Source: Minisyncoccota bacterium
GTDB taxonomy: Bacteria > Patescibacteriota > Minisyncoccia > Phycocordibacterales > Zambryskibacteraceae
Direction of reading: 5' to 3'
Assembly (NCBI GenBank): GCA_020059045.1
Contig: JAGVCW010000021.1
Span: 27,821-91,820, forward strand
DNA: 64,000 nucleotides
A program made the position numbers and the translations under genes. The notes beneath the pieces were generated by a model. That model made no database searches. It had not been told where the DNA came from and saw nothing but the letters and a program-made list of their open reading frames with translations. How positions within the stretch are numbered: position 1 is the first letter of the stretch; each line of letters starts with the position of its first letter. Of the stretch, positions 1-64,000 are shown piece by piece.

Positions 1-1
1 C

Positions 2-2101
2 ATTGATGCTGGTAAGACCACCACATCTGAGCGGGTTTTGTATTACACAGGTTCTCAGCACAAGATTGGAGAAGTGCACGAAGGAGACACTACTACAGAC
101 TGGATGGAACAAGAGCGTGAAAGAGGGATCACCATCACCGCAGCCGCTATTACATGCTTTTGGGCACCCACATATCTTTCTGCCGATGAACGCAAAAAGA
201 CAGAAAACAAATATCGTTTCAATGTCATAGACACACCCGGTCACATCGACTTCACAGTAGAGGTCAAGCGTTCGCTTCGAGTTCTCGATGGTGCGGTTGT
301 AGTGTTTGACGGAGTTGCAGGTGTAGAGCCTCAGTCAGAGACCAACTGGCGTTATGCAGAAGAAGCTCAAGTTCCTAGAATTTGCTTTATAAACAAGTTA
401 GACAGAACTGGTGCAAGTTTTGAGCGTTCATACAAATCGATTCTCGATAGACTTTCGAAGAAAGCAGTGCGAATGCAGATCCCACTTGGTGAAGAAGACG
501 CACACGAAGGTGTGATCGATCTTCTCAAGATGAAGATGTACAAGTTTGAAGGTGAGCTTGGCCGTGATGTAGTTGAACACGATATCCCAGCTGAACTCAA
601 GGCTGATGCGGATAAGTATCGTCATGAGCTTGTAGAGAGAATCGTAGAAAACGATGACGGCCTAATGAGCGCGTATCTAGAAGGTCGTGAAGTAGCACTC
701 GAAGATTTAAAGAAGACATTGCGTAAAGCTGTTATCGAAAACAAAATTTTTCCTGTTTTTACAGGCTCTGCTCTCAAGAACAAAGGTGTACAACTAGTGC
801 TTGACTCAGTTGTAGACTATCTTCCATCTCCACTCGATATCCCACCAATCAAAGGAGTGGATCCTCGCAATGGTGAAGAAGTAATACGCCATGCATCAGA
901 CACGGATCCCTTCGCGGCCCTTGCTTTCAAACTTCAAGCAGATCCATTTGTCGGTCAACTCACATTTTTCCGAGTATACTCGGGAACAATCGAGGCTGGA
1001 ACATATTTATATAATTCAACCACAGGTGAGAAGGAGCGCCTTGGCCGCATAGTGCGTCTCCAGGCAAATGATCGTGAAGAGGTGAAGAAAGTTTACGCTG
1101 GAGAGATTGCAGCCGCAGTAGGACTCAAAAATGCTAAAACATCTCACACTTTTTGCGATGAAGACCATCCTATAATCCTCGATCAGATTACATTTCCAGA
1201 ACCCGTTATCTCACTGCGTATTGAACCTAAGACCAAAGCTGATCAGGAGAAGATGGGACTTGCGCTCAAACGTCTTTCAGACGAGGACCCAACATTTAGA
1301 ATCAAGTCAGACCAAGAGACTGGTGAAACAGTGATCATGGGAATGGGAGAGCTACATCTTGAGATCATTGTTGACCGAATGAAGCGGGAGTTCAGCGTTG
1401 AAGCAAATGTTGGTAAGCCACAAGTGGCCTACAAGGAAACAATCATGGGTGAGGCAGAGGTTGAGAACAAGTACATCAAGCAGTCAGGAGGTAAGGGTCA
1501 GTATGGTCACGTTAGAATAACTATCAAGCCTCTTGAGAAAAGAGATCCAGAAGCGAAAGTTCCTAAGAATGTCAAAATTTCTGAAGGCTTTGAGTTTATA
1601 GACTCGATTAAAGGAGGTGTTATCCCACAAGAGTTCATCCCAGCTGTTGAGAAGGGAGTTAAGGAAGCGATGGAGCGTGGGGTTACTGCTGGATACAAAA
1701 TGACAGATATTTCATGTGAGCTAACGTTTGGAAGTTATCACGATGTTGACTCCTCAGAAATCGCTTACAAGATAGCAGCATCACAAGCTTTCCAGGAAGC
1801 TGCAAGAAAAGCAAAGCCAGTTATTCTTGAACCAATTATGAAAGTAGAAGTGGTGGTACCAGACAAGTTCATGGGTGACATCACAGGAAACCTATCGTCA
1901 CGTCGTGGCCAAGTGGAAGGTATGGAAGAGCGTGGAGAGCTAAAAGTCATTCGTGCCAAGGTTCCTCTGGCAGAAATGTTTGGCTATGTAACAAGTCTCC
2001 GATCAATGACCGAAGGTCGTGGATCTTCTACCATGGAATTCGATCACTACGAGGTGGTACCGGCTAACGTGGCGTTATCTATTATTGAATCTAGGAAATA
2101 A
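2..2101 (+). CDS. fusA: Elongation factor G (5'-truncated by window edge)
   Basis: Frame of ORF 38..2101 continues to nt 2 ([17 protein letters not shown]...). G-domain motifs, EF-G domains II-V. True N-terminus lies upstream of window. Confidence 0.95.
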
Positions 2102-2235
2102 AATAAGTTACTACTCGTAGTATTACCACTTCTCGCCCCGTACGAAATCCGCCGCTTATCTGTGGTAGTTATTGACTTATGGAGTATTAGTCTGTATAAT
2201 TTACAAAGATTTAGAACCTCTAATGGGAGGCAACA

Positions 2236-2549
2236 TGTTTTATTGGTGGGAGCGAACTTGGGAAGAAACAGATATAAGAATTTTCTTAGGAATGTTTGTC
2301 TTTCTCGGCTGGGTTTATTCCTTCTTCGCTTTTATTCACCGGGGGAGTGATATTCATAATGATTTTTATGGTTTGGTGCTTGTTTTTGGTTTTGCATTAT
2401 TCTGGGGCCTACTTTCTTTTTCAGCTTCTTGGAGTGTCTATCCGCGCAAGATGGCTCCGTTCCTCCTAGCTGCTCCATTTGTTGGGCTCATCATGGGTCT
2501 TGTTCCTTACCTGCTTACATACATAATTATACAAATTGCAGGGACGTAG
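2236..2549 (+). CDS. Small integral membrane protein, hypothetical
   Basis: ORF 2172..2549. Internal ATG at 2236 is preceded by GGGAGG SD. 3-4 predicted TM helices. Confidence 0.5.
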
Positions 2550-2669
2550 AAAATTTGCAGCAGTAACTTCAAGTACACTCCACGATGATATCGTGGTTTT
2601 TTCATATAAAAAATTACTAAATAAAAATCTCCCGCTTCTCGAGTAGAGAATGGGAGATGCGGATTGAGG

Positions 2670-3125
2670 TTAATCTTTGATAGGAACTTCATCAGTGCTA
2701 CTCGCTCCGAAGATTCGTACGGGGTCTGCATTTTCCTGTCTTGAAAGATTTATCTCGTACTGATACAACAATGTGGGCAAAAGATATTTTTGAAGAAACT
2801 TTGCAAGGAGAGCAAGTTTCTCCTCTGGCGATTTGCCGAATGAATATATTGGCCCCCACAAATCTTCTTCGAAGAAAAGAGTTGCTTCGAAATATTCACT
2901 AGACACTATTGTCTCATGTGCCTTGCCACCTTTCTCATGACCTTCGTGTGTTTTACCATTGAGTTTAAGATGGTTTAGGATAATACCAGTAAGTGCAAAA
3001 AGATAGTCACTCCACTTAAGCTCGCTATGTTCAGTTCCAATCAAAAGCATTTCTCTACTTGCTTTTTCGAGCAGATGCTGCCTCTGCATTTCGCGTCTTT
3101 GCCATGCTGGCATTGTATTCGGCAT
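2670..3125 (-). CDS. Hypothetical protein
   Basis: ORF 2670..3170 (-). ATG at 3125 (MPNTMPAWQ...) is preceded by AAGGAGA SD. Confidence 0.5.
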   Translation of the reverse strand: MPNTMPAWQRREMQRQHLLEKASREMLLIGTEHSELKWSDYLFALTGIILNHLKLNGKTHEGHEKGGKAHETIVSSEYFEATLFFEEDLWGPIYSFGKSPEEKLALLAKFLQKYLLPTLLYQYEINLSRQENADPVRIFGASSTDEVPIKD

Positions 3126-3254
3126 TCGCCTCTCCTTTGGATGTAGGTACTTCTTGATCGAGCCTATCACTCAAGTTTAAAAAAATCAATAAAAAGTTGA
3201 CAAGTATAGAACTTTATTTTACTCTTTCTCATAGAATGAATCCTTGGAGGAAGA

Positions 3255-3722
3255 GTGAAAGGAACGAGGGCAAGCCAGATAGAAGCCAAAGCAAGAAGCT
3301 TGGCAGGTTCAATACACCACCTTCTTGAGCGTGGCGAAGGACTAGTTGTAAATGTCCATATATCGAAACGTGTTAGTTCTCGAATTCAAGTAAGGGACGG
3401 CAGAATGAAATCTACTCGCCGTACGGAAGGACAGTTAGCCAATAGTGAGTGGAAACGTTTATTGAAACTTAGCCACAAGTTGTCTACTCAACTCTGGAAA
3501 GAGAAGGGAATAAATCCTATGTGTGACCTTGTAGCTATGCTTGCCAGAAACGGAAATAAACCTGTTCTGATTGGGAATATATGGACGAATTGGCCCGCTA
3601 GTCTTGGGTTTTGGTCTTTTCGAGATAGATTGAACGCTCTAATTCGTGACGAAGGAATGATGGTTCGTTTGCAGTACCTCAATCGTGACGACAGGCGAGT
3701 TAAATTTTTTAGGGTCAAGTAA
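3255..3722 (+). CDS. Hypothetical basic protein
   Basis: GTG start with GGAGG SD 5 nt upstream. Candidate TTGACA-like promoter at ~3197. Confidence 0.45.
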   Translation: MKGTRASQIEAKARSLAGSIHHLLERGEGLVVNVHISKRVSSRIQVRDGRMKSTRRTEGQLANSEWKRLLKLSHKLSTQLWKEKGINPMCDLVAMLARNGNKPVLIGNIWTNWPASLGFWSFRDRLNALIRDEGMMVRLQYLNRDDRRVKFFRVK

Positions 3723-3831
3723 CTGCACGGTATTTTATATGATGGCCGTGTTTTTTATACCTAGACTTTTCTTGATTTACCTGTAATCTCAAAAAAAGAA
3801 GCTCACTTACAATCTGCCACCAAGGTTCTTC

Positions 3832-4422
3832 ATGACTTATATTTCGGAGGGAGATCGTCGGTTCTGGCAAAGGAAGTACCCAGAGTTGACTGACCCGAAG
3901 AGATGGGATGATAAAGTCTGGAAAAGTGTAAAAATTGGAATGCACGCATCTCCAAATGCTTTGATAGCAGAAGTACGAGAAAAAGGTTTTGAAGTGGGAG
4001 AAGAAACTGTGCACATCTTACATAGTGTTACTTCAGAACCACGAACAGTTGAGCTCGTTCGTATGGAGAAGTGGAATATCACTCGCTGCATCACGCCAGG
4101 CATTGATGAGGATTGGTTGGCGAGACATCTCCCGATCTTTGGTCTAGAACCTGCAAACCCAGAAATTGCACTTGCACTACGCATGGACTACAGCGATCAG
4201 CCAGAAGGTGAAGAATTGGGAGTAGTTGTGGAAGATGCAAGAATTTGGCAGTTCGATCCTTCAGAGCTAGTCCATACAGGTGAGGCTCGTCCAGGTATAA
4301 TTTCACTAAAAAATCTGAAGGGAAGTAAGCAAGTGAGAATCTGGACGGGGGATTACACTTCTGCTCCATGGAATTTTGCCCCAGTGTATGATTGGGTCTT
4401 TGCTCGAGTAACTCCAAGATGA
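3832..4422 (+). CDS. Hypothetical protein
   Basis: 196-aa ORF, no recognisable motif. Confidence 0.4.
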   Translation: MTYISEGDRRFWQRKYPELTDPKRWDDKVWKSVKIGMHASPNALIAEVREKGFEVGEETVHILHSVTSEPRTVELVRMEKWNITRCITPGIDEDWLARHLPIFGLEPANPEIALALRMDYSDQPEGEELGVVVEDARIWQFDPSELVHTGEARPGIISLKNLKGSKQVRIWTGDYTSAPWNFAPVYDWVFARVTPR

Positions 4423-4506
4423 CCATATATTGTCTTGGTTTTTTGTTTTCGTAGTGATCTTTTCCTCAACATAGAGTATTCTGGAGCGAGAGGCTTTCAT
4501 CCCAAA

Positions 4507-4923
4507 ATGGAGGCAGATATGTCAAAGAAACTTCGTAAGCAAGTATTGGGCGAGGCTACAACAGTTGTGCGTCGCGTAACATCCGTGCCACAGCGTGAGC
4601 TAGCAGAGTCAATAGGGATTGATATAAGCAATTGCACAATTGAAAATGCAAAACCAGTTATTGCTAATCGGCTTAGAGACGAGGCTTGGGAACTTGTAGA
4701 AAGGAACAGAATAGTTCCAGGATTAAAGTGTCTTTGTGATGGCGTACCATGCATTGTACAAAAGATTGGTAGTACAGCCCGCGGGTGGGGTAACCCTGGT
4801 GCGATAGTTGTAGTTCGTAAGCTTACTGAGCGTCCATGGACCGGCCATGTACGTCCATCGAGACTTACTGAATTCGATTACTCTCACCCAGTTTCCGTCG
4901 AGCCTAGAACCGCTGCCCCATAA
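4507..4923 (+). CDS. Hypothetical protein
   Basis: ORF 4435..4923. Internal ATG 4507 (MEADMSKK...) chosen. Confidence 0.4.
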   Translation: MEADMSKKLRKQVLGEATTVVRRVTSVPQRELAESIGIDISNCTIENAKPVIANRLRDEAWELVERNRIVPGLKCLCDGVPCIVQKIGSTARGWGNPGAIVVVRKLTERPWTGHVRPSRLTEFDYSHPVSVEPRTAAP

Positions 4924-5305
4924 TTTAGGAGCAGCTTTTTTCTTACCTGTTTTTGATTGAACAACTGCAATTCTCCAAGGATCTTTGGATAATTTTCGTT
5001 ATCCCGTTTTCATCCCCAGGATATTCACGATTTTTTAACCTTAAGTTTGACTATTCTACGCTCTCTGTTATGATGTTTCTCACGCTTTTCTCGATAGTAG
5101 TTTTTGGCTTTCCACGCTAGTTGCGGGACGAAACTTGGCCAAAATTTGCAATCAGTTGAGGCGATACTGTCCTTGCTTTGACAGGGAATTTTTTGTTTAT
5201 AAAAAGCATTATTAAAAGAAATTATTATTAGTAGCTCATTTGTATTAGTTGCTTCGGTCCGCTCGTTCTCGCGCAGCGAACCAAAGTAGTTATTACCACA
5301 TTATT

Positions 5306-6514
5306 ATGGCAGATTCACAAGCGTTTGATCGTTCCAAGCCTCACGTAAACGTGGGAACAATTGGTCATGTCGACCACGGCAAGACGACTCTCACAGCAAG
5401 TATTCTTCACATCCTTGATATGAACAAGGATAAGGGATATGGAGCTCGTGTAGAAGCTATAGACAAGATTGATAGTGCCCCAGAAGAGAAGGCCCGCGGT
5501 ATTACTATCGCTCTTCACCACTCAGAGTACTGGACCCCAAATCGTCACTACGCGCACATTGATGCTCCAGGTCACGCCGACTATATAAAGAACATGATTA
5601 CAGGTGCTGCCCAGATGGACGGCGCAGTACTCGTGGTTGCCGCAACTGACGGTGTTATGCCTCAGACTCGTGAGCACGTTCTACTTGCTCGCCAGGTTGG
5701 AGTGCCCAAGATCATAGTGTTTCTTAACAAGTGCGACATGGTTCCTGATAAAGAGCTTATAGATCTCGTGGAAGAAGAGGTTCGTGAACTTCTCACAAAG
5801 CAAGGTTTTGATGGTGCTAATACTCCGATTATCCGTGGTTCAGGTCTCAAGGCACTTGAAGCTAAAGCAGCGGATGACGAGTGGGCAATGAAAGTAATGG
5901 AACTTGTAAACACGCTCGATACTTTCATTCCAATGCCAGTTCGAGAAATCGACAAAGCATTCCTTATGCCAGTTGAAGACATCTTCTCTATTGAAGGTCG
6001 AGGCACGGTGGTAACAGGAAGAATTGAGAGAGGTCAAGTGAAGGTGAACGAAGAGATTGAGGTTATCGGTCTCAAGGACACTGCAAAGACTGTAGTCACA
6101 GGTATCGAAATGTTCAATAAGCAGCTCGATTCAGGTATGGCTGGAGACAATGCTGGTATTCTTCTCCGAGGATTGAAAAAGGAGGACATTACACGTGGTC
6201 AGGTTCTTGCAAAGCCAGGTTCAGTTACACCTCATACGGAGTTTGAATCAGAGGTCTACATCTTGAAGAAGGAAGAAGGCGGACGCCACACGCCATTCTT
6301 TACTGGTTACAAACCACAATTCTATGTTAGAACTACAGACGTTACAGGTGAAGTAACTTTGCCTGAGAAAGTAGAAATGGTTATGCCAGGAGACACAGTT
6401 ACATTCAAGGTCAAACTTGTAGCTCCAGTTGCGCTTGAAGCTCAACAGAGATTTGCTATCCGAGAGGGTGGTAAGACTGTTGGAGCAGGGGTGGTTACGA
6501 AGATAACGGCTTAA
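5306..6514 (+). CDS. tuf: Elongation factor Tu
   Basis: [29 protein letters not shown]..., GHVDHGKT P-loop, DAPGH, NKCD. ATG at 5306 inside ORF 5249..6514. Confidence 0.97.
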
Positions 6515-6639
6515 CAAGTTGAGAAGTTTAATAAGTTGTATAAATTTAATAAGTTTGAATTCAAAACTTATTAAACTTATAAGCACTAGCCAAGTCAGGC
6601 AGATGCGGAACTTATGTAACTTAATAACTAGTTCATTAC

Positions 6640-7026
6640 ATGCCCAAAGCAAAAATAAAAAAAGAAGCTCCTAAGAAAAAGAAAAGTGACTCCAAGGTGA
6701 GTAAGGCTAAAGAAGAGACTGTCTCAAAGCTACGTATTCGAGTCCGAGCCTATGAGTACAAAATTCTTGATGTATCTGTAAAGCAGATCATAGACACAGC
6801 ACTAAGGTTTGACGCCCAAGTGCTTGGTCCTATACCGCTTCCAACAGAAATCAAGAAATATACTGTCAATCGTTCCTCATTTGTGTACAAAAATGCGCGA
6901 GAGCAGTTTGAAATGAGGATTCATAAGCGATTGATAGATATAGTAAACCCTACTCCGAAGTTGATTGAGTCACTTACCAACTTGTCCCTTCCATCAGGAG
7001 TGAACATAGATGTGAAATTGATGTGA
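6640..7026 (+). CDS. rpsJ: 30S ribosomal protein S10 with ~30-aa Lys-rich N-terminal extension
   Basis: [15 protein letters not shown]...GPIPLPT core. N-terminus [26 protein letters not shown]. Confidence 0.93.
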
Positions 7027-7035
7027 TAGAGAAAT

Positions 7036-7200
7036 AACGAACGAAGTGAGTATATTTCTCATCATCCCTCCCCACTTTCACTGTTGATATTAAAAGAATT
7101 ACTTAACACTGAATGGCCGATTTTAGCTAAAGTTATTTATTAATGTCGTTAGTGAAAGTGGGGAGGGATCACGATTGTTTCTAACTCGCTTCGCTCATAA
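7036..7200 (+). promoter_or_regulatory. Family-1 structured inter-cistronic spacer upstream of rplC
   Basis: 5' arm AACGAACGAAGTGAG (7036-7050) complementary to 3' arm CTCGCTTCGCTC (7186-7197). Nested 22-bp IR CATCCCTCCCCACTTTCACTG / CAGTGAAAGTGGGGAGGGATC. Confidence 0.55.
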
Positions 7201-7208
7201 GAAAAAAC

Positions 7209-7817
7209 GTGAAATTTATCCTCGCAAAAAAGAATAGAATGTCAGAAGTCTTTACTGAGAGTGGTTTGGTAATTCCTGTTACTATTCTTTCTGCTACTCC
7301 TATGGTGGTAACTCAGATGAAAGATGAGTCGACCGACGGGTACAAAGCTGTACAAGTAGGATTTGGTACACGCAGAGAAAAGAGAATAAACAAGGCGGTA
7401 AAAGGGCATACCAAGGAGCTTGGCAATTTTCTAAAGCTAAAAGAATTTCGCCTCAAGGATGATACATTTGTCCGCGGTGACAAGATAGATGTTTCTGTCT
7501 TTACTGCAGGAGATGTGGTTGAAGTCTCAGCCATTTCTAAGGGTAAAGGTTTCCAAGGTGTCGTGAAGCGCCACGGATTTGCCGGTGGTCCACGAAGTCA
7601 TGGGCAGAAACACTCAGAGCGTGAGCCAGGATCTATCGGCGGAGGATTGCGTACACATGTTCCGAAAGGTATGCGCATGGCAGGGCGAATGGGTGGCGAT
7701 CGTATAACCGTAAGGAATCTTAAAGTTGTCGAGGTTAATCCTACAGAGAATATTATTTTAGTTTCTGGCGCGGTGCCGGGGAGAAGAGGAACGATTGTCG
7801 AAATCAGAGGTAAATAA
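7209..7817 (+). CDS. rplC: 50S ribosomal protein L3
   Basis: GTG start. MKFILAKKNRMSEVFTESGLVIPVTIL...YKAVQVGFG matches L3 N-terminus. Confidence 0.93.
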   Translation: MKFILAKKNRMSEVFTESGLVIPVTILSATPMVVTQMKDESTDGYKAVQVGFGTRREKRINKAVKGHTKELGNFLKLKEFRLKDDTFVRGDKIDVSVFTAGDVVEVSAISKGKGFQGVVKRHGFAGGPRSHGQKHSEREPGSIGGGLRTHVPKGMRMAGRMGGDRITVRNLKVVEVNPTENIILVSGAVPGRRGTIVEIRGK

Positions 7818-7888
7818 GTTGTAGATGTTCTAAATGTTATATATGTCTGACAATTACAACAACTAGAACAATTACAACAATTAGAACC
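7818..7888 (+). repeat. Family-2 inter-cistronic spacer (GTTGTA/GTTCTA ... TGTCTGACA ... TACAAC/TAGAAC)
   Basis: Same motif set recurs before rplD, rplV, the IVS-like gene, rplP, rpmC, rplE and rpsH. Confidence 0.55.
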
Positions 7889-8659
7889 ATGGACACAACA
7901 GTTTATAACCAAAAAGGTGATTCAGTAGGGAAGATTAAGATTCCTGAATCAGTTTTCGGCGTGAAGTGGAATTCTGACATGGTTCACCAAGTTGTGACGT
8001 CCATGACATCTAGTGCGCGCAGAAACACGGCTCATACAAAGACTCGTGGGGAAGTACGGGGAGGAGGCAAGAAGCCTTGGAAGCAGAAGGGTACAGGACA
8101 GGCTCGTCACGGCTCGACTCGTTCACCAATATGGGTAGGAGGAGGTGTGGCACACGGTCCAAGAAACGATAAGAATTATGATCGCAAGGTGAATCGCAAA
8201 ATGAAGACCAAGGCTCTGTTTGCTATACTTTCTAGAAAGCTAAGTGATGGAGAAATAATTTTTATAGATGCGATTACAATGGGAGAAGCGAAGACAAAGA
8301 ATGCAATCAATATTATTTCAAATTTGAGAAAAATTGAGGGTTTCGATAAGATCTTTAATAAAAAGAAAAACAGTGCTCTCATTACTCTTGGCGAGAAAGA
8401 CGATTCTATAACAAGAAGTTTTAAAAACATAGGGAACGTGAGTGTCGATGAAATTCGTAATATAAACCCAGTTACACTTTTAAATTACAAAGCTCTCATC
8501 ATTTTAAATCCAGAAGCGTCTCTTCGATTACTTGAATCAAGGCTTAAGCAGAAAGCTACAGGTGATGCAGAAGGAGTGATAAAGAAAAAGTTTACAGCTA
8601 AAAAGAAAGGAGCTACAACAAAGAAAAAAGTAGTAGCTGCAAAGCCAAAGTCTTTATAA
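7889..8659 (+). CDS. rplD: 50S ribosomal protein L4 with Lys-rich C-terminal extension
   Basis: ...RGGGKKPWKQKGTGQARHGS... L4 signature. Confidence 0.93.
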   Translation: MDTTVYNQKGDSVGKIKIPESVFGVKWNSDMVHQVVTSMTSSARRNTAHTKTRGEVRGGGKKPWKQKGTGQARHGSTRSPIWVGGGVAHGPRNDKNYDRKVNRKMKTKALFAILSRKLSDGEIIFIDAITMGEAKTKNAINIISNLRKIEGFDKIFNKKKNSALITLGEKDDSITRSFKNIGNVSVDEIRNINPVTLLNYKALIILNPEASLRLLESRLKQKATGDAEGVIKKKFTAKKKGATTKKKVVAAKPKSL

Positions 8660-8669
8660 CAACTCATTT

Positions 8670-9050
8670 ATGGCCCTATTTTCAAAAAAACCCAAAGAAA
8701 AAGTTAAGAAAGACTCTCCAAAGAGTGTTTCACCAGAAGGACCTGTCGCATCAATCGAAACGATGGGTGGTACATCTTTTGCCCATATTCTCTTGCAGCC
8801 ACGTATTACGGAGAAAGCATCTCTCAAGGCAGAGAGCAATAATGTTTATGTCTTTGAAGTAAGCCCTCGTGCGTCAAAAAGTGACATAAGGCAGGCAGTG
8901 AAAGAAATTTATAAAGTGTCTCCAGAAAAAGTTTCTGTCGCACGAATCCCAAGTAAAAGTATTGTGGTTCGTGGTAAGCAAGGTGTGCGATCAGGTGGCA
9001 AGAAAGCCTATGTGTACCTGAAGAAGGGAGAGAAGATAGAGGTAATTTAG
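8670..9050 (+). CDS. rplW: 50S ribosomal protein L23 (N-terminal extension)
   Basis: ILLQPRITEKAS...YVFEV...KV conserved L23 core. Confidence 0.9.
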   Translation: MALFSKKPKEKVKKDSPKSVSPEGPVASIETMGGTSFAHILLQPRITEKASLKAESNNVYVFEVSPRASKSDIRQAVKEIYKVSPEKVSVARIPSKSIVVRGKQGVRSGGKKAYVYLKKGEKIEVI

Positions 9051-9056
9051 AAATTC

Positions 9057-9225
9057 AACGAACGAAGTGAGTATGAATTACTTAACCCCAACAAATTTTA
9101 TAGATACACAATTACCCAATTATTCTTGTGTATTTAATAACCACGAGTTATTATCCTTGGGCAATTTCTCAACGATAAAATTTGAGGGGGTCATGATTTT
9201 CTAATCGCTCTGCTCAAGAAAATCT
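9057..9225 (+). promoter_or_regulatory. Family-1 structured spacer upstream of rplB
   Basis: AACGAACGAAGTGAGTATGAATTACTTAACCCC ... GAGGGGGTCATGATTTTCTAATCGCTCTGCTCAAGAAAATCT-ATG. Confidence 0.55.
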
Positions 9226-10065
9226 ATGAAACATTACAAACCAACAACCAAATCGCGAAGACAGATGACCGGTATAGACTACGGGAAAGTTTTGACCGCG
9301 AAAGATCCTTTGAAAAGTCTTACTCATGGAACTAAGCGTGATGTAGGCCGCAACCACCATGGTCGTGTTACAACACGTCACAAGGGAGGTGGGCACAAGC
9401 GTCTTTTCAGAGACATTGATTTTACATACAACAAATTTGATATTCCATTCAAAGTTTTAACAGTAGAATACGATCCAAACAGAACTGGTTTCATTGGCAT
9501 TGTAGTCTACAAGGATGGAGAAAAGAGATATGTCTTACTCCACAAAGGAGCGCGTGTTGGTGATACCTATATAGTTTCAGCTAAGGCTCCAGAGACAGTG
9601 GGCAACCGCCTGCCACTTGGCAAAATCACAGTGGGTACTTTCGTGTACAACGTAGAAGTTAAACCTCGTGGAGGTGCAAGGCTTGCAAGAAGCGCAGGTA
9701 ACTACATAGAAGTTGTTGCAAAGGATGCAGGCTACGTGGATCTTAAAATGCCATCTACAGAAGTAAGAAAAGTTTTAGAGACTTGCTGGGCGACAATCGG
9801 TGAAGTATCAAACGATGAGAACAGACTAGTAAATATCGGAAAAGCTGGAAGAAGTCGCTGGCTTGGTATAAGGCCTACTGTTCGTGGTTCTGCTATGAAC
9901 CCAGTAGATCATCCACACGGTGGAGGAGAGGGTCGTTCAGGACGCGGACGACGTCGAGCAGTGAGTGCATTTGGCAAACCAACAGGCAAGGGGCAGAAGT
10001 CTCGTACTCCAAAGAAATATTCAAACAAATTTATTGTTCGTCGCAGAAAAGTAGGAAAGAAGTAG
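9226..10065 (+). CDS. rplB: 50S ribosomal protein L2
   Basis: MKHYKPTTKSRRQM..., HPHGGGEG motif. Confidence 0.95.
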   Translation: MKHYKPTTKSRRQMTGIDYGKVLTAKDPLKSLTHGTKRDVGRNHHGRVTTRHKGGGHKRLFRDIDFTYNKFDIPFKVLTVEYDPNRTGFIGIVVYKDGEKRYVLLHKGARVGDTYIVSAKAPETVGNRLPLGKITVGTFVYNVEVKPRGGARLARSAGNYIEVVAKDAGYVDLKMPSTEVRKVLETCWATIGEVSNDENRLVNIGKAGRSRWLGIRPTVRGSAMNPVDHPHGGGEGRSGRGRRRAVSAFGKPTGKGQKSRTPKKYSNKFIVRRRKVGKK

Positions 10066-10160
10066 GATGATAAAGAGTAACCTACGACCGACAACACTAC
10101 TGAGTGGAAGCCGAGCTTCCAAAAATGTCTGTATTTCTTGCATAGCAGTGTAAATAAAAA

Positions 10161-10182
10161 AGCCCCGCATGTTTATGGGGCT
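10161..10182 (-). terminator. Rho-independent terminator of the 10187..11155 gene
   Basis: - strand hairpin GCCCCATAAACATGCGGGGC followed by TTTTTT, immediately after its stop codon. Confidence 0.6.
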
Positions 10183-10186
10183 ACGG

Positions 10187-11155
10187 TTATACTGTATCAA
10201 GCACAGCTTGTATCTCTGCGGCCAGTGCATTGGCTTCAGCCGCGTCTCTACTCTCATTTTCCTCAAGTTGAGCAGAGTCAACTGGTACTTCTCCAGGCAG
10301 AAGTGCAAGTTCAGCAAGTCGCAAAGCACCCTCTCTACTCTCGGCTACGATTAGGTATCGGTTTTGGTGGCAAAACACGGCATCTCCTACCCCGGTGATT
10401 TCCTGAAGTTCAAGACCTCTCATACCTGCCCACTCTCTTGGTAACAAGCGAGGCGAAGTTGTATCAGTAGCTCTGTGCCAGCGTTTCACTGTCTGTACGA
10501 GCCAGCCGACCCTTTTGGGGTACACGACGAGGACTATTTCTGGGAAGTTTCTACTTACGTAGTGATCCCAACGGCATGAGTCATCAAGGAGTAAAACCTG
10601 TGGGCTTAAGTGCTTCTCTACAGCTCTCTTGACCACCTCTTCTCCTCGAATCTCTTCTTTTGCGCGGAAGATTGCACCACTTATGTTTGCTCGTGCAAAC
10701 GCAAGAGCAATATCCCAGTCACTTGGCTTAAATGTAGCTACTGCACTTGAAATGCTGTATGGCCGGATTTCACCAGCTTTGTATCTTACCAGAGTATACC
10801 TGTTGTCTGCCGCATCTATGGGTATAACCATGTGCCTCTCAATTTCTTCAGCTATCCGAGTGTCTTGAGCAATTCGCAGTCCGAAATGTTTCCATACAAG
10901 ACCGAAGGCAGCGTATGGAACACCATTTGCTCGTCTACCAGCACCTCCTTGCATATGGTGATCGAAGTCTAGAGTTTCTGGGTTGTACACTCCTCCTACA
11001 TCAATACGTACATTGCTTTCAGCTATTACTCTTGGATCGCGGCTACGCACCACAAGAGCTTCCATGTATTCCGGAAGCAATTGTAAGGCCGCGATCGCGT
11101 ACACCTCGTCTGCATGGATGGGTCCGTCGTGGGTCACAATTTGCACAGACAACAC
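10187..11155 (-). CDS. MYG1/UPF0160-family metal-dependent exonuclease
   Basis: THDGPIHADEVYAIAALQLLPEY N-terminus and DFDHH motif typical of MYG1. GC ~50%, above neighbouring r-protein genes. Opposite strand to the operon. Confidence 0.75.
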   Translation of the reverse strand: MLSVQIVTHDGPIHADEVYAIAALQLLPEYMEALVVRSRDPRVIAESNVRIDVGGVYNPETLDFDHHMQGGAGRRANGVPYAAFGLVWKHFGLRIAQDTRIAEEIERHMVIPIDAADNRYTLVRYKAGEIRPYSISSAVATFKPSDWDIALAFARANISGAIFRAKEEIRGEEVVKRAVEKHLSPQVLLLDDSCRWDHYVSRNFPEIVLVVYPKRVGWLVQTVKRWHRATDTTSPRLLPREWAGMRGLELQEITGVGDAVFCHQNRYLIVAESREGALRLAELALLPGEVPVDSAQLEENESRDAAEANALAAEIQAVLDTV

Positions 11156-11369
11156 CTCAAAATGGGAGTGAAATGCTTCTATAACAAAGGGCAGTACAAA
11201 ATACAGAGTACATATTTTTAGAAAATAGTCAAGATTTGCTAGATTTGCAATAAGTCTATGAGTTTATGGGTATTAGTTATTTTCTCACAATATAAGTGCT
11301 TATTTACTCCCAAAATATGGCCTAAGATAGCCCTTTTTGGGGATTTATGTAATTTAAATCAAAAAGTTC

Positions 11370-11397
11370 TTGACAAATAAATTGTATATGTTATACT
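11370..11397 (+). promoter_or_regulatory. Sigma70-like promoter for the 11480 gene
   Basis: TTGACA at 11370-11375, 16-nt spacer, TG-n-TATACT at 11392-11397. Confidence 0.5.
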
Positions 11398-11479
11398 ATA
11401 GGTAGTAGTAAGTAGTACATTTCAGTTGCAGTTCCCCGTTCAAGGTAGTCCACTCAGCACACCTTATGGAGGTATTACC

Positions 11480-12199
11480 ATGGCTAGCAAGAAGAAGCAG
11501 CAGGTAGCAACGAGCCCGGTTCCCAGCATGCAGGCCGCGGTTGCCACGATGGCGGAAGAGGCTCCCGCCGAGAGCAGGCAGTTCTCTTCGAGCCAGCCGA
11601 AGTGGTCCCCGACTCAGTTCATTGAGACCCTGGGGAAGATCAAGGAAGAACTCCCGGCCGCCGTGTCGAACTTCAAGATCGTGAAGAAGATCGTGGGTCT
11701 CGAGATGGACGGCAAGGATGAGATGGCCTTTCGGCAGATGATTCAGCTCGCCGGGGCCGTTGCTACCAAAGCATCCCAGAAGGCGGACGCGGAAGACCCA
11801 TCAAAGGTGTATCTGGATGCCAGGAAGGTCCAGGCTGCGCTCACCGCATGTGAGCGTGCCAATTCCAATCTGGCACGCACCTTCGACAGGTACATCGGGA
11901 ACTGGCGGAAGCGGGCTGACACCATGATGTCGAACGCAAGGCGCAAGGACCCGGACGTGATCGAGCGCGAGAGTGACACAATCGCGGACAACATGGAGGC
12001 ACTGGATGAGGCACTTGAAGGAAAGAAGCCTCGTCAAGAGGTCCTCGAGATCTACAACAGGACCTTCACCCATCTTCGCGAGCTCTCAAAGGAAGCAACG
12101 GCGCTTGCTACTGAAGCTTCGAGGAGAGAGCAGATCGAAACGATCGGCTCACTCGGGGACGACATCCTCGACTCTCTCGCGGAACTCGACAGCATCTAA
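11480..12199 (+). CDS. High-GC hypothetical alpha-helical protein
   Basis: ATG 11480 (MASKKKQQ...) with GGAGG SD. GC ~58% against ~40% in flanks. No recognisable family. Confidence 0.6.
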   Translation: MASKKKQQVATSPVPSMQAAVATMAEEAPAESRQFSSSQPKWSPTQFIETLGKIKEELPAAVSNFKIVKKIVGLEMDGKDEMAFRQMIQLAGAVATKASQKADAEDPSKVYLDARKVQAALTACERANSNLARTFDRYIGNWRKRADTMMSNARRKDPDVIERESDTIADNMEALDEALEGKKPRQEVLEIYNRTFTHLRELSKEATALATEASRREQIETIGSLGDDILDSLAELDSI

Positions 12200-12215
12200 G
12201 TGCTGCGAGCAGTAG

Positions 12216-12258
12216 TACCCCACGAAAAACCCCCAAGGTATCGTGGGGTTTTTCTTTT
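12216..12258 (+). terminator. Rho-independent terminator
   Basis: CCCCACGA...TCGTGGGG hairpin followed by TTTTTCTTTT. Confidence 0.65.
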
Positions 12259-12472
12259 ATTGCAATTGCGGAGAATACCATGACAGCTAGGCTGCATGGG
12301 ATGAATCCGCAAATACATACTATATGTCGGCGGAGCCGACTCCTCTTGCAACAAAGTTTGCCCTGATGCCTCGTCCTGCTACTCGCCGAGGCTTTGCGAG
12401 GGAATAGCTTACTGCGATTATAGGACGAGGCCAATTTTATTAAGATAATAATCTTTCCTGTATAATTTATAT

Positions 12473-13441
12473 ATGGAATACAAAACTATTATTTTGCCTA
12501 CTAGGCCTCAGGTGGATACTGTTATTTCTATATTCGTATTAAAGCACTTTGGTGAAAGTTTCTTCCCTGGTATTAAGACTGCTAGCTATGAGTTCATGTC
12601 CAACTTACCAGCTGGTGCGAGCGAAGAGAGCTTGGCAGAGGAAGGAAGGCTCCCAATAGATATTGGTGGTGGACGATTTGATCATCACAACAAAGAGGAG
12701 AAAACCACTGTTCTAAATCTTTTGACTAGCTTTCTTGCTCAAGGGAATAATCCTGCTTTAATAAAACTCAAGAAGTTTGTAGAAAGAGATGATTTTTATG
12801 GTAAAGGAATAATATCCTCTGACCCCCTTGATCGTGCTTTCGGTTTGCCCGGGCTTATTGCTTGTCTTAATAAAAAGTATTCAAGTAACCCAGCGAAAGT
12901 GCTGGATATAATTCTTCCAGTTGTTGATGCGTACTACGAAGAAGAAGAGAAGAGGGCAATAGGAATGCCTCTTGAACTTAAGGAGAAAATAGCAAATGGT
13001 AAAGCTAGAGTATTTAATACAGAGCAGAGAGGCAGAAAACTTAAATGCATTTTCATAGAAAGCGATAACATAAGTCTACCGGGTTTTCTTCGATCTAAGA
13101 TTGGAGGGGAGCACGATGTGATTGCAATAAGGCTATCGTCTGGACACACAAATATTCTTACGAGTCTCAAAAATACAGTTGATTTGCGTTCACTCGCAGT
13201 GCTTATTCGCTTACAAGAAGCCGAGGCGCGAGGTGTGAAGCTAGATGGAGTGCCGGAAGATTTAGCAGTACCGGGTAAAATCGATGAAGTACTTAATTGG
13301 TACTACGATACAGCTACTAACTCTTTACTAAATGGTGGTCCTAATCCAAGTGAGACCGACCCAACGGGAATAGCATCTTTCGAATTTGAAAAAATAATGG
13401 AAATAGGGCTCTCTGAGAAACTCTGGTCTCCATCACGATAA
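12473..13441 (+). CDS. MYG1/UPF0160-like paralog, low GC, N-terminal His motif replaced
   Basis: DIGGGRFDHHNKEE aligns with the DHH motif of the 10187 gene. N-terminal TRPQVDTV occupies the FHADE position. TATAAT lies 13 nt before the ATG, so the mRNA may be leaderless. Confidence 0.55.
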   Translation: MEYKTIILPTRPQVDTVISIFVLKHFGESFFPGIKTASYEFMSNLPAGASEESLAEEGRLPIDIGGGRFDHHNKEEKTTVLNLLTSFLAQGNNPALIKLKKFVERDDFYGKGIISSDPLDRAFGLPGLIACLNKKYSSNPAKVLDIILPVVDAYYEEEEKRAIGMPLELKEKIANGKARVFNTEQRGRKLKCIFIESDNISLPGFLRSKIGGEHDVIAIRLSSGHTNILTSLKNTVDLRSLAVLIRLQEAEARGVKLDGVPEDLAVPGKIDEVLNWYYDTATNSLLNGGPNPSETDPTGIASFEFEKIMEIGLSEKLWSPSR

Positions 13442-13564
13442 GCCAAATACCCTTTATATTAGCCACGTAATGGTCTATAAAAATCCTTGACTTTTATAGA
13501 CCATTATGCTATTATTATACAAGAACAGCAGTTTCACACACCGACCCTTTCACAAGGAGTTTGC

Positions 13565-14155
13565 ATGGTAAAAAGCAAGGAAGTCGTCGACCCCGCATTT
13601 GTCGGAGAAGTGGAAGCGGCGCTCGTGTACCTCACGGTGCCCGGCAATCTGAAGTATCTTATACCCGGGTGGGTAAAAGAGGCGGACTTCTCGAATACTC
13701 CAAAGTCCGAGCGCCAGATGGCCCCACGATCCGATAAGTTGTTCCAAGTTGCACAAGCGAGGATGGATGGGGTGCTCGGGGATCTTGCCGGCGCTGGTTT
13801 CCTCCCCTCTGAAGTGTTTTATCTGAATCGGGATGGTGGCGCGCGGCGGGTTCGTATCACATGCAAGCGCTTTGGCGCACCGCTGACACTCGATCAGGTG
13901 CAGTCTCTCATTCCCCTCACTACCGAGCGGATATGGGATGTGATGGCTCATCGGACGGCTGCTACCAGGAACATTCCATGGGAGCACATTTCGATCAATG
14001 CCGGACGCCCCGATCATGCTCCAGAAGGGGGATTCGAAGCGGTTCGCGTGGTCGAAGGTCGAGTCTCGGTAGTTTCCCTTCTCAACACGGACGAGCTGCG
14101 GAAGGCGTCTGAGTCCATCATCGGCCTCCTCGAATCGCTGCAGATAACACGCTAA
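13565..14155 (+). CDS. High-GC hypothetical protein
   Basis: ATG 13565 preceded by AAGGAG SD, in frame with ORF 13487..14155. GC ~58%. Confidence 0.55.
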   Translation: MVKSKEVVDPAFVGEVEAALVYLTVPGNLKYLIPGWVKEADFSNTPKSERQMAPRSDKLFQVAQARMDGVLGDLAGAGFLPSEVFYLNRDGGARRVRITCKRFGAPLTLDQVQSLIPLTTERIWDVMAHRTAATRNIPWEHISINAGRPDHAPEGGFEAVRVVEGRVSVVSLLNTDELRKASESIIGLLESLQITR

Positions 14156-14349
14156 TCCTCCTTGCGATAACAGGGGGGTCAACGAGCCAGACAGAAATGT
14201 CTGGCTCTTTTCTATTTAATTGACAACAAGTGTCTATTTCTATAATATCTTGAGAAGCTCATCCGAGCTTTTTGTATTCTAATTTTAGTTTTAGTAGCTG
14301 GGCAGGAGTAACCCTTCGACGAGCTCAGGGTAAAAATCTAAAGATTTTT

Positions 14350-14709
14350 GTGACACGATCATCAAAAAAAGGCCCCTATGTATATGAGCGCCTTCTGAAG
14401 AAAATTGAAGGCAAAAAGCCCGAGCAAGCTGGGGTTATTAAGACATGGGCAAGGGACAGCCAGATCGCTCCCGAGATGGTTGGCTACACATTTGGAGTAC
14501 ATAATGGTAAGGATCATATTGAAGTTTTTGTAACTGAAGACATGGTGGGTCATAGACTCGGCGAATTCTCACCTACACGTAAGTTCGTTAAACATGGCGG
14601 TAAGATGCAGAAAGAACTTGAGCAGAAGAAGAAAGAATCAGAAATAGCATCTGCTCAAGCGGCCAAAGCCTCTGTAAGTGCAGGAGCAAATACAGTACCG
14701 GCGAAGTAG
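14350..14709 (+). CDS. rpsS: 30S ribosomal protein S19 (C-terminal Lys/Ala-rich extension)
   Basis: GTG 14350 gives [11 protein letters not shown]..., the canonical S19 N-terminus. [29 protein letters not shown] core. The alternative ATG 14272 would add an unconserved 26-aa leader. Confidence 0.85.
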
Positions 14710-14813
14710 CTTAAATGTTCTAAGTGTTGTATGTGTTATACATGTCATACAACTTCAACAATTCAAACAAATAAAACAACTAGAACATCTATAACAATTA
14801 AAACCGCGAATTT

Positions 14814-15212
14814 ATGAGCGAAATAACTGCACAACTAAATGATTACAGACAGGCACCTCGTAAGGTGCGAGTTGTTGCAGGTCTTGTAAGAGGCAAGTCG
14901 GTCAAAGATGCTTTGGTGTCACTTGAATTTTTGCCTAAGCGTGCAGCAGATCCAATCTCAAAGCTTATAAGATCAGCGGTTGCAAACGCTCGATCTCAGA
15001 ACATTGAAACCGAGAATCTTATTCTAAAGGAACTACGTGTAGACGGAGGAAAAATATTATATCGAAGACGCAGCGCATCCCGCGGCCGAGCACCAGCTAT
15101 ACGAAAGAGGACAAGCCACATTCTCGTTGTCTTATCGGAAGACACCAAGAAGAAGTTGAAAAAGCAAAATGCAAAAAGTAAAAGTAATTCAGACGTAAGC
15201 GCTAAAAAATAA
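14814..15212 (+). CDS. rplV: 50S ribosomal protein L22
   Basis: MSEITAQLNDYRQAPRKVRVVAGLVRGKSV... Confidence 0.92.
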   Translation: MSEITAQLNDYRQAPRKVRVVAGLVRGKSVKDALVSLEFLPKRAADPISKLIRSAVANARSQNIETENLILKELRVDGGKILYRRRSASRGRAPAIRKRTSHILVVLSEDTKKKLKKQNAKSKSNSDVSAKK

Positions 15213-15248
15213 TTTTAAATTTTGATTTTTAAATTTTAATTTATATTC

Positions 15249-15929
15249 ATGAGTCATACAGTTCACCCATTTTCACACAGACTAGGTATCATAAGAGATT
15301 GGAGATCTCGATGGTTTGGTACAAAGAAGAATTACAAAGAATTTCTTCGCGGTGATCTTTTGATACGAGCATTTCTAGAAGGAAAGCTTCGTGGTATGTA
15401 CGTAAGTACTATTGAAATCGAGCGTAATGAAAAAGTTCTGCGCATTATAGTTGAGACTTCTCGACCCGGTATGATCATTGGTCGTAGTGGCGATGGAGCA
15501 GTCCGGCTCAAAGACCAGATCGTAGCCATGCTTCGCCGAGAGAAGGTGGGTCGTGCTAACGAAGAGGTTCGTCTCGATATTAAGGAGGTTAGATCTCCAG
15601 AATCAAATGCTCACATTGTTTCTCAGATGATAGGAGAGGGACTTGAGAAAAGACTTCCATACAGAAGAGTTGTGAAGCAAATGGTAGAAAAGGTTATGGC
15701 CAATCGTGATGTGAAAGGGGTAAAGGTAACTGTTGCAGGAAGACTCGGGGGCGCAAGTATTGCACGATCAGAGACAAGAAAGCTTGGTAGAATTCCTCTT
15801 CAGACATTTCGTGCTGATGTAGAGTTCGCACGGCACGAAGCTCGTCTCCCATATGGCAATCTGGGTATAAAAGTTTGGATTTACAAAGGTGACATTTTCT
15901 CCACCAAGGTTGGTGGAGAAAAGTCATAA
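15249..15929 (+). CDS. rpsC: 30S ribosomal protein S3
   Basis: MSHTVHPFSHRLGIIRDWRSRWF..., KH domain. Confidence 0.95.
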   Translation: MSHTVHPFSHRLGIIRDWRSRWFGTKKNYKEFLRGDLLIRAFLEGKLRGMYVSTIEIERNEKVLRIIVETSRPGMIIGRSGDGAVRLKDQIVAMLRREKVGRANEEVRLDIKEVRSPESNAHIVSQMIGEGLEKRLPYRRVVKQMVEKVMANRDVKGVKVTVAGRLGGASIARSETRKLGRIPLQTFRADVEFARHEARLPYGNLGIKVWIYKGDIFSTKVGGEKS

Positions 15930-15956
15930 TTGTTCTACTTGTTATAGTTGTTCTAT

Positions 15957-16325
15957 ATGTCAGAGAGATTTCAAGGATATAGGTTTGAAAAATTGGAAGT
16001 TTGGCAGGTGGGAATGCGTATAGTAAGTAAGGTATATTCAATTACGAAAAGGTTTCCTAAAGACGAGACCTACGCCCTGTCTGACCAGTTAAAAAGAGCA
16101 GCCACTTCGATAGTTTTAAACTTGGCAGAAGGCTCAGGACAGCCAACAAAAAAGTTATTCTCTCTTTATATTGAACGTGCCAAGTCCTCAACACTTGAAT
16201 GTGTGGCTTGTACAAAAATTGCTGTTCAGGAAAAACTTGTAGAACCTGATGAGGTTAAATCTTTGGAAGAGCTACTTGCGGAAGAGTATTTTAAACTTAT
16301 TGCGCTAGCAAAATCTATGAGGTAA
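15957..16325 (+). CDS. Four-helix-bundle protein (23S rRNA intervening-sequence protein family, TIGR02436/PF05635-like)
   Basis: FEKLEVWQVGMRIVSKVYSITKRFPKDETYALSDQLKRAATSIVLNLAEG matches the family consensus (FE.L.vWQka..l...iy..t..FPk.E.y.L.sQ.rRAa.S...NIAEG). Confidence 0.75.
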   Translation: MSERFQGYRFEKLEVWQVGMRIVSKVYSITKRFPKDETYALSDQLKRAATSIVLNLAEGSGQPTKKLFSLYIERAKSSTLECVACTKIAVQEKLVEPDEVKSLEELLAEEYFKLIALAKSMR

Positions 16326-16396
16326 GATCTTCCTACTCTAGCTTGTAACCTATCTAACACCTATAACAACTAGAACATATATAACACTTACAACCA

Positions 16397-16813
16397 ATGC
16401 TTTTCCCAAAAAAAGTAAAATATCGAAAATGGCACACTATGCGCAAGAACCCCAAGAAGGTGGGTTCTGCTACTCGTGGTATAGAAGTTAACTTCGGATC
16501 CTATGGTCTGAAAGCTCTTGAGTATGGCCGTATTAAGTCGAACCAGATTGAGTCAGCAAGAAAGGTTATGTCTCGCTCACTCGGAAAGACTGGCAAGATT
16601 TGGATCAGGATTTTCCCAGACATGCCATACACAGCGAAACCTGCCGAAGTTAAGCTCGGTAAAGGAAAAGGTGATCTCCAAGGTTACGTCGCTCCAGTTC
16701 ACGCAGGCAGAGTACTTTTTGAAGTAGATGGAGTAACGGAGGCTGTGGCAAGAGAGTCGCTCCGTAAAGCAGGAACAAAGCTACCAGTGAAAACAAGGAT
16801 AGTGGCTAGGTAA
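16397..16813 (+). CDS. rplP: 50S ribosomal protein L16
   Basis: MLFPKKVKYRKWHTMRKNPKK... Confidence 0.95.
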   Translation: MLFPKKVKYRKWHTMRKNPKKVGSATRGIEVNFGSYGLKALEYGRIKSNQIESARKVMSRSLGKTGKIWIRIFPDMPYTAKPAEVKLGKGKGDLQGYVAPVHAGRVLFEVDGVTEAVARESLRKAGTKLPVKTRIVAR

Positions 16814-16903
16814 ATAGCGCTTGTTGTAAATGATGTATATGTTCTAAGTGTCTGACAAATACAACATCTACAACATTTAAAAACATTTACAACAAAATAT
16901 AGT

Positions 16904-17095
16904 ATGTCTAAGGAACTCAAAGAAAAAAACGAAAAGGAATTAAGTAAAATGCTTGCGGATAATCAAGAGAATTTACGCTCTTTTCGATTTGGTATCGCAG
17001 GTTCGAAGAATCGCAATGTGAAAGAGGGACGGGCAATTCGCAAAGACATTGCAAGGATCCAAACTGAGATGAGTGCTCGCAAGAAGGCTAAATAG
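16904..17095 (+). CDS. rpmC: 50S ribosomal protein L29
   Basis: MSKELKEKNEKELSKMLADNQENLRSFRF... Confidence 0.88.
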   Translation: MSKELKEKNEKELSKMLADNQENLRSFRFGIAGSKNRNVKEGRAIRKDIARIQTEMSARKKAK

Positions 17096-17142
17096 ACAAG
17101 AGTCTGAAAATATGTAGTATAAACACACTAACTTATAGAGAG

Positions 17143-17382
17143 ATGAGTGCAATATCCACAAAAAATAAAGAATTTACAGGTACAGTAGTGTCAGACAAAA
17201 TGAAAGACACGATTGTTGTTAGTGTGGAGAGGTTTACGAAGCACCCTCGTTACGGCAAGTACATCCGAAGCCGTCGTAAGTTCAAGGTTCACGATGTAGG
17301 AAATACGAAAAAGATTGGAGAAAAAGTAGTATTCATTGCTTGTCGCCCAATTTCAAAAGATAAGAGATTCAGAGTTATTTAA
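17143..17382 (+). CDS. rpsQ: 30S ribosomal protein S17
   Basis: FTGTVVSDKMKDTIVVSVERFTKHPRYGKYIRSRRKFKVHD. Confidence 0.92.
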   Translation: MSAISTKNKEFTGTVVSDKMKDTIVVSVERFTKHPRYGKYIRSRRKFKVHDVGNTKKIGEKVVFIACRPISKDKRFRVI

Positions 17383-17558
17383 GGAGCTTGGCGACTATAA
17401 ATAACCTGACCCCCCATCATTTTTAACAATGAAACCTGAAACATTAAAAAAAGATATTGAAAAACATTTCTATTATAGTATCCGATGAAACATATTTTAA
17501 AAATGATGAGGGATGGTGATTTTCAAAAACTCACTATCGCTCGTTAAGAAAATCAACC
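17383..17558 (+). promoter_or_regulatory. Family-1 structured spacer upstream of rplN
   Basis: TGACCCCCCATCATTTTT ... AAAAATGATGAGGGATGG IR, then CTCACTATCGCTCGTTAAGAAAATCAACC-ATG. Confidence 0.55.
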
Positions 17559-17930
17559 ATGATCCAACCCCGCTCAATAGTAAAAATAGCAGACAACTCA
17601 GGCGCCAAAATCGGTAGAGTTTTCAAGGTGCTTGGTGGGTCTAAGAAGAGATACGCACGTATTGGTGATGTGGTGGTATTGTCGGTTCAGGTAGCACAAC
17701 CTAGAAAGTCAGTGAAAAAGAAAGACATTTTGTACGCGGTGGTAGCACGTCAGAGAACACCATTTCGCAGACAAGATGGTTCCTACATTCGTTTCGATGA
17801 GAATGCAGTGATAATTGTTGATAAAGCAAAGCACGAGCCTATCGCAGGACGTGTTTTCGGACCGATCCCAAGAGAGCTTGGCGAGATGGGATTCCAGCAG
17901 GTAATATCATTAGCACAAGAGGTAGTTTAG
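17559..17930 (+). CDS. rplN: 50S ribosomal protein L14
   Basis: MIQPRSIVKIADNSGAK... Confidence 0.95.
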   Translation: MIQPRSIVKIADNSGAKIGRVFKVLGGSKKRYARIGDVVVLSVQVAQPRKSVKKKDILYAVVARQRTPFRRQDGSYIRFDENAVIIVDKAKHEPIAGRVFGPIPRELGEMGFQQVISLAQEVV

Positions 17931-18149
17931 AAAATCAAGGAGTGAAACGACTATGATTTACTTAACCCCACCTAAATTTTGCATCGAAGACAGAAGCGCA
18001 GTGCGCGGCCGAGTAGGCCAAGCGGTCATGGGCGAAGCGCTGCGCCTCGAAAGGTTTGTGACTATTCGTCACTCGCACTTCTTGTGGTAATGTAAAAGCA
18101 AAATTTAGGCGGGGTCATGATTTTCCAATCGCTCCGCTCAAAAAAATCA
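17931..18149 (+). promoter_or_regulatory. Family-1 structured spacer upstream of rplX, with GC-rich insert
   Basis: ACTTAACCCCACCTAAATTTT ... AAAATTTAGGCGGGGTCATGATTTTCCAATCGCTCCGCTCAA 15-bp IR, plus a GC-rich hairpin at 18005-18055. Confidence 0.55.
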
Positions 18150-18455
18150 ATGAAAATAAAAAGGGATGACAACGTAATAGTGATAGGAGGCAAGGACAGA
18201 GGCAAAACTGGTAAAGTTTTGCGTGCTTTTCCTCGTGAATCGAAAGTTGTCATCTCGGGCGTAAACTTGAAAAAACTTCATAAGCGTCCCACAAAATCCG
18301 GGCAGAAGGGACAAGTCGTTGAGCAAGCTGCACCCATACATGTATCAAATGTTATGATTGTGGATCCAAAATCTGGGAAGAGAACAAGAGTTCTACGCAA
18401 GATGGAAGGAGACAAGAAAGTCAGAGTAGCAAAAAGTAGCGGCACCACGCTGTAA
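18150..18455 (+). CDS. rplX: 50S ribosomal protein L24
   Basis: ATG 18150 gives MKIKRDDNVIVIGGKDRGKTGKV, the canonical L24 N-terminus. Confidence 0.9.
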   Translation: MKIKRDDNVIVIGGKDRGKTGKVLRAFPRESKVVISGVNLKKLHKRPTKSGQKGQVVEQAAPIHVSNVMIVDPKSGKRTRVLRKMEGDKKVRVAKSSGTTL

Positions 18456-18532
18456 AGTTATAAATGTTGTAATTGTTGTAGTGTCAGACATTTATAACAT
18501 CTACAACATTTAGAACAATTTCAACATACAAA

Positions 18533-19081
18533 ATGCAAAGCATAAAAGAAAAAACTCAAAAAACGTTTTCATCACTTAAGGCCACTCGTGGTTATAAAAA
18601 TCCCATGCAATCTCCACGTATTGTCAAAGTTGTTGTGAGTGTAGGAACGGGCTCATTTAAGGATGCGAAGAAAAAGGAACTTGCCCTGGATCGTCTTACG
18701 AAGATTACCGGCCAGCGCCCATCAGTACGCGGTGCAAAGCAGTCAATTGCCGCATTTAAAGTCCGACAGGGAGACCCGGTAGGACTTGCAGTCACACTTC
18801 GTGGCAAGAGAATGTACGATTTTCTAGATAAGTTAATCCATGTGGCCCTACCTCGTACCAAGGACTTCAGAGGAGTATCTTCTAAAGCTATTGATAAGAT
18901 GGGCAATTACACTCTAGGTATTAAGGAGCACACTATTTTCCCAGAGACAGCAGACGAGGAACTTAAAGACGTTTTTGGGCTAGCAATAACAATAGTTACG
19001 ACCGCAAGAACGAAGGAGGAGACCAAAGAATTTCTAGATTATCTAAGTTTCCCTTTCAAAAAAACAGAAGAGAAGAAGTAA
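18533..19081 (+). CDS. rplE: 50S ribosomal protein L5
   Basis: RIVKVVVSVGTG...KITGQRP...TLRGKRMYDFLDKLI. Confidence 0.95.
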   Translation: MQSIKEKTQKTFSSLKATRGYKNPMQSPRIVKVVVSVGTGSFKDAKKKELALDRLTKITGQRPSVRGAKQSIAAFKVRQGDPVGLAVTLRGKRMYDFLDKLIHVALPRTKDFRGVSSKAIDKMGNYTLGIKEHTIFPETADEELKDVFGLAITIVTTARTKEETKEFLDYLSFPFKKTEEKK

Positions 19082-19184
19082 ATCCGTGGAAGCGAAGCGT
19101 GGAAGCCGAGCTTCCACGGAACATACTGTGTTCAGAATCTTTAAATGCTTGTAAACTTCATATAAATTTGTTTCTATAATAGAT

Positions 19185-19391
19185 ATGACAGAAGAATCAC
19201 TAAACTTAAACGAGACAAAGGAGAAGAGCGCGTTTTCCATGGGCGATCATTCAGATTTTATTGCAAGAGAGCTTGACCAAGTGAATAGGGAGTTACTCGA
19301 TGTAAGTTTAGACATACCAGATGGGGAGGTATCAGGTTTGGAAGAAGTGTATGATGCGATGATAAGGGATCTAAAAATCGAAAATAAATAA
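19185..19391 (+). CDS. Small acidic hypothetical protein
   Basis: 68-aa ORF inside the operon, between rplE and rpsN. Confidence 0.4.
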   Translation: MTEESLNLNETKEKSAFSMGDHSDFIARELDQVNRELLDVSLDIPDGEVSGLEEVYDAMIRDLKIENK

Positions 19392-19410
19392 TTCAAGTTC
19401 TCACTTTCGT

Positions 19411-19752
19411 ATGAACAAATTTTTATCTTTAGTAACGCGTATTCTGGGTGAGCTAGAATTTTCGCAAGAAAACAAAGAAAAAGTTGCATATGATCTCAAT
19501 CGCCTAATTATGACAAAGGTTGTCATAGCACTTCTTGATGAGGCCCCAGAGAATGTTCAAACTGAAGTTGAAAAACTTTTAAGTGCTGGTGAAACACTTG
19601 AAGTTGCAAATATCCTCAAGTCTACATTTACGACTGAAAGATTCGAAGAAGTAAGCCTTCATATTACTCGAGATGTGGTTCACAAATACTTAAGCGAATT
19701 GTTTGCAAAAACTCACAAGGAAAACAAAGAGAAACTTGTCGCTTCACTCTAA
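19411..19752 (+). CDS. Small hypothetical protein
   Basis: 113-aa ORF followed by hairpin TGTGCTGGGCTCTAATAGCACA plus T-run. Confidence 0.45.
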   Translation: MNKFLSLVTRILGELEFSQENKEKVAYDLNRLIMTKVVIALLDEAPENVQTEVEKLLSAGETLEVANILKSTFTTERFEEVSLHITRDVVHKYLSELFAKTHKENKEKLVASL

Positions 19753-19794
19753 TATTTGTGCTGGGCTCTAATAGCACAGTACTTTTGTATAAAA

Positions 19795-20085
19795 ACAAAC
19801 CCGCTCCTTGGTGAGGGCGGGCGATAGTGGGAAGAAAACTTCCAATGGTTTGGAAACTGCATGAAACCGGGTACTTCCTCCCTTTGTCTAGTCAATGGCG
19901 ATTGGGCGCCTATGACATCCTCTTGGCTGTAAACCTCGTAACTCACCATGAGTTACGGCAGGCTAACGCCAACTAAGCTGAGGACTTCGACTGGGCTGTC
20001 TCTGCACGTGGTCCCGAATGAGACGCCTAGTGAGCGAATGACCCGAACGCAGACTACCCGGTTTCACACTTTGTAATGAACTTAT
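19795..20085 (+). ncRNA. Candidate RNase P RNA-like structured ncRNA (rnpB-like), with a related downstream GC-rich segment to ~20300
   Basis: No ORF. GC-rich. GAAACCGGGTA (19859-19869) is the exact reverse complement of TACCCGGTTTC (20057-20067), a P4-like pseudoknot. 3' segment GCCTAGTGAGCGAATGACCCGAACGCAGACTACCCGGTTTCAC resembles E. coli M1 RNA GCCUAGAUGAAUGACUGUCCACGACAGAACCCGGCUUAUC (CR-V). Local hairpins throughout. Confidence 0.4.
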
Positions 20086-20592
20086 ATCTTGCACTCTCTT
20101 TCGAGAGATGATTTCGTACCCTGGGGCGGCGAGCGGGCCGAAGCGCCGTCACGACCCCAGGGACTTCCTCGATATTTAACCTCTGATGCCGAGTACCGCA
20201 TCGGAGGCGATCCCCGTTAGGACGTAAGCGAATGCACCGGTTTAGGGCACATCACTGTATCCGAGCCCGCATGGGGGAGCTTGTGAGCTTATGTATATTA
20301 TAGCATGTACACGTTATTTGTCAAGGAGTTTCTCATTATCTTTTCTGTGACACATGAAATATGGCTAAAACTAAGGCTTATTTGAATATCACTTTAAAGT
20401 AGAGGGAAATTTGTTGGCAAGTTCTTGAAATTATCCGCTTAACCCTTATTTTATTGACTTTATACGGCTCAATTGCTAAGCTGTTGCAAAGCTTTTGGAA
20501 GCTTTTTTCTTTACTTAATCGCTTCATTCGTCAATATTCTTCCTTTTGAGGGCTTTCGCTCATGCGAGGTCGCTAGAGGATAAACAATATTT

Positions 20593-20778
20593 GTGGCCAA
20601 GAAATCAGTTATAGCAAGATCAGTTAAAAAGCCTAAATTCTCGACTCGCATCGTGAGGCGTTGTTTCCGTTGTGGTCGAAAGCGTGGCTATATGCAAGAT
20701 TTTGATCTATGTAGAATATGTTTTCGCGAATTTGCAAATGAAGGCAAAATCCCGGGCGTTAAGAAATCAAGTTGGTAA
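20593..20778 (+). CDS. rpsN: 30S ribosomal protein S14 type Z (zinc-binding)
   Basis: 61 aa with CFRCGR...CRICFRE Cys pairs. Confidence 0.92.
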
Positions 20779-20881
20779 TAAAAGATTGTTCTAGATGTTG
20801 TAATTGATATACATGTTATAAATGTCTGACAAATACAACAACTAAAACATTTTGAAACAAATATAACATCTCAAACATTAC

Positions 20882-21265
20882 ATGGATCCCATCGCTGACA
20901 TGATAATAAGAATCAAGAATGCAGGAGAATCCCGCAAGGATACAGTGGCTTTTCCATATTCAAATTTGAAAGCAAGCATCTGCAAAACTCTTCTAGATAG
21001 TGGATACATAAAATCTCTTGTTATAAAAGGGAAGATTGCCAAATCAATAGAAGTCGGACTTATTTACAACGGCAAGTTCCCAAAGATCCAAGGTGTGAAG
21101 AGACTTTCGAAGCCTTCTCGTCGTCTATACAAGGCCTCAAGTGATCTACGGCCGGTTAAGAGAGGGTATGGATCTCTCATCATGTCTACTCCGAAGGGAA
21201 TAATGGTAGGAGAGCATGCCCGTAAGTCTAAAGTCGGTGGTGAGGCATTATTTGAAATATGGTAA
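20882..21265 (+). CDS. rpsH: 30S ribosomal protein S8
   Basis: MDPIADMIIRIKNAG... Confidence 0.95.
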   Translation: MDPIADMIIRIKNAGESRKDTVAFPYSNLKASICKTLLDSGYIKSLVIKGKIAKSIEVGLIYNGKFPKIQGVKRLSKPSRRLYKASSDLRPVKRGYGSLIMSTPKGIMVGEHARKSKVGGEALFEIW

Positions 21266-21353
21266 TGGCTTTGTCTAAATTTTACGAACGAAGTGAAATA
21301 AAATTTAGTAACAAAACATTAACTCACTATCGTTCGTTAAGAAAATCAACCAC
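21266..21353 (+). promoter_or_regulatory. Family-1 structured spacer upstream of rplF
   Basis: ACGAACGAAGTGA-(loop)-TCACTATCGTTCGT stem (13 bp), then TAAGAAAATCAACCAC-ATG. Confidence 0.6.
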
Positions 21354-21887
21354 ATGAGCAGAATCGGAAAAGGAAAAATAGATATCCCAGAGAAAACTGA
21401 AGTTATTCTTCTTGCAGACACTGTCGTGGTAAAGGGGCCATTAGGTGAATTGTCTCACAAAGTTCACTCAGATATAGGTATTGAGATTGCTTCCGGAAGC
21501 GTAACATTTGTTCCCAAAGTTAATACTCTTGAAGCAAATGCTCTCTGGGGCACGACGTCTTCTCACTTGTCCAATATGATAGATGGAGTGAACAAACCTT
21601 TTGAAAAGAAATTAGTTTTAGAAGGCATTGGATATAAGGTAGAGGTAAAGGGAGATAAGATTCATCTTGCACTAGGCTTTTCTCATCCTGTAGAAGTTTT
21701 AATACCAAAAGGCTTGAATGTAAAAGTTGAGAAAAATGCCGTAACGATATCTGGCATTAGCAAGGACGATGTCGGGAGTTTCACAGCACGTCTGCGTGAC
21801 TTGAAGAAGCCGGAACCTTACAAAGGCAAAGGATTCAAATATTTTGGCGAAGTGATCAAGATTAAGCAGGGTAAAAAGTCAGTATAA
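21354..21887 (+). CDS. rplF: 50S ribosomal protein L6
   Basis: MSRIGKGKIDIP..., duplicated L6 domain. Confidence 0.93.
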   Translation: MSRIGKGKIDIPEKTEVILLADTVVVKGPLGELSHKVHSDIGIEIASGSVTFVPKVNTLEANALWGTTSSHLSNMIDGVNKPFEKKLVLEGIGYKVEVKGDKIHLALGFSHPVEVLIPKGLNVKVEKNAVTISGISKDDVGSFTARLRDLKKPEPYKGKGFKYFGEVIKIKQGKKSV

Positions 21888-21975
21888 TGGCTTTGTCTAA
21901 ATTTTATGAACGAAGTGAAATAAAATTTAGTAACAAAACATTAACTCACTATCGCTCGTTAAGAAAATCAACCAC
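21888..21975 (+). promoter_or_regulatory. Family-1 structured spacer upstream of rplR (near-identical copy of 21266-21353)
   Basis: 88 bp with 3 mismatches relative to the rplF leader. Confidence 0.6.
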
Positions 21976-22329
21976 ATGAAGACAACTAATCATAAAAGCT
22001 CAAAAAGAAATCGTAGACATACAAAAATCAGGACGAAAGTTTCTGGTACTTCTAGCCGCCCACGTCTTTCTGTATTTCGCTCCAATATGTATCTCTATGC
22101 TCAAGTCATAGATGATGAGAGTGGTAAAACACTTTTCTCCATTTCATCTAAAGGTATGAAGAAGGGAGGTGTCGGGTTTGAATCAGCTCGTGAACTGGGT
22201 AAGACGCTTGCCAAGTCTGTTATCGCAGGCAACATCAAGAAGGTTGTGTTTGATCGGGGTGGATATATGTATACTGGTAAGGTTCGTGCTCTTGCAGACG
22301 GAGCTCGCGAAGGAGGTCTAGAATTCTAA
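21976..22329 (+). CDS. rplR: 50S ribosomal protein L18
   Basis: RPRLSVFRSNMYLYAQVIDDESGKTL... Confidence 0.93.
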   Translation: MKTTNHKSSKRNRRHTKIRTKVSGTSSRPRLSVFRSNMYLYAQVIDDESGKTLFSISSKGMKKGGVGFESARELGKTLAKSVIAGNIKKVVFDRGGYMYTGKVRALADGAREGGLEF

Positions 22330-22351
22330 TCAAATATTAATAATCAAATCA

Positions 22352-23005
22352 ATGCCGAACGAAGAAGAAAAAATTTCAACAACTGAACCAACGACACCAG
22401 CAGATGTAAATGTAGATGTTCCTATTGCTGCATCTGTCGCCACATCTCCCGACCCTCAAGCTGATGGTAAGAGAGGTTTTGTAAGGAGAGACCATGGTGA
22501 GAGGAAGAAAAATCCTCGCAAGGCACCAAGACGAGAGGCTAGAGTTAAACCAGAATTCGACAATAAAATGGTTTCAATTAGACGTGTAACTCGTGTGGTA
22601 GCTGGAGGACGCAGGTTTAGCTTCTCTGTGACTCTTGTTGCAGGTAATCGCAAAGGGACTGTTGGAGTGGGTCAAGGTAAAGCATCAGACACTCCTATTG
22701 CGATCGATAAGGCCATGAGAGATGCGAAGAAAAACATGATCCAAATTCACACCACGAAGGACATGTCGATACCTCACGAGGTTGCAGCTAAATATGGAAG
22801 TTCAAGAGTGCTCATCATGCCAGCTCCTGGCCGCGGGATGCTCGCAGGTAGCTCAATAAGAACAGTTCTGGAGCTTGCAGGTCTTACTGGAATAAATGCC
22901 AAGCTTCTTTCCGGGAGTAAAAACAGAGCAAACAATGCAAAAGCTGCTGTAGAAGCGCTTCGCAAACTAGCAAGAACACAAGTAAGAACAGCAGTGAAGA
23001 AATAA
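22352..23005 (+). CDS. rpsE: 30S ribosomal protein S5 (N-terminal ~60-aa extension)
   Basis: IRRVTRVVAGGRRFSFSVTLVAGNRKGTVGVGQGKA... Confidence 0.93.
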   Translation: MPNEEEKISTTEPTTPADVNVDVPIAASVATSPDPQADGKRGFVRRDHGERKKNPRKAPRREARVKPEFDNKMVSIRRVTRVVAGGRRFSFSVTLVAGNRKGTVGVGQGKASDTPIAIDKAMRDAKKNMIQIHTTKDMSIPHEVAAKYGSSRVLIMPAPGRGMLAGSSIRTVLELAGLTGINAKLLSGSKNRANNAKAAVEALRKLARTQVRTAVKK

Positions 23006-23032
23006 TTTACATCATCCAAACCATTTCCGCCC

Positions 23033-23476
23033 ATGCAAATGAATACCATAAAAAGAAGAATAAAGAACAAGAAATCACGTCAAGTGGCGCGTGGTGGCAC
23101 ACGTGGTAAAACTGCAGGGCGCGGAACCAAAGGGCAGAATGCCCGCTCAGGAAGAAAGAAACGTCCAGAAATAAGAGACATGATCAAGCGTATACCGAAG
23201 CTTCGTGGGCGTGGTGTTTCTTCACTTAAAAGTATTCAAAGAGATGCGATCGCAGTTAACCTTACAGTGCTTAACAAGTCTTTCAATTCAGGCGACACTG
23301 TGTCTAAAGAGACTCTTCTTGAGAAGGGAATTGTGAAGAAAGTATCAGGTAAATATCCAAATGTGAAGATCCTTTCAGGTGGAACTCTCGATAAGAAATT
23401 GGATTTTGTTTCTTGCCAGGTGTCAGCGGGGGCAAGGGCGAAGATTGAATCTTTGGGTGGAAGTATAAAAGTGTAA
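23033..23476 (+). CDS. rplO: 50S ribosomal protein L15
   Basis: ARGGTRGKTAGRGTKGQNARSG... No rpmD (L30) gene between rpsE and rplO. Confidence 0.92.
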   Translation: MQMNTIKRRIKNKKSRQVARGGTRGKTAGRGTKGQNARSGRKKRPEIRDMIKRIPKLRGRGVSSLKSIQRDAIAVNLTVLNKSFNSGDTVSKETLLEKGIVKKVSGKYPNVKILSGGTLDKKLDFVSCQVSAGARAKIESLGGSIKV

Positions 23477-23616
23477 TAGAATATAAGAACTTGTCCCGTT
23501 AGGTGTGATCGGGATATAAGATAATGATAAATTTGTATATGTCAGATAATCGAAATAATGTTTTATTTACTAACCTAACCAAGACAGGAGTCTAAGGACT
23601 CCTTACATCTAACGGG

Positions 23617-24888
23617 ATGAACTCATTTTTTGATAAGGCACGTCTTGTTTTCACCGACAAAGTACTGCGCAAGCGTATATTCTTTGTGCTTGGCGCACTT
23701 ATTGTTTTTCGATTTCTTTCTACTATACCTGTCCCGGGTGTAGACGCAGATAAACTTGCAAGTTTCTTTTCTTCAAGTGAACTCCTTGGCCTCATAAACC
23801 TTTTTTCTGGAGGAGGATTTTCTAATCTTTCTATAATAATGCTTGGTGTTGGTCCTTACATTACGGCCTCGATCATAATGCAGCTTTTGACTATCATATT
23901 CCCAAAGTTAAAAGCAATGTATCAAGAAGAAGGTGATCTTGGAAGAAAGAAGTTTTCTCAGTACAGTCGTATGCTTTCTGTTCCTCTCGCTGTTATACAA
24001 GGTTTTGCCTTTCTGACACTTCTATCAAGGCAGGGCATCATGGCGCCTCTTAGCGGCTTTGAAATGGCTGTAAACATAGTTGTAATCACAGCAGGTTCAG
24101 TGCTTCTAATGTGGCTAGGTGAGCTTATGACAGAATTCGGAATCGGTAATGGTACGTCACTTATCATCTTTGCCGGTATAGTAAGCCAGCTTCCTCAGAT
24201 ACTTGGCCAGCTTGTGTTTACATTTGATGCGTCTCAGATTCCTCTATATTTATCATTTGTTGTAGCGGCCGTTATTATTATTTTTGCTGTTGTTATTATT
24301 ACAGAGGCAGAGCGTCCGATCCCAATAACATATGCGAAGCGTGTGAGAGGCGCGAGAGTTTATGGGGGGCTTTCTACGTACCTTCCAATCAGAGTTAACC
24401 AGGCTGGTGTTATACCTATAATATTTGCGTTATCTATCCTCCTATTTCCTCAACTAATATTTAGCTTCCTTGCAAATGTAGATAACAACATTATTAAAAC
24501 GGTTTCCACTTTCCTTCTTGGCCTTGTTGGCAACCCATGGTTCTATGCCGTTGCCTACTTTTTCCTAGTTTTTATTTTCACATATTTTTACACAGCTGTT
24601 ACGTTCGATCCTCATATGATTTCGACCAATCTACAGAAAAATGGAGCGTTTATCCCAGGAGTTAGACCAGGGGAGTCTACTGCAGACTATATTGCAAAGA
24701 TTTTGACACGTCTTACTCTTGTTGGCGCAATATTCCTCGGTCTCATTGCAGTCTTGCCTCTTATTATGAGAGGTGTTACGGGAATCCAATCTCTAGCTAT
24801 CGGTGGTACAGCACTTCTAATTGTGGTTTCTGTGGTTATTGATCTTATTAAAAAGATTGAGGCTCAGGTTTCGGTTAGGGAATATTAA
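23617..24888 (+). CDS. secY: Preprotein translocase subunit SecY
   Basis: 423 aa, 10 TM segments. Leader has long-range IR GTCCCGTTAGG ... CTAACGGGATG enclosing the start codon. Confidence 0.93.
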   Translation: MNSFFDKARLVFTDKVLRKRIFFVLGALIVFRFLSTIPVPGVDADKLASFFSSSELLGLINLFSGGGFSNLSIIMLGVGPYITASIIMQLLTIIFPKLKAMYQEEGDLGRKKFSQYSRMLSVPLAVIQGFAFLTLLSRQGIMAPLSGFEMAVNIVVITAGSVLLMWLGELMTEFGIGNGTSLIIFAGIVSQLPQILGQLVFTFDASQIPLYLSFVVAAVIIIFAVVIITEAERPIPITYAKRVRGARVYGGLSTYLPIRVNQAGVIPIIFALSILLFPQLIFSFLANVDNNIIKTVSTFLLGLVGNPWFYAVAYFFLVFIFTYFYTAVTFDPHMISTNLQKNGAFIPGVRPGESTADYIAKILTRLTLVGAIFLGLIAVLPLIMRGVTGIQSLAIGGTALLIVVSVVIDLIKKIEAQVSVREY

Positions 24889-24982
24889 AATTAGTAAAGA
24901 GTAATTGGTAGGCAGAAAATTATTGGTTATTGTTTTTTATCTACTGTCTACTTATTACTGATTACCAATAACTATTAAAAAA

Positions 24983-24999
24983 CCATCCTTTAGGGATGG
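24983..24999 (-). terminator. Terminator hairpin for 25010 gene (also 3' of secY)
   Basis: CCATCC-TTTAG-GGATGG flanked by A-run and T-run. Confidence 0.5.
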
Positions 25000-25009
25000 T
25001 GGTTTGTTG

Positions 25010-25486
25010 CTAGAGACCAGCAGCTACCCGCTCAGCTGGAACAAGGCAAATTGTACTATCGTTTTTGTTCTCACTAATTTCGTGGTATGACACAAACCAC
25101 TTTCTCCCATTCCAGTCTATCGTTTGGAATGGTCGGCACTGTTCTGCAATTTCTTCAGGAAGCTCGATATCAACGTCTGTTGCCCAAATGGGGGGAAGGT
25201 TTTTCCCCCGCCACCAAAAAGTTAATTGTGGAATAGAATATTTCTTAAAAACATCATTATCCATAATGCCATTTTCAAATACTTCCCCCGCACACATTTC
25301 TCTGTCTTCTCGTCGAAGTAAAGATAGTGGAACAGGTCCGTGCACCTCGTTTTCTGATTGAAGTCGGGAAAATGCTTGGAAAAACAATTTGCCGAGAGTA
25401 CTCTGAGGGTCAAGAGTAAGTGCGGCCGTCATTAGGGCCGGGTTTTCTTTTCCCATTTCACAAACTGCCGGCCAATTCATGTACAT
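25010..25486 (-). CDS. Hypothetical protein (opposite strand, between secY and adk)
   Basis: 158-aa ORF. AAGGAG SD 5 nt before ATG. Confidence 0.55.
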   Translation of the reverse strand: MYMNWPAVCEMGKENPALMTAALTLDPQSTLGKLFFQAFSRLQSENEVHGPVPLSLLRREDREMCAGEVFENGIMDNDVFKKYSIPQLTFWWRGKNLPPIWATDVDIELPEEIAEQCRPFQTIDWNGRKWFVSYHEISENKNDSTICLVPAERVAAGL

Positions 25487-25660
25487 GAGTACTCCTTGTG
25501 GGTAAGGGAGGTATATTCCTCATATGTATTACCATTTAGGTGGCGCTTTAGTCAAACTGAATTTTTCTAAGTAAACCCATGGTATAGCATCACAAAACTA
25601 GCAATTTGTGTTATTATAATCAGACACTGCACCGTATTTCTAATGTCTTGTCGCCTGGTT

Positions 25661-25709
25661 TCATTCCTCATTCCTCATTCCTCATTCCTCATTCCTCATT
25701 CCTCATTAC
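25661..25709 (+). repeat. Heptanucleotide tandem repeat (TCATTCC)x6 plus 1 degenerate unit
   Basis: Read directly at 25661-25702 (perfect), followed by TCATTAC. Lies 21 nt upstream of adk ATG 25730. Confidence 0.9.
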
Positions 25710-25729
25710 TTATTCATAATTCTTCCTTC

Positions 25730-26320
25730 ATGTTCTCCTTTATTTTCATAGGTCGCTCTGGTTGTGGTAAAGGTACTCAAGCCGATTTGCTACAAGCCTA
25801 TATTAAATCCAAGGATGAAAGTCCAATTCTCTACATTGAGACTGGCGCTAATTTCAGAGAATTCATTAAAGGTGCAAATTATACAAACACTCTTTCAAAG
25901 CAAGTTTACGAAAGTGACCATGTCCAGCCCGCCTTTCTCGCAGCTTATATGTGGAGTTTCGAAATGGTAGCAAAGTATACGGGTAAGGAGCACCTGATTT
26001 TTGACGGGACTCCGCGGTCTCTTGAGGAAGCTCAGATTTTAGCTGGTGCACTAGACTTTTATTCAATTGCAAGTACTGTGGTGATTCATCTCGAAGTTTC
26101 ACGTGCTTGGTCGGAGCGTCATCTCTTGAGTCGCGGAAGGTCAGATGATGCTAATATCTCACGCATAGATAAGAGGCTTGATTGGTTTGATGCCAATGTG
26201 ATTCCAGCTATAAATTATTTTAAAAGTAACAGCAAGTATCACTTTGTAGAAGTAAATGGCGAGCAAACTATAGCTGAGGTCCAAAATGAAATTATTGAGA
26301 AACTTAAACCCGTTTTATAA
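25730..26320 (+). CDS. adk: Adenylate kinase-like nucleoside monophosphate kinase
   Basis: MFSFIFIGRSGCGKGTQA P-loop. FDGTPRSLEEAQ matches the adk LDGFPRT region. Confidence 0.8.
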   Translation: MFSFIFIGRSGCGKGTQADLLQAYIKSKDESPILYIETGANFREFIKGANYTNTLSKQVYESDHVQPAFLAAYMWSFEMVAKYTGKEHLIFDGTPRSLEEAQILAGALDFYSIASTVVIHLEVSRAWSERHLLSRGRSDDANISRIDKRLDWFDANVIPAINYFKSNSKYHFVEVNGEQTIAEVQNEIIEKLKPVL

Positions 26321-26341
26321 CATCATATTTTATTTACGGTA

Positions 26342-27109
26342 ATGATTACGTACAAAAGTGCTAAAGAAATACAAATTTTAATCGAAGGTGGTAAGAGGCA
26401 CAGTGCAATTCTAAGAAAGCTTCGAGAAATGATTGTTCCCACCCTTTCCGCAAGAGTTCTAAATGATTTTGCTTTGAGTGAAATAAATAAGTATGGAGAT
26501 ACACCTGCATTTCTCGGTTACACTCCAGATGGTGCCAAGCGCCCATATCCTGCAGCACTCTGTGTATCACTAAACGATGAGATTGTGCACGGTATTCCAA
26601 ATGAGAAAGAAAAAATCTTGAAAGAAGGCGACATTGTAAGTATAGACTTAGGTCTTGTACACCAAGGACTAATTACCGACGGAGCTTTCACTTGTGGAGT
26701 GGGTAAAATATCAAAAGAGGATCAAAATCTTATTAAGATGACAGAAAAAGCTCTGTGGTTTGGGATCGAAGAGGCCAAAGCTGGTAATACAACTGGTGAT
26801 ATCGGTTTTGCAATCGAATCGGTTGCGCGAAGTGCGGGGCTAAATATTACTGAAGGTCTTGCGGGTCATGGAGTAGGTTACCATGTCCACGAGGATCCAT
26901 ACGTTCCAAATTATGGAGAAAAAGGAATGGGAGACATACTGAAGACAGGAATGGTAATAGCCATAGAGCCCATGCTTACAAGCGGCAGTGGAGCTATTAT
27001 ACTTGCGAAAGACGGTTATACATACAAAACAAAAGATGGCAGGAATTGCGCACATTTTGAACACACGGTGGTTATTACAGAAGGCGACCCGATTGTTGTA
27101 ACTGCATAA
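26342..27109 (+). CDS. map: Methionine aminopeptidase type I
   Basis: Metal-binding D, D, H, E, E residues in the classic pita-bread context (DIVSIDLG..., HGVGYHVHE...). Confidence 0.92.
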   Translation: MITYKSAKEIQILIEGGKRHSAILRKLREMIVPTLSARVLNDFALSEINKYGDTPAFLGYTPDGAKRPYPAALCVSLNDEIVHGIPNEKEKILKEGDIVSIDLGLVHQGLITDGAFTCGVGKISKEDQNLIKMTEKALWFGIEEAKAGNTTGDIGFAIESVARSAGLNITEGLAGHGVGYHVHEDPYVPNYGEKGMGDILKTGMVIAIEPMLTSGSGAIILAKDGYTYKTKDGRNCAHFEHTVVITEGDPIVVTA

Positions 27110-27526
27110 TTGTGTAATATTAACTTTATGACAGAAGGATTATCACTAGAACACTTTGAAGAATCTCGACGACAAATAGACCCGCGTCCAACTATAGTTA
27201 ATGCCGAATTTGGAGACGAGTCTTCAGAGCCTGATTTCGAATCTCCATATGTTCCAGTGACTCTCCCAGAGGAAGATCTAAAGGTGGATGCAGCAACAAA
27301 GGAAAAGGAAGAGACGAGTTTCGAGCGAGAAATTCGTGAGAGACAAATTTCACAGCATGCAAATTATGAAATAGAAAGAAGTGGTTTCCAGGCAAGACTC
27401 GATGTACTTAGAGAAAGAGCAGATAATTACAAGAAAGCTGGGATGAGCCCCCACGAACTCGAAGAATCGAATCGAGAATTGAAAGACACAGAACATTTTG
27501 CAAAGTATATTACGCAAATGATCTAA
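27110..27526 (+). CDS. Acidic hypothetical protein
   Basis: 138-aa Glu-rich ORF directly after map. Confidence 0.45.
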   Translation: MCNINFMTEGLSLEHFEESRRQIDPRPTIVNAEFGDESSEPDFESPYVPVTLPEEDLKVDAATKEKEETSFEREIRERQISQHANYEIERSGFQARLDVLRERADNYKKAGMSPHELEESNRELKDTEHFAKYITQMI

Positions 27527-27845
27527 AGGAGTATGTAAGAAAGGTAGGAAAATTTTCTTATGATATTTATTCCTCAAAATCATTTGAAGATTTGGTGGTT
27601 ACAATAGAGCTGTGGGGCGGTTTGCCTACAAGTGAGGCTAAGGGTGGCTTCATGCCGCAAGAAGTTTTTAAACAAAACCTGGAAAAAATAATTTTCCCAA
27701 ATCCAGAGGATAGGGAAAATCTTTTGAATTCAATTTTTGAGGATGGAGAAATTAAACGAAAGATAAGGGTACTTCTTAATAAACCTAAATAGTTTTGCAT
27801 TTGTCTCACATATTCTGTATTATCTGTGTCTAATATTTTTTTGTC

Positions 27846-28457
27846 ATGAATACACCTCAAAAAGAAAGAACATTTGTTTTTGTTAAGCATGATGGAATAC
27901 AGCGCTCTCTTGTGGGAGAAATAATAAAGAGAATAGAGAGAACTGGGCTCAAAATTGTTGCTATGAAGATGTTTGTGCCAGATCGCAAACGTGCGGAGAT
28001 TCATTATGGCAAAAACGACACTTGGTGCGCGGAGAAAGGTCAAATCCAGGTAGAAAATCTAAAAAAGATGGGGATTGAGCCGACTAAGCCTGCAATAGAA
28101 TACGGACGTGACAAAGTAGAAGCAATAATAAATTACATAACAGTTGGACCTGTGATAGCCATGGTGATAGAAGGGAATCAGGCTGTAGGAATAGTGAAAA
28201 AGATTGTTGGGGGAACGGAACCCCTTACATCTGATGTTGGGACCATTCGAGGCGACCTTACACTAGACTCTTATGCTGCAGCAGATAGTGGTGGGGCGGT
28301 TACTAGGGCAGTTAGAAACCTAATGCATTGCACAGGCAAACCAGAGGAAGCAGAAGGGGAGATTAACCTGTGGTTTAAAGAAGATGAGATAATCAATTAT
28401 CGTCTTGTTCAGGAAGCGATTCTTTACGACGTAAATCTAGACGGCATCCTCGAATAA
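27846..28457 (+). CDS. ndk: Nucleoside diphosphate kinase (with insertions)
   Basis: TFVFVKHDGIQRSLVGEIIKRIERTGLKIVAMK..., NLMHCTG active-site region. ~60 aa longer than canonical Ndk. Confidence 0.85.
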   Translation: MNTPQKERTFVFVKHDGIQRSLVGEIIKRIERTGLKIVAMKMFVPDRKRAEIHYGKNDTWCAEKGQIQVENLKKMGIEPTKPAIEYGRDKVEAIINYITVGPVIAMVIEGNQAVGIVKKIVGGTEPLTSDVGTIRGDLTLDSYAAADSGGAVTRAVRNLMHCTGKPEEAEGEINLWFKEDEIINYRLVQEAILYDVNLDGILE

Positions 28458-28482
28458 ATGTTAAACACTCGGTGTTGTACAT
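28458..28482. repeat. Near-palindromic 25-bp motif, copy 1 (ATGTTAAACAC-N-GTGTTGTACAT)
   Basis: Pairs with the copy at 29190-29214. Together they flank the higher-GC gene 28667..29110. Confidence 0.7.
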
Positions 28483-28666
28483 TAACCAACGGTCTACAAA
28501 AAAGCCTTATTTCAAGGCTTTTTTGGTAAGTAAAAACTTCTTGACTTTTCTACTCAGTCTATGGTATAATATTGGTATATCTAGCTCCATTTAGGGTCTG
28601 GGTATGTATTAAAGGAATTGGCACTTAGGCCTCTTCCTCAACCGTTCTTTCCAGTTTGGAGGTCGT

Positions 28667-29110
28667 ATGGAACCCTATTCCAGGCTCCAGTATGTCGTAC
28701 TCGTTCTCTGCAGTGTTATTACTCTCGGGACGATCCTCTTCATGCTCAATCGGCAGTACAAGATAAGAAAGGCGGGTGCATTTCAGGAGATCTTTGGTTT
28801 CAATCCCATGCAAACGTGGGTCGAGACTCCTATGACAAGGCACGAGCGTCAAGATAAAGTCAATCTTGCTCTAGAGCACCTGGCTATGATGCTCTCAGTG
28901 CAGACCCATCTCGCAGGACGTGAGTTTGGGCATCCTCCGACCGCAAAAGGCGTAAAGAAAATGTTCTGGCAGGCGCACAAGATTGCCCGCTCATGGGGAT
29001 ACCAAGTGAGAGGCAGTTGGACTGAGTATCTTGATGTGAATCCTCTGCAATGGTTAGTTCTCGGTCAATCGATCCATGCAGCGACAGTGGCAGCAGCAAA
29101 GAAACCATAA
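28667..29110 (+). CDS. Hypothetical membrane-anchored protein (higher GC)
   Basis: GGAGG SD 5 nt upstream. N-terminal TM helix. Terminator CCCCACCTGTTGGGGTTTTTTT follows. Confidence 0.55.
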   Translation: MEPYSRLQYVVLVLCSVITLGTILFMLNRQYKIRKAGAFQEIFGFNPMQTWVETPMTRHERQDKVNLALEHLAMMLSVQTHLAGREFGHPPTAKGVKKMFWQAHKIARSWGYQVRGSWTEYLDVNPLQWLVLGQSIHAATVAAAKKP

Positions 29111-29129
29111 CCCCATCAGGAGGAGTAAA

Positions 29130-29158
29130 CCCCACCTGTTGGGGTTTTTTTATTTTAG
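29130..29158 (+). terminator. Rho-independent terminator
   Basis: AAACCCCACCTGTTGGGGTTTTTTTATTTT. Confidence 0.65.
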
Positions 29159-29189
29159 AGACGTACAACTTAAGCGATAAGACCATTAA

Positions 29190-29214
29190 ATGTTAAACAC
29201 CGAGTGTTTAACAT
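29190..29214. repeat. Near-palindromic 25-bp motif, copy 2 (ATGTTAAACACCGAGTGTTTAACAT)
   Basis: Perfect 11-bp dyad arms ATGTTAAACAC / GTGTTTAACAT. Confidence 0.7.
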
Positions 29215-29379
29215 ACTACATAAGCTGCATGGTCGGTAAAGCTTTTCATAATGAGGTTTTTGTTTCCTACTGTGCTCTTCACACTTTCCTTATATTGTGT
29301 GAGTAATATAATGTATGAGGGTTATTTGGCATATTATCTAGATTAAAGTAATTTTAAAGGGAGTCCTATATTTCCTCAC

Positions 29380-29495
29380 TTTAATGAAGCCTTCGGGCAT
29401 CTGACAAGTGAGGTTGCGGACACCCACCTGGCAAATAGCTAGGGCAATATGTCCAAGTAACCCACACAAAGAACCCCGTATACGGGATTTTTTGT
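29380..29495 (+). ncRNA. Candidate small structured RNA
   Basis: CCTCACTT...AAGTGAGG stem enclosing a GCC-TTCG-GGC tetraloop hairpin. Ends in CCCGTATACGGGATTTTTTG intrinsic terminator. No plausible ORF on + strand. Confidence 0.3.
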
Positions 29496-29542
29496 TTACA
29501 TGACTAAATTTTAAAACAAACAGGTTATAATATTCGTAATAA

Positions 29543-29932
29543 ATGAAGCGACCACTTGTAACTACTGTAGTCATACTAGTTCTTGTTCTAGTTTTTCATC
29601 TTAGTGCACTTTCCAACTTTTGGTACTGGAAATATTGGTGGTTTGATATTTTAATGCATATTGCTGGTGGCTATGTCATTTTGCTTCTAATAATTATAGG
29701 TTGGGAAAGGTATCTGCGTGCCCACAGTGGTAGTTTAAAAAGAGCAATCATTACAGCCCTGTTTGGTGTACTTCTCGTTGCTGTAGGTTGGGAAGTTTTT
29801 GAGTACAAAGCTGGTGTAACATTTTTGGATGACAATTATTACGTGGACACAGCCCTCGATATTTTTATGGGAGTTCTAGGAGCAATTCTTGGAGCAAGGC
29901 AGATGTTTACTTACTTTAAAAAAAATGAATAA
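29543..29932 (+). CDS. Hypothetical integral membrane protein
   Basis: 4 predicted TM helices. Confidence 0.5.
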   Translation: MKRPLVTTVVILVLVLVFHLSALSNFWYWKYWWFDILMHIAGGYVILLLIIIGWERYLRAHSGSLKRAIITALFGVLLVAVGWEVFEYKAGVTFLDDNYYVDTALDIFMGVLGAILGARQMFTYFKKNE

Positions 29933-31307
29933 AGATTTTTCTGTTACATTTTATGGAGGAGTAGGTACAGTCACTGGGTCCAACTTTCTTTTCGCGGGTC
30001 CAGAGTTTAGAGCACTTGTGGATTGTGGAATGTTTCAAGGTGATGCCGGTGTGGGTGGAAGGAATAGTGATCCGTTTCCATATGATCCTGCGTCAATTGA
30101 TTTTCTTTTTGTTACCCATGCACACATTGATCATATAGGGAGAATTCCTCATTTAGTCAAAGCAGGATTCAATGGCAAAATTTATTCCACACCTGAAACG
30201 AAAAGTATCGCGGAGCTTATGCTTCTTGACGCACTTCACATTGAGGAGATGTCTTCAAGAGAGAAAGGTATTCTTGCATTGTATGACGAAGTGGATGTCA
30301 GAAAAAGTTTTACACTTTGGCAGACACTTCCATATCGTATGGATCATGAAATCACAAATATTCTATCTGTAAATTTAAAAGATGCGGGGCATATACTCGG
30401 ATCTGCGATGTACCTTTTCACATATACGCAAGAAACTGGGGGCAAGCAGACAATTCTTTTTACCGGAGACTTGGGCAACTCGCCATCTGTGCTTCTTCCC
30501 GACACTGAGTATGTAGATGAGGCGGATTATGTTGTTATGGATAGTGTGTATGGCGATAGGAATCACGAAGATAGGTATACAAGTCTAAACAAATTTAAAA
30601 CTGCACTTCTCGAGGCTATATCAAGACAGGGCGCAGTTCTAATACCTGCTTTTTCACTTGAGCGTACACAAACAATTCTATATGAATTGAATAACCTAAT
30701 TGAAAACAAGGAGATTCCATCAATCCCAGTATTTTTAGACTCGCCGCTTGCCATCAAGCTTACGACAATATATGAAAGAATTTCTTCTTTATACAACAGT
30801 GATGTGCAAAAGGACATAAAAGGGGGAGACAAGATTTTCGAGTTTCCTCGACTGAAAGAAACGGCAAGGGTAGAGGAGTCAAAGAGAATCACAAATACTC
30901 CAAACCCGAAAGTTATTATTGCAGGCTCAGGTATGTCTACGGCAGGTAGGATTCTCCATCATGAAGAGCACTACCTTCCAGATCCGAAGACAACACTCAT
31001 TCTTATGGGATATCAAGCTCCAGGTACAATAGGGCGCAATCTAGAGGAGGGCATTAAAAAGATCAATTTTAAAGAGAAAGAAGTCATAGTTAGAGCCAAA
31101 GTTGTTAAAATTGATGGTTTTTCTGGCCATAAAGACTCAGACAATTTAGTAGATTTTGTTGCTCATTTTGACACACAGAAACTTAAAAAAGTCTTTATTT
31201 TACTGGGTGAACCGAAATCATCACTTTTTCTTGCACAGAGGCTTCACGACTATTTGGGGGTTAAAACTGTAATTCCAGAGGGGGGAAAGACCTATTCATT
31301 AGACTAA
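29925..31307 (+). CDS. Metallo-beta-lactamase / beta-CASP family ribonuclease (RNase J / CPSF-like)
   Basis: HAHIDHIG motif, beta-CASP region, C-terminal RNA-metabolising MBL domain. ATG 29925 overlaps the previous stop (ATGAATAAAG). Confidence 0.75.
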   Translation: MNKDFSVTFYGGVGTVTGSNFLFAGPEFRALVDCGMFQGDAGVGGRNSDPFPYDPASIDFLFVTHAHIDHIGRIPHLVKAGFNGKIYSTPETKSIAELMLLDALHIEEMSSREKGILALYDEVDVRKSFTLWQTLPYRMDHEITNILSVNLKDAGHILGSAMYLFTYTQETGGKQTILFTGDLGNSPSVLLPDTEYVDEADYVVMDSVYGDRNHEDRYTSLNKFKTALLEAISRQGAVLIPAFSLERTQTILYELNNLIENKEIPSIPVFLDSPLAIKLTTIYERISSLYNSDVQKDIKGGDKIFEFPRLKETARVEESKRITNTPNPKVIIAGSGMSTAGRILHHEEHYLPDPKTTLILMGYQAPGTIGRNLEEGIKKINFKEKEVIVRAKVVKIDGFSGHKDSDNLVDFVAHFDTQKLKKVFILLGEPKSSLFLAQRLHDYLGVKTVIPEGGKTYSLD

Positions 31308-31360
31308 TGACAAATTTTTTGGTGTATACTTATAGCAATTAATTATAAAGTGAAATTCAT

Positions 31361-34300
31361 ATGAAAAAGATTGTCATAGCAGTTATTTTGCTCGCAGTGT
31401 TGCTGTTGTCTGGTCCGATTTCGGCTCAAACCCTAGAAGCACAAACCATAAACGACATGTATGCGGTAGTGTTGTCGCTTCAAAACTTGATTCGTCAGTT
31501 AGTTGCGCTTGTTTCTCAGGGAGGAAATCTTGCGCAAGTTACGAACATAGTCACAGTAACTGGGTCAGTCTCTCCTGTACCAGTAACTCTTGGTGACCAG
31601 GCCAATCTTACATGGGACTCAACTAATACAACATCCTGTCTGCTTGATATAGGTACAGCAAACATAACAGGCCAGGCAGTGTCTGGCACATACACTGTGA
31701 CACCAACAAAGTCGATGGATTATATAGTCAAATGTACTGGATCGACTGGCTCAAAATTCGTAAAAGTCCCAGTAGTCGTGGTGGCAGCCTCAACTCCTTC
31801 CACCCCGTCCACTCCAGCAACTCCTTCCACCCCGTCCACACCATCTACTCCATCTACTCCATCTACACCATCTACACCATCTACACCATCAACACCAGCA
31901 ATTCCAAGTGGTCCAATAGTTTTACCAGATTTACCACAAACCTTTTCCGTGTCGGTTCCAGCTCAAACTGGAACAGTCATCTCAGTTCCGGCCGGGAACG
32001 CTGCAGCTTTTCAAGCGGCACTCAACAGTGCAGTCCTGGGTGATGTGATCGAGCTCCAAGCAGGCTCCACCTACACCGGAACATTTACGTTTCCCAATAA
32101 AACTTCTGGCAGCGGCTGGATTACAGTACGCTCCAGTGCCCACAACAGTCTCCCTCAAGGAATTCGAGTAGACCCCGGGGATGTTTCTAAAATGGCTAAA
32201 ATTATCACTAATGCCGTTGGATCAGGGGGGGCAGCATCAGGTTCTGCTATAATTTTTGCTAATAGTGCTCATCATTATTATCTACTAGGCTTAGAAGTGA
32301 CTGCGGCCACTGCAGCCAAGATTGCCACAGGTCCTACTATCCAGATGGACTTTACTACTCCTCTTTCTAATCAGCCCACGAACATTACACTCGATCGCAT
32401 GTATGTTCACGGTCATTCTAATTTAGACATGACCAGATGTATTCTAGCCAACGGTGCCTACATCGCTGTTATCAATAGTTATGTTTCTGAATGTCACTCT
32501 GGAGCGGATGCTCAAGCCATCGAAGTATGGACTGGATCTGGACCATTTAAATTTGTAAATAACCACCTGGAAGCGTCCGGCGAAAATATCATGTTCGGGG
32601 GTGCAGATCCCAAAGTGCAAGGACTCATTCCGTCGGACGCCGAAATTCGTGGAAATTATATTTATACTCCCATTGCCTGGGGGCCCTCGACTCCGTGGAC
32701 TAGAAAAAACTTATTTGAGACTAAAAATGCGCAAAGAGTACTTCTCGAAGGTAATATTCTAGATGGATCTTGGGCAGATGGGCAAGTGGGGTATGCTATT
32801 GTGCTCAAATCTTCAGATCAAGGAGGTGTTGGCACCGGGTGTACTTGGTGTGCATCAAAAGATATTACCGTAAGGTACAACATTATTCGCAATGCAGCCG
32901 GTACAGTGGATATAAGTGGAAAGCAAAACGCTATCGGTACTGCTCCGGCCCTTACCGAACGAATCCTAATTGAACACAACATTTTTGAAAATATTAATGT
33001 TGCCCCATACACCGGGGCTGCCCGACTGCTTAGTTTTAGCCTCGATGTGCGTGATCTTATATATAGGAATAACACTGTTAATACCACGGGCTATCTTCAG
33101 GGTATGATATTAGTGGGTGGAACTCCATCGAACTCTCTGAGTTTCCCGGGTGTCACAAACTTTGAATACAAGGACAATATCACTCCTTTTGGAGAATTCG
33201 GTATATTTGCCACTAACCTAATCGGGGAAGCCCTTTTTGCTGGCTCGCCAAACATTGCTGGTATCTCTAATTATTCGGGTAACGTGACTTACAACAATAC
33301 GTCAGCAAATAAGTACAATGCAACTACTCATCCCACGACTAAACTTTATTCAAGTTACAGCGCAGCAGTGGCCAGTGGTAAAGGCGCAAATACAGCGGCT
33401 GTGCTTGCGGCTACTAAGAATGCGCAAAACGGCGGAGGCGCTGGGACCCAGCCACCTCCTCCACCTCCTCCACCCCCGCCTAACACAACTGTTCCTACCC
33501 CTCCTTCTCCCGTTGCCATTACAACCTATGTTACACCTCCGGCAAACGGAGAGTCGACGCCTCCTTCTGCGGTAAAAAATTTACGTACTTGGGGAGTGTG
33601 CGACAACATGATCGGAGTTACTTGGGATCACGCTACAGATAATTACGGAGTGGCGGGTTATATTATTTCTCGAGACGGACAACCCTATACTATGACGGTG
33701 AGAAGTAGACCTCTCGGCACAACCGGAGGTGTTCCCAACAATACTGCCACCACCATAAGAAATTGGGTCACTGACTCCGGCCGGCAACCCAACACCTCGC
33801 ATTCTTACTCCGTGCAAGCGTTCGATACCTCCAACAACAAAGGCCCCGTGGCTACTTTCTCTGCCAAGACATCAACGGGCGGTTGTTTTGACCCGACCCC
33901 CCCAGTGCCGATGAATCTTAGACTTACAGGTTCGACATTAAATAGCGCGGGGTTAACTTGGGATCCCGTTACAGATTCCCGTTATAACGTAGTTCAATAT
34001 AGAATATATCTGGATTTTCCGCTCTTTACGCCTTTTCCTTTTCCCGCAGCACCTACATTTATGAATCCTGCTACTCCTCCTTTTGTCTATGGGAATCTTC
34101 CCTCAGCTCCTAGTCACAATTTCTTTGTTTCCTCTCGTAGCAACCTTGGTAAAGAGGGTGACTGGACTATGCCTCTTATTATGACTCCCGGTCAAACCAC
34201 GCCTGCTCCTACCGTGATGCTATCCGCTTCACCAAGCTCTGTGATTCCAGGTGGACAAACAATTCTCACCTGGTCTTCTACTAATGCAACAAGCTGTACC

Positions 34301-35746
34301 GCAAGCGGCGGGTGGTCTGGTTCGCAAGCTTTAGTCGGGACTCTTACAATCACACCCATAACAAGTTCACCATACACACTTTCATGTAGTGGAGCAGGTG
34401 GATCATCAATTAAATCAGTAACGGTTACTGTTGGTGGAATCATACCTCCACCACCAAACCCATTGTTTAGTATAGGAGATAGAGCAGAAACCACAGCTAA
34501 CCTAAATGTTCGATCTGGCCCAAGTGTCGATGCAACAGTTTTTGGTATCCAATCTCTTGGATCACTTGGCACCATTATTGAAGGACCAAGTATAGGTTCA
34601 ATTTACACTTGGTGGAATATTAACTTCGATGCGGGTGTAGATGGATGGAGTGCAGAAAGTTTCCTAAAGAAATCTACCATCTCGACACCACCTCCAGCTA
34701 GTCAACCCGTTGTTACTCTTTCTGTTTCACCTTCCACAATCACTTCTGGTTCGCCAGCAACTCTCACCTGGTCTTCTACTAATGCAACAAGCTGTACTGC
34801 AAGCAGTGGGTGGTCTGGTTCTAAGTCCACGTCTGGTGTGCATGGTATTGCTCCTGCTACAAACACTACGTATACACTCTCATGTAGTGGGGGAGGTGGA
34901 TCGTCAAGTAAATCTGTAACAGTCACAGTAATATCTACTACTCCAACTCCAACACCTAGTGATCCTACGCCTACTGACCCAACCCCGACTCCAACTCCAA
35001 CTCCTACACCTAATCCCGTTCCTACCCCAGGAGATGGCCAGGTATGTGCTCAAGTTGCAACATGGGCTAAAAGTCCATCAGGACAAATTAGGCAGTTCCC
35101 AAGTGCATGTATTCCAAGTGGTTGGGTCGTAATAGCATCTCCACTTATAGAAATTCCTAAAATTCCTACGACTCCAATTCCACCTGTTGGAGAGGTTCCT
35201 ACTATCCCAACAACTGAATCTCCAAGAACAGTTATTACTAAACAGCTTTACTTTGGAGTATCTGATCCCCAAGTTACAGCTCTTCAGATTTTCTTGAGGT
35301 CAAAAGGACTGTATTCAGATGACATTACTGGATTCTTCGGTACAAAAACTCTTCAATCTGTGCGTCTATACCAGACATCAAAGGGGATAGATGCGACAGG
35401 TGCTGTGGGCCCACAAACAAGAGCATCAATATCGGCTGAGACGACAGGTATCACTACGCCATCTACACCAACGACGCAAGCCCCAAGCGCACCTACGACC
35501 GGTTCGCTACCAAGAACACTGTATCGAGGTATATCAGGTAGTGATGTTTCATCTCTACAGACCATACTTATGAACCTGGGATATTACAATGACGAGATTA
35601 CAGGATACTTCGGTGTGAAAACGGAAGCGGCAGTTCAGGCATTCCAGAGAGCAAATGGAATAGTATCTTCAGGTAGTCCTGGTACTACTGGGTATGGGCT
35701 CGCAGGGCAACTAACAAGAGCAAAACTTATTGAACTAAGCCAATAA
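31361..35746 (+). CDS. Giant secreted cell-surface protein with C-terminal peptidoglycan-binding domains
   Basis: Signal peptide MKKIVIAVILLAVLLLSGPISAQT. (STP)n linker, parallel beta-helix/pectate-lyase-like repeats, Pro10 tract, FN3-like, Ig-like (SSTNATSCTASGGWSG), SH3b-like and PT-rich linker modules. Two C-terminal PG_binding_1-like domains (ITGFFG / ITGYFG motifs). 1461 aa. Confidence 0.85.
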   Translation: MKKIVIAVILLAVLLLSGPISAQTLEAQTINDMYAVVLSLQNLIRQLVALVSQGGNLAQVTNIVTVTGSVSPVPVTLGDQANLTWDSTNTTSCLLDIGTANITGQAVSGTYTVTPTKSMDYIVKCTGSTGSKFVKVPVVVVAASTPSTPSTPATPSTPSTPSTPSTPSTPSTPSTPSTPAIPSGPIVLPDLPQTFSVSVPAQTGTVISVPAGNAAAFQAALNSAVLGDVIELQAGSTYTGTFTFPNKTSGSGWITVRSSAHNSLPQGIRVDPGDVSKMAKIITNAVGSGGAASGSAIIFANSAHHYYLLGLEVTAATAAKIATGPTIQMDFTTPLSNQPTNITLDRMYVHGHSNLDMTRCILANGAYIAVINSYVSECHSGADAQAIEVWTGSGPFKFVNNHLEASGENIMFGGADPKVQGLIPSDAEIRGNYIYTPIAWGPSTPWTRKNLFETKNAQRVLLEGNILDGSWADGQVGYAIVLKSSDQGGVGTGCTWCASKDITVRYNIIRNAAGTVDISGKQNAIGTAPALTERILIEHNIFENINVAPYTGAARLLSFSLDVRDLIYRNNTVNTTGYLQGMILVGGTPSNSLSFPGVTNFEYKDNITPFGEFGIFATNLIGEALFAGSPNIAGISNYSGNVTYNNTSANKYNATTHPTTKLYSSYSAAVASGKGANTAAVLAATKNAQNGGGAGTQPPPPPPPPPPNTTVPTPPSPVAITTYVTPPANGESTPPSAVKNLRTWGVCDNMIGVTWDHATDNYGVAGYIISRDGQPYTMTVRSRPLGTTGGVPNNTATTIRNWVTDSGRQPNTSHSYSVQAFDTSNNKGPVATFSAKTSTGGCFDPTPPVPMNLRLTGSTLNSAGLTWDPVTDSRYNVVQYRIYLDFPLFTPFPFPAAPTFMNPATPPFVYGNLPSAPSHNFFVSSRSNLGKEGDWTMPLIMTPGQTTPAPTVMLSASPSSVIPGGQTILTWSSTNATSCTASGGWSGSQALVGTLTITPITSSPYTLSCSGAGGSSIKSVTVTVGGIIPPPPNPLFSIGDRAETTANLNVRSGPSVDATVFGIQSLGSLGTIIEGPSIGSIYTWWNINFDAGVDGWSAESFLKKSTISTPPPASQPVVTLSVSPSTITSGSPATLTWSSTNATSCTASSGWSGSKSTSGVHGIAPATNTTYTLSCSGGGGSSSKSVTVTVISTTPTPTPSDPTPTDPTPTPTPTPTPNPVPTPGDGQVCAQVATWAKSPSGQIRQFPSACIPSGWVVIASPLIEIPKIPTTPIPPVGEVPTIPTTESPRTVITKQLYFGVSDPQVTALQIFLRSKGLYSDDITGFFGTKTLQSVRLYQTSKGIDATGAVGPQTRASISAETTGITTPSTPTTQAPSAPTTGSLPRTLYRGISGSDVSSLQTILMNLGYYNDEITGYFGVKTEAAVQAFQRANGIVSSGSPGTTGYGLAGQLTRAKLIELSQ

Positions 35747-35767
35747 GAAAAGATAACAAAAAATCTT

Positions 35768-35803
35768 GTCTACTTAGACAAGATTTTTTGTTATAAAGAT
35801 TTT
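35768..35803. terminator. Bidirectional terminator between giant protein and rplT
   Basis: ACAAAAAATCTTGTCTA-CTTAGACAAGATTTTTTGT perfect hairpin. Confidence 0.7.
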
Positions 35804-35809
35804 AGAGAC

Positions 35810-36154
35810 TTATTTCACCTGTTCAAATATTCTTTTGAAAGTTTCTGGGTTACTTCCTGCTAATGTCGAAAGTATTTTTCTATCTATCAAAATATTTTTC
35901 TTCTTCATATTACCCATAAATTTACTGTAAGTACCTCCAAGTTCGCGAAGTGCGGCATTAATACGTACATTCCATAGGCGACGGAAATCACCCTTTTTGT
36001 CTCTTCGGTGAGCAAAGGCATAGCTTCCAGCATGAACAATCGCCTCGTTTGCCGCTCTCTCCTTCTTACTACGAGAAAAGCGATAGCCCTTTACTTGTTT
36101 AAGGATATTACGGCGTGTCTTTAATGCATTTACTCCCTTCTTTACTCTTGTCAT
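35810..36154 (-). CDS. rplT: 50S ribosomal protein L20
   Basis: MTRVKKGVNALKTRRNILKQVKGYRF... Confidence 0.93.
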   Translation of the reverse strand: MTRVKKGVNALKTRRNILKQVKGYRFSRSKKERAANEAIVHAGSYAFAHRRDKKGDFRRLWNVRINAALRELGGTYSKFMGNMKKKNILIDRKILSTLAGSNPETFKRIFEQVK

Positions 36155-36193
36155 TTGATTGATTTCTACTCGCTACTTATTACTTTCTACTAT

Positions 36194-36385
36194 TTATATA
36201 TTAACTAAATACCTGCTTCTTTCTTTGTTTGCCATTACGATTGAACCCTGGCGTTTCTTGCCAAGCTGACTGCGGCGACTTTCCTTGGCGTTGAAGTGAT
36301 TCTGGCCAGCCTTACGTGCTAAAACTTTGCCGCCCTTTGTGAGCTTCAATCTTTTCGAGTACGACTTATTGGTTTTCATTGCCAT
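36194..36385 (-). CDS. rpmI: 50S ribosomal protein L35
   Basis: MAMKTNKSYSKRLKLTKGGKVLARKAGQNHF... Confidence 0.88.
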   Translation of the reverse strand: MAMKTNKSYSKRLKLTKGGKVLARKAGQNHFNAKESRRSQLGKKRQGSIVMANKERSRYLVNI

Positions 36386-36429
36386 AGGAAGCTAATCTTA
36401 ACTATTTTTGGAATATTGTCCAGCACGTA

Positions 36430-36472
36430 CCCCACACTTACTTGGCAGTGAAACTGCCAAGTAAGTGTGGGG
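36430..36472 (-). promoter_or_regulatory. 20-bp perfect hairpin between infC and rpmI (candidate attenuator / L20 operator)
   Basis: CCCCACACTTACTTGGCAGT-GAA-ACTGCCAAGTAAGTGTGGGG. Confidence 0.5.
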
Positions 36473-36644
36473 TAACTTAACATAATAATTATTTATATAA
36501 ATCTTTGGCCCTTTTGCAGATTTAAATATTTAGTACAGTTCCTGGTCTTATTAGTACGAATGTGCGAATAGCATTGAATTACCTATACTGATAAATCTTC
36601 ATCTAAAATTCAAAAAATAAAGACCACTTGGTTGTTTGCAGGTG

Positions 36645-37184
36645 CTAATTGCTTGTATTCTGCTTTCCTCCTTCGTTTGATTTCTCAACGAGGAGGGTAA
36701 GACCTTTAGGACTTTTCTGGGGAGGTTCAGCAATTTTATACTCTTCAGAAATGAGCTTAAGGATTCGCTCAAGTCGAGTGTTTAGAAAATTTCTATCTAG
36801 GTACTTCGCACGCCCGGGTAGGAATAGATCTATCTTAACTCTGTGACCTTCTCGGAGCCACTCTGATATCTTCTTAGCTTTGAGAGCAAGGTCATGTTCT
36901 CCAGTACCGAGCTTCACTTGGGCGCTCTTCACTTCCACACTATGACTCTTTGCTTTGCTTGCTTTAGCTTTTTTGTTTTCTAGATATTGGAATTTTCCAA
37001 AATCCATTATCTTTGCTACTGGAGGGGTAGCATTGGGAGAGATTTCTATTAGATCAAGTCCGTACTCCTTGGCTTTTACAAGGGCAGATGATAGTTCCAA
37101 TACACCTATATTTTCACCTTCTGGGCCTATTACTCGTACTTCTTTCGCTTTTATTTGATGATTAATTCGTGTTTGTGTACTCAA
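36645..37184 (-). CDS. infC: Translation initiation factor IF-3
   Basis: TTG start. IF3 N- and C-terminal domains (INHQIKAKEVRVIGPEGE...). Confidence 0.9.
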   Translation of the reverse strand: MSTQTRINHQIKAKEVRVIGPEGENIGVLELSSALVKAKEYGLDLIEISPNATPPVAKIMDFGKFQYLENKKAKASKAKSHSVEVKSAQVKLGTGEHDLALKAKKISEWLREGHRVKIDLFLPGRAKYLDRNFLNTRLERILKLISEEYKIAEPPQKSPKGLTLLVEKSNEGGKQNTSN

Positions 37185-37243
37185 CAGGGTGTATGTTTAA
37201 TGTCGGTTAATACTAAATGATTATTCAATGCAGCTATAATATA

Positions 37244-37828
37244 CTAATTATTCTTTAATTCAAATGATCTCATAATGATGTCGAAATCGCGAACAATTTG
37301 ATCATTTGGGCCGAGGTAAGTGACACTCGACATAATAATATTCCCCTTGTGTGAGAAGACAATGGAGTTTCCCTCATATAGCCCAGACCACCTGTAGGCA
37401 TAACCGTCACGACTGCCAACTTTTGCTGTGAGTAGTATCCCGTCAGGTGATAATTTAAAGTTTGAGTTGCCATTGCCGCGTATCCAGCTCTCTCCAGTTT
37501 CGTTCTCTAAGTTTTGGAACACGTCGATAGTGATAGCGGTGGGCCCCTCACGTGCAGTTGTACTAGCCGTGCCTTCTCGTAGAGTCCGATTTTCTTCCGA
37601 ATCTTCTGTTAATACTAGTACAGTGTGCATTCGTTCAGAATTTCCTAAGTCCTTCTCTTCCAGAAAATAATTTTCGGGGTAATCAAATGAAAATCCAAAC
37701 AAAGATGAGTTGTACGTTTTAGTATTTACGTCTCCCGTGTTAGTCCCAAGGTTCTTTATTTGAAGTGTCCAAACAATAAGTCCAAGCACGACAATTATTA
37801 TCCCAGTTATTATAATTTTTTTAGTCAT
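37244..37828 (-). CDS. Secreted hypothetical protein
   Basis: Signal anchor MTKKIIITGIIIVVLGLIVW. Confidence 0.5.
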   Translation of the reverse strand: MTKKIIITGIIIVVLGLIVWTLQIKNLGTNTGDVNTKTYNSSLFGFSFDYPENYFLEEKDLGNSERMHTVLVLTEDSEENRTLREGTASTTAREGPTAITIDVFQNLENETGESWIRGNGNSNFKLSPDGILLTAKVGSRDGYAYRWSGLYEGNSIVFSHKGNIIMSSVTYLGPNDQIVRDFDIIMRSFELKNN

Positions 37829-37940
37829 ATAGGTATTATAGCAAAGAGGTGTTTTCTATGAGAAATATGCCTTATTTTTCAAAAAAAAAGACAAGAAACG
37901 TTAACCCACAGAAGAGAATCGGTTGTAATATAATTTATAT

Positions 37941-38204
37941 ATGGACGAATCATTCAAAAAGTTGCCGCCTGAAGATTGGGTTTCAGAAAAAACTCTTGCT
38001 CGAGAACTAAGACTTACCCCGGAAGTCATCAATCATGAGATAGGGTGGCAGATAGAGAAGATTTTAGAGGAAAGTAATGGAGAGGGGATAGAGTGGATAA
38101 ATAACCAGGAACGCTATTGGTCACCTGAAGCTGCCGAAAAAGTGAAAGCAGGTATTATTGTCCGCGTGCAGGCAATAAGTGCAACAGTAAACAAAAAACA
38201 CTAA
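37941..38204 (+). CDS. Small hypothetical protein
   Basis: 87-aa ORF. Confidence 0.35.
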   Translation: MDESFKKLPPEDWVSEKTLARELRLTPEVINHEIGWQIEKILEESNGEGIEWINNQERYWSPEAAEKVKAGIIVRVQAISATVNKKH

Positions 38205-38239
38205 GTAAAACTAGTAGGGTATAAGTTTTCTAGCTAAAT

Positions 38240-38653
38240 TTAAAGCATAGAAACTATTATAATCCCAGAGATCATGAGAGTAACGATAGAGTAGAGTGCG
38301 TTTATCATAAAGAGTTTCATTGATTTCATGTCCCAGAGAACTGAACCGATGTGTATTGGTACCTGGAAGCCAAGCCATGCCCATAATGCAAGACTTAGTG
38401 CTCCCGCAATAGATGTCACTTCTTGGATAGCGATAAAGTGAGCAAGTATATAAGTAGAAATAAGTGCGAATATAAACATAAAGATGTAAGACTTCGCTAC
38501 ACCTTTAGTCTTCGCACCCGCCATCATCTCGTCTGTAATGCCAGATTCTCTTTGCCAAATTTTGCCAAACAGCGGTCCATACCAGAGGCCACCCACAATC
38601 ATGGAAGCTATTCCTCCCATAAGTACTGCCCAATAATTTATTGCAATTTCCAT
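38240..38653 (-). CDS. DUF1761-like membrane protein
   Basis: 4 TM helices, YWAVLMGGIASMIVGGLWYGPLFGKIW pattern. Confidence 0.55.
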   Translation of the reverse strand: MEIAINYWAVLMGGIASMIVGGLWYGPLFGKIWQRESGITDEMMAGAKTKGVAKSYIFMFIFALISTYILAHFIAIQEVTSIAGALSLALWAWLGFQVPIHIGSVLWDMKSMKLFMINALYSIVTLMISGIIIVSML

Positions 38654-38764
38654 AATAAATATTATTACTTTTTAATGTGTGTATTCTACCACTCTAAATG
38701 TTTTGGGGTATAACAAAAAACCGACCACGACTGATAGAAGTGGGAGGCTTTTTGTAAGGAGTAA

Positions 38765-39019
38765 TTATTCTTCTTCTGTAAACGATCCATCAAGTAGATC
38801 CTGGACATTCTTCAAAGCATCTGCACATGTATCCCTTCCTGCTTCAGTTGTCATATCACTACATGCTGGCCCCACTTTGGCTCGAAGGTCTGCAAGCTCA
38901 GTATTGAAGTCAGATACACTATCTGGCTTATTCAACTCCATAATGTAGAGAGCACCTACAATCACTAGCGCAATTGCTAGAACGTAGATCCATATGGTTT
39001 TTGTATCTTGTTGTGCCAT
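38765..39019 (-). CDS. Small membrane-anchored protein
   Basis: 84 aa with N-terminal TM helix. Confidence 0.4.
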   Translation of the reverse strand: MAQQDTKTIWIYVLAIALVIVGALYIMELNKPDSVSDFNTELADLRAKVGPACSDMTTEAGRDTCADALKNVQDLLDGSFTEEE

Positions 39020-39239
39020 ATTTGTTAGTTAATGTTATTACGACCTCATGGTTATTACTACACTATGGTGGTGAAGGCTTCATGAAGAGAGTACTACAAA
39101 AATAACAATTCTTCTCATATACAAAACTGCGAGTTTTGTCCGTTAGATTGATAAAGGTGGCAATAAAAACAAGTTTGTTATAGACTCGCTATGCAAGGCC
39201 TCGATCTTGCATAGAGCTCTTTAACCACAGGAATGGGCC

Positions 39240-39992
39240 ATGACCTCGGACAAGGCCGGAAGTTCGCGAACACGCAATCAGCTGGACTACGCTTTGGGCA
39301 AGAAGAGAATAAGCCTTAGAGGGCTTAAACCGAAAGAATTTGATGATTTTCTGGAAGCGGAACTATCGAAGATCAATCTTCGGGAGCTTCAAGGGTTTGA
39401 GCCTCTTGAGGAGTTGATTTCTCGAAGGCCGGGTAGTGTAATTTATGGTTCTCATGTTAGGCAGGATCCTTCAGAGACAGTAAGTGTAGCACCGGCAACT
39501 AAGTTCGAAGTAGCTAGTTCCGTTCCTCCACCGTTCAACTTGAAAACCCATGTAGTATGGGTTTCACAAGGAGTACTTAGTCAACTGGTTACCTGGCGCA
39601 GGTTTGAATCTCAGGAGGAGACTACTGATTGGAAGGTGGCTGACAACTGGAAAGGAGGTAGATATATTCAGAAAATGGAAGAGGAGATCCTTGTGCTTCG
39701 TTGTCCTGCAGATCACAGTGGGGCAGATGAAAACATTTTTATTGTCTGGTACGTTGCGGAGAAAGTTCCGCATGAGGATGAGATGGTTGTTAAAGTAGTA
39801 AGAGTGAAACTAGTGCCAATATCAAAGTTCCGAAAACAGTTCGGGAAAAAGTACCCATCTGTTGCTATAGAACTCATCTCAAGGATTGCGATGTTGTCTA
39901 GTATTACACTTGATGCACTTAAGAACAACGTTACTGTTTTTCAAAGGAGTGTGGTTGATATTCAAAGACTTTCTGATGCGCTCCTTCCGTAA
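39240..39992 (+). CDS. Hypothetical protein
   Basis: 250-aa ORF. Confidence 0.45.
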   Translation: MTSDKAGSSRTRNQLDYALGKKRISLRGLKPKEFDDFLEAELSKINLRELQGFEPLEELISRRPGSVIYGSHVRQDPSETVSVAPATKFEVASSVPPPFNLKTHVVWVSQGVLSQLVTWRRFESQEETTDWKVADNWKGGRYIQKMEEEILVLRCPADHSGADENIFIVWYVAEKVPHEDEMVVKVVRVKLVPISKFRKQFGKKYPSVAIELISRIAMLSSITLDALKNNVTVFQRSVVDIQRLSDALLP

Positions 39993-40180
39993 AGCATGAG
40001 CATCGCTTACCTTTAAAAGGTGAGCTTTTTATTTGTCATATCTAATTTACTCTATTATTTTATTAACAATCATAATTCCTGCCAATCGGAGGCAATTATA
40101 ATGAGATAAATTTTCGTATCAAGGAAAATTTTGATCTTGTGTAAATGAAAAATCACACCAAGTTTTGTGTGATTATATGA

Positions 40181-40435
40181 TCAGTGTGGTCGGAAGTGGG
40201 AAATGTATAGAACACTACGATCCTTGAGTGCTTGGAGCTCTTTTTTCGTAAGTTTTCTTACAGTACCAGCACCAATTGCTGGGGTATGGCGTTGACCCTT
40301 TGACCTTTCTTCGCAATAAATGCCACTCACATTTCTATGTCGACGCAGTTTTCCATCTGCTCGTAATAGAATCATCCGCCAGCATTTTCGACATTCTCCG
40401 GCGTATGTAGACTGTGGTTTCTTTTTCTTCCCCAC
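40181..40435 (-). CDS. Small basic Cys-containing hypothetical protein
   Basis: 84 aa with CRKC ... C motifs. Confidence 0.3.
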   Translation of the reverse strand: MGKKKKPQSTYAGECRKCWRMILLRADGKLRRHRNVSGIYCEERSKGQRHTPAIGAGTVRKLTKKELQALKDRSVLYISHFRPH

Positions 40436-40696
40436 GTGGGTCTCCTTGTACAGTAAATTTCTGTACGAAGCTTAGTACATAGAATAAAAAAACACAACTT
40501 CAGTAAGTAAAACATAAAAAACAAAAGCGCCCGAAGGCGGTTAGATTTATTTGTGGCGCCACAGAGTACTGCGGCATCCTACAAAAATATAGTCACTATG
40601 TTTCTTTTTTTGTGGACTTAGTAAGCCGAAATTGGAACCAGCTCCACATGTATGGGCTTTCGAGGCGTCTGAGGCGATTTTAGGGAAGCAATGGCC

Positions 40697-41155
40697 TTAT
40701 AACCGTATCTGATACATTAGCATATTGTCTTCATCTGTATATACATATGAAAAACCAGCTTTTTCTAGAAGTTTTTTAGATATTTCGTTTTCCTTTTCAA
40801 TTCCGGCTTCCACAACTTTTACTTGTTTTACTTCGGGAAGTTTTAGGCCTTCTGTTAAGAGCTCATAACCGAAACCCTTACCTCTCAATTCTGGTGCGAT
40901 AAAGAACGCGACGTATCCTATTTCAGGAGTGTCTATTTCAAAGTCTAGAAAACCAATTGGGTTCTCATCGTTTGAGACTATGAATAAATATCTCTTTTTA
41001 AAATCTATAAGATGTTTATAATCGTCCGTAGATCTATAGGTGGGTAAAAATCTCATCCCAATAGAATCATTTTCAAACCACTTCTTGATGAGTTCTCGGT
41101 CTTTTTCCTTAAATTTTCTGAAATTGATCATGTCTCTATCATAGAGCAAAAGCAC
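40697..41155 (-). CDS. GNAT family N-acetyltransferase
   Basis: ...VAFFIAPELRGKGFGYELL... acetyl-CoA binding motif. Confidence 0.75.
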   Translation of the reverse strand: MLLLYDRDMINFRKFKEKDRELIKKWFENDSIGMRFLPTYRSTDDYKHLIDFKKRYLFIVSNDENPIGFLDFEIDTPEIGYVAFFIAPELRGKGFGYELLTEGLKLPEVKQVKVVEAGIEKENEISKKLLEKAGFSYVYTDEDNMLMYQIRL

Positions 41156-41242
41156 CCTGAGGGTGTTTTTGCTATTTCGCTCCCAGGTGGTTTACCACGA
41201 GCGAGCCTTCGACCTGGCTCAGGCCAGGGCGAAGCGAGTCGA

Positions 41243-41678
41243 GTGGAGATGGGCGGAATCGAACCGCCGTGCAATAGAAGAGATGAAAGATTTCTACAAG
41301 AGGTAGTTTGTTTCAATCTGCCTGTTGGCAGATATTTAGACTCTGTAAGTATGGAACAAACAAAATCTTACAAAGTCGAGCTTCTACATTTCGGAAACAA
41401 GCAAAGCAATTTGTTTCCAGAGTCTCAAGTTATTACGCGAGCAACTTGTTATGAGACATCACAAGTGCTAACGTCGCTTAGGCCGACCCAGACACCGAAG
41501 TGTCGGGTTAAGAGGCGTAAACGAAAGCGAAATCCTTAGCTCCAAAATATGGAGAAACTAGAGACCCAGCTTTTGCGACAATGCTGTTTGCAATTATCGG
41601 TTGTGGCGGATTTAAGAGTCACCACAGCTCTCCCTTGCATCTATCAAATGAATTCTACTGTCTAGGCCGATCATCCCC
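41243..41678 (-). ncRNA. ssrA: Transfer-messenger RNA (tmRNA)
   Basis: - strand 5' end GGGGATGATCGGCCTAGACAG matches the tmRNA 5' consensus. 3' end GGCGGTTCGATTCCGCC-CATCTCC-A forms the T-arm and acceptor. Acceptor stem pairs with a G3-U70 wobble, the Ala identity element. Internal candidate tag ORF starts GCA AAC (A-N...). smpB lies 350 bp away. Confidence 0.8.
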
Positions 41679-41746
41679 TAAATCATCTTGACTACAAGAT
41701 GATCGGGCGAACAATTTGCGGAGCAAAATTGTTTTAGCCCCACAAA

Positions 41747-42019
41747 CTAATTGTTACGCCCTATTTTGTCTAAATATTTCTTTAGTATTTTCTTTTTTTC
41801 TCTTGCTGACCACAATGTCTTAAGAAAACGCTCCCTTTGGAATGCATCTGACTTGTCTAAGTATTTTTCTTGGTGAATAACAACAAGAGGTCTGCGCGAT
41901 CTAGTAGAAAGTACTTTTCCACTATTGTGCGCTTGAATTCTTTTTTGTATATTCTTCGTGCATCCAACATAGAGCCCACTGTCTTTGGTACTAAGCAATA
42001 TGTATACAAAATAGTGCAT
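41747..42019 (-). CDS. GIY-YIG nuclease domain protein (UPF0213-like)
   Basis: YFVYILLS...GLYVGCT...RIQAHN GIY-YIG motif. Confidence 0.8.
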   Translation of the reverse strand: MHYFVYILLSTKDSGLYVGCTKNIQKRIQAHNSGKVLSTRSRRPLVVIHQEKYLDKSDAFQRERFLKTLWSAREKKKILKKYLDKIGRNN

Positions 42020-42023
42020 AAGC

Positions 42024-42467
42024 CTATTTATATTTCAAAGTTCTTCTCATCTCTCTCTCGGTCTCTCTTTTCTTTATACTCTGACGTTTGTCCCGTGTTT
42101 TCTTACCACGGGCTATGCCGATTGCTACCTTGATTTTTCTTCCTTTATTATACACCGAAAGTGGTACTACTGTCAAACCTCTTTGCCTCTCAGAATCCAT
42201 AATAGTTTTAATCTCAGCTTTGGTTAGCAGGAGCTTGCGGTTTCTTCTCGAATCATAACCTTTTGGGGTGTTCGCAGCCTGATAGGGAGGAATATCTGAG
42301 CCCACGAGGAATGCTTCATTACCTCGTGCGATTACGTGCGATCCGTCGAGTGACCCACGTTTCATGCGCAAAGCTTTAACTTCAAATCCAAGCAGCTCTA
42401 TACCCGCCTCGATTTTCTCGAGTATTTCGTAGTTAAACCCTACCTTTTTGTTCTCAACTAGTGACAT
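42024..42467 (-). CDS. smpB: SsrA-binding protein SmpB
   Basis: NKKVGFNYEILEKIEAGIELLGFEVKALR... Confidence 0.9.
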   Translation of the reverse strand: MSLVENKKVGFNYEILEKIEAGIELLGFEVKALRMKRGSLDGSHVIARGNEAFLVGSDIPPYQAANTPKGYDSRRNRKLLLTKAEIKTIMDSERQRGLTVVPLSVYNKGRKIKVAIGIARGKKTRDKRQSIKKRETEREMRRTLKYK

Positions 42468-42546
42468 ATGTGAATAATATCAGATTTATTCTACTCTATT
42501 GGTCTAACACTCTAAGCTCCACACTTTGCGCTCTGTGTCATTTTAA

Positions 42547-42873
42547 TTGACACTTCATCATAAATACAATATTGTTTGGGTAGAACTCACAACAGGAGAC
42601 GAGTATAAGATGTTACGTCGTCAGTGTCATGCCGCACCAAAGAGAAGTATGGTGCCGCTCTGTCGGAAGGAAACAGTTGAGCAGACACAGATCCAAATTG
42701 GTGAGTTATGGGCAGAACCTCATGAAAAAGATTTGGTTGATTGTCCCGAGTGTGTAGCACTTATCGATAAGTATCTTCTGGGGCAAAAGGAGATACGTAT
42801 GAGAAAAGAAGTTAATACAAAGAATGATCGCAGGTCCAAGTACTTGCTCAACGATCTTTCAAACGTAGCGTGA
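42547..42873 (+). CDS. Hypothetical protein
   Basis: 108-aa ORF upstream of ftsH. Confidence 0.35.
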   Translation: MTLHHKYNIVWVELTTGDEYKMLRRQCHAAPKRSMVPLCRKETVEQTQIQIGELWAEPHEKDLVDCPECVALIDKYLLGQKEIRMRKEVNTKNDRRSKYLLNDLSNVA

Positions 42874-42939
42874 TCCCGGGGAATCGGGGTCATTTTTTAT
42901 TTATAATTTTCATAGCAAAATAAGTATATTTGTGTATAA

Positions 42940-44892
42940 TTGCTCTCTAATATTAGCCATATGGCAACACAGAATCCTAAAAACAAAAAGCAGTTCAAGG
43001 TGGTAATGAAGAAGGACTGGAAGAGCCCGGGAAGCAGTTCTATGTGGAAGAACTTTCTGTCAGTCGTTCTCATTTTTTTAATTATTTCTACAATTTATTC
43101 AGCGTTAACTGAAGGCAGTCAAGAGGCACTTCAGATTCCCATTTCAGAATTAGCTCGCGATGTGAACCAAGAGCTTGTTCTAAAAGTAGTGGTTGAAGGT
43201 GATGAGGTGAAAGCAGAATACAAGTCAGGAGAGATAAAGGATACTAAGAAGGAAGAGGGTATCGCACTCACTGAGACACTCGTAAGATATGGTGTAACGC
43301 CAGAGAAGCTTCTGGGTCTCAATATTGAAATAGTAAAGGAGAGTGGTTTCATGTTTTGGCTTTTGAATCTTTTGCCGATAATTCTGCCAATTCTCTTCAT
43401 TGTTTTTTTCATTTGGTATTTATCTCGCCAGGTCAAGGGTGCTGGGATGCAAGCATTTACATTCGGCCAATCCAAGGCTCGTCTCATACCGCCAAACGAC
43501 AAGAAACAGAAAGTAACTTTCAAGGATGTTGCCGGGGTCAAGGAAGCAAAGCAAGAGCTCACCGAGATCGTAGATTTTCTTCGAAATCCTAAAAAGTTTT
43601 TAGACATTGGAGCACAGATTCCAAAAGGAGTACTGCTCATGGGTGCCCCAGGAACAGGTAAAACTTTGCTTGCTCGAGCTGTAGCGGGAGAAGCAAACGT
43701 GGCTTTCTTTTCTATATCTGGTTCTGAGTTCGTAGAAATGTTTGTAGGAGTTGGAGCTTCGCGTGTACGTGACCTTTTTCAGCTTGCCAAGCGTGCAGCA
43801 CCCGCGATTATTTTCGTTGATGAGATAGATGCTGTAGGACGAGTGCGAGGAGTGGGTGCGGGTGGTGGTAATGATGAAAGGGAACAGACTTTGAACCAGA
43901 TTCTAGTTGAGATGGACGGTTTCGAGCCAAATGAGAAAGTTATTGTGATGGCAGCGACCAATAGACCGGACGTTCTAGACCCTGCACTCCTGCGTCCTGG
44001 CCGATTCGACAGGCGCGTTGTTATAGATCTGCCAGACCGAGCAGAAAGAGAAGAGATTCTCCATATTCACTCACGGCAAAAACCTTTTGGTGAAGACGTA
44101 AAATTGAATGTAATAGCTGAGAGAACACCAGGATTTTCTGGTGCAGACCTCTATTCACTTATGAATGAGGGTGCGATACTTGCTGCACGTGAAGATAGAA
44201 CGAAGATTTCTCAGTTTGATCTGATTCGCTCTATTGAGAAGGTGATCCTTGGCCCGGAGCGAAAGAGCCATATCTTGTCTCTCAAAGAGAAAGAGATCAC
44301 CGCGTATCACGAAGCCGGTCATGCACTTGTCTCATCAGTTCTTGATTATGCCGACCCAGTGCACAAAATTTCAATAATTTCTCGTGGCAGAGCTGCTGGC
44401 TACACTCTCAACTTGCCAATAGAAGATCGCAAGCTTCAGTCTAAGAAAGAGTTTCTAGATGATATAGCTATGGCTCTCGGTGGCTATGTTGCTGAGCGTA
44501 CTGTCTTTGGTGATCTTACTACTGGTCCATCCAATGATCTCCAGGTTTCCACGGGCCTTGCACGTGATATGGTGACCAAGTATGGAATGTCTGAAAAGAT
44601 TGGCCCCATAGCTCTAGAGGAGCCAACAGGCAGGGTGCTCTTTGGTAAAGGTCTTGAAGATAGGGAATACTCCGAGAAGGTAGGTGCAGAGATTGACGGA
44701 GAAGTCTCAAAAATTATGAAGGAAGCCCTAGAGCGCGCAGAGAAGGTGATTGGTGAGTACAGAAAAGCACTCGATGCTATTGCCAAGCGACTGATAGAAG
44801 TAGAAACTATAGAGAGGGACGAGTTCGAGCTTATTTTAATCGCTCATGGCATTACTCCCAAGAAGAAAAAAGATATAGAACATCAAGTTTAA
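42940..44892 (+). CDS. ftsH: ATP-dependent zinc metalloprotease FtsH
   Basis: Two N-terminal TM segments, AAA+ Walker [19 protein letters not shown] zinc motif. Alternative start ATG 42961. Confidence 0.95.
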
Positions 44893-44898
44893 ATTTTT

Positions 44899-45756
44899 AT
44901 GAGATCATTTGAAGCGGAAAGCTTACATAATGCAGATATAGATAGGTTTTACCAGAAAGCTACAGAAAGGTTAGCAGCGGGAGGTTTTAAAGAAGAAGAA
45001 TTTATCGATCCGTATGGGGAGCAAACAGTGGGGGCAGACTTAATTGAAGTTAAGAAAAGAGAAGCGGTACATAATCGCACAAGAGACGAACAGACAGAAG
45101 AGCAGAAAAAAGTCGCAGATATATTTGAAGCAATTGTACTTGAGGTTGGAGAACTCAACGAATGGTGGGGCAGCAATGCCTTCATTTTGCAAACCTCTAA
45201 GTATGATGATTATGTTAATGGAGTTGATGCGGTAATTGAATTTAGAGTTGAAGATCCTAAATCTGCCTCGTACTTAGGTCTTGCAACTGACGTCACGTTT
45301 TCTGGAGATACAGGAGACAAATTTTTAAGAATTTTCAGCCAGATTGACAGTGGAAATCTTACAAAAGTTAAATATTTCCACTCTAAGCATATGGGCATAC
45401 ACGGGCCGCTAAGTGACTTGCCCAAGGTGATAATTGGTGCGCATAGAGAAACTGTTCTTGAGGTTGCAGAAAAATGGATTGCAGGGAAATACAATGCTCT
45501 AGCAAGACACAAACTCCAAATAATGATTCTTCTGCAAACAGTTGAGCAGCTAAGAGTATTTCGAAATTATGCAAAAAAAATAGGCAAAGAAGATCTTGTA
45601 CGGATTTATTCAGAACGAATTACTGTAGTGGAGAGAATTCTGGAAGAAAAGAAAGATATTTATAATCAAGTAAAAAGTGATTTAAATGATGATAATGTTC
45701 ATTACTCAATTATGGATTTCCTGAAAAGGAAACAAAGGGAGATAGACCAAATGTAA
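44899..45756 (+). CDS. Hypothetical protein
   Basis: 285 aa, 7 nt after ftsH stop. Confidence 0.5.
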   Translation: MRSFEAESLHNADIDRFYQKATERLAAGGFKEEEFIDPYGEQTVGADLIEVKKREAVHNRTRDEQTEEQKKVADIFEAIVLEVGELNEWWGSNAFILQTSKYDDYVNGVDAVIEFRVEDPKSASYLGLATDVTFSGDTGDKFLRIFSQIDSGNLTKVKYFHSKHMGIHGPLSDLPKVIIGAHRETVLEVAEKWIAGKYNALARHKLQIMILLQTVEQLRVFRNYAKKIGKEDLVRIYSERITVVERILEEKKDIYNQVKSDLNDDNVHYSIMDFLKRKQREIDQM

Positions 45757-46174
45757 TAATTTTGGCAGCTTGGGCTAGGTGCTTGTCATTCGCATCAATG
45801 TTGCTATTCTGTACTTAGAATCGAGCCCTCGAGGTGCAAATGGACGTAACTCTCTTGCTCGAGTATTGGAAGCTTATGGAAAGAGAGAAAGAGCTTGCCG
45901 ATATGGGGCAAGCAGAGTCAAAAATAAATGTTCGTAAAGAGCAAATACAAAAAGCTCTTGTGTCTACTCATGAAGAGATTGTAGAGAAAATTGAAGAACT
46001 GCATGTATCCTAGCTACGTACTCGCACAACCCAAGGTGTGAGTTTTTGTTTCAATTTTTATACATCTTAACCCACCCCGCATAATTTATTACCCTATTCG
46101 TACGAATAAGACCAGTAGATTTTGTTTTATATATAGAAGGAATTAGCAAGGAATCATTGCTTTAATTTTCCGTT

Positions 46175-46693
46175 TTAGTGTTCACTACTTTCAAGTAATG
46201 AAGACTCTCTATCTTGAATTCTTATAAACGGAGTGAATATGACACCTGCTAGGAGTATACCGAGAGAGTTGCTTATAAGATCAAGCCAAGTGTCGTTTAT
46301 TGTTGTCGCCATTACGAGATTAGTATAGTTTTGAAGGAAAAATTCGAAAATCTCGTTTCCTACTCCGAGTGCAGTTACGACAAGTGCAGTAAATACTAAA
46401 AATTGGAATCTACTTACTTTTGCTCCTGAATCTTTTACAGCAAGAAAGCAAATGAGAAATGCGGCGAATCCTCCTGCAAAGCCATGCTGAATCCTGTTGG
46501 CTATTTCGCGATCCGGAGTTAGATACACGATTGCGAAAGCTACAACACAGAACAAAACTATAATTCCAAGTGATCGAGAAGTGTTGCCATCTCTCATGTT
46601 CATTTCGTTATCGTTTGCAAAAAACTTAGAGAAGAGATATCTAAGAGGGAAGTAGGCAATACAGTATGTAATTGTAGTTAAAATTGAAAACAT
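46175..46693 (-). CDS. Integral membrane protein
   Basis: ATG 46693 lies 1 nt after the ABC gene stop (translationally coupled). 5 TM helices. Confidence 0.55.
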   Translation of the reverse strand: MFSILTTITYCIAYFPLRYLFSKFFANDNEMNMRDGNTSRSLGIIVLFCVVAFAIVYLTPDREIANRIQHGFAGGFAAFLICFLAVKDSGAKVSRFQFLVFTALVVTALGVGNEIFEFFLQNYTNLVMATTINDTWLDLISNSLGILLAGVIFTPFIRIQDRESSLLESSEH

Positions 46694-46694
46694 A

Positions 46695-48476
46695 TTATTC
46701 TTCTCGTACCGCACTCTGCTGTCTCCACAAGGCCGAGTAGAGACCGTTTTTTGAAAGCAGCTCCACGTGACTACCAGCTTCGGACAAGCTGCCCTTTTCG
46801 AGAACATATATTGTATCAGCGTGTGCGATTGTTGACAGCCTATGAGCAACCATCACTATTACAAGATCAGGTTTGGTCTTTGCAATGTCTTGTATTGTTT
46901 TTGTAATCTCTTTTTCTGTAATCGAGTCTAGACTAGATGTCGCCTCGTCAAATATTATTAAGTCAGGATTTCGTAGTAGCGCTCGTGCAATGGCAAGTCT
47001 TTGGCGTTCCCCACCAGAGACCTTTATGCCACCTTCACCAATCTTTGTATCAAGTCCCTCTGTACTCCGCTCAATAATAGAAAGCACTGCCGCACCACGT
47101 AGAGCCTCCAAGCACTCTTCATCACGAGCTTTCGGATTTACGAAGAGCAAGTTTTCGCGAATGGTGCCTGCGAAGAGCTGAGTTTCTTGTGATACGTATC
47201 CTATGCGACGACGGAGAAGGTCGTAATCAATATTTTCTCCAGAAATATTATTAACTAACACTGTGCCTTCTGTGGGTTTATACAAGCCTACAAGTAGTTT
47301 AATCGTTGTAGATTTTCCAGATCCTGATGGTCCGACGAAAGCAGCTACTTCTCCCTTCTTAATTTTGAAAGTTAAATCTTTAACCGCAGGGCTATTGCCT
47401 GTTGCATGAGTGAACCCAACCCGCTCGAACCGAATACTATCGAGTGCCCCAAGCGTTGTTGGATTTTCTGGTTTTACCTCTGGCTTTTGTTTCAGTATGT
47501 CATCGAGCTTCTCCATACTTGCACGAGCTTCCTGGAAAATGTTTGCAACGGTTCCAAGCTCGCCAAGCGGTCCAAATACGAAGAAAAGATATATGTATAG
47601 ACTGAAGAATTCTCCAAACGTAATGAGCTTCTCATAAATGAGGTACATCATTATAAGAAGTAAGACTGACCGGATAGCGTTTATGAGTGTGCCCTGTACG
47701 AAGCTAAGAAGACGAATGACTTTGATCTTTCGTAGCTCAAGAGATAATATTTTTTTATTTACTATATTGAGTCGATCTGTTTCTTGGTTTTCAAGCCCTA
47801 GAGATTTTACAAGTTCTACATTGCGCAATGTTTCTGTTGTCGATCCTGAGAGAGCGGCCGTTTCTGTCACGATCTCTTTCTGCATTGCCTTTATGCGTCG
47901 CGTAAGGAAAAAGGTTACAGTTCCAACAGTAGGAATGATAAGAATATACATGAGCCCCACAAGCCAGTGAACATAGAAACCGTATCCTACTACGAAGATA
48001 ATAGAAACAAGTGGTAGAAAAATAATTCCGACAGCGGCACCTATGAGCTGTTCAGAATCCTTACGAGCCTTCTGAAGCTTTTGTAATAGCTCACCAGATC
48101 TTTCATCTTCGAATGCGGCATAGGGGAGAGAGAATGAATGCGCAACACTTTTTTCATACATTGTTGCACCCACTCGCTGAGTTACCGTGCTTAAGTAGTA
48201 GTCTTGAAAGTTTTTCGCGACTCTTGAGACAAAAGCTACACCGACGGATGCAAGAAGCAGGAGTATTATTCCCTGGAAGAATTCTTCCCGGGGTATCTCA
48301 AAGGCTCGAGACGCATAGTTGTCTACAATAAGTCTGAAAATCTGAGGGTCAAGAAGTGAGAAGACTTGGTTAATGGTTGCAAGAACAAGCGCGAAAGTAA
48401 GCATCACTTTCTGCTCCTTTAGGTATACAAGAAGTTGTCGCATGGCACCCATAATACAGCAATACCAAGTACCCAC
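46695..48476 (-). CDS. ABC transporter, fused permease/ATP-binding exporter (MsbA/ABCB-type)
   Basis: 6-TM domain plus Walker A GPSGSGKST, LSGGERQRLAIARAL signature, Walker B DEATSSLD. Confidence 0.92.
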   Translation of the reverse strand: MGTWYCCIMGAMRQLLVYLKEQKVMLTFALVLATINQVFSLLDPQIFRLIVDNYASRAFEIPREEFFQGIILLLLASVGVAFVSRVAKNFQDYYLSTVTQRVGATMYEKSVAHSFSLPYAAFEDERSGELLQKLQKARKDSEQLIGAAVGIIFLPLVSIIFVVGYGFYVHWLVGLMYILIIPTVGTVTFFLTRRIKAMQKEIVTETAALSGSTTETLRNVELVKSLGLENQETDRLNIVNKKILSLELRKIKVIRLLSFVQGTLINAIRSVLLLIMMYLIYEKLITFGEFFSLYIYLFFVFGPLGELGTVANIFQEARASMEKLDDILKQKPEVKPENPTTLGALDSIRFERVGFTHATGNSPAVKDLTFKIKKGEVAAFVGPSGSGKSTTIKLLVGLYKPTEGTVLVNNISGENIDYDLLRRRIGYVSQETQLFAGTIRENLLFVNPKARDEECLEALRGAAVLSIIERSTEGLDTKIGEGGIKVSGGERQRLAIARALLRNPDLIIFDEATSSLDSITEKEITKTIQDIAKTKPDLVIVMVAHRLSTIAHADTIYVLEKGSLSEAGSHVELLSKNGLYSALWRQQSAVREE

Positions 48477-48490
48477 AAAATATTTATGAT

Positions 48491-48530
48491 AACAAAACTA
48501 CTCCGTCACGCCGTGACGGAGTAGTTTTGT
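48491..48530. terminator. Perfect 20-bp inverted repeat terminator
   Basis: AACAAAACTACTCCGTCACG|CCGTGACGGAGTAGTTTTGTT. Confidence 0.7.
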
Positions 48531-48538
48531 TATAGAGC

Positions 48539-48739
48539 CTACATTGATGGCCGAGAATCGCAATCTCTGCAATTCTTTTTGTGTGTGAAGATTTCGTAAA
48601 TAGCGGCAAGACCTACAAGGACGTATATGATTTTTACAATCATAGCCGGGATTCCCCAAGATCCTAGTCCATAGCTAAATGCTTCGAGAAGCCAGTTTAA
48701 GCCCCCAATAATAAGTAAAACGAAAGCAACTTTATGCAT
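48539..48739 (-). CDS. DUF378 family small membrane protein
   Basis: LLIIGGLNWLLEAF...IIYVLVGLAAIYEIF. Confidence 0.7.
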   Translation of the reverse strand: MHKVAFVLLIIGGLNWLLEAFSYGLGSWGIPAMIVKIIYVLVGLAAIYEIFTHKKNCRDCDSRPSM

Positions 48740-48801
48740 AATTTCTTTCTAATTAATAATTTGAAACTACGTTTAGTATATCAAGTTATGCAAGAATATT
48801 T

Positions 48802-48875
48802 GTCCACCCTCCACGATTTGAACGTGGGACCCTCGAGGTATAAGCTCGATGCTCTAACCAACTGAGCTAAGGGTG
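48802..48875 (-). tRNA. tRNA-Ile, anticodon TAT (UAU)
   Basis: - strand cloverleaf: acceptor CCACCCT/AGGGTGG, D-arm GCTC/GAGC, anticodon arm TCGAG-CTTATAC-CTCGA, T-arm CCACG-TTCAAAT-CGTGG. 74 nt, no encoded CCA. Confidence 0.75.
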
Positions 48876-49053
48876 GTATAGCGCTCAAATACTATATCAA
48901 ATATGGAAATCCTTCAATTATTACAGTCGTGCGGTTAAGTGTCCCAGCTATCCACAACGTGAGTATTCACATTGTTATAACCTAAGGGTATACTTCTAAT
49001 CAAGTTGCGGTCCTGTCTTGAAACCTTATTTATTCTTAACTTCTCTTAATAAT

Positions 49054-52000
49054 ATGTTCTCTAAAAAATTGCCATTAGTAATTGGTTTTGTTTTTGCTTT
49101 TCTTTTTATTGGACTATCTGTAGATGCACAAACTACTTCTCTAAGTTTGACGAGAAACCTAAGTTTTGGTTCTAGCGGCACAGACGTCAGCTCTCTCCAA
49201 CAATTTTTAATATCACAAGGACATTTGTCTTCTGGGAACGCCACAGGTTACTTTGGCCCCTTGACTCAAGCTGCCGTGCAAAGCTTTCAGCGAGCGCAAG
49301 GGATCGTTACTACAGGAACTGTTCAGACAACTGGGTACGGTTTAGTGGGCATACGAACACGTGCAGCCTTGGCTACATTTACGGGAGCTCAAGGCACCTT
49401 TACGCAGAATGCTACTATTGGTACTACTTTTAATACCGCAGTTTCTACGACTCTACCCCCGACCGTGGATCTAAAAGTTAATGGTTCGGATGGGCCTGTC
49501 TTGTTGCCTCCGTCTATTTCGATACAAGCCCACCAACAAGCAAACTTATCCTGGTCCTCGACTAACGCTACCAGTTGTACTGCATCGGGGGGTTGGAGTG
49601 GTACCCAAAAAACTTCAGGCAGTCAGTCATTTAAACCAACAGTAAATACTCTATATATAATTACATGTACAGGATCGGGTGGAAGTGCTAGCGATGAAGT
49701 AACTGTAAATAAAATTGGGGCCCCAAGCTCAAGCATGTTTAATCTCGGGGAAGACGTTGAAACTATTTATAGTAGCGGAAATATTTTTAATTATCCCGCT
49801 CCTGACCCCAGGGGAGGTCAAAGTATGTTTGGCGGTGTAAAAGGTAGAGTTGTTGGGGGTCCAGCGGCAGGCACATGTTGTGGCCATATTTTTTGGCATG
49901 TGGATTATGTAAACGGAATGAAGGGGTGGACCGAAAAAGATAATCTTAAAAAAGCTATCATTAATTCTACCTATACTCTTTCAAATATGGGAGATGTGAT
50001 TGTAACGAAAACCAACTTCACCCAGGCTAAGATAGTTACTTTTACAATGACTGCGATTTCTGGTAAACCCGTAGTATCAGCCGTAATAAGCTCTTCCCTG
50101 CCATCTGGCGTAACAGTCAGTCCTGATCATTATAACTCTGGTAGTCATAACGCTTGTGGCGCAGACCCAAGTGCCGCAGACCCAACTTGTTCGCATAAAC
50201 CTGTTTTTTCCATAGCTAGTAACGCGGCTACCGGAGTCTTCCCAGTTACTCTGACTACTTATGGTCCCAGCGCTCCTACAGAAACCAGCACATTTAATCT
50301 GCATATTCTTCCCGCTGGAACGGCTGTTCCCACCGTATCTCTAAAAGCTAACAACACACCTGGCACACTTTCTATCACTAACGGTACCCAGATCTCTCTC
50401 ACTTGGGACTCAACCAATGTTACGAGTTGTGACCTTAGTGGAGACGGCTGGAGTGGCACAAAATATGCGGCCAAAATGCCAAGTCCAGGATTCTCTGCTA
50501 TACCGCTATCCAATAAAACCACCACATACATTATTATTTGTTCTGATGTTGCCGGCCAAAAGAGCGCGCCGAGCACGGTGGTGGTCACGACCACGGCCGG
50601 TTCTCAAACTAACAAATTTAACCAAAATGATAAGGTTGAAACCAATGCTGATGCTGTAAACGTTCGATCTACGCCGAATGGTAATCCTCCTATAGATTCT
50701 AAAAGCAAAGGAGCTAAGGGCGTGATTATGTGGGATGCTACGACAAGCGCAGGGGGTCATAATTGGTGGGAGATCAACTACGATACAGGAAAAGACGGCT
50801 GGACTGCGGAGCAGTATCTTAATCTTATATTGTCTACAGCTACTCCGCCTCCGCCACCAGGTACCCCAACAGTCGAACTTAAAGCTAATAACACTCTTGG
50901 CTCACTTTCTGTCACTAACGGTACCCAGATTTCTCTCACTTGGGTCTCCACGGATGCTACCGGTTGCGCCCTTAGTGCCAACAGCTGGAGCAGTACGAAC
51001 TTTTCGGCCCAGATGGGAAGTCCAGGATTCACTACTACTCCGTTGTCTAATACCACTACCACTTATACTATCACTTGCTATGATGCAAATGGCGTGAAAA
51101 GTGCACCAAGTACTGTAGTGGTGACAACAACTGGCTCAAGTAATACATTTAAAGACGGAGATACGGTGGAGGTGACAAACACGACCACTTCAGTCAATGT
51201 CCGCTCTTCTGCAAACGGAACAGTAATTGGCACTCAGCCACTTGGGGCTCTAGGATTAATTAAAGGTACAAGTATTAACTCTGGAGGATACGACTGGTGG
51301 AATGTGGATTACGTTCACGCCCCTGACGGCTGGACCGCAGAGCAGTTTCTTCAAAAGAATGCCGGAGGAATCCCAAGTTCCAGCAGAGTGAGTCTTCAAG
51401 CCACTCCAAATTCAGTGGCAGTCAATACCCCTGTTCTCCTTATCTGGGCACTTAGCAACTGGCCCACCAGCAGTCCCACTACTACATGTAATGCGACCGG
51501 TGGCACGGCGGGATGGCCCGGTACAAAATACGGTTTTATGACCGGCGGACAAGCTGTAGTTACTCCTACAACTGCTGGTACTCACACTTTCAACATTGAC
51601 TGTAGCGGTTATAAAGACTCGGTGACTGTGACGGTGACTACTGCGGGTTCAACCAACAAACCTCCAGTCGCGAATGCTGGCCAAGACAAAACAATCACTC
51701 TACCCACGAGCTCCGTTTCTGTGGTGAGCCCTCCAGTCGACGCAACCGATCCTGATGGTTCAAGCGACATAAATACCCATACCTGGTCTTTCGTCTCTGG
51801 TCCTGCTGGTGTTACTCCAGGCATCGCCGCTCCCGGCAACAAGAACAGTACTTTTTCTGGTCTTACTGTTGCAGGTACCTACACTTTCCGCTTCACCGTG
51901 GAAGATAAAGGGGGACTCAGGGCAACCGATGACATGAATGTAGTTGTTTTAACAAGTGGCACGCAGTCATCGGGTCCAGTTGTCGATCTAAAAGCAAATG

Positions 52001-53538
52001 GTTCAAACGGACCAGTAACTCTTTCAAAGGGTGATTCGGTTCAGTTTTCTTGGACGGGATCCAACTTAGTAAATTCTTGTTCCATTAAGGACGAAAATAA
52101 TAGCACTATATCTGGGGGGACAGGACTCAATCCTTTGGGGGGTACTCTCACTCTAGTAAATCTTACTTCTACACACACCTATACAATTACTTGTTTTACA
52201 AGTAACAACAGTACTGCAACTGATAGCGTGACGGTAATTATTTCTGGAGTATTCACAACCCCAGTTGTAGATCTCAAAGCAAATGGCTCAGACAATCCTA
52301 TAACGCTTACTGCGAACCAAGATCTTACTTTGAGTTGGACAATACAAGGAGTGTTACCAACTTGCTCATTGCGTGGTTGGGGAGTGTCCGGCTCTAATTC
52401 ATCTGGCTATGTTGAACTCTCTTCTAAAGTATTAATCGGTTCAGCATTCACTATTACCCCAACTACTGCAGGCTATCCGACTGCTGCTGGCAATATGTAC
52501 GAGATCAACTGTACAGTTTCTGGAGCAGTCACAAAGTACGATCGAGTAATAGTGACGGCAGCAGCGGTAACACCTCCAGGAGGAGGGACTACTGCATCTC
52601 CAGTAGTAACTTTATCTGCTAGTTCTGGCTCTGTAGCCGATGGTCAATCTGTTGCTCTGACTCTCACTTCTCAAAACGCTACTTACTGCACAGGAAATGT
52701 TTTTTCTGACAACAGAACTTCTGGCACGGCATATGTTGTTCCTCCCTTTGGCGGAAATACTAGCGTGGGCTACTCTGTAATATGTTACAACGGTCTTGGC
52801 GGCCCATCTAAAACTGCCTCCGTAAACGTCACCAAGTCAACGTCTGGAGGCTCACCCTCTAGCGGGGCACCGACACTTGATTTCAAAGCTGATAACTCTA
52901 AGGGGCCACTTTCTGTAGGAACTTCCGGGTCTGTATATCTCAGCTGGTCAACAACAAATGTATCTAGCTGTACGTTGAGTAATGCTGGAATATCGTACGT
53001 TTCACTTCCTAGTGGTTTCTGGAATGCAACTCCAAGTAGCTACACTTCGAAAGTCATATACACTATGAGCTGTACTGGGACAAACGGCGCTTCTATATCA
53101 GAATCAATCACCGTATATCCTGTCTACACTACAGTAAGCGTCAACAGTAGCTATCCTCTACCAAAAACTACTTATACGCTACACAATTCCCAAGACCTTA
53201 ACTTGGCTTGGAGTGCCCCAAATCTTCCAGCAGATGCACACTGTGATCTCACTTCACCTGTTAGTCTTACAAACCCCGCAGGTCAGAAGACCGGATCATG
53301 GAAGTTTACATCTACATCAACAAACTATCCTCCAAACAATGTGAGCAGCTGGTATTCACCTGGAATTGTCTACACTGTTACATGTAGTAATTCTGGCGGC
53401 ATCGTAGGCATGGCCACGGCCAATATTCTTCTTGACCCAAATACTACGAGTCTCAATAGCTCTAGTTCAAACCAACTAGCTGCTATATTTTCAGCCATAC
53501 AAAACATTTTGGCTGAGCTTAGTCTATCTGCTCGGTAG
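49054..53538 (+). CDS. Giant secreted cell-surface protein with N-terminal peptidoglycan-binding domain
   Basis: Signal peptide MFSKKLPLVIGFVFAFLFIGLSVDA (ATG 49054 within ORF 49018..). PG_binding_1-like (GYFGPLTQAAVQSFQRAQGIVTTG). More than 10 Ig-like repeats with SSTNATSCTASGGWSG motif, SH3b-like modules, PKD-like domain. ~1494 aa. Confidence 0.85.
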   Translation: MFSKKLPLVIGFVFAFLFIGLSVDAQTTSLSLTRNLSFGSSGTDVSSLQQFLISQGHLSSGNATGYFGPLTQAAVQSFQRAQGIVTTGTVQTTGYGLVGIRTRAALATFTGAQGTFTQNATIGTTFNTAVSTTLPPTVDLKVNGSDGPVLLPPSISIQAHQQANLSWSSTNATSCTASGGWSGTQKTSGSQSFKPTVNTLYIITCTGSGGSASDEVTVNKIGAPSSSMFNLGEDVETIYSSGNIFNYPAPDPRGGQSMFGGVKGRVVGGPAAGTCCGHIFWHVDYVNGMKGWTEKDNLKKAIINSTYTLSNMGDVIVTKTNFTQAKIVTFTMTAISGKPVVSAVISSSLPSGVTVSPDHYNSGSHNACGADPSAADPTCSHKPVFSIASNAATGVFPVTLTTYGPSAPTETSTFNLHILPAGTAVPTVSLKANNTPGTLSITNGTQISLTWDSTNVTSCDLSGDGWSGTKYAAKMPSPGFSAIPLSNKTTTYIIICSDVAGQKSAPSTVVVTTTAGSQTNKFNQNDKVETNADAVNVRSTPNGNPPIDSKSKGAKGVIMWDATTSAGGHNWWEINYDTGKDGWTAEQYLNLILSTATPPPPPGTPTVELKANNTLGSLSVTNGTQISLTWVSTDATGCALSANSWSSTNFSAQMGSPGFTTTPLSNTTTTYTITCYDANGVKSAPSTVVVTTTGSSNTFKDGDTVEVTNTTTSVNVRSSANGTVIGTQPLGALGLIKGTSINSGGYDWWNVDYVHAPDGWTAEQFLQKNAGGIPSSSRVSLQATPNSVAVNTPVLLIWALSNWPTSSPTTTCNATGGTAGWPGTKYGFMTGGQAVVTPTTAGTHTFNIDCSGYKDSVTVTVTTAGSTNKPPVANAGQDKTITLPTSSVSVVSPPVDATDPDGSSDINTHTWSFVSGPAGVTPGIAAPGNKNSTFSGLTVAGTYTFRFTVEDKGGLRATDDMNVVVLTSGTQSSGPVVDLKANGSNGPVTLSKGDSVQFSWTGSNLVNSCSIKDENNSTISGGTGLNPLGGTLTLVNLTSTHTYTITCFTSNNSTATDSVTVIISGVFTTPVVDLKANGSDNPITLTANQDLTLSWTIQGVLPTCSLRGWGVSGSNSSGYVELSSKVLIGSAFTITPTTAGYPTAAGNMYEINCTVSGAVTKYDRVIVTAAAVTPPGGGTTASPVVTLSASSGSVADGQSVALTLTSQNATYCTGNVFSDNRTSGTAYVVPPFGGNTSVGYSVICYNGLGGPSKTASVNVTKSTSGGSPSSGAPTLDFKADNSKGPLSVGTSGSVYLSWSTTNVSSCTLSNAGISYVSLPSGFWNATPSSYTSKVIYTMSCTGTNGASISESITVYPVYTTVSVNSSYPLPKTTYTLHNSQDLNLAWSAPNLPADAHCDLTSPVSLTNPAGQKTGSWKFTSTSTNYPPNNVSSWYSPGIVYTVTCSNSGGIVGMATANILLDPNTTSLNSSSSNQLAAIFSAIQNILAELSLSAR

Positions 53539-53566
53539 GCAAAGGTGTTTCCTGTTTTTTTAAAAT

Positions 53567-53603
53567 AAAAACCATTCCCGAATTAAATAGGGAATGGTTT
53601 TCA
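53567..53603. terminator. Bidirectional terminator between giant protein 2 and recG
   Basis: AAAACCATTCCC-GAATTAAATA-GGGAATGGTTTT. Confidence 0.7.
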
Positions 53604-53622
53604 TTTCGCTTAATATAATTAA

Positions 53623-55782
53623 CTATTCAAAATGGAATTGTTTGCGCTTCTCATCTATTTGATTTTTCAAAATGGGATATTTTTTAAGCTCTGGGTCTTC
53701 TTCAATAAGTTTTCCTGCTTCAAGTCGAGCAGCTTCAACCATCTTCAGATTTTTTATTGCTTCCATTCCTATATCAGAGAGCCCCCACTGCTTGCGACCG
53801 TAGAGCTCGCCTGCACCTCTCTGCACAAGGTCGAACTCGGCAAGCTCAAAGCCACTTTTTGCAGTGCGAAGTGCTTTGAGACGATCCATACTCTTACCAC
53901 TCTTTGTCTCAGAAAATATATAGCAGTAAGGTTGGTGTGAGCTTCGCATTACTCGCCCGCGAAGCTGGTGAAGCTGAGCAAGACCAAATCTTTCTGCCCC
54001 TTCAATTATGATTATTGTGGCATTTGGAACATTTACTCCAACTTCAACAACAGAAGTTGAAACCAAAATATTTATTTTTCCATCCTTAAAGTCGTTCATG
54101 ACTTCATCCTTCTCCCCAGGTTTCATTTTGCCGTGCATGACCCCAACTTGAAATTCGGTAAAAACATCTTTTTTAAGACGCTTTGCTTCTTCTGTAACAG
54201 ATTTTGCAATCAAAGCCATTTCCCGAGTAGGGTCTGGTTCATCAATACGAGGGCAAATCACGTATGCTTGGCGACCAGACCTTAGCTCTTTACGTATTTT
54301 TTCGTACACTTGGCCTCGAGTATTTGGCAATACAATTTCTGTAATAGGCCATTTACGACCAGGAGGTAGCTCATCAAGTAGTGAAAGATCGAGGTCCCCA
54401 TAGACAGTTAGGGCCAGTGTGCGGGGTATGGGGGTCGCAGTCATGCTCAAAAGGTGGGGGATGACTCCACCTCTCTCTCTAAATTTCTGCCTCTGTGTGG
54501 TTCCAAATTTGTGTTGTTCGTCGATAATTGAAAAAGCAAGATGTTTAAATTTAACGCTTTTCTGGATAAGAGTGTGAGTGCCAATAAGTATTGGTATCTC
54601 GCCACTTGCGACCCACTTGAGGAGCTGGGAACGAGAGATGTTTGTCGCACCAAGCGGATTTATTTTGGACGGAAACTTCCTTGCACCACTTCCGGTGATG
54701 AGGCCCACCTGAACTCCAGTATATGCAAAGTATTTAACAAATGACTCAAAGTGTTGCTCAGCCAAGATTTCTGTTGGAACCATGTATGCAACCTGAAGGT
54801 TCCCAAAGTCCTGATTCTTCGGCTTTGTGGAGATTACAGCGAATGATGCGGTGGCGGCGACAGCAGTTTTCCCACTTCCCACATCTCCTTCGAGAAGCCG
54901 AGCCATAGGCACACCCTTCTTGAAGTCATCTAGAATATGGTTTACAGATTTTTTTTGGGCTTCTGTAAGAGGGAAGGGAAATCTGCTGATAAAGTCCGTT
55001 AGTTCACTAAATTTTTTAGAGATCTCAAATGAATCATGTTGTTGCCAAAGTTTGCGACTCTTGTGTTTCTCAAGTTGAATGAAGAATACTTCTTCAAATG
55101 CAAACCGTTTACGTGCTGAGAGTGCATCGTCTTTGTTCTTCGGAGTGTGGATCCATATGAGAGCAGTTTTAAGTGTAGGAAGATTGTATTTTTTTAAAAT
55201 ACTTTCAGGTATGGGGTCCACCAGCTCATCAAGCAATCCTGATTTGAAAACTTTTTGGATTGCATGGAATATCCAGTTGGATGTTACACCACGGGTTTCA
55301 GGGTAGACAGGGTATAGGTAGTGGTCCTCGTTACCTTCACCAAATAGTGAAGTTGCCCCAGTGTGAAGTGGAAGCTTCGCAATATTTTCTATCTTCGGGT
55401 TAGAAAGATAGAGCTCTCCTTTTCTCTCCGAAACTTTTCCTTCGGCACGGACAAAGCTGCCATCCTGAAGCATTTTTGCCAAGTATGGCTGATTGAACCA
55501 AACAACCTTTATACTTCCAGTCTCATCTTCAAGCATACCTTCAGCCATAGGGATTTTCTTCTTCCATGCTTTCTTCATTTTGAGCCCAGAAATTTTCCCA
55601 AATATTACTGCCGCTTCTCCTCGAGCCAAGCTTTCTATAGATTTAATTTCTGAGGTGTCTCCATACCGGCTGGGGAAGTAGTGGAGAATGTCCTCGACAG
55701 TTAGTATGTCAATCTTCTTAAGAGCCTTTTGTTGAGGAGGAAGAATGCGTAGGTGATCCGTAAGTATAGAATCATTTTTCAT
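53623..55782 (-). CDS. recG: ATP-dependent DNA helicase RecG
   Basis: Wedge/OB N-domain, helicase motifs GDVGSGKT, DEQHKFG, C-terminal domain. 719 aa. Confidence 0.9.
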   Translation of the reverse strand: MKNDSILTDHLRILPPQQKALKKIDILTVEDILHYFPSRYGDTSEIKSIESLARGEAAVIFGKISGLKMKKAWKKKIPMAEGMLEDETGSIKVVWFNQPYLAKMLQDGSFVRAEGKVSERKGELYLSNPKIENIAKLPLHTGATSLFGEGNEDHYLYPVYPETRGVTSNWIFHAIQKVFKSGLLDELVDPIPESILKKYNLPTLKTALIWIHTPKNKDDALSARKRFAFEEVFFIQLEKHKSRKLWQQHDSFEISKKFSELTDFISRFPFPLTEAQKKSVNHILDDFKKGVPMARLLEGDVGSGKTAVAATASFAVISTKPKNQDFGNLQVAYMVPTEILAEQHFESFVKYFAYTGVQVGLITGSGARKFPSKINPLGATNISRSQLLKWVASGEIPILIGTHTLIQKSVKFKHLAFSIIDEQHKFGTTQRQKFRERGGVIPHLLSMTATPIPRTLALTVYGDLDLSLLDELPPGRKWPITEIVLPNTRGQVYEKIRKELRSGRQAYVICPRIDEPDPTREMALIAKSVTEEAKRLKKDVFTEFQVGVMHGKMKPGEKDEVMNDFKDGKINILVSTSVVEVGVNVPNATIIIIEGAERFGLAQLHQLRGRVMRSSHQPYCYIFSETKSGKSMDRLKALRTAKSGFELAEFDLVQRGAGELYGRKQWGLSDIGMEAIKNLKMVEAARLEAGKLIEEDPELKKYPILKNQIDEKRKQFHFE

Positions 55783-55909
55783 ATAGTCTCCAAATCATAG
55801 CCGATTTGGTCTTTATGACAAATGTTAGTTCCTGTGCTCACACTAACTAAAGCACCAAGTCGTACGACTTGGTGCTTTAGTTAGTGTTTAATACCCCTAC
55901 AGCTTACTA

Positions 55910-56164
55910 CTATGTAAGATGCTTTGAAACAAGCTTTGTCATCTCAAACATGTTCACAGTTTCCTTGCCTCCGAAGACTTTCTTCAAGTTTTCGTCTGCG
56001 TTGATGTTGCGCTTGTTAGTAGGGTCCTGGAGATTCTTCCCTTTAATGTAAACCCAGAGCTTCTTAACAACTTCTGATCTAGGCATAGGTCCATTGCCCA
56101 CAACAGCCGCTAGTTCATCACTAACGTTCAAAGGCTTCATAAATGCTGAATTTGCTTTTGGCAT
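55910..56164 (-). CDS. SWIB/MDM2 domain protein
   Basis: ELAAVVGNGPMPRSEVVKKLWVYIKGKNLQDPTNKRNINADENLKKVFG...MFEMTKLVSKHL fits the SWIB consensus. Confidence 0.75.
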   Translation of the reverse strand: MPKANSAFMKPLNVSDELAAVVGNGPMPRSEVVKKLWVYIKGKNLQDPTNKRNINADENLKKVFGGKETVNMFEMTKLVSKHLT

Positions 56165-56284
56165 GTATTTTTTATTTATATTTAACCCTACTATCCTACC
56201 ATATTTGCTGTTTTAGGGAAGGGGATGATTGGGGGTTGAAAAAACCTCCACAAAAGATGCGGAGGCTAAAGGGTTCAAATAGAG

Positions 56285-57073
56285 TCAAAAACTTAAGAAC
56301 TCAGGTTTCTGTCTAAATGCAGCTGACAAACCGACGGATTTACCGCGGTAGTCGTCGCTATAGCTGGTGATAGCGAGACCTCGATGATCAAAGTCGCCAA
56401 CAGCGACACGGGCACCGAATGAGTCGACATTGATGCAACGAACGTAGATCCCTTCAAACAAGCGCTCATCGGTGGCAAGAAAGTGACCGATTATGGTGTA
56501 AACCATGATCTGAGCAGTCGGGAGTTCCTCGTTTTTTGAAAGGAGTGCCAACTGGCCTTCCAAGGTTTCCCAGACTGAGTTGGGAATTGGTTCCTTGCGG
56601 ACCAACTGCCATGTGGGTATACCTTTGTCTGCCGCGAACGGCAGCTTTTTATACCAGTTCATGCTGTAAAGCAGGGTTTGGTCGGGCAGGTTCTTATCAA
56701 CGCCATGGATGTCGAGAATAGACAGTGGGAAAACTGCAACGAGAATGTGCGTATCCTTACAGGATTCGAGCACACTCTTTTTGAACGGAATTTCGCCGAG
56801 ATCGGAAAGCTGTTGCTTCGTGGCTTTAACCCCGAAGTACTTGATCGCCTCCTCGATACCGAAGAAGTTCCTTCCCATGATCACTCGTGCAAGTATCTGT
56901 GATTCGGAAGGTTCATAACCACCGCTGATCATGAATCGTGCAACTTTTCCCACGAATTCAGGGTCCGTATTGAGGCGGTCGGCGACTTCGTCAGCGTTGT
57001 TCCTGAAAGCCCTCCATAAGCGTTGATTGGCGGCATTGATGTCACCATGGGGGACTTGAGTCCATACTTTCAT
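56285..57073 (-). CDS. Hypothetical protein
   Basis: ATG 57073 (MKVWTQVPHG...) inside ORF 56285..57286. Start uncertain. Confidence 0.45.
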   Translation of the reverse strand: MKVWTQVPHGDINAANQRLWRAFRNNADEVADRLNTDPEFVGKVARFMISGGYEPSESQILARVIMGRNFFGIEEAIKYFGVKATKQQLSDLGEIPFKKSVLESCKDTHILVAVFPLSILDIHGVDKNLPDQTLLYSMNWYKKLPFAADKGIPTWQLVRKEPIPNSVWETLEGQLALLSKNEELPTAQIMVYTIIGHFLATDERLFEGIYVRCINVDSFGARVAVGDFDHRGLAITSYSDDYRGKSVGLSAAFRQKPEFLSF

Positions 57074-57439
57074 GTTTTTCACCTTTTCTGTTAGCCTTTT
57101 TGAAGTTATCTTGAAGGCGACTAGAAAGTGGGAATACGATCCCGGTTTACGTCTTGCCTCGGATGAGACAAGCTTTTTAAGTCCTAATATTTTAAGGCCC
57201 AGAAAGCTTGTCTCACTTGAGTTTTGTATGAAGAGCAGTTGTTTATGTTCTTTTTGTATTATACTATATATGAGCTTAAAAAGCAAGGGCTATTTCCGGC
57301 CTATAAATATGCCGTTTTTTGGTTGTAATATGTCTTGACATGTATGTTATAATATGCTATGTTGCAAGTGGATTCAGCGGTATGTCCTTGGGCAATTTCG
57401 CTTCAGGGGTGAGTCGCTGACCAAAACAAGGAGCTAGGC

Positions 57440-58015
57440 ATGTCATTTGGAAAAGATTACCGTCTCGTTGGTGAAGCTACAGTGACCGGAGAGAAGTTTG
57501 GTGCTGGAACAACCTTCTGGTCATCTCTTGTACATACCGACATTATCGGTCGGATCAGGCTGATGGTTGAACACTACGCCATTGTTGGGAAGTACATTGG
57601 TCAGCCACTGGTCTATGATCGGGAAGAGCTCATTGCATGGCTCACTGATCGATCTAGCAACTGTCTCAAGTGTTACCCGTATTACGTGGATGATGAGAAA
57701 ATGTTAATAACGGACCAACCCCGTTTCATTTCCGAGTTTTTTTCCAAAATGAAGGAAATCGGGCTCGGGTGGATGGAGTTCCGGCTGTATTACGGTAGGC
57801 TAATCGACAAGTATTTTCAAAGAAATACCAAGTCCCTCGAATCCGATTGGGATGAGAAGGAAATCTTTCGCTCAGAACCGCGTCCTGGGGCACTCTTCGA
57901 TGATTGCATAACTCCCCAACGCTTCGTTGATGTTCTGGATGAGATCGTAGCGAACCGGCGACGGATACACGAGCTTCCTGTTGCACGGGCTGTGCCCACG
58001 TATAGCTATAAGTAA
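57440..58015 (+). CDS. Hypothetical protein
   Basis: AAGGAG SD. 191 aa. Confidence 0.5.
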   Translation: MSFGKDYRLVGEATVTGEKFGAGTTFWSSLVHTDIIGRIRLMVEHYAIVGKYIGQPLVYDREELIAWLTDRSSNCLKCYPYYVDDEKMLITDQPRFISEFFSKMKEIGLGWMEFRLYYGRLIDKYFQRNTKSLESDWDEKEIFRSEPRPGALFDDCITPQRFVDVLDEIVANRRRIHELPVARAVPTYSYK

Positions 58016-58149
58016 AATCGTACTCGGCGAAATCGAGTAGAGAAATCATATCGGTCGGTAGGCCAAAAACCTACCGACTTTTTCATGTAAATTTATTTTG
58101 AGAGAGAGTGGGAATTTCTCCCTCGACTCAAAATTGTTTCATTTTACTT

Positions 58150-58560
58150 AAAATAGATTGAAAAGGGATTCGGTCACAGATAATTTTCTGTTGAAAAAGT
58201 TCACCCCACAAGTTTTTGCATACTTGCAAAACTTGCAGGCCCACCTCAGCTCGACAGCTTCCGGTCTTGCGAAAGCTTCAACTATTCGCTTTCTCACCCC
58301 GCCTCGCGCCGTCGCGCTCCGGCTTTCGAATCCCACCTCTCACGCGCCGACGTCCGACTCGAACAGCACATTTGGCTGTTCTTTCCGGTCGTTGCGGAGA
58401 CGATGCCCGGAACTTTGAACCAAAAATACGGCTCAAATTCGAGGATCTTGATAAAAGTATACAGAAACTAAGAGCTATCTACAAAGTCCACCCTGAATGG
58501 TTTGAAGTACCAAAACCCAAATCAACCAAAGGTAAGAACGAGGTAGACTATTCGATTTAG
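58150..58560 (+). repeat. Repeat unit A: tRNA-Ser-derived fragments plus conserved 3' coding fragment
   Basis: GATTCGGTCAC T-arm-like remnant. + strand TTCGAATCCCACCTCTCACGCGCC resembles the tRNA-Ser 3' end. Last 150 bp ~85% identical to 62900-63060. Confidence 0.65.
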
Positions 58561-58570
58561 CACTGGTTAT

Positions 58571-59497
58571 TTAGTAACTTTGTGCAAGAGTATTATCAAA
58601 TACATGCTCGTATCTTTCGGGCGAACCAAATCCATGCTCATCAAAATCATCAAGTAAATCTTTTAGCGGAAATGACCTGGCGCCATCTTTTCTCCTGACT
58701 ATGCAGCGACCACCTTGTTTAGTACCAAAAGGATGCCTTTGAGGACTGACCACATCTTCTTGGATATAAGGCTTAGAAAAGACCTCTTTATTAAAGTAAG
58801 CAATGACTTTCTTGTGAACCGTATCTAAATAATTCTTTCCTGAATCATCCCCGTTGAAATATTCCCCATGCACCAATCGATTTCTTAACCCATTTTCATC
58901 TGCAAATATTTCTGTTGCTAAATCCTCACCTAAAATCTTTGTATATAAATTTATTGACTTTTTGAATACAGATTTATTCCTTTTCCGAGCCATTGCTTCC
59001 ATTGCAGAAAACATCAAAAGAAGTTTTGCAGAATAACCTGAAGCGTTTACAGCGTCATTCCAGTAATGATAGAAGGGTTCTGGAATTTCCTCATGTTTTA
59101 GGAGTTCTACTAGACCGTCTCGTTCTTTCTCCATAAACATCAACCCTCCTGATTTCACATCTTGACTGTACTCAAAAAACGCAATGTCTCTACTGAGATC
59201 ATGAACTATAAAAGGTTCTCTTGTGAATTCTATGTACGACTGACAAATTAATGATATGCGTGGAATGAGTTTGTTCAACCTTGCTCTAAAAACATTTATT
59301 GCGTCTATAAAGTTTTCAGCTTCAATTTCACAGGTTGCAATCCAAGCATCTGAATCTTTCCAGCCATCTCTAAAATTAAAGTCACAATGGGAAAATTCCA
59401 AACCTTCAATTTCAAACGAAGCAGGTTTTTCTTTCACCTCCATTACTGCGCAATGAGCAAGTGTGAGAATTTTATGTTCTATTCTGTATTTTTTCAT
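58571..59497 (-). CDS. Hypothetical protein translationally coupled to guaA; candidate HEPN-like R-x4-H motif
   Basis: ATG 59495-59497 abuts guaA stop 59498-59500. Contains LRNRLVHGEY (Rx4H). No other recognisable domain. Confidence 0.5.
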   Translation of the reverse strand: MKKYRIEHKILTLAHCAVMEVKEKPASFEIEGLEFSHCDFNFRDGWKDSDAWIATCEIEAENFIDAINVFRARLNKLIPRISLICQSYIEFTREPFIVHDLSRDIAFFEYSQDVKSGGLMFMEKERDGLVELLKHEEIPEPFYHYWNDAVNASGYSAKLLLMFSAMEAMARKRNKSVFKKSINLYTKILGEDLATEIFADENGLRNRLVHGEYFNGDDSGKNYLDTVHKKVIAYFNKEVFSKPYIQEDVVSPQRHPFGTKQGGRCIVRRKDGARSFPLKDLLDDFDEHGFGSPERYEHVFDNTLAQSY

Positions 59498-61045
59498 TTA
59501 TTCGTACTCAATTGTAGCTGGAGGCTTTTGAGTAATATCGTAAAGAACGCGATTTACCCCTCGCACCTTGCCGATAATCGCGCTGGATATTTTTTCCAGC
59601 AGCTCATTTGGGATTTTGTGCCAGTCAGCACTCATACCATCTATCGAATCAACTGCGCGAAGCGCGATCACGTATTCATACGTACGACCATCGCCCATAA
59701 CACCTACCACTTTAACTGGCAGTAGTGCGGCAAAGGCCTGCCAGATCTTTTCGTACTCTCCTGCTTTGCGTAGCTCCTCAATAAATACCGAATCAGCTTC
59801 GCGGAGGATTTGAAGCCGCTCTTCGGTGATTTCTCCGACAATACGTACTGCAAGTCCTGGACCTGGGAATGGATGCCTCCAGAGAAGTTCTCTTGGAAGT
59901 CCTAGAGTTAAACCTACGCGACGCACTTCATCTTTGTACAAATCCTTTATGGGCTCAAGTATTTTGAAGCCCATCTTTTCGGGAAGCGTGAGGTTGTGAT
60001 GGCTCTTGATTTTCGCTACCGTTTTAGATGTTGAAGCAGACTCAATACGGTCGGGATAAATAGTACCTTGAGCTAAATATGCGATTGTATGTTTTTTGAG
60101 TTCATTTTTAATTGCTTTCTCAAACACTTCAATAAAGCTGTGGCCGATGATTTTACGTTTCTGCTCTGGGTCGGAAATGCCCTTTAAGCGTTTTAAGAAG
60201 AGAGGGCTTGCATCTATGACATGTAGTTGTCTGAAGCCATTTTTGCGTAGGTATGAAGCTACTTGTTCAACCTCCCCCTTACGAAGAAGCCCTGTATCGA
60301 CAAAGACTGCATGTAGGCGATTGCCAATGGTCCTATGGATAAGTGTAGCTGCTACCAGTGAATCGACGCCGCCTGAAATACCCACAACTACGTGCCTGTC
60401 TCCAACCTCATTTTTAACCTCCGCGACGATATTTTCTGTCACTGAGTTAATCCTCCAGTTCTTTTTGGCTTTACATATTGAGAATAGGAAGTTCTTAAGT
60501 AATTTTTCTCCATGCTGAGTATGGGTGACCTCTGGATGGAACTGGATGCCGTAGAAGTTGTTTTGTAAATCAGCAAAAGCAGCATATTTGCAGCCAATAG
60601 TAGATGCTGTCTGTTTAAACCCCTTAGGCAAAGCTGATACTTGGTCACCATGCGAGAACCACACAACTTCTTTTGAGGAGAGCGTCTGGAAAATTCCGCT
60701 CTTGTTTTTGATTGCAAGATTTTCTTTGCCGAACTCTCGATGTTTCCCTTTGGCAACCTTGCCACCAAGCATTTGCGCCATGACTTGATGCCCGTAGCAG
60801 ATGCCAAGAACTGGAATACCGATTTTGAATATTGGTTTGTCGGGTCTAGGACTACCTTTTTCTAGGACTGATGCAGGGCCACCTGAAAGGATGATACCAA
60901 CAGGATTATGTTTCTGTATTTCAGAAGCAGGAGTATCAAAAGGCAAAATCTCGGCTTTTACACCGAGATCCCGCACGCGTCTTGCAATGAGATGGGCAAA
61001 CTGGCTTCCGAAATTGAGGATTATGACCATAGTAAATAATATCAC
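59498..61045 (-). CDS. guaA: GMP synthase (glutamine-hydrolysing)
   Basis: Class I GATase (GICYGHQ) plus ATP-pyrophosphatase SGGVDS motif plus C-terminal dimerisation domain. Confidence 0.95.
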   Translation of the reverse strand: MILFTMVIILNFGSQFAHLIARRVRDLGVKAEILPFDTPASEIQKHNPVGIILSGGPASVLEKGSPRPDKPIFKIGIPVLGICYGHQVMAQMLGGKVAKGKHREFGKENLAIKNKSGIFQTLSSKEVVWFSHGDQVSALPKGFKQTASTIGCKYAAFADLQNNFYGIQFHPEVTHTQHGEKLLKNFLFSICKAKKNWRINSVTENIVAEVKNEVGDRHVVVGISGGVDSLVAATLIHRTIGNRLHAVFVDTGLLRKGEVEQVASYLRKNGFRQLHVIDASPLFLKRLKGISDPEQKRKIIGHSFIEVFEKAIKNELKKHTIAYLAQGTIYPDRIESASTSKTVAKIKSHHNLTLPEKMGFKILEPIKDLYKDEVRRVGLTLGLPRELLWRHPFPGPGLAVRIVGEITEERLQILREADSVFIEELRKAGEYEKIWQAFAALLPVKVVGVMGDGRTYEYVIALRAVDSIDGMSADWHKIPNELLEKISSAIIGKVRGVNRVLYDITQKPPATIEYE

Positions 61046-61096
61046 TAATTATTGGCCAAACGAACCTTATTTTACCTTGGTTCAAAGTTGCCAATC

Positions 61097-61186
61097 TGGC
61101 GGAGAGAGTGGGATTCGAACCCACGGTTCCGGTAAAGGAACGACGGTTTAGTAAACCGTTGATTTAAACCACTCATCCATCTCTCC
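61097..61186 (-). tRNA. Type II tRNA, Ser-like, with anticodon ACT
   Basis: - strand: acceptor GGAGAGA/TCTCTCC, discriminator G, encoded CCA, 3-bp D-stem, anticodon arm ACGGT-TTACTAA-ACCGT, long variable arm GTTCC...GGAAC, T-arm GTGGG-TTCGAAT-CCCAC. Confidence 0.7.
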
Positions 61187-61358
61187 ATATATTTACTTCG
61201 CTCAAATGGAGGCGCATACGCGCATCGGTGGACTCGTGGTCAGCTTTAAGGCCGGCTTGGATAGAAGCAGTTCTATCCTTCGCCCATCTCATCCGTCTCT
61301 CCATTGTTCAGGTAAGAAGTATACCTTGTGAATGAAAAGTGTTAAATATAGTTTATAT

Positions 61359-61634
61359 CTAGTCGGAAAAGAGAATACTTCTTAATTTATTGTATTCCTC
61401 TTCATTAAGTTTGTACTCTTGAACAACAAAGTGGGCAAAGGCATCTCCTGCCCAATTATCTATGCCTGGGCGGATTTCTCCTTTTTGAAAAGCTTCTACA
61501 AACTGAGGGAAGTTCTCAGAAGGTGACGTGGGGTAACTCTCAAGTAACCTGCGAGCAATTTTCTCTCTAATTTCAGCTAAAAATGCTCTGCTCTCTACAT
61601 CGGGACGTTCTTTTTTAGGTTGTTCTGGAGTCAT
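61359..61634 (-). CDS. Hypothetical protein
   Basis: 91-aa ORF. Confidence 0.4.
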   Translation of the reverse strand: MTPEQPKKERPDVESRAFLAEIREKIARRLLESYPTSPSENFPQFVEAFQKGEIRPGIDNWAGDAFAHFVVQEYKLNEEEYNKLRSILFSD

Positions 61635-61712
61635 GATGAAAATTATATATGAATTGGTCGTAATTTGTAATTAATCTTCAAGACTTTTGAACTTAAATTA
61701 AAGTTTAGAACC

Positions 61713-62261
61713 TTATTCTAAAGTATATTCCCATCCCGGCTTCCAAGATTTTGTTTTTCGCCAATCTTCAGCAAGTGCCTGCTTCCAAGTCTTTCCTTTA
61801 AGCAAAACATCGAGTGAAAGCTGTGGGGCTTTATGGCCAACAATCGCAATATTTTTCCCATCATAATTTTGCTTTAGAAATTCGAGAAAATCAGCAATGC
61901 GAGCTTTTACGTCTTCATAACTTTCACCTTCGGGAAAGGATTTTTCGATACACTCTTCCTCCTGCATTGGCTCAACAATATCTGAAGAAGCGCCGTTCAA
62001 TTTTCCGTAGTTACATTCACGCAATCTCGCGTCGGGGATGATTTGGTATATGTCTTCCCATGCAAGCTTTGCAGAATCATAAGCACGTTTTAGGTCAGAG
62101 CAGAAAACCACATCAAATTTCTGATCTTTGGTTTGGTCTTTGAGTGCGATTGATTGCTGTACGCCAAGTTCTGAAAGTTCAACATCCTTCCAGCCGGAAG
62201 AAATATGCTGCTCGTTGTCAGTTGTGGTGCCGTGTACGAAATAAGTAATTTTGATTGCCAT
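61713..62261 (-). CDS. Histidine phosphatase family protein (phosphoglycerate-mutase-like)
   Basis: ITYFVHGTTTDNE ... FCSDLKRAYDSA. Start taken at internal ATG 62261. Confidence 0.6.
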   Translation of the reverse strand: MAIKITYFVHGTTTDNEQHISSGWKDVELSELGVQQSIALKDQTKDQKFDVVFCSDLKRAYDSAKLAWEDIYQIIPDARLRECNYGKLNGASSDIVEPMQEEECIEKSFPEGESYEDVKARIADFLEFLKQNYDGKNIAIVGHKAPQLSLDVLLKGKTWKQALAEDWRKTKSWKPGWEYTLE

Positions 62262-62265
62262 AAGA

Positions 62266-62622
62266 TTAGGATAATTTACTTCCAAGTATTACCGAGTCGC
62301 TTTTAGGCTCAATGAGTACCCATCCATCACCTGCACTATTTTTAAAACCAAGAGTGAGAACTTCTGACCTAAATGGACCAACTTGCTTGGGTGGAAAATT
62401 AACAACACAACACACAAGCGAATTCAGAAGCTCTTCCTTGGTATGTGCTCCTACTGCCTGAACGCTCGATTGTTTTATTCCAATTTCAGTACCGAAATCG
62501 ATCTTGAGCTTATATGCAGGCTTTCGGGCTTCTGGAAAATCGGAAACCTCGACAATTTTACCAACTCGAATATCGACTTTTTCAAAATCGTCAAATGTTA
62601 TGGTTTTAGGTTTGTTGTCCAT
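62266..62622 (-). CDS. tRNA-binding domain protein (CsaA/Trbp111/EMAP-like OB fold)
   Basis: FEKVDIRVGKIVEVSDFPEARKPAYKLKIDFG... Confidence 0.7.
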   Translation of the reverse strand: MDNKPKTITFDDFEKVDIRVGKIVEVSDFPEARKPAYKLKIDFGTEIGIKQSSVQAVGAHTKEELLNSLVCCVVNFPPKQVGPFRSEVLTLGFKNSAGDGWVLIEPKSDSVILGSKLS

Positions 62623-62642
62623 AATTTGTTCAAAATGGCCTT

Positions 62643-63073
62643 ACTTTGCTTAAGTTCAAAGTTGCCAATCTGGCGGAGAGGGAAGAATGATTCGGTCACG
62701 AATCTTTTTCTGTTGAAAAAGTTCTCGACCTGGATTTCGAATCTGTTTCGAGTCTTACAGACTCTGTACACCTTTCGTATCGTGCTCGTAAACTGCGCGC
62801 GATGTACTCAAGGTTTTCGAATCTCCCACGTCCCGCTGTGGTGGGACTCCTCTCTCGCAAAATCACATCCCTTAAGAAGGGATAGATTTTGGCGGGGATG
62901 ATGCTCGGAACTTTGAACCTAAAACACGGCTCACGTTCGAGAATCTTGATAAAAGTATACAGAAACTAAGGGCTATCTACAAAGTCCACCCTGAATGGTT
63001 TGAAGTTCCTAAGCCGAAATCAGATAAAGGCAGGAATGAGGTTGATTACACTGAGCTTAACCAACCTTCATGA
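62643..63073 (+). repeat. Repeat unit B: 26-bp direct repeat of the tRNA-Ser 3' flank and end, degenerate tRNA fragments, conserved 3' coding fragment
   Basis: 62643-62668 is identical to 61081-61106. GATTCGGTCACGAATC remnant. TTCGAATCTCCCACGTCCCGC tRNA-like segment. 3' block homologous to unit A. Confidence 0.65.
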
Positions 63074-63990
63074 GCAGAATCGGCTGCTTTCGTATTGTCG
63101 AAAATAGAGTCAATGCGACGGATTATCGGAGCGTCGAGTGCAGAACCAACGTGCAAGAGAAATTCTTTTGTCGTTTCTAATATTAACTGTGCAATTGGCA
63201 GTATTTGTTGAGGTCTTGGGCGCCCCCATTCAAATTTTGGACTGAATCCTTGATCGCTGTATTCAAGATGATGGTCTAAAATGTCCGTCCAGTTACCATG
63301 AATGCTACGAGAACTACCGCCGTAAAGAGCAAGATACGTAGACTCAAGTCCTACGTCCCTAGTTCTCTCATAGAAGTTTTTATTTCCCCATTCTTTCGGT
63401 TGGTTTGGTAATACATCATCAATTTTTATTCCTGACTTCCTCGCGACTTTTTCAATAGATGAGAGCATTCGGTGCTCAATGTGTAAACTTATTCCTTTTC
63501 TATTTTCAATGTTTTTTGAAATTAAATCTCGTAATTTTCTCTCATTGCGTAATGCGTATTTTACGTATGAGTCGAACAGTTCTGTTGAATCATTTTTAAT
63601 TAAAAACTTTATGTTTACTACGTTTTCAAATAGAAGACGCGAAATAATAAAAACGACTTCTTGCCGTTTTTGACAAATTTGATCTAAATGAGCAGATAAG
63701 AGTTTGGAAAGACGTACAAAGTTGCCACCAATGATAGCTTGATCTCGAGTCCACTTCTTTGAGTCCGGGGGCAATACACCAGCAGCGAGCGCTACTATTG
63801 AAGCTGTTTCTTTCATCAGCTCTACTGACAGATGCATAAAATCGTCTTCGTTCTTTAGAGAATCAAGCTGTTCAGGAGTTATTTCGATGTGATTGATGGT
63901 CTCGAGTATCTCACCAATATCCGCTAATTCAGTTTCTTTACTTTCATTCATGAATGTCGTGCTTACCGTCGTTATAAAGTTTACGACCAT
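63046..63990 (-). CDS. Hypothetical protein (may extend past window end)
   Basis: 314-aa ORF. No stop between its ATG and the window edge. Confidence 0.45.
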   Translation of the reverse strand: MVVNFITTVSTTFMNESKETELADIGEILETINHIEITPEQLDSLKNEDDFMHLSVELMKETASIVALAAGVLPPDSKKWTRDQAIIGGNFVRLSKLLSAHLDQICQKRQEVVFIISRLLFENVVNIKFLIKNDSTELFDSYVKYALRNERKLRDLISKNIENRKGISLHIEHRMLSSIEKVARKSGIKIDDVLPNQPKEWGNKNFYERTRDVGLESTYLALYGGSSRSIHGNWTDILDHHLEYSDQGFSPKFEWGRPRPQQILPIAQLILETTKEFLLHVGSALDAPIIRRIDSIFDNTKAADSAHEGWLSSV

Positions 63991-64000
63991 ACATGACTGG

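What the first reader, a model, noticed from the sequence alone, without database searches (positions are those of the whole stretch)
31361..53538. Two paralogous ~1,500-aa cell-surface proteins with PG-binding domains at opposite ends and shared Ig-like/SH3b modules
Protein 1 (31361-35746) is built as signal peptide, (STP)11 linker, parallel beta-helix (pectate-lyase-like), Pro10 tract, FN3-like, Ig-like and SH3b-like modules, PT-rich linker, then two C-terminal PG_binding_1-like domains. Protein 2 (49054-53538) is built as signal peptide, one N-terminal PG_binding_1-like domain, more than 10 Ig-like repeats, SH3b-like modules and a PKD-like domain. Both share the motif (L/I)(T/S)WSSTNATSCTASGGWSG and the SH3b-like NVRS...WW.I.Y..G.DGW.(A/T)E..L. 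The combination of cell-wall anchoring, a glycan-directed beta-helix and adhesin-like repeats fits host-attachment or cell-wall-remodelling machinery of an episymbiont. The perfect 9-bp (TCTACACCA-type) tandem repeats at 31790-31910 are candidate length-variable tracts.
Basis: partly seen in the sequence, partly recalled or inferred. Interest (0 to 1): 0.55.

Follow-up and report, generated by a model that had tools for sequence, protein, structure and literature searches.

The report
Two modular Saccharibacteria cell-surface proteins
Two separate genes of a Saccharibacteria (TM7) genome encode large secreted proteins built from a shared kit of wall-binding and Ig-like modules, one carrying a probable sugar-polymer-processing beta-helix; the architecture recurs in related bacteria, so this is an ordinary, well-described example and not a new kind of system.

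Summary

- **PG_binding_1** clears Pfam's cut-off in both proteins: two copies at the C-terminus of P1 and one at the N-terminus of P2.
- **The shared modules** model as a two-Cys Ig-like sandwich followed by an SH3b-like barrel (pLDDT 94.3).

- The two proteins are not whole-length paralogues. They share mobile modules, and their DNA matches over only 35-59 nt.
- The 13 kb between them holds unrelated housekeeping genes.
- The STP tract is an imperfect repeat.
- The FN3 assignment is weak.
- 'Pectate-lyase-like' is true only at the level of the fold.

The beta-helix belongs to a very large unnamed family (5,838 50%-identity clusters at E<=1e-30). Three of six sampled non-CPR members lie in exopolysaccharide biosynthesis loci. 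P1 keeps every invariant polar residue of the family.

P1 has a syntenic orthologue in another Saccharibacteria MAG. Close architectural twins exist in other metagenomes.

Best reading: P1 is a wall-tethered glycan-active enzyme and P2 is a non-enzymatic fibrillar stalk or adhesin. Substrate and target wall are unknown. This is a new member of a known kind, of modest interest.

The parts
31361..35746 (+). P1 gene, 1461 aa: secreted modular protein with a beta-helix and a C-terminal PGB1 pair
   Evidence: ORF; translation; syntenic orthologue in L001
31361..31426 (+). P1 signal peptide (aa 1-22, MKKIVIAVILLAVLLLSGPISA|Q)
   Evidence: Read from the sequence; the only TM-like hydrophobic window in the protein; conserved in the L001 orthologue. 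No predictor was run.
31430..31540 (+). P1 N-terminal amphipathic helix segment (aa 24-60)
   Evidence: Conserved in the L001 orthologue. Similar terminal helices occur in P0224 and P0324 and at the P2 C-terminus. Function unknown.
31553..31786 (+). P1 two-Cys Ig-like module 1 (aa 65-142)
   Evidence: HMM built from the modules, i-E 1e-24
31790..31897 (+). S/A-T-P linker, 12 tripeptides; imperfect 9-bp DNA repeat
   Evidence: TRF: 82% matches, core 94%; sequence; coordinates. The orthologue has a different T/Q-rich linker.
31901..33448 (+). Right-handed parallel beta-helix domain (aa 181-696) of a large unnamed family
33452..33481 (+). Pro10 spacer (aa 698-707)
33560..34195 (+). Two FN3-like modules (aa ~734-945), weakly supported
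   Evidence: Pfam fn3 E 0.024 and 0.026, below the cut-off. Weak PDB sequence hits to the FN3 domains of chitinase A1, HCF and titin. The region aligns at 48% identity with P0315.
34202..34438 (+). P1 two-Cys Ig-like module 2 (aa 948-1026)
   Evidence: AF2 di-module pLDDT 94.3
34457..34684 (+). P1 SH3b-like module (aa 1033-1108)
   Evidence: Pfam SH3_3 E 2e-4, below the cut-off; modelled as a small beta-barrel; Foldseek hits to SH3b-bearing lysostaphin and endolysin
34700..34936 (+). P1 two-Cys Ig-like module 3 (aa 1114-1192)
34937..35170 (+). PT-rich linker followed by a 2-Cys mini-domain (C1229...C1250, ...CIPSGW)
   Evidence: Sequence. The same mini-domain precedes the PGB1 pair in P0315.
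35228..35737 (+). Two PG_binding_1 domains (aa 1290-1361 and 1379-1459)
   Evidence: Pfam PF01471 97.2 bits, two stretches; SleB, Ldt and endolysin PGB domains in NCBIfam and PDB
35753..35794 (.). 19-bp-stem hairpin between the convergent P1 and rplT genes (terminator-like)
48966..48994 (+). Promoter-like site (TTCACA-17-TATACT) upstream of P2
   Evidence: consensus match only
49054..53538 (+). P2 gene, 1494 aa: secreted protein with an N-terminal PGB1 and a long array of beta-sandwich and SH3b-like modules; no enzymatic domain found
   Evidence: P0219, 100% identity
49054..49128 (+). P2 signal peptide (aa 1-25, ...GLSVDA|Q)
   Evidence: Sequence; the only TM-like window in the protein
49132..49383 (+). 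P2 PG_binding_1 domain (aa 27-110)
   Evidence: Pfam 46.8 bits; 58% identical to the second PGB1 of P1; PHROG endolysin families match only this stretch
49474..51645 (+). Ig1, SH3b1, an unassigned 4-Cys segment (aa 306-425), Ig2, SH3b2, Ig3, SH3b3, Ig4
   Evidence: Module HMMs; coordinates
51676..51948 (+). K319L-like PKD domain (aa 875-965)
   Evidence: Pfam PF22352 50.3 bits; PDB 6nz0 E 3.6e-9
51985..53400 (+). Five further two-Cys Ig-like modules (Ig5-Ig9; the last is degenerate)
   Evidence: Module HMM; paired Cys spacing
53446..53535 (+). P2 C-terminal S-rich segment followed by an amphipathic helix (NQLAAIFSAIQNILAELSLSAR)
   Evidence: Sequence; a similar C-terminal helix occurs in P0324. 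Function unknown.

Best explanation
P1 and P2 are two independently transcribed, Sec-exported surface proteins of a Saccharibacterium, which is a monoderm Patescibacterium. They are assembled from a toolkit of shuffled modules common in this radiation: a two-Cys Ig-like sandwich, an SH3b-like barrel, FN3/PKD modules, Pro/Thr/Ser spacers and PG_binding_1.

P1 is a wall-tethered enzyme. Its C-terminal PGB1 pair (inferred) holds it non-covalently on peptidoglycan. A stalk of beta-sandwich modules and proline-rich spacers (inferred) projects the N-terminal ~515-aa right-handed beta-helix away from the wall. That beta-helix belongs to a very large uncharacterised family. From its fold, its fully conserved polar cluster and the neighbourhoods of its relatives, it most likely cleaves or modifies an acidic exopolysaccharide or cell-surface polysaccharide, as a lyase, hydrolase or epimerase.

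P2 has no catalytic domain. It is most likely a fibrillar stalk or adhesin, anchored at its N-terminus by one PGB1 and extending through about 14 beta-rich modules.

Shown: the ORFs, the domain identities, the fold, the family size, the conservation, the synteny and the recurrence of the architecture.

Inferred: catalysis, the substrate class, which wall is bound, and the topology.
For: **Domain assignments**
- PG_binding_1 and PKD exceed Pfam's cut-offs.

**Beta-helix family**
- The family has 5,838 50%-identity cluster representatives at E<=1e-30.
- Members are fused to carbohydrate-binding modules (ricin, malectin, BACON) and to surface-retention signals (Big_2, T9SS tail).
- Three of six sampled non-CPR members lie inside exopolysaccharide loci. 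These loci encode GT4 glycosyltransferases, Wzy_C, UDP-sugar dehydrogenase, polysaccharide deacetylase, heparinase II/III-like proteins and EpsI.
- P1 keeps every near-invariant polar residue of 127 aligned members: D345, R346, H350, D383, Q385, E408, D426, K449, N450, E453, K455, R459, N465, Q475 and N507.

**Export and anchoring**
- Each protein has a signal peptide and no other hydrophobic segment, and neither has an LPXTG motif.
- PGB1 fusion to this beta-helix appears in the CPR-type hits P0224, P0249 and P0315. It is absent from the precomputed Pfam domain lists of the 120 best, mostly non-CPR, beta-helix hits. This fits PGB1 serving as the monoderm way of retaining the protein on the producer's surface.

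**Conservation of the gene**
- A syntenic orthologue exists in another Saccharibacteria MAG. It has a conserved N-terminal 700 aa and a remodelled C-terminus.
- Near full-length architectural twins exist, P0315 and P0249.

**P2**
- No enzymatic family was found in P2 with Pfam, NCBIfam, PHROGs or PDB sequences.

**Shared modules**
- The Ig-like plus SH3b-like di-module model has pLDDT 94.3.

**Literature**
- Essential adhesins and glycan-binding or glycan-degrading surface proteins are reported in Southlakia (PMC10633639).
- Expressed extracellular enzymes with PG-binding domains are reported in Patescibacteria (PMC10936435).
Against:
- No sequence-level link exists to any characterised PL, GH or epimerase family beyond a generic N-cap of about 50 aa.
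- The L001 and L002 orthologues have no Pfam-detectable PGB1, so wall tethering through PGB1 is not a conserved property of the orthologous gene.
- Three of six family contexts are not polysaccharide loci.
- P1's own neighbourhood is housekeeping and gives no functional hint.
- Nothing here distinguishes binding to the bacterium's own wall from binding to the host's wall.
Confidence: 0.6

Rival explanations
1. Host-directed weapon. The PGB1 and SH3b-like modules bind the thick peptidoglycan of the host bacterium, as cell-wall-targeting domains do in endolysins and lysostaphin. The P1 beta-helix acts like a phage tailspike depolymerase, cutting the host's capsule or wall polysaccharide to open the attachment site. 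P2 is the matching host adhesin.
Against: No PHROG family matches the beta-helix. The family is overwhelmingly found in free-living soil phyla, and half of the sampled members sit in the producer's own exopolysaccharide loci. If both ends bind the host, nothing would retain the protein on the epibiont, because no other anchor exists. The orthologue lacks PGB1.
Confidence: 0.25
2. Self-directed polysaccharide maturation. The P1 beta-helix trims or epimerises the Saccharibacterium's own exopolysaccharide at the cell surface, like AlgG/AlgE or RbmB. It is only indirectly related to host interaction.
Against: No exopolysaccharide genes lie near P1 in the annotated parts of the 64-kb window. One relative MAG carries at least three copies with different module sets, which is more than one exopolysaccharide pathway would need.
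Confidence: 0.2
3. Non-catalytic adhesin or surface-layer reading. The beta-helix is a binding scaffold, like PfbA or autotransporter passenger domains. P1 and P2 together form part of a proteinaceous surface coat (S-layer-like).
Against: About 20 polar residues are 95-100% conserved across phyla over consecutive coils, which is typical of an active site and not of a diverse adhesin surface. There are no SLH or other S-layer anchoring domains. Paired cysteines in every module are unusual for S-layer proteins. The Foldseek E-values are weak.
Confidence: 0.1
4. P1 and P2 are true paralogues from a recent duplication within this genome.
For: The identical 17-aa motif WSSTNATSCTASGGWSG occurs in both proteins, and their PGB1 domains are 58% identical.
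Against: DNA similarity is limited to 35-59 nt at 73-83% identity. The motif is the consensus of a module found across phyla. Domain order and content differ, and P2 lacks the beta-helix, FN3 and mini-Cys modules. P1 has its own syntenic orthologue and P2 its own closest relative, P0243.
Confidence: 0.03

Closest known systems
Wall-anchored multimodular polysaccharide-active enzymes of monoderm bacteria (beta-helix lyases or hydrolases carrying SLH, LysM or PG-binding anchors), and beta-helix exopolysaccharide-processing enzymes such as the AlgE4/AlgG C5-epimerases, PL6/PL31 alginate lyases and Vibrio RbmB
   Different: Sequence identity is 13-17%. The only sequence-level match is the N-cap. 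The catalytic residues of those families were not identified here. The family has no Pfam, NCBIfam or, as far as tested, structural representative.
Fibrillar adhesin-like proteins (anchor, then a stalk of tandem Ig-like/FN3/PKD domains, then an adhesive tip)
   Same: P2 has one anchor-type domain (PGB1) and about 14 tandem beta-rich modules. P1 has a stalk between its anchor and its functional head.
   Different: The anchor is non-covalent PG_binding_1 and not LPXTG. In P2 the anchor is N-terminal. No recognisable adhesive tip domain is present in P2. SH3b-like modules are interspersed along the stalk.
Cell-wall-targeting domains of endolysins, SleB, L,D-transpeptidases and lysostaphin (PG_binding_1, SH3b)
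   Same: PG_binding_1 exceeds the Pfam threshold, and matches SleB, Ldt and endolysin PGB domains. The SH3b-like barrel resembles those of lysostaphin and the phiSM101 endolysin.
   Different: No peptidoglycan hydrolase catalytic domain is attached. The PGB1 variant carries an extra G-x-x-TTGYG-x-x-G insertion, also seen in the two relatives whose sequences were read, P0224 and P0243.
Essential surface adhesins and glycan-binding proteins of Southlakia epibionticum (PMC10633639), and PG-binding extracellular enzymes expressed by Patescibacteria on methanogens (PMC10936435)
   Same: Same radiation, same class of large secreted modular proteins, same proposed role at the cell-cell interface.
   Different: Homology to those specific proteins was not tested here. 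The domains named in the papers (VCBS, dockerin, FN3) differ from the beta-helix and two-Cys Ig set.

Membership tests
PG_binding_1 (Pfam PF01471) | Score above Pfam's gathering cut-off (23 bits) for the three-helix PG-binding domain | tested here: met
   P1 97.2 bits with two stretches; P2 46.8 bits
PG_binding_1 (Pfam PF01471) | Actual binding to peptidoglycan | not testable with these tools
   Requires a sacculus pull-down
Right-handed parallel beta-helix (pectin-lyase-like fold) | Stack of three-stranded coils forming a right-handed solenoid | tested here: met
Pectate/alginate lyase families (PL1, PL3, PL6, PL9, PL31) | Sequence-level membership of the catalytic domain | tested here: not met
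   No Pfam or NCBIfam hit for aa 181-696. The family profile matches only residues ~3-56 of PL31 6kfn, and the corresponding N-cap of a domain at residues ~424-474 in PL6 chains. Identity is 13-17% in structural alignments.
Pectate/alginate lyase families (PL1, PL3, PL6, PL9, PL31) | Ca2+ site plus Lys/Arg Bronsted base at the positions of the family's active site | not testable with these tools
   Model coordinates could not be superposed. The conserved E408, D426, K449, K455 and R459 on successive coils are suggestive only.
Bacterial SH3 (Pfam PF08239 SH3_3) | Score above the gathering cut-off (27 bits) | tested here: not met
   P1 module 18-21.8 bits. Eight of 26 homologous modules match at E<=0.1, the best at 1.8e-5.
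Bacterial SH3 (Pfam PF08239 SH3_3) | Small SH3-type beta-barrel fold | tested here: inconclusive
   The model has pLDDT 94.3 with about 7 short strands. Foldseek hits to SH3b-bearing lysostaphin, the phiSM101 endolysin, NlpC2 and a eukaryotic SH3 have E 0.04-0.08.
Fibronectin type III (Pfam PF00041) | Score above the gathering cut-off (25 bits) | tested here: not met
   13.9-15.3 bits; PDB sequence hits to FN3 domains have E 0.009-0.03
K319L-like PKD (Pfam PF22352) | Score above the gathering cut-off (27 bits) | tested here: met
   P2 aa 875-965, 50.3 bits; 6nz0 E 3.6e-9
Sortase-anchored (LPXTG) surface proteins | C-terminal LPXTG motif, hydrophobic helix and positively charged tail | tested here: not met
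   Neither protein has an LPxTG-like motif or a C-terminal hydrophobic window
Fibrillar adhesin-like proteins | Anchor plus a stalk of tandem repeated beta-sandwich domains | tested here: met
   P2 has PGB1, nine two-Cys Ig-like modules, one PKD and three SH3b-like modules
Fibrillar adhesin-like proteins | Recognisable adhesive (ligand-binding) domain | tested here: not met
   No known adhesive domain was found in P2. The segment aa 306-425 is unassigned.
S-layer proteins | SLH or another S-layer anchoring domain; lattice formation | tested here: not met
   No SLH hit. Lattice formation cannot be tested here.

The most novel reading that the evidence does not exclude
The ~515-aa beta-helix is the catalytic head of an unrecognised, very large carbohydrate-active enzyme family (at least 5,800 50%-identity clusters). 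In free-living soil bacteria it processes exosortase-type exopolysaccharides. Saccharibacteria and other CPR bacteria would have captured it, multiplied it and wired it to peptidoglycan-binding stalks. On the epibiont surface it would then work as a 'cellular tailspike', depolymerising the host's surface polysaccharide at the attachment site.
Probability: 0.15. Interest if true: 0.65.

Novelty: new member of a known kind. Interest (0 to 1): 0.27.

Why it matters
Host recognition and attachment by Patescibacteria is largely unexplained beyond type IV pili. Catalogued, domain-resolved candidates such as these give concrete targets for knock-outs in the few cultivable Saccharibacteria. The wider by-product is a very large beta-helix family that has no Pfam or NCBIfam model and no match to the sequence of a solved structure beyond a ~50-residue N-terminal cap. 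It often sits in exopolysaccharide loci, and it is worth biochemical characterisation as a possible new carbohydrate-active enzyme family. As a genomic feature, the two genes are ordinary examples of a recurrent CPR surface-protein architecture.

Tried and rejected
- **Exact look-up of P1 and of P0219 for source contigs:** not on record. The organism was inferred from relatives instead.
- **Metagenome scan for P2 relatives, and a DNA pattern spanning the STP tract to look for copy-number variants:** both returned nothing. Length variability is therefore untested.
- **Sequence searches of the beta-helix against Pfam, NCBIfam, PHROGs and PDB sequences:** no family-level hit.
- **Prophage or tailspike origin:** considered and rejected. 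The context is the ribosomal-protein, SecY, NDK, IF3 and L20 core with 10-gene synteny, and there is no PHROG match.
- **An operon or 'system' linking P1 and P2:** rejected. They are 13 kb apart with unrelated genes on both strands. A terminator-like hairpin follows P1, and P2 has its own promoter-like site.
- **Recent duplication or gene conversion:** rejected by DNA comparison.
- **Other copies of these modules in the window:** none found.
- **Mapping conserved residues onto the 3-D model:** not possible, because the coordinates are not exposed.

Full report
**What is there**

The window carries two long + strand ORFs. P1 runs 31361-35746 and encodes 1461 aa. P2 is an ORF opening at TTG 49018 with an ATG at 49054, ending at 53538. 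The ATG version (1494 aa) is 100% identical to a database protein from a 103,936-bp contig (P0219), so I use it.

Each protein begins with a K-rich, hydrophobic, AxA-type leader: P1 ...GPISA|QT and P2 ...LSVDA|QT. This leader is the only TM-like hydrophobic segment in either protein, and neither has an LPXTG motif. No signal-peptide predictor was available, so export is read from the sequence.

**Context and organism**

The genes between and around P1 and P2 are housekeeping:
- EF-G, EF-Tu, L4, L2 and SecY upstream
- NDK and a beta-CASP RNase immediately before P1
- rplT and infC convergent after it
- then tmRNA, smpB, ftsH and an ABC transporter
- a tRNA-Ile just before P2, and recG after it

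A 19-bp-stem hairpin separates P1 from rplT. P2 has its own promoter-like site. The span 31361-53538 is therefore two unrelated loci, not one system.

The closest genomic relatives of P1 are two Candidatus Saccharibacteria MAGs. Locus L001 is syntenic over ten genes at 38-80% protein identity. The window is therefore from a Saccharibacterium.

**Domain map of P1**

- Signal peptide
- Amphipathic helix (aa 24-60)
- Two-Cys Ig-like module (65-142)
- S/A-T-P linker (144-179)
- Beta-helix (181-696)
- Pro10 (698-707)
- Two weakly supported FN3-like modules (~734-945)
- Ig-like module (948-1026)
- SH3b-like module (1033-1108)
- Ig-like module (1114-1192)
- PT linker
- 2-Cys mini-domain (1227-1270)
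- Two PG_binding_1 domains (1290-1361 and 1379-1459)

Support for each assignment:
- PG_binding_1 scores 97.2 bits against a cut-off of 23. It matches SleB, Ldt and endolysin PG-binding domains.
- SH3_3 (18-21.8 bits) and fn3 (13.9-15.3 bits) are below Pfam's cut-offs.
- The Ig-like module has no Pfam family.
- An AF2 model of the Ig plus SH3b di-module, built on 26 homologous di-modules, has pLDDT 94.3 and shows a 7-strand sandwich followed by a small barrel.
- Foldseek finds PKD and Ig domains, and SH3b-bearing lysostaphin, the phiSM101 endolysin and NlpC2, all at weak E-values.
- Each Ig-like module has one invariant Cys pair. This is presumably a disulfide, and CPR genomes are enriched in MdbA-like oxidoreductases (PMC6744442).

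**Domain map of P2**

- Signal peptide
- PG_binding_1 (27-110; 46.8 bits)
- Ig, SH3b, then an unassigned 4-Cys segment (306-425)
- Ig, SH3b, Ig, SH3b, Ig
- K319L-like PKD (875-965; 50.3 bits)
- Five more two-Cys Ig-like modules, the last degenerate
- An S-rich tail ending in an amphipathic helix

No catalytic family was detected with Pfam, NCBIfam, PHROGs or PDB sequences.

**Are they paralogues?**

Only in the sense that they share modules. BLASTP aligns Ig-like, SH3b-like and PGB1 modules at 36-58% identity. The rest of P1 (beta-helix, FN3-like modules, mini-domain) has no counterpart in P2. At the DNA level only 35-59 nt match, at 73-83% identity.

The motif TWSSTNATSCTASGGWSG is the consensus of a module found across phyla, including proteobacterial lipoproteins, so it is not a signature of local duplication. 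No other ORF in the window carries any of these modules.

**The repeats**

The S/A-T-P tract is encoded by an imperfect 9-bp array. TRF gives 82% matches over 10.9 copies and 94% over a 6.7-copy core. By eye there are three identical TCTACACCA units preceded by two TCTACTCCA units.

The L001 orthologue has an unrelated T/Q-rich linker of different length, so the spacer evolves freely. Strain-level copy-number variation could not be tested, because two metagenome scans returned nothing.

**The beta-helix**

Residues 181-696 have more than 566 homologues at 35-46% identity. Those that carry a source name come from Gemmatimonadota, Acidobacteriota, Planctomycetota and Doudnabacteria. An exhaustive profile search counts 11,393 50%-identity cluster representatives at E<=1e-3 and 5,838 at E<=1e-30.

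Neither Pfam nor NCBIfam has a dedicated model. Only 19 of 43 members touch the generic PF13229.

- GH87 and GH110
- the PfbA adhesin
- many phage depolymerases

At sequence level the family profile matches only the N-terminal cap (~50 aa) of PL31 and PL6 enzymes. 'Pectate-lyase-like' is therefore right for the fold only.

Three lines of evidence argue for a polysaccharide-active enzyme:
1. Family members are fused to ricin, malectin and BACON modules.
2. About 20 polar residues on consecutive coils are 95-100% conserved in 127 sequences, and all are present in P1: D345, R346, H350, D383, Q385, E408, D426, K449, N450, E453, K455, R459, N465, Q475 and N507.
3. Three of six sampled non-CPR members lie inside exopolysaccharide biosynthesis loci. 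These loci encode GT4s, Wzy_C, UDP-sugar dehydrogenase, polysaccharide deacetylase, asparagine synthase, heparinase II/III-like proteins and EpsI. The other three do not.

**Recurrence of the architecture**

The P1 orthologue in L001 (1330 aa) conserves the first ~700 aa at 49% identity: leader, helix, Ig, linker and beta-helix. It has a different C-terminal array of Ig and SH3b modules and no Pfam-detectable PGB1.

The same MAG encodes two more proteins with this beta-helix, adjacent to each other:
- P0224: leader, helix, Ig and SH3b array, beta-helix, C-terminal PGB1
- P0288: FN3, Ig and SH3b array, C-terminal beta-helix

Other relatives:
- P0315 matches almost the whole of P1 at 41-48% identity, including the mini-Cys domain and the PGB1 pair.
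- P0249 has beta-helix, Ig×2, SH3b, Ig×4 and PGB1×2.
- P0243, annotated 'peptidoglycan-binding protein', resembles P2 but has PGB1 at both ends.

'PGB at opposite ends' is therefore one outcome of free module shuffling. PGB1 fusions to the beta-helix appear among the CPR-type hits. They are absent from the precomputed Pfam domain lists of the 120 best, mostly non-CPR, beta-helix hits, which instead carry Big_2 or T9SS tails. I take this as modest evidence that PGB1 is the monoderm device for retaining the enzyme on the producer's own wall.

**Mechanism**

Shown: the secretion signals, the domain identities, the fold, the conservation, the family contexts and the recurrence.

Inferred: P1 is held on peptidoglycan by its C-terminal PGB1 pair. 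A stalk of sandwich modules and Pro-rich spacers presents a beta-helix that cleaves or modifies an acidic surface polysaccharide or exopolysaccharide. P2 is a non-enzymatic fibre anchored at its N-terminus.

Undecided:
- whether the wall and the glycan belong to the epibiont or to its host
- whether the beta-helix is a lyase, a hydrolase, an epimerase, or (less likely) a non-catalytic binder
- what the terminal amphipathic helices do

**Comparison with what is known, and novelty**

Large secreted glycan-binding or glycan-degrading proteins and adhesins are already reported as essential for epibiotic growth in Southlakia (PMC10633639). PG-binding extracellular enzymes have been proposed as attachment factors in other Patescibacteria (PMC10936435). 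The architecture seen here recurs in many metagenomic proteins.

I rate the finding as a new member of a known kind, with interest about 0.27. The most interesting residue is the size and anonymity of the beta-helix family, together with its link to exopolysaccharide loci.

Noticed in passing
window 61097-61186 (-): A type-II (long variable arm) tRNA-Ser is called with anticodon ACT by ARAGORN. Reading the loop by hand (TTACTAA between stems ACGGT and ACCGT) agrees. An unmodified A34 in a bacterial tRNA-Ser is unusual; GCU is the norm for AGY codons. AGT and AGC are both used in the genes checked.
   Followed up: partly
window 31430-31540 (P1 aa 24-60) and 53470-53535 (P2 C-terminus): Short amphipathic helices with a similar pattern (..L/IQNL/I..L..) sit at the free end opposite the PGB1 anchor in both proteins. 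Similar helices occur at the N-terminus of P0224 and of the L001 orthologue, and at the C-terminus of P0324. They may be an oligomerisation or docking element. Their function is unknown.
   Followed up: partly
window 35039-35170 (P1 aa 1227-1270): A 2-Cys mini-domain (C-x20-C-IPSGW) lies immediately before the PGB1 pair. The same element is found at the same place in P0315 and has no Pfam family.
   Followed up: partly
window 35228-35737 and 49132-49383: The second PGB1 of P1 and the PGB1 of P2 share an insertion (G-x-x-TTGYG-x-x-G) before the last helix. It is also present in the two relatives whose sequences were read, P0224 and P0243, so it may be a lineage-specific PGB1 variant.
   Followed up: no
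window 10187-11155 (-): A MYG1/UPF0160-family exonuclease gene lies on the opposite strand inside the ribosomal-protein cluster, between L2 and downstream genes.
   Followed up: no
window 32001-34000 and 50001-52000: The central parts of both genes have GC 0.475-0.485, against 0.39-0.42 for their neighbours. This is probably a consequence of T/S/G/P/A-rich composition and not of foreign origin, but it was not tested.
   Followed up: no
L007, L008, L010 (non-CPR loci): The beta-helix family gene recurs in a conserved exopolysaccharide locus: heparinase II/III-like, asparagine synthase, GT4s, polysaccharide deacetylase, and Wzy_C or EpsI, which resembles exosortase-type systems. Big_2-rich giant proteins lie next to it in L007 and L008.
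   Followed up: partly
L005 (CAZRVE010000003.1) 1775-9642: A related Saccharibacteria MAG has two adjacent genes (1446 and 1128 aa) that both carry the same beta-helix family domain with different module orders. This is in addition to the syntenic P1 orthologue on another contig, so the MAG has at least three copies.
   Followed up: partly
window 48802-48876 (-): A tRNA-Ile with anticodon TAT (UAU) lies directly upstream of P2. ATA codons are common in the genes checked.
   Followed up: no

What the first reader, a model, noticed from the sequence alone, without database searches (positions are those of the whole stretch)
41243..42467. Compact trans-translation locus: tmRNA, GIY-YIG nuclease, smpB on one strand
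The ORF-free 41160-41740 region encodes a minus-strand tmRNA. Its 5' end is GGGGATGATCGGCCTAGACAG. Its 3' end is GGCGGTTCGATTCCGCC + CATCTCC + A. Acceptor pairing includes G3-U70. The predicted tag ORF starts GCA AAC (AN...) and would encode ~27 aa ending ...FAFVYAS, an atypical length and terminus. A 90-aa GIY-YIG nuclease sits between ssrA and smpB. The 98-aa + strand ORF 41243-41539 is spurious.
Basis: partly seen in the sequence, partly recalled or inferred. Interest (0 to 1): 0.5.

Follow-up and report, generated by a model that had tools for sequence, protein, structure and literature searches.

The report
tmRNA operon carrying a nuclease-hairpin module
This is a genuine ribosome-rescue locus (smpB plus tmRNA) of a Paceibacteria-type ultra-small bacterium, and the small GIY-YIG nuclease gene wedged between the two genes belongs to a module with its own ~60-base double-hairpin DNA element that is nearly always found just upstream of tmRNA and appears undescribed.

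Summary
Rfam calls a one-piece tmRNA at 41241-41678 (-) with 101.5 bits. ARAGORN misses it at default settings, but at a relaxed threshold it gives the same tag. The ends, the G3-U pair, the GCA resume codon and the 27-codon tag ANSIVAKAGSLVSPYFGAKDFAFVYAS are as described. Among 120 related tags the length is typical and the SPYFG..DFAFAYA core is shared. Only the terminal Ser is a minority variant (4/120).

smpB followed by ssrA is conserved in 79/80 related genomes, usually with ftsH divergent upstream. Three further features emerged:
- **Embedded promoter.** A perfect TTGACA-N18-TATAAT lies inside smpB codons 98-107 and is preserved by synonymous codon choice in relatives. It is the likely ssrA promoter.
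- **Position-specific nuclease.** The GIY-YIG protein is of the Slx1/UPF0213 type. In 79/80 of its closest homologues it sits directly after smpB, and before tmRNA wherever the contig allows.
- **Double-hairpin element.** The gene is followed by a conserved ~60-nt element with strong Watson-Crick-only covariation. The element is absent from loci lacking the gene, and elsewhere it has inserted inside tmRNA genes and next to a tRNA.

The best reading is a selfish, or formerly mobile, nuclease-palindrome module living in the pre-tmRNA leader. The tmRNA and smpB are ordinary; the module is a new variant.

The parts
42024..42467 (-). smpB (SsrA-binding protein, 147 aa)
   Evidence: Pfam PF01668 with E 5.1e-47 over profile positions 2-142/143. 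NCBIfam TIGR00086 scores 159.8 bits against a cut-off of 119.1. It is 64-72% identical to the Paceibacteria SmpB proteins aligned with it.
42147..42176 (-). Consensus sigma-70 promoter TTGACA-N18-TATAAT embedded in smpB codons L98-T99 and Y106-N107. It is the inferred promoter of the GIY-YIG gene and ssrA.
   Evidence: 12/12 match. Among 131 unique related smpB sequences, 78 have 12/12 and 115 have at least 11/12. Codon choice is far from background: TTG 99% against 20%, ACA 87% against 30%, TAT 88% against 61%, AAT 99% against 63%. No other promoter-like site lies on this strand between here and the tmRNA 5' end. The transcription start site has not been mapped.
41747..42019 (-). GIY-YIG nuclease gene (90 aa, Slx1/UPF0213 type). 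It starts 4 nt after the smpB stop codon.
   Evidence: PF01541 scores 53.3 bits. A profile of 39 homologues hits the UPF0213 structures 1ywl and 1zg2. The AlphaFold2 model has pLDDT 94.1, and its best Foldseek matches are 1zg2 and Slx1 nuclease domains. Y6, Y17, G19, R27, H31 and E63 are invariant in 39 homologues. 79 of the 80 closest homologues lie directly after smpB, and before tmRNA where the contig allows.
41679..41741 (-). Double-hairpin element of 63 nt: GGGGCTAA-HP1(41733..41710)-CGCCCG-HP2(41703..41682)-TTA. It abuts tmRNA G1.
   Evidence: Only one copy is present in the 64-kb window. Covariance model R1 scores it at 68.3 bits. The fold energy is -35.6 kcal/mol with z -5.4. In 38 aligned units, 98.8% of cells pair, 14 of 21 pairs show compensatory change, and there are no G-U pairs. 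It is present in about 49 of 51 unique GIY-plus spacers and in 0 of 74 GIY-minus spacers. No Rfam family matched four related loci that carry the element.
41244..41678 (-). ssrA: a one-piece tmRNA of 435 nt, with CCA added after transcription
   Evidence: Rfam RF00023 scores 101.5 bits with E 1.7e-38. The acceptor stem has G3-U and the T-arm is GGUUCGAUUCC. A homologous tmRNA lies directly after smpB in 79 of 80 related genomes.
41508..41591 (-). Tag reading frame: resume codon GCA, 27 codons ANSIVAKAGSLVSPYFGAKDFAFVYAS, stop TAA
   Evidence: Read from the sequence. ARAGORN at -ps70 gives the same tag. It is homologous to the tags of 120 unique relatives, for example ANNLVTKAKSVVSPYFGAKDFTFAYAIA.
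41186..41243 (-). Conserved 3' trailer motif CTCGACTCG...CTCGCTCGTGGTAAACCACC
   Evidence: The same motif follows the tmRNA in 9 other unique loci, and in six of these (L008, L022, L092, L151, L157, L159) a second GIY-YIG subfamily follows it. In the window that gene is absent.
41153..41165 (-). Terminator-like hairpin after the tmRNA trailer
   Evidence: Pattern scan: CACCCTCAGGGTG followed by CTTTTGCTCT. This is a consensus match only.
42940..44892 (+). ftsH (650 aa), divergent from smpB. It is a conserved neighbour and a candidate protease for tagged proteins.
   Evidence: tblastn finds the ftsH homologue in 71 of 80 related loci. In 63 of them it is upstream of smpB on the opposite strand. 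A role in tag degradation is inferred from E. coli knowledge and was not tested.
41243..41539 (+). Spurious 98-aa ORF antisense to the tmRNA
   Evidence: It has no Pfam hit. No conserved antisense ORF exists in relatives, and stop codons interrupt the matching segments.

Best explanation
**Shown.** The region is the trans-translation operon of a Paceibacteria-type (Patescibacteria) genome. smpB and a one-piece tmRNA lie on the minus strand, and the tmRNA encodes a clade-typical 27-codon tag.

**Inferred from sequence conservation.** ssrA is transcribed from a perfect sigma-70 promoter that sits inside smpB codons 98-107. Everything between that promoter and tmRNA G1 is therefore pre-tmRNA leader. 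An RNase P cut at G1 (41678) would release the tmRNA.

**Shown.** In this genome the leader carries a two-part insert that most relatives lack:
- a 90-aa Slx1/UPF0213-type GIY-YIG nuclease gene with intact catalytic residues;
- directly 3' of it, a ~60-nt element made of two perfect Watson-Crick hairpins between conserved motifs (GGCTAA..CGCCCGA..TTTAG).

Gene and element travel together. In related genomes the element also occurs alone: inside tmRNA genes, next to a tRNA-Ile gene and in intergenic DNA, in both orientations.

**Inferred, most likely reading.** This is a selfish, or formerly mobile and now mostly vertically inherited, nuclease-palindrome module. It exploits the strongly expressed pre-tmRNA leader. 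The structure-selective nuclease would act on the hairpin or cruciform DNA of its own element, in the way REP elements depend on their RAYT transposase. The module is dispensable and is repeatedly lost. It is probably not a component of ribosome rescue.
For: **tmRNA, SmpB and tag**
- Identification and anatomy.
- smpB-ssrA adjacency on one strand holds in 79/80 GTDB loci, with gaps as short as 1-3 nt. Such gaps leave no room for an intergenic promoter.

**Embedded promoter**
- 12/12 match in the window.
- 78/131 unique relatives have 12/12 and 115/131 have at least 11/12.
- Strong synonymous-codon bias.

**Position specificity of the nuclease gene**
- 79/80 closest GIY-YIG homologues in metagenomes sit directly after smpB.
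- 69/80 have a detectable tmRNA directly after; most of the rest are cut by the contig end.
- The one exception, L109, has a toxin-antitoxin pair upstream but still the element and what reads like a divergent tmRNA 5' end (by eye; nhmmer found none) downstream.

**Linkage of gene and element**
- The element is in about 49/51 unique GIY-plus spacers and in 0/74 GIY-minus spacers.
- Model R1 finds it in 4/4 GIY-plus leaders (3 GTDB loci plus the window). Among the GIY-minus loci it matches elsewhere in three (L006, L019, L035) and weakly in the L024 leader, where a relic remains.

**Evidence that the element acts at the DNA level and moves**
- 98.8% of cells pair, with 134 double changes and zero G-U pairs in 38 units.
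- About 0.4% G-U pairs against 617 double changes in 126 units.
- The ends are inverted repeats, CTAAA..TTTAG.
- Tandem arrays of 1-3 units occur.
- Copies lie inside tmRNA at three or more positions, including one antisense copy. One copy abuts the tRNA-Ile(UAU) 5' end.
- A sense-strand copy inside tmRNA shows that the element is not an efficient terminator.

**Nuclease type**
- UPF0213/Slx1 by sequence and fold. Slx1 is a branched-DNA nuclease (PMC7017083).

**Turnover**
- About 23 state changes on the SmpB tree.
- L092 carries the gene between 47-nt direct repeats of the smpB tail. Its closest relatives (88-91% SmpB identity) lack the gene and have exactly the junction expected after deletion between those repeats.
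- L024 keeps an element relic.

**Other GIY-YIG genes at tmRNA**
- Two further subfamilies sit 87-540 nt downstream of tmRNA in other loci.
Against: - The gene looks mainly vertically inherited. GIY-YIG and SmpB distances correlate (Mantel r 0.45; permutation maximum 0.25) and the two proteins diverge about equally (0.40 and 0.42).
- GIY-plus loci cluster on the SmpB tree more than chance would give (23 changes against 45 in shuffles).
- Only one species shows a disrupted gene: TGA at the invariant Gly.
- GIY-minus loci with long gaps hold no gene remnants. These last two points suggest selection for function rather than a gain-decay-loss cycle.
- The protein has no DNA-binding domain, so site specificity is unexplained.
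- The element is present only once in the 64-kb window. In this genome it is not a dispersed repeat.
- No target-site duplication could be established.
- No transcription, cleavage or mobility was observed. The promoter and the RNase P processing step are inferred from sequence alone.
Confidence: 0.55

Rival explanations
1. The GIY-YIG protein is an accessory factor of trans-translation or tmRNA biogenesis. It might process the pre-tmRNA leader or degrade non-stop mRNA. On this reading the double-hairpin element is an RNA signal: a processing site, a 3' stabiliser of the GIY mRNA after RNase P cleavage, or a protein-binding site.
For: - The gene is strictly positioned next to tmRNA in 80/80 homologues.
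- It is tightly packed with smpB, with a median spacer of about 10 nt and sometimes overlapping.
- It co-diverges with SmpB, and its catalytic residues are invariant.
- Many GIY-minus leaders also end in a hairpin abutting tmRNA G1, so a hairpin at that site has a plausible RNA role.
- Almost all leader copies of the element are in the sense orientation.
Against: - The gene is present in only 3 of 79 related species representatives and has been lost repeatedly, so it is not needed for trans-translation.
- G-U pairs are almost absent from the hairpins, and copies occur in both orientations and away from tmRNA.
- Some loci have different GIY-YIG genes on both flanks of the tmRNA.
- The closest structures are DNA nucleases.
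- No paper in the searched library links GIY-YIG to tmRNA or SmpB in bacteria.
Confidence: 0.2
2. The gene is an ordinary housekeeping Slx1/UPF0213-type repair nuclease that happens to be fixed in this operon in one lineage. The hairpins are simply a terminator, attenuator or operator sequence.
For: - UPF0213 proteins are widespread stand-alone GIY-YIG domains.
- Inheritance is mainly vertical.
- There is a single GIY-YIG gene in the 64-kb window.
Against: - Chance synteny does not explain why the 80 closest homologues all sit at the tmRNA 5' flank.
- It does not explain why two other subfamilies sit at the 3' flank.
- It does not explain why the element is duplicated in tandem and inserted inside tmRNA and next to a tRNA. 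An efficient terminator inside tmRNA, or between the only visible promoter and tmRNA, would be harmful.
Confidence: 0.15
3. The gene is a classical free-standing homing endonuclease, like T4 Seg or I-TevI. It would cut tmRNA loci that lack it and spread by recombinational repair. The element would be a by-product or an immunity change at the target site.
For: - The distribution is sporadic.
- The gene lies beside a highly conserved RNA gene.
- Several GIY-YIG subfamilies lie at both tmRNA flanks.
- Co-conversion of the flanks would also produce the observed GIY-SmpB correlation.
Against: - There is no DNA-binding domain; the 90 aa are the catalytic domain only.
- NCBIfam's group I intron endonuclease model scores far below its cut-off, 19.4 against 56 bits.
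- Divergence equals that of SmpB rather than being lower.
- The best documented polymorphism (L092 against L038) looks like loss, not gain.
Confidence: 0.12

Closest known systems
One-piece bacterial tmRNA with SmpB (Rfam RF00023; Pfam PF01668)
   Same: Full-length match to the covariance model. It has a tRNA-like domain with G3-U, a GCA resume codon after UAA-NN, and a tag ending in a hydrophobic Ala-rich tail. smpB is adjacent.
   Different: The tag is long (27 codons) with a clade-specific SPYFG..DFAFAYA core, and here it ends in Ser. CCA is not encoded. ARAGORN misses it. The promoter is embedded in smpB.
UPF0213 / Slx1 branch of the GIY-YIG superfamily (PDB 1ywl, 1zg2; Slx1 6seh, 7cq3; E. 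coli YhbQ, B. subtilis YazA)
   Same: A stand-alone ~90-aa catalytic domain with the same fold and catalytic residues. Slx1 cuts branched and hairpin DNA.
   Different: This subfamily is locked to the tmRNA 5' flank and is accompanied by a cognate double-hairpin element. No Slx4-like partner or zinc finger is present.
REP/BIME elements with RAYT transposases, and IS200/IS605 subterminal hairpins
   Same: A small nuclease gene is flanked by short palindromic units whose stems covary and which occur singly or in tandem. The unit can occur without the gene.
   Different: The enzyme here is a GIY-YIG nuclease, not an HUH tyrosine transposase. Copy number is very low and concentrated at one locus. 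Mobility is inferred, not shown.
Rickettsia palindromic elements (RPE)
   Same: These are short palindromic elements found inserted in RNA genes, including tmRNA (Ogata et al. 2002, as cited in PMC2229807).
   Different: RPEs are 105-146 bp, widely dispersed, often in-frame within proteins, and have no associated nuclease gene.
Free-standing GIY-YIG homing endonucleases (T4 Seg proteins, I-TevI)
   Same: A GIY-YIG gene is inserted between conserved genes, next to a tRNA-like gene, with patchy distribution.
   Different: It lacks the C-terminal DNA-binding domain, is mostly vertically inherited, and carries an attached hairpin element.
Integron gene cassettes (promoterless ORF plus a 3' attC hairpin downstream of a resident promoter)
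   Same: The architecture matches: a promoterless ORF with a 3' structured palindromic site, placed behind a strong resident promoter.
   Different: No integrase is present. The ends do not match the attC core sites RYYYAAC and GTTRRRY. The element has two short perfect hairpins instead of one long imperfect one.

Membership tests
tmRNA (RF00023, one-piece) | Covariance-model score above the Rfam gathering threshold over the full model | tested here: met
   101.5 bits against 47, model positions 1-374/374, E 1.7e-38
tmRNA (RF00023, one-piece) | tRNA-like domain: 7-bp acceptor stem with G3-U70, T-arm and discriminator A | tested here: met
   GGGGATG pairs with CATCTCC, including G3-T. The T-arm is GGCGGTTCGATTCCGCC and A is at 41244. 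CCA is not encoded.
tmRNA (RF00023, one-piece) | Resume codon and in-frame tag ORF that is homologous in relatives | tested here: met
   GCA at 41591 follows UAA-UU. 27 codons are followed by TAA. 101 of 120 unique related tags share the SP[YF] core.
tmRNA (RF00023, one-piece) | Detection by ARAGORN | tested here: not met
   There is no call at default settings. At -ps70 only pseudo or permuted tmRNA calls with wrong boundaries appear, two of three carrying this tag. ARAGORN also misses 21 of 80 related loci, 19 of which nhmmer finds in full, so this reflects the tool rather than the gene.
tmRNA (RF00023, one-piece) | Alanylation, SmpB binding and tagging activity | not testable with these tools
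   This needs biochemistry or proteomics.
SmpB (PF01668 / TIGR00086) | Profile match above the curated cut-off, including the C-terminal tail | tested here: met
   Pfam scores 159.8 bits over profile positions 2-142/143. TIGR00086 scores 159.8 against 119.1.
GIY-YIG superfamily, UPF0213/Slx1 branch | Pfam GIY-YIG domain above the gathering score | tested here: met
   53.3 bits against 22.6. The profile hits UPF0213 structures 1ywl (E 2.4e-12) and 1zg2 (E 3e-10).
GIY-YIG superfamily, UPF0213/Slx1 branch | Catalytic residues: Tyr of GIY, Tyr-x-Gly of YIG, Arg, His and Glu | tested here: met
   Y6, Y17, V18, G19, R27, H31 and E63 are invariant in 39 homologues. Assigning these positions to catalytic roles rests on knowledge of I-TevI and UvrC.
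GIY-YIG superfamily, UPF0213/Slx1 branch | GIY-YIG alpha/beta fold | tested here: met
   The AlphaFold2 model has pLDDT 94.1 and pTM 0.82. Foldseek matches 1zg2, then Slx1 (rmsd 1.5-3 A, 27-32% identity), then I-TevI.
GIY-YIG superfamily, UPF0213/Slx1 branch | Nuclease activity and substrate | not testable with these tools
   This needs an enzyme assay.
Free-standing GIY-YIG homing endonuclease (I-TevI / Seg type) | C-terminal DNA-binding domain joined to the catalytic domain | tested here: not met
   The whole protein is 90 aa and consists of the catalytic domain only. TIGR01453 scores 19.4 against a cut-off of 56.
Free-standing GIY-YIG homing endonuclease (I-TevI / Seg type) | Horizontal spread: a patchy distribution incongruent with the host genes | tested here: inconclusive
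   The distribution is patchy (3/79; about 23 changes on the SmpB tree), but GIY and SmpB distances correlate and diverge equally.
Miniature palindromic mobile element (MITE/REP-like) | Terminal inverted repeats and a conserved internal structure | tested here: met
   The ends are CTAAA(N)C and G(N)TTTAG. Two hairpins pair in 98.8% of cells, and 14 of 21 pairs are compensatory.
Miniature palindromic mobile element (MITE/REP-like) | Copies at several unrelated sites, in both orientations | tested here: met
   Copies lie inside tmRNA at three or more positions (one antisense), next to tRNA-Ile, in intergenic DNA and in tandem arrays in related loci. Only one copy is present in this 64-kb window.
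Miniature palindromic mobile element (MITE/REP-like) | Target-site duplication | tested here: inconclusive
   GG flanks both sides in 65 of 102 instances, but most right flanks are the tmRNA GGGG. Comparisons of filled and empty sites were ambiguous.
Sigma-70 promoter | -35 and -10 hexamers with 16-18-nt spacing, conserved beyond the coding constraint | tested here: met
   12/12 match with an 18-nt spacer, and synonymous-site conservation across 131 unique smpB sequences.
Sigma-70 promoter | Mapped transcription start | not testable with these tools
   No transcript data are available.
Integron cassette / attC | Core sites RYYYAAC and GTTRRRY, with an integrase nearby | tested here: not met
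   The element ends GGCTAAA and GTTTTAG do not fit the core sites when read from the sequence. The three flanking ORFs scanned against Pfam (42547-42873, 40697-41155, 40181-40435) show no integrase domain.

The most novel reading that the evidence does not exclude
A Slx1/UPF0213-type GIY-YIG nuclease and a ~60-bp double-hairpin element form a previously unrecognised kind of mobile system. The nuclease would mobilise or maintain its own palindromic element, which targets the 5' edge (GG) of tRNA-like genes and can invade the tmRNA body. It would be a GIY-YIG counterpart of the REP/RAYT partnership. Related nuclease subfamilies occupy the other tmRNA flank in Paceibacteria.
Probability: 0.3. Interest if true: 0.75.

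Novelty: new variant of a known kind. Interest (0 to 1): 0.58.

Why it matters
The tmRNA and smpB are routine and add only a correctly delimited member, with its tag, for a poorly sampled phylum. That member, like a quarter of its relatives, is missed by ARAGORN, so annotation pipelines that rely on ARAGORN will under-call tmRNA in Paceibacteria.

Three points could interest specialists:
1. **A promoter kept inside a coding sequence.** An ssrA promoter is maintained inside the smpB coding sequence purely by synonymous codon choice across a whole class. This is a clean natural example of dual coding. It also implies that RNase P cleavage defines the 3' end of the upstream mRNA.
2. **A nuclease tied to its own palindrome.** A stand-alone Slx1-like GIY-YIG domain has no known function in bacteria. 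Here it is tied to one genomic address and to one cognate palindromic element. This gives a concrete, testable substrate hypothesis for the UPF0213 family.
3. **tmRNA as a two-sided landing site.** Short palindromic elements and small nuclease genes accumulate on both flanks of tmRNA, and the elements also inside it. This extends the known role of ssrA as an integration hotspot to its 5' side in ultra-small bacteria.

Tried and rejected
- **ARAGORN.** It gave no tmRNA at default, -ps90 or -ps80 settings. It was therefore not used as the arbiter.
- **Rfam search for the element.** An E-value search of four element-rich loci found nothing beyond tmRNA, tRNA and chance microRNA hits.
- **GIY-YIG remnants.** None were found in GIY-minus loci with long smpB-ssrA gaps (L011, L022, L080, L034, L023).
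- **Direct repeats of the smpB tail.** All 51 unique GIY-plus spacers were searched. Only L092 has one, so it is not a general insertion signature.
- **First regexes.** My first regexes for resume codons and element units were too strict. I replaced them with profile-alignment mapping and boundary splitting.
- **Viral contigs.** The loose pattern gave 41 matches in viral contigs, but the covariance model rejects them (two hits at 25 bits). The element is not phage-borne.
- **Exact-protein look-up.** This did not recover the source record, so the organism name is unknown.
- **Type III toxin-antitoxin reading** (nuclease plus tandem RNA repeats). I considered this and rejected it, because most loci have a single unit and it lies 3' of the gene.
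- **Terminator reading of HP2.** I rejected this because sense copies sit inside tmRNA genes and between the only visible promoter and tmRNA.
- **Integron attC reading.** I rejected this because the core sites do not match and no integrase is present.
- **Literature.** Searches found no paper linking GIY-YIG with tmRNA or smpB in a bacterial operon, and none on the element.
Full report
**1. The observation**

Rfam's tmRNA model matches window 41241..41678 on the minus strand over the whole model. The score is 101.5 bits against a gathering score of 47, with E 1.7e-38.
- The 5' end GGGGATGATCGGCCTAGACAG starts at 41678.
- The T-arm and acceptor GGCGGTTCGATTCCGCC-CATCTCC are followed by the discriminator A at 41244.
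- The acceptor helix contains a G3-U pair.
- CCA is not encoded (CTC follows), so it must be added after transcription.
- The tag frame starts with GCA at 41591..41589, two bases after a UAA. It runs for 27 codons (ANSIVAKAGSLVSPYFGAKDFAFVYAS) to TAA at 41510..41508.

ARAGORN gives no call at default or mildly relaxed settings. At -ps70 it returns pseudo or permuted tmRNA calls with wrong boundaries, two of the three carrying exactly this tag. ARAGORN also misses 21 of 80 related loci. A nucleotide profile finds a full tmRNA in 19 of those and a contig-cut fragment in one more. The failure therefore says something about the tool in this clade, not about the gene.

smpB (42024..42467) and the 90-aa GIY-YIG ORF (41747..42019) are confirmed by Pfam and NCBIfam.

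The 98-aa plus-strand ORF lies entirely antisense to the tmRNA and has no family match. Relatives resemble it only where the T-arm and acceptor are conserved, and stop codons interrupt 14 of 32 matching segments. It is spurious.

**2. Organism and conservation of the locus**

The aligned top SmpB homologues are 64-72% identical, and the named ones carry Parcubacteria or Paceibacterota labels. I used an SmpB alignment to fetch 80 loci from species-representative genomes.
- In 79 of them a tmRNA follows smpB on the same strand. The eightieth contig ends too early.
- The gap is often tiny: 1-12 nt in 16 loci.
- ftsH lies divergently upstream of smpB in 63 of the 80 loci. The conserved neighbourhood is therefore ftsH, then smpB and ssrA in the opposite direction.

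**3. The tag**

I mapped the resume codon through a profile alignment and obtained 120 unique tags from 132 related tmRNAs.
- Lengths of 27-29 codons are the commonest.
- 101 of 120 tags share the SP[YF] core, and many read ..KAKSxVSPYFGxxDFAFAYAxA.
- The window's tag differs from that of L025 (ANNLVTKAKSVVSPYFGAKDFTFAYAIA) mostly at the ends.
- The last residue is Ala in 104, Val in 7 and Ser in 4.

The tag is long by E. coli standards but ordinary for its lineage. Only the terminal Ser is a minority state.

**4. A promoter inside smpB**

The pattern scan found a 12/12 sigma-70 consensus on the minus strand at 42176..42147: TTGACA, 18 nt, TATAAT. The hexamers are codons L98-T99 and Y106-N107 of smpB.

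Across 131 unique related smpB sequences, 78 keep all 12 bases and 115 keep at least 11. Where the amino acids are L-T...Y-N, codon choice is far from background:

| Codon | Amino acid | At this site | Background |
|---|---|---|---|
| TTG | Leu | 99% | 20% |
| ACA | Thr | 87% | 30% |
| TAT | Tyr | 88% | 61% |
| AAT | Asn | 99% | 63% |

In many relatives the smpB stop codon is 1-3 nt from tmRNA G1. This embedded promoter, or the smpB promoter itself, must therefore drive ssrA. I infer that it is the ssrA promoter. No transcript data were available to confirm this.

In the window, no other promoter-like site lies on this strand between it and the tmRNA 5' end. A terminator-like hairpin follows the tmRNA trailer at 41165..41153.

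**5. The GIY-YIG gene is position-specific**

Among the 79 species representatives, only L021, L061 and L069 have a GIY-YIG gene between smpB and ssrA.

I then scanned metagenomes with an alignment of the closest GIY-YIG homologues (58-71% identical).
- 79 of the 80 best loci have smpB directly upstream.
- 69 have a detectable tmRNA directly downstream. Most of the rest are truncated contigs.
- The exception, L109, has a RelE/Phd-like pair upstream. It keeps the hairpin element, followed by what reads like a divergent tmRNA 5' end, which nhmmer did not detect.
- The spacer from the smpB stop to the GIY start has a median of about 10 nt, and the genes sometimes overlap.

The protein belongs to the UPF0213 family (PDB 1ywl, 1zg2). 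Its AlphaFold2 model has pLDDT 94.1. The model is closest to 1zg2, then to the nuclease domain of Slx1, a branched-DNA endonuclease, and only then to I-TevI. Y6, Y17, G19, R27, H31 and E63 are invariant in 39 homologues. It has no DNA-binding domain.

**6. A conserved double-hairpin element accompanies the gene**

The 68 nt between the GIY stop and tmRNA G1 contain a 63-nt element at 41741..41679: GGGGCTAA - hairpin 1 - CGCCCG - hairpin 2 - TTA.
- About 49 of 51 unique GIY-plus spacers carry one to three tandem copies of the same design.
- None of 74 GIY-minus spacers does.
- In an alignment of 38 units, 98.8% of cells pair. 14 of 21 pairs show compensatory change (134 cells). No shuffle or register shift comes close, and there is not one G-U pair.
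- In a model-based alignment of 126 distinct matches, G-U pairs make up about 0.4% of cells against 617 double changes.
- The outer ends are inverted repeats, CTAAA(N)C and G(N)TTTAG.
- No Rfam family matched four related loci that carry the element.
- The window holds a single copy.

With a covariance model of the element (R1), the three GIY-plus GTDB loci and the window all score in the leader. Among the GIY-minus loci, three show a match elsewhere and L024 a weak partial match in its leader.
- In L006 it lies in an intergenic region on the opposite strand.
- In L019 it abuts the 5' end of a tRNA-Ile(UAU) gene.
- In L035 there is a half copy.

In the GIY-plus metagenome loci there are up to four copies per locus, counting both strands.
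- Some copies lie inside the tmRNA gene at three or more different positions (L085, L129-L136, L130, L158; L106, L117; L138). One is an antisense copy (L128).
- Comparison with uninterrupted relatives confirms clean ~60-nt insertions.

Pattern matches in viral contigs are chance. Short palindromic elements inside tmRNA have a precedent in Rickettsia RPEs (PMC2229807).

**7. Evolutionary behaviour**

On an SmpB neighbour-joining tree, the presence of the gene needs about 23 changes, against 45 for shuffled labels. GIY and SmpB distances correlate (Mantel r 0.45; permutation maximum 0.25) and have similar means (0.40 and 0.42). Inheritance is therefore mainly vertical, with frequent change.

The closest plus/minus pair is L092 (plus) and L038 (minus), with 91% SmpB identity.
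- In L092 the hairpin element is replaced by a 47-nt direct repeat of the smpB tail with 2 mismatches. The breakpoint is exactly at the 5' edge of the element.
- L092's GIY protein is 83-90% identical to those of relatives whose SmpB is 84-86% identical, so the gene is old in that clade.
- L038, L075 and L026 have the junction that recombination between the two repeats would produce.

This looks like loss caught midway. L024, which lacks the gene, keeps a relic of hairpin 2 plus GTTTTAG. One species has TGA at the invariant Gly codon.

**8. Other GIY-YIG genes at tmRNA**

Two more distant subfamilies lie 87-540 nt downstream of the tmRNA 3' end.
- One is in L008, L022, L055, L092, L115, L151, L157 and L159.
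- The other is in L029, L056, L058, L095, L098 and L128.
- Some loci carry a nuclease gene on both flanks.

In six of the loci carrying the first subfamily (L008, L022, L092, L151, L157, L159) the gene is preceded by a trailer motif: CCAC|TCGACTCG..CTCGCTCGTGGYAARCCACC.., in most of them followed by ..GCGAGTCGAGTG. The window carries the first part of this motif (41243..41186) but not the gene.

**9. Interpretation**

The secure part is that this is a canonical trans-translation operon with a clade-typical tag.

The well-supported inference is that ssrA is transcribed from the smpB-embedded promoter. The GIY-YIG ORF and its element would then lie in the pre-tmRNA leader. RNase P cleavage at G1 would separate the tmRNA from an upstream RNA ending in hairpin 2.

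The most likely reading of the insert is a selfish, or formerly mobile, nuclease-palindrome module. The arguments are:
- the gene and the element are strictly linked;
- the hairpins are Watson-Crick only, which points to a DNA-level constraint;
- the element has inverted-repeat ends and forms tandem copies;
- the element is found alone at other sites and in both orientations;
- the nuclease is of the Slx1 type;
- the gene is repeatedly lost;
- other small GIY-YIG genes accumulate around tmRNA.

Against this stand the mainly vertical inheritance, the scarcity of pseudogenes, the lack of a DNA-binding domain, the single copy in this window and the absence of a demonstrable target-site duplication. 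I put this reading at about 0.55.

The rivals are a real accessory role in tmRNA maturation or non-stop mRNA decay (0.2), an ordinary repair nuclease with regulatory hairpins (0.15) and classical homing (0.12).

**10. Novelty**

The tmRNA and smpB are new members of known kinds. In the searched library I found no description of the smpB-embedded promoter, of a GIY-YIG gene tied to the tmRNA 5' flank, or of the element. Overall this is a new variant of known kinds: nuclease-associated palindromic repeats, and insertions at ssrA.

Noticed in passing
window 48802..48876 (-): tRNA-Ile with anticodon UAU, starting with C1 (ARAGORN and Rfam). The same unusual tRNA occurs in related loci L019 and L024. 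In L019 a solitary copy of the double-hairpin element abuts its 5' end.
   Followed up: partly
window 61097..61186 (-): tRNA-Ser called with anticodon ACU, that is A at position 34. Bacteria usually use GCU for these codons.
   Followed up: no
window 42940..44892 (+): ftsH lies divergent to smpB. The same arrangement is found in 63 of 80 related genomes. This suggests a conserved cluster of ribosome rescue and protease genes.
   Followed up: partly
window 41186..41243 (-): A conserved 3' trailer motif follows the tmRNA (CTCGACTCG..CTCGCTCGTGGTAAACCACC). In six other loci with the motif a second GIY-YIG subfamily follows it, often with a distal inverted repeat GCGAGTCGAGTG. Here the gene and the distal repeat are missing.
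   Followed up: partly
L066, L078, L003, L019, L043, L051 (smpB stop to tmRNA G1): The smpB stop codon lies only 1-3 nt before tmRNA G1. After RNase P cleavage the smpB mRNA would end almost at its stop codon, which could make it a near non-stop message.
   Followed up: no
L139, L140, L141, L146 (e.g. L140 2501..2758): The GIY-YIG ORF has TGA exactly at the invariant Gly of YVGC and is otherwise intact. This is either a recent nonsense mutation or UGA read as Gly.
   Followed up: no
L003 4917..4971; L055 about 5400: The tmRNA 3' end is duplicated about 100 nt (L003) and about 490 nt (L055) downstream of the gene. This looks like scars of elements integrated at the ssrA 3' end.
   Followed up: no
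L123 1417..1590; L105 2794..2990; L061 4725..4856: Tandem arrays of two or three nearly identical copies of the double-hairpin element lie in front of the tmRNA.
   Followed up: partly
L082 2779..2868, L106, L117: Some element copies carry an extra GC-rich stem-loop (..CGCCCTAGGGCG..CCGGGCTAGCCCGA..) nested inside the CGCCCGA motif.
   Followed up: no
window 40697..41155 (-): The GNAT acetyltransferase ORF, as listed, starts at a GTG that overlaps the tmRNA terminator hairpin. The ATG at 41131 (MINFRKF..) is a more plausible start.
   Followed up: no
L060 (JBEBJM010000036.1): This contig is labelled Nitrospira sp. but carries a Paceibacteria-type smpB-tmRNA locus, with 63% SmpB identity to the window and a clade-typical tag. 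It is probably a mis-binned contig. Many other loci are labelled Saccharibacteria by their source.
   Followed up: no
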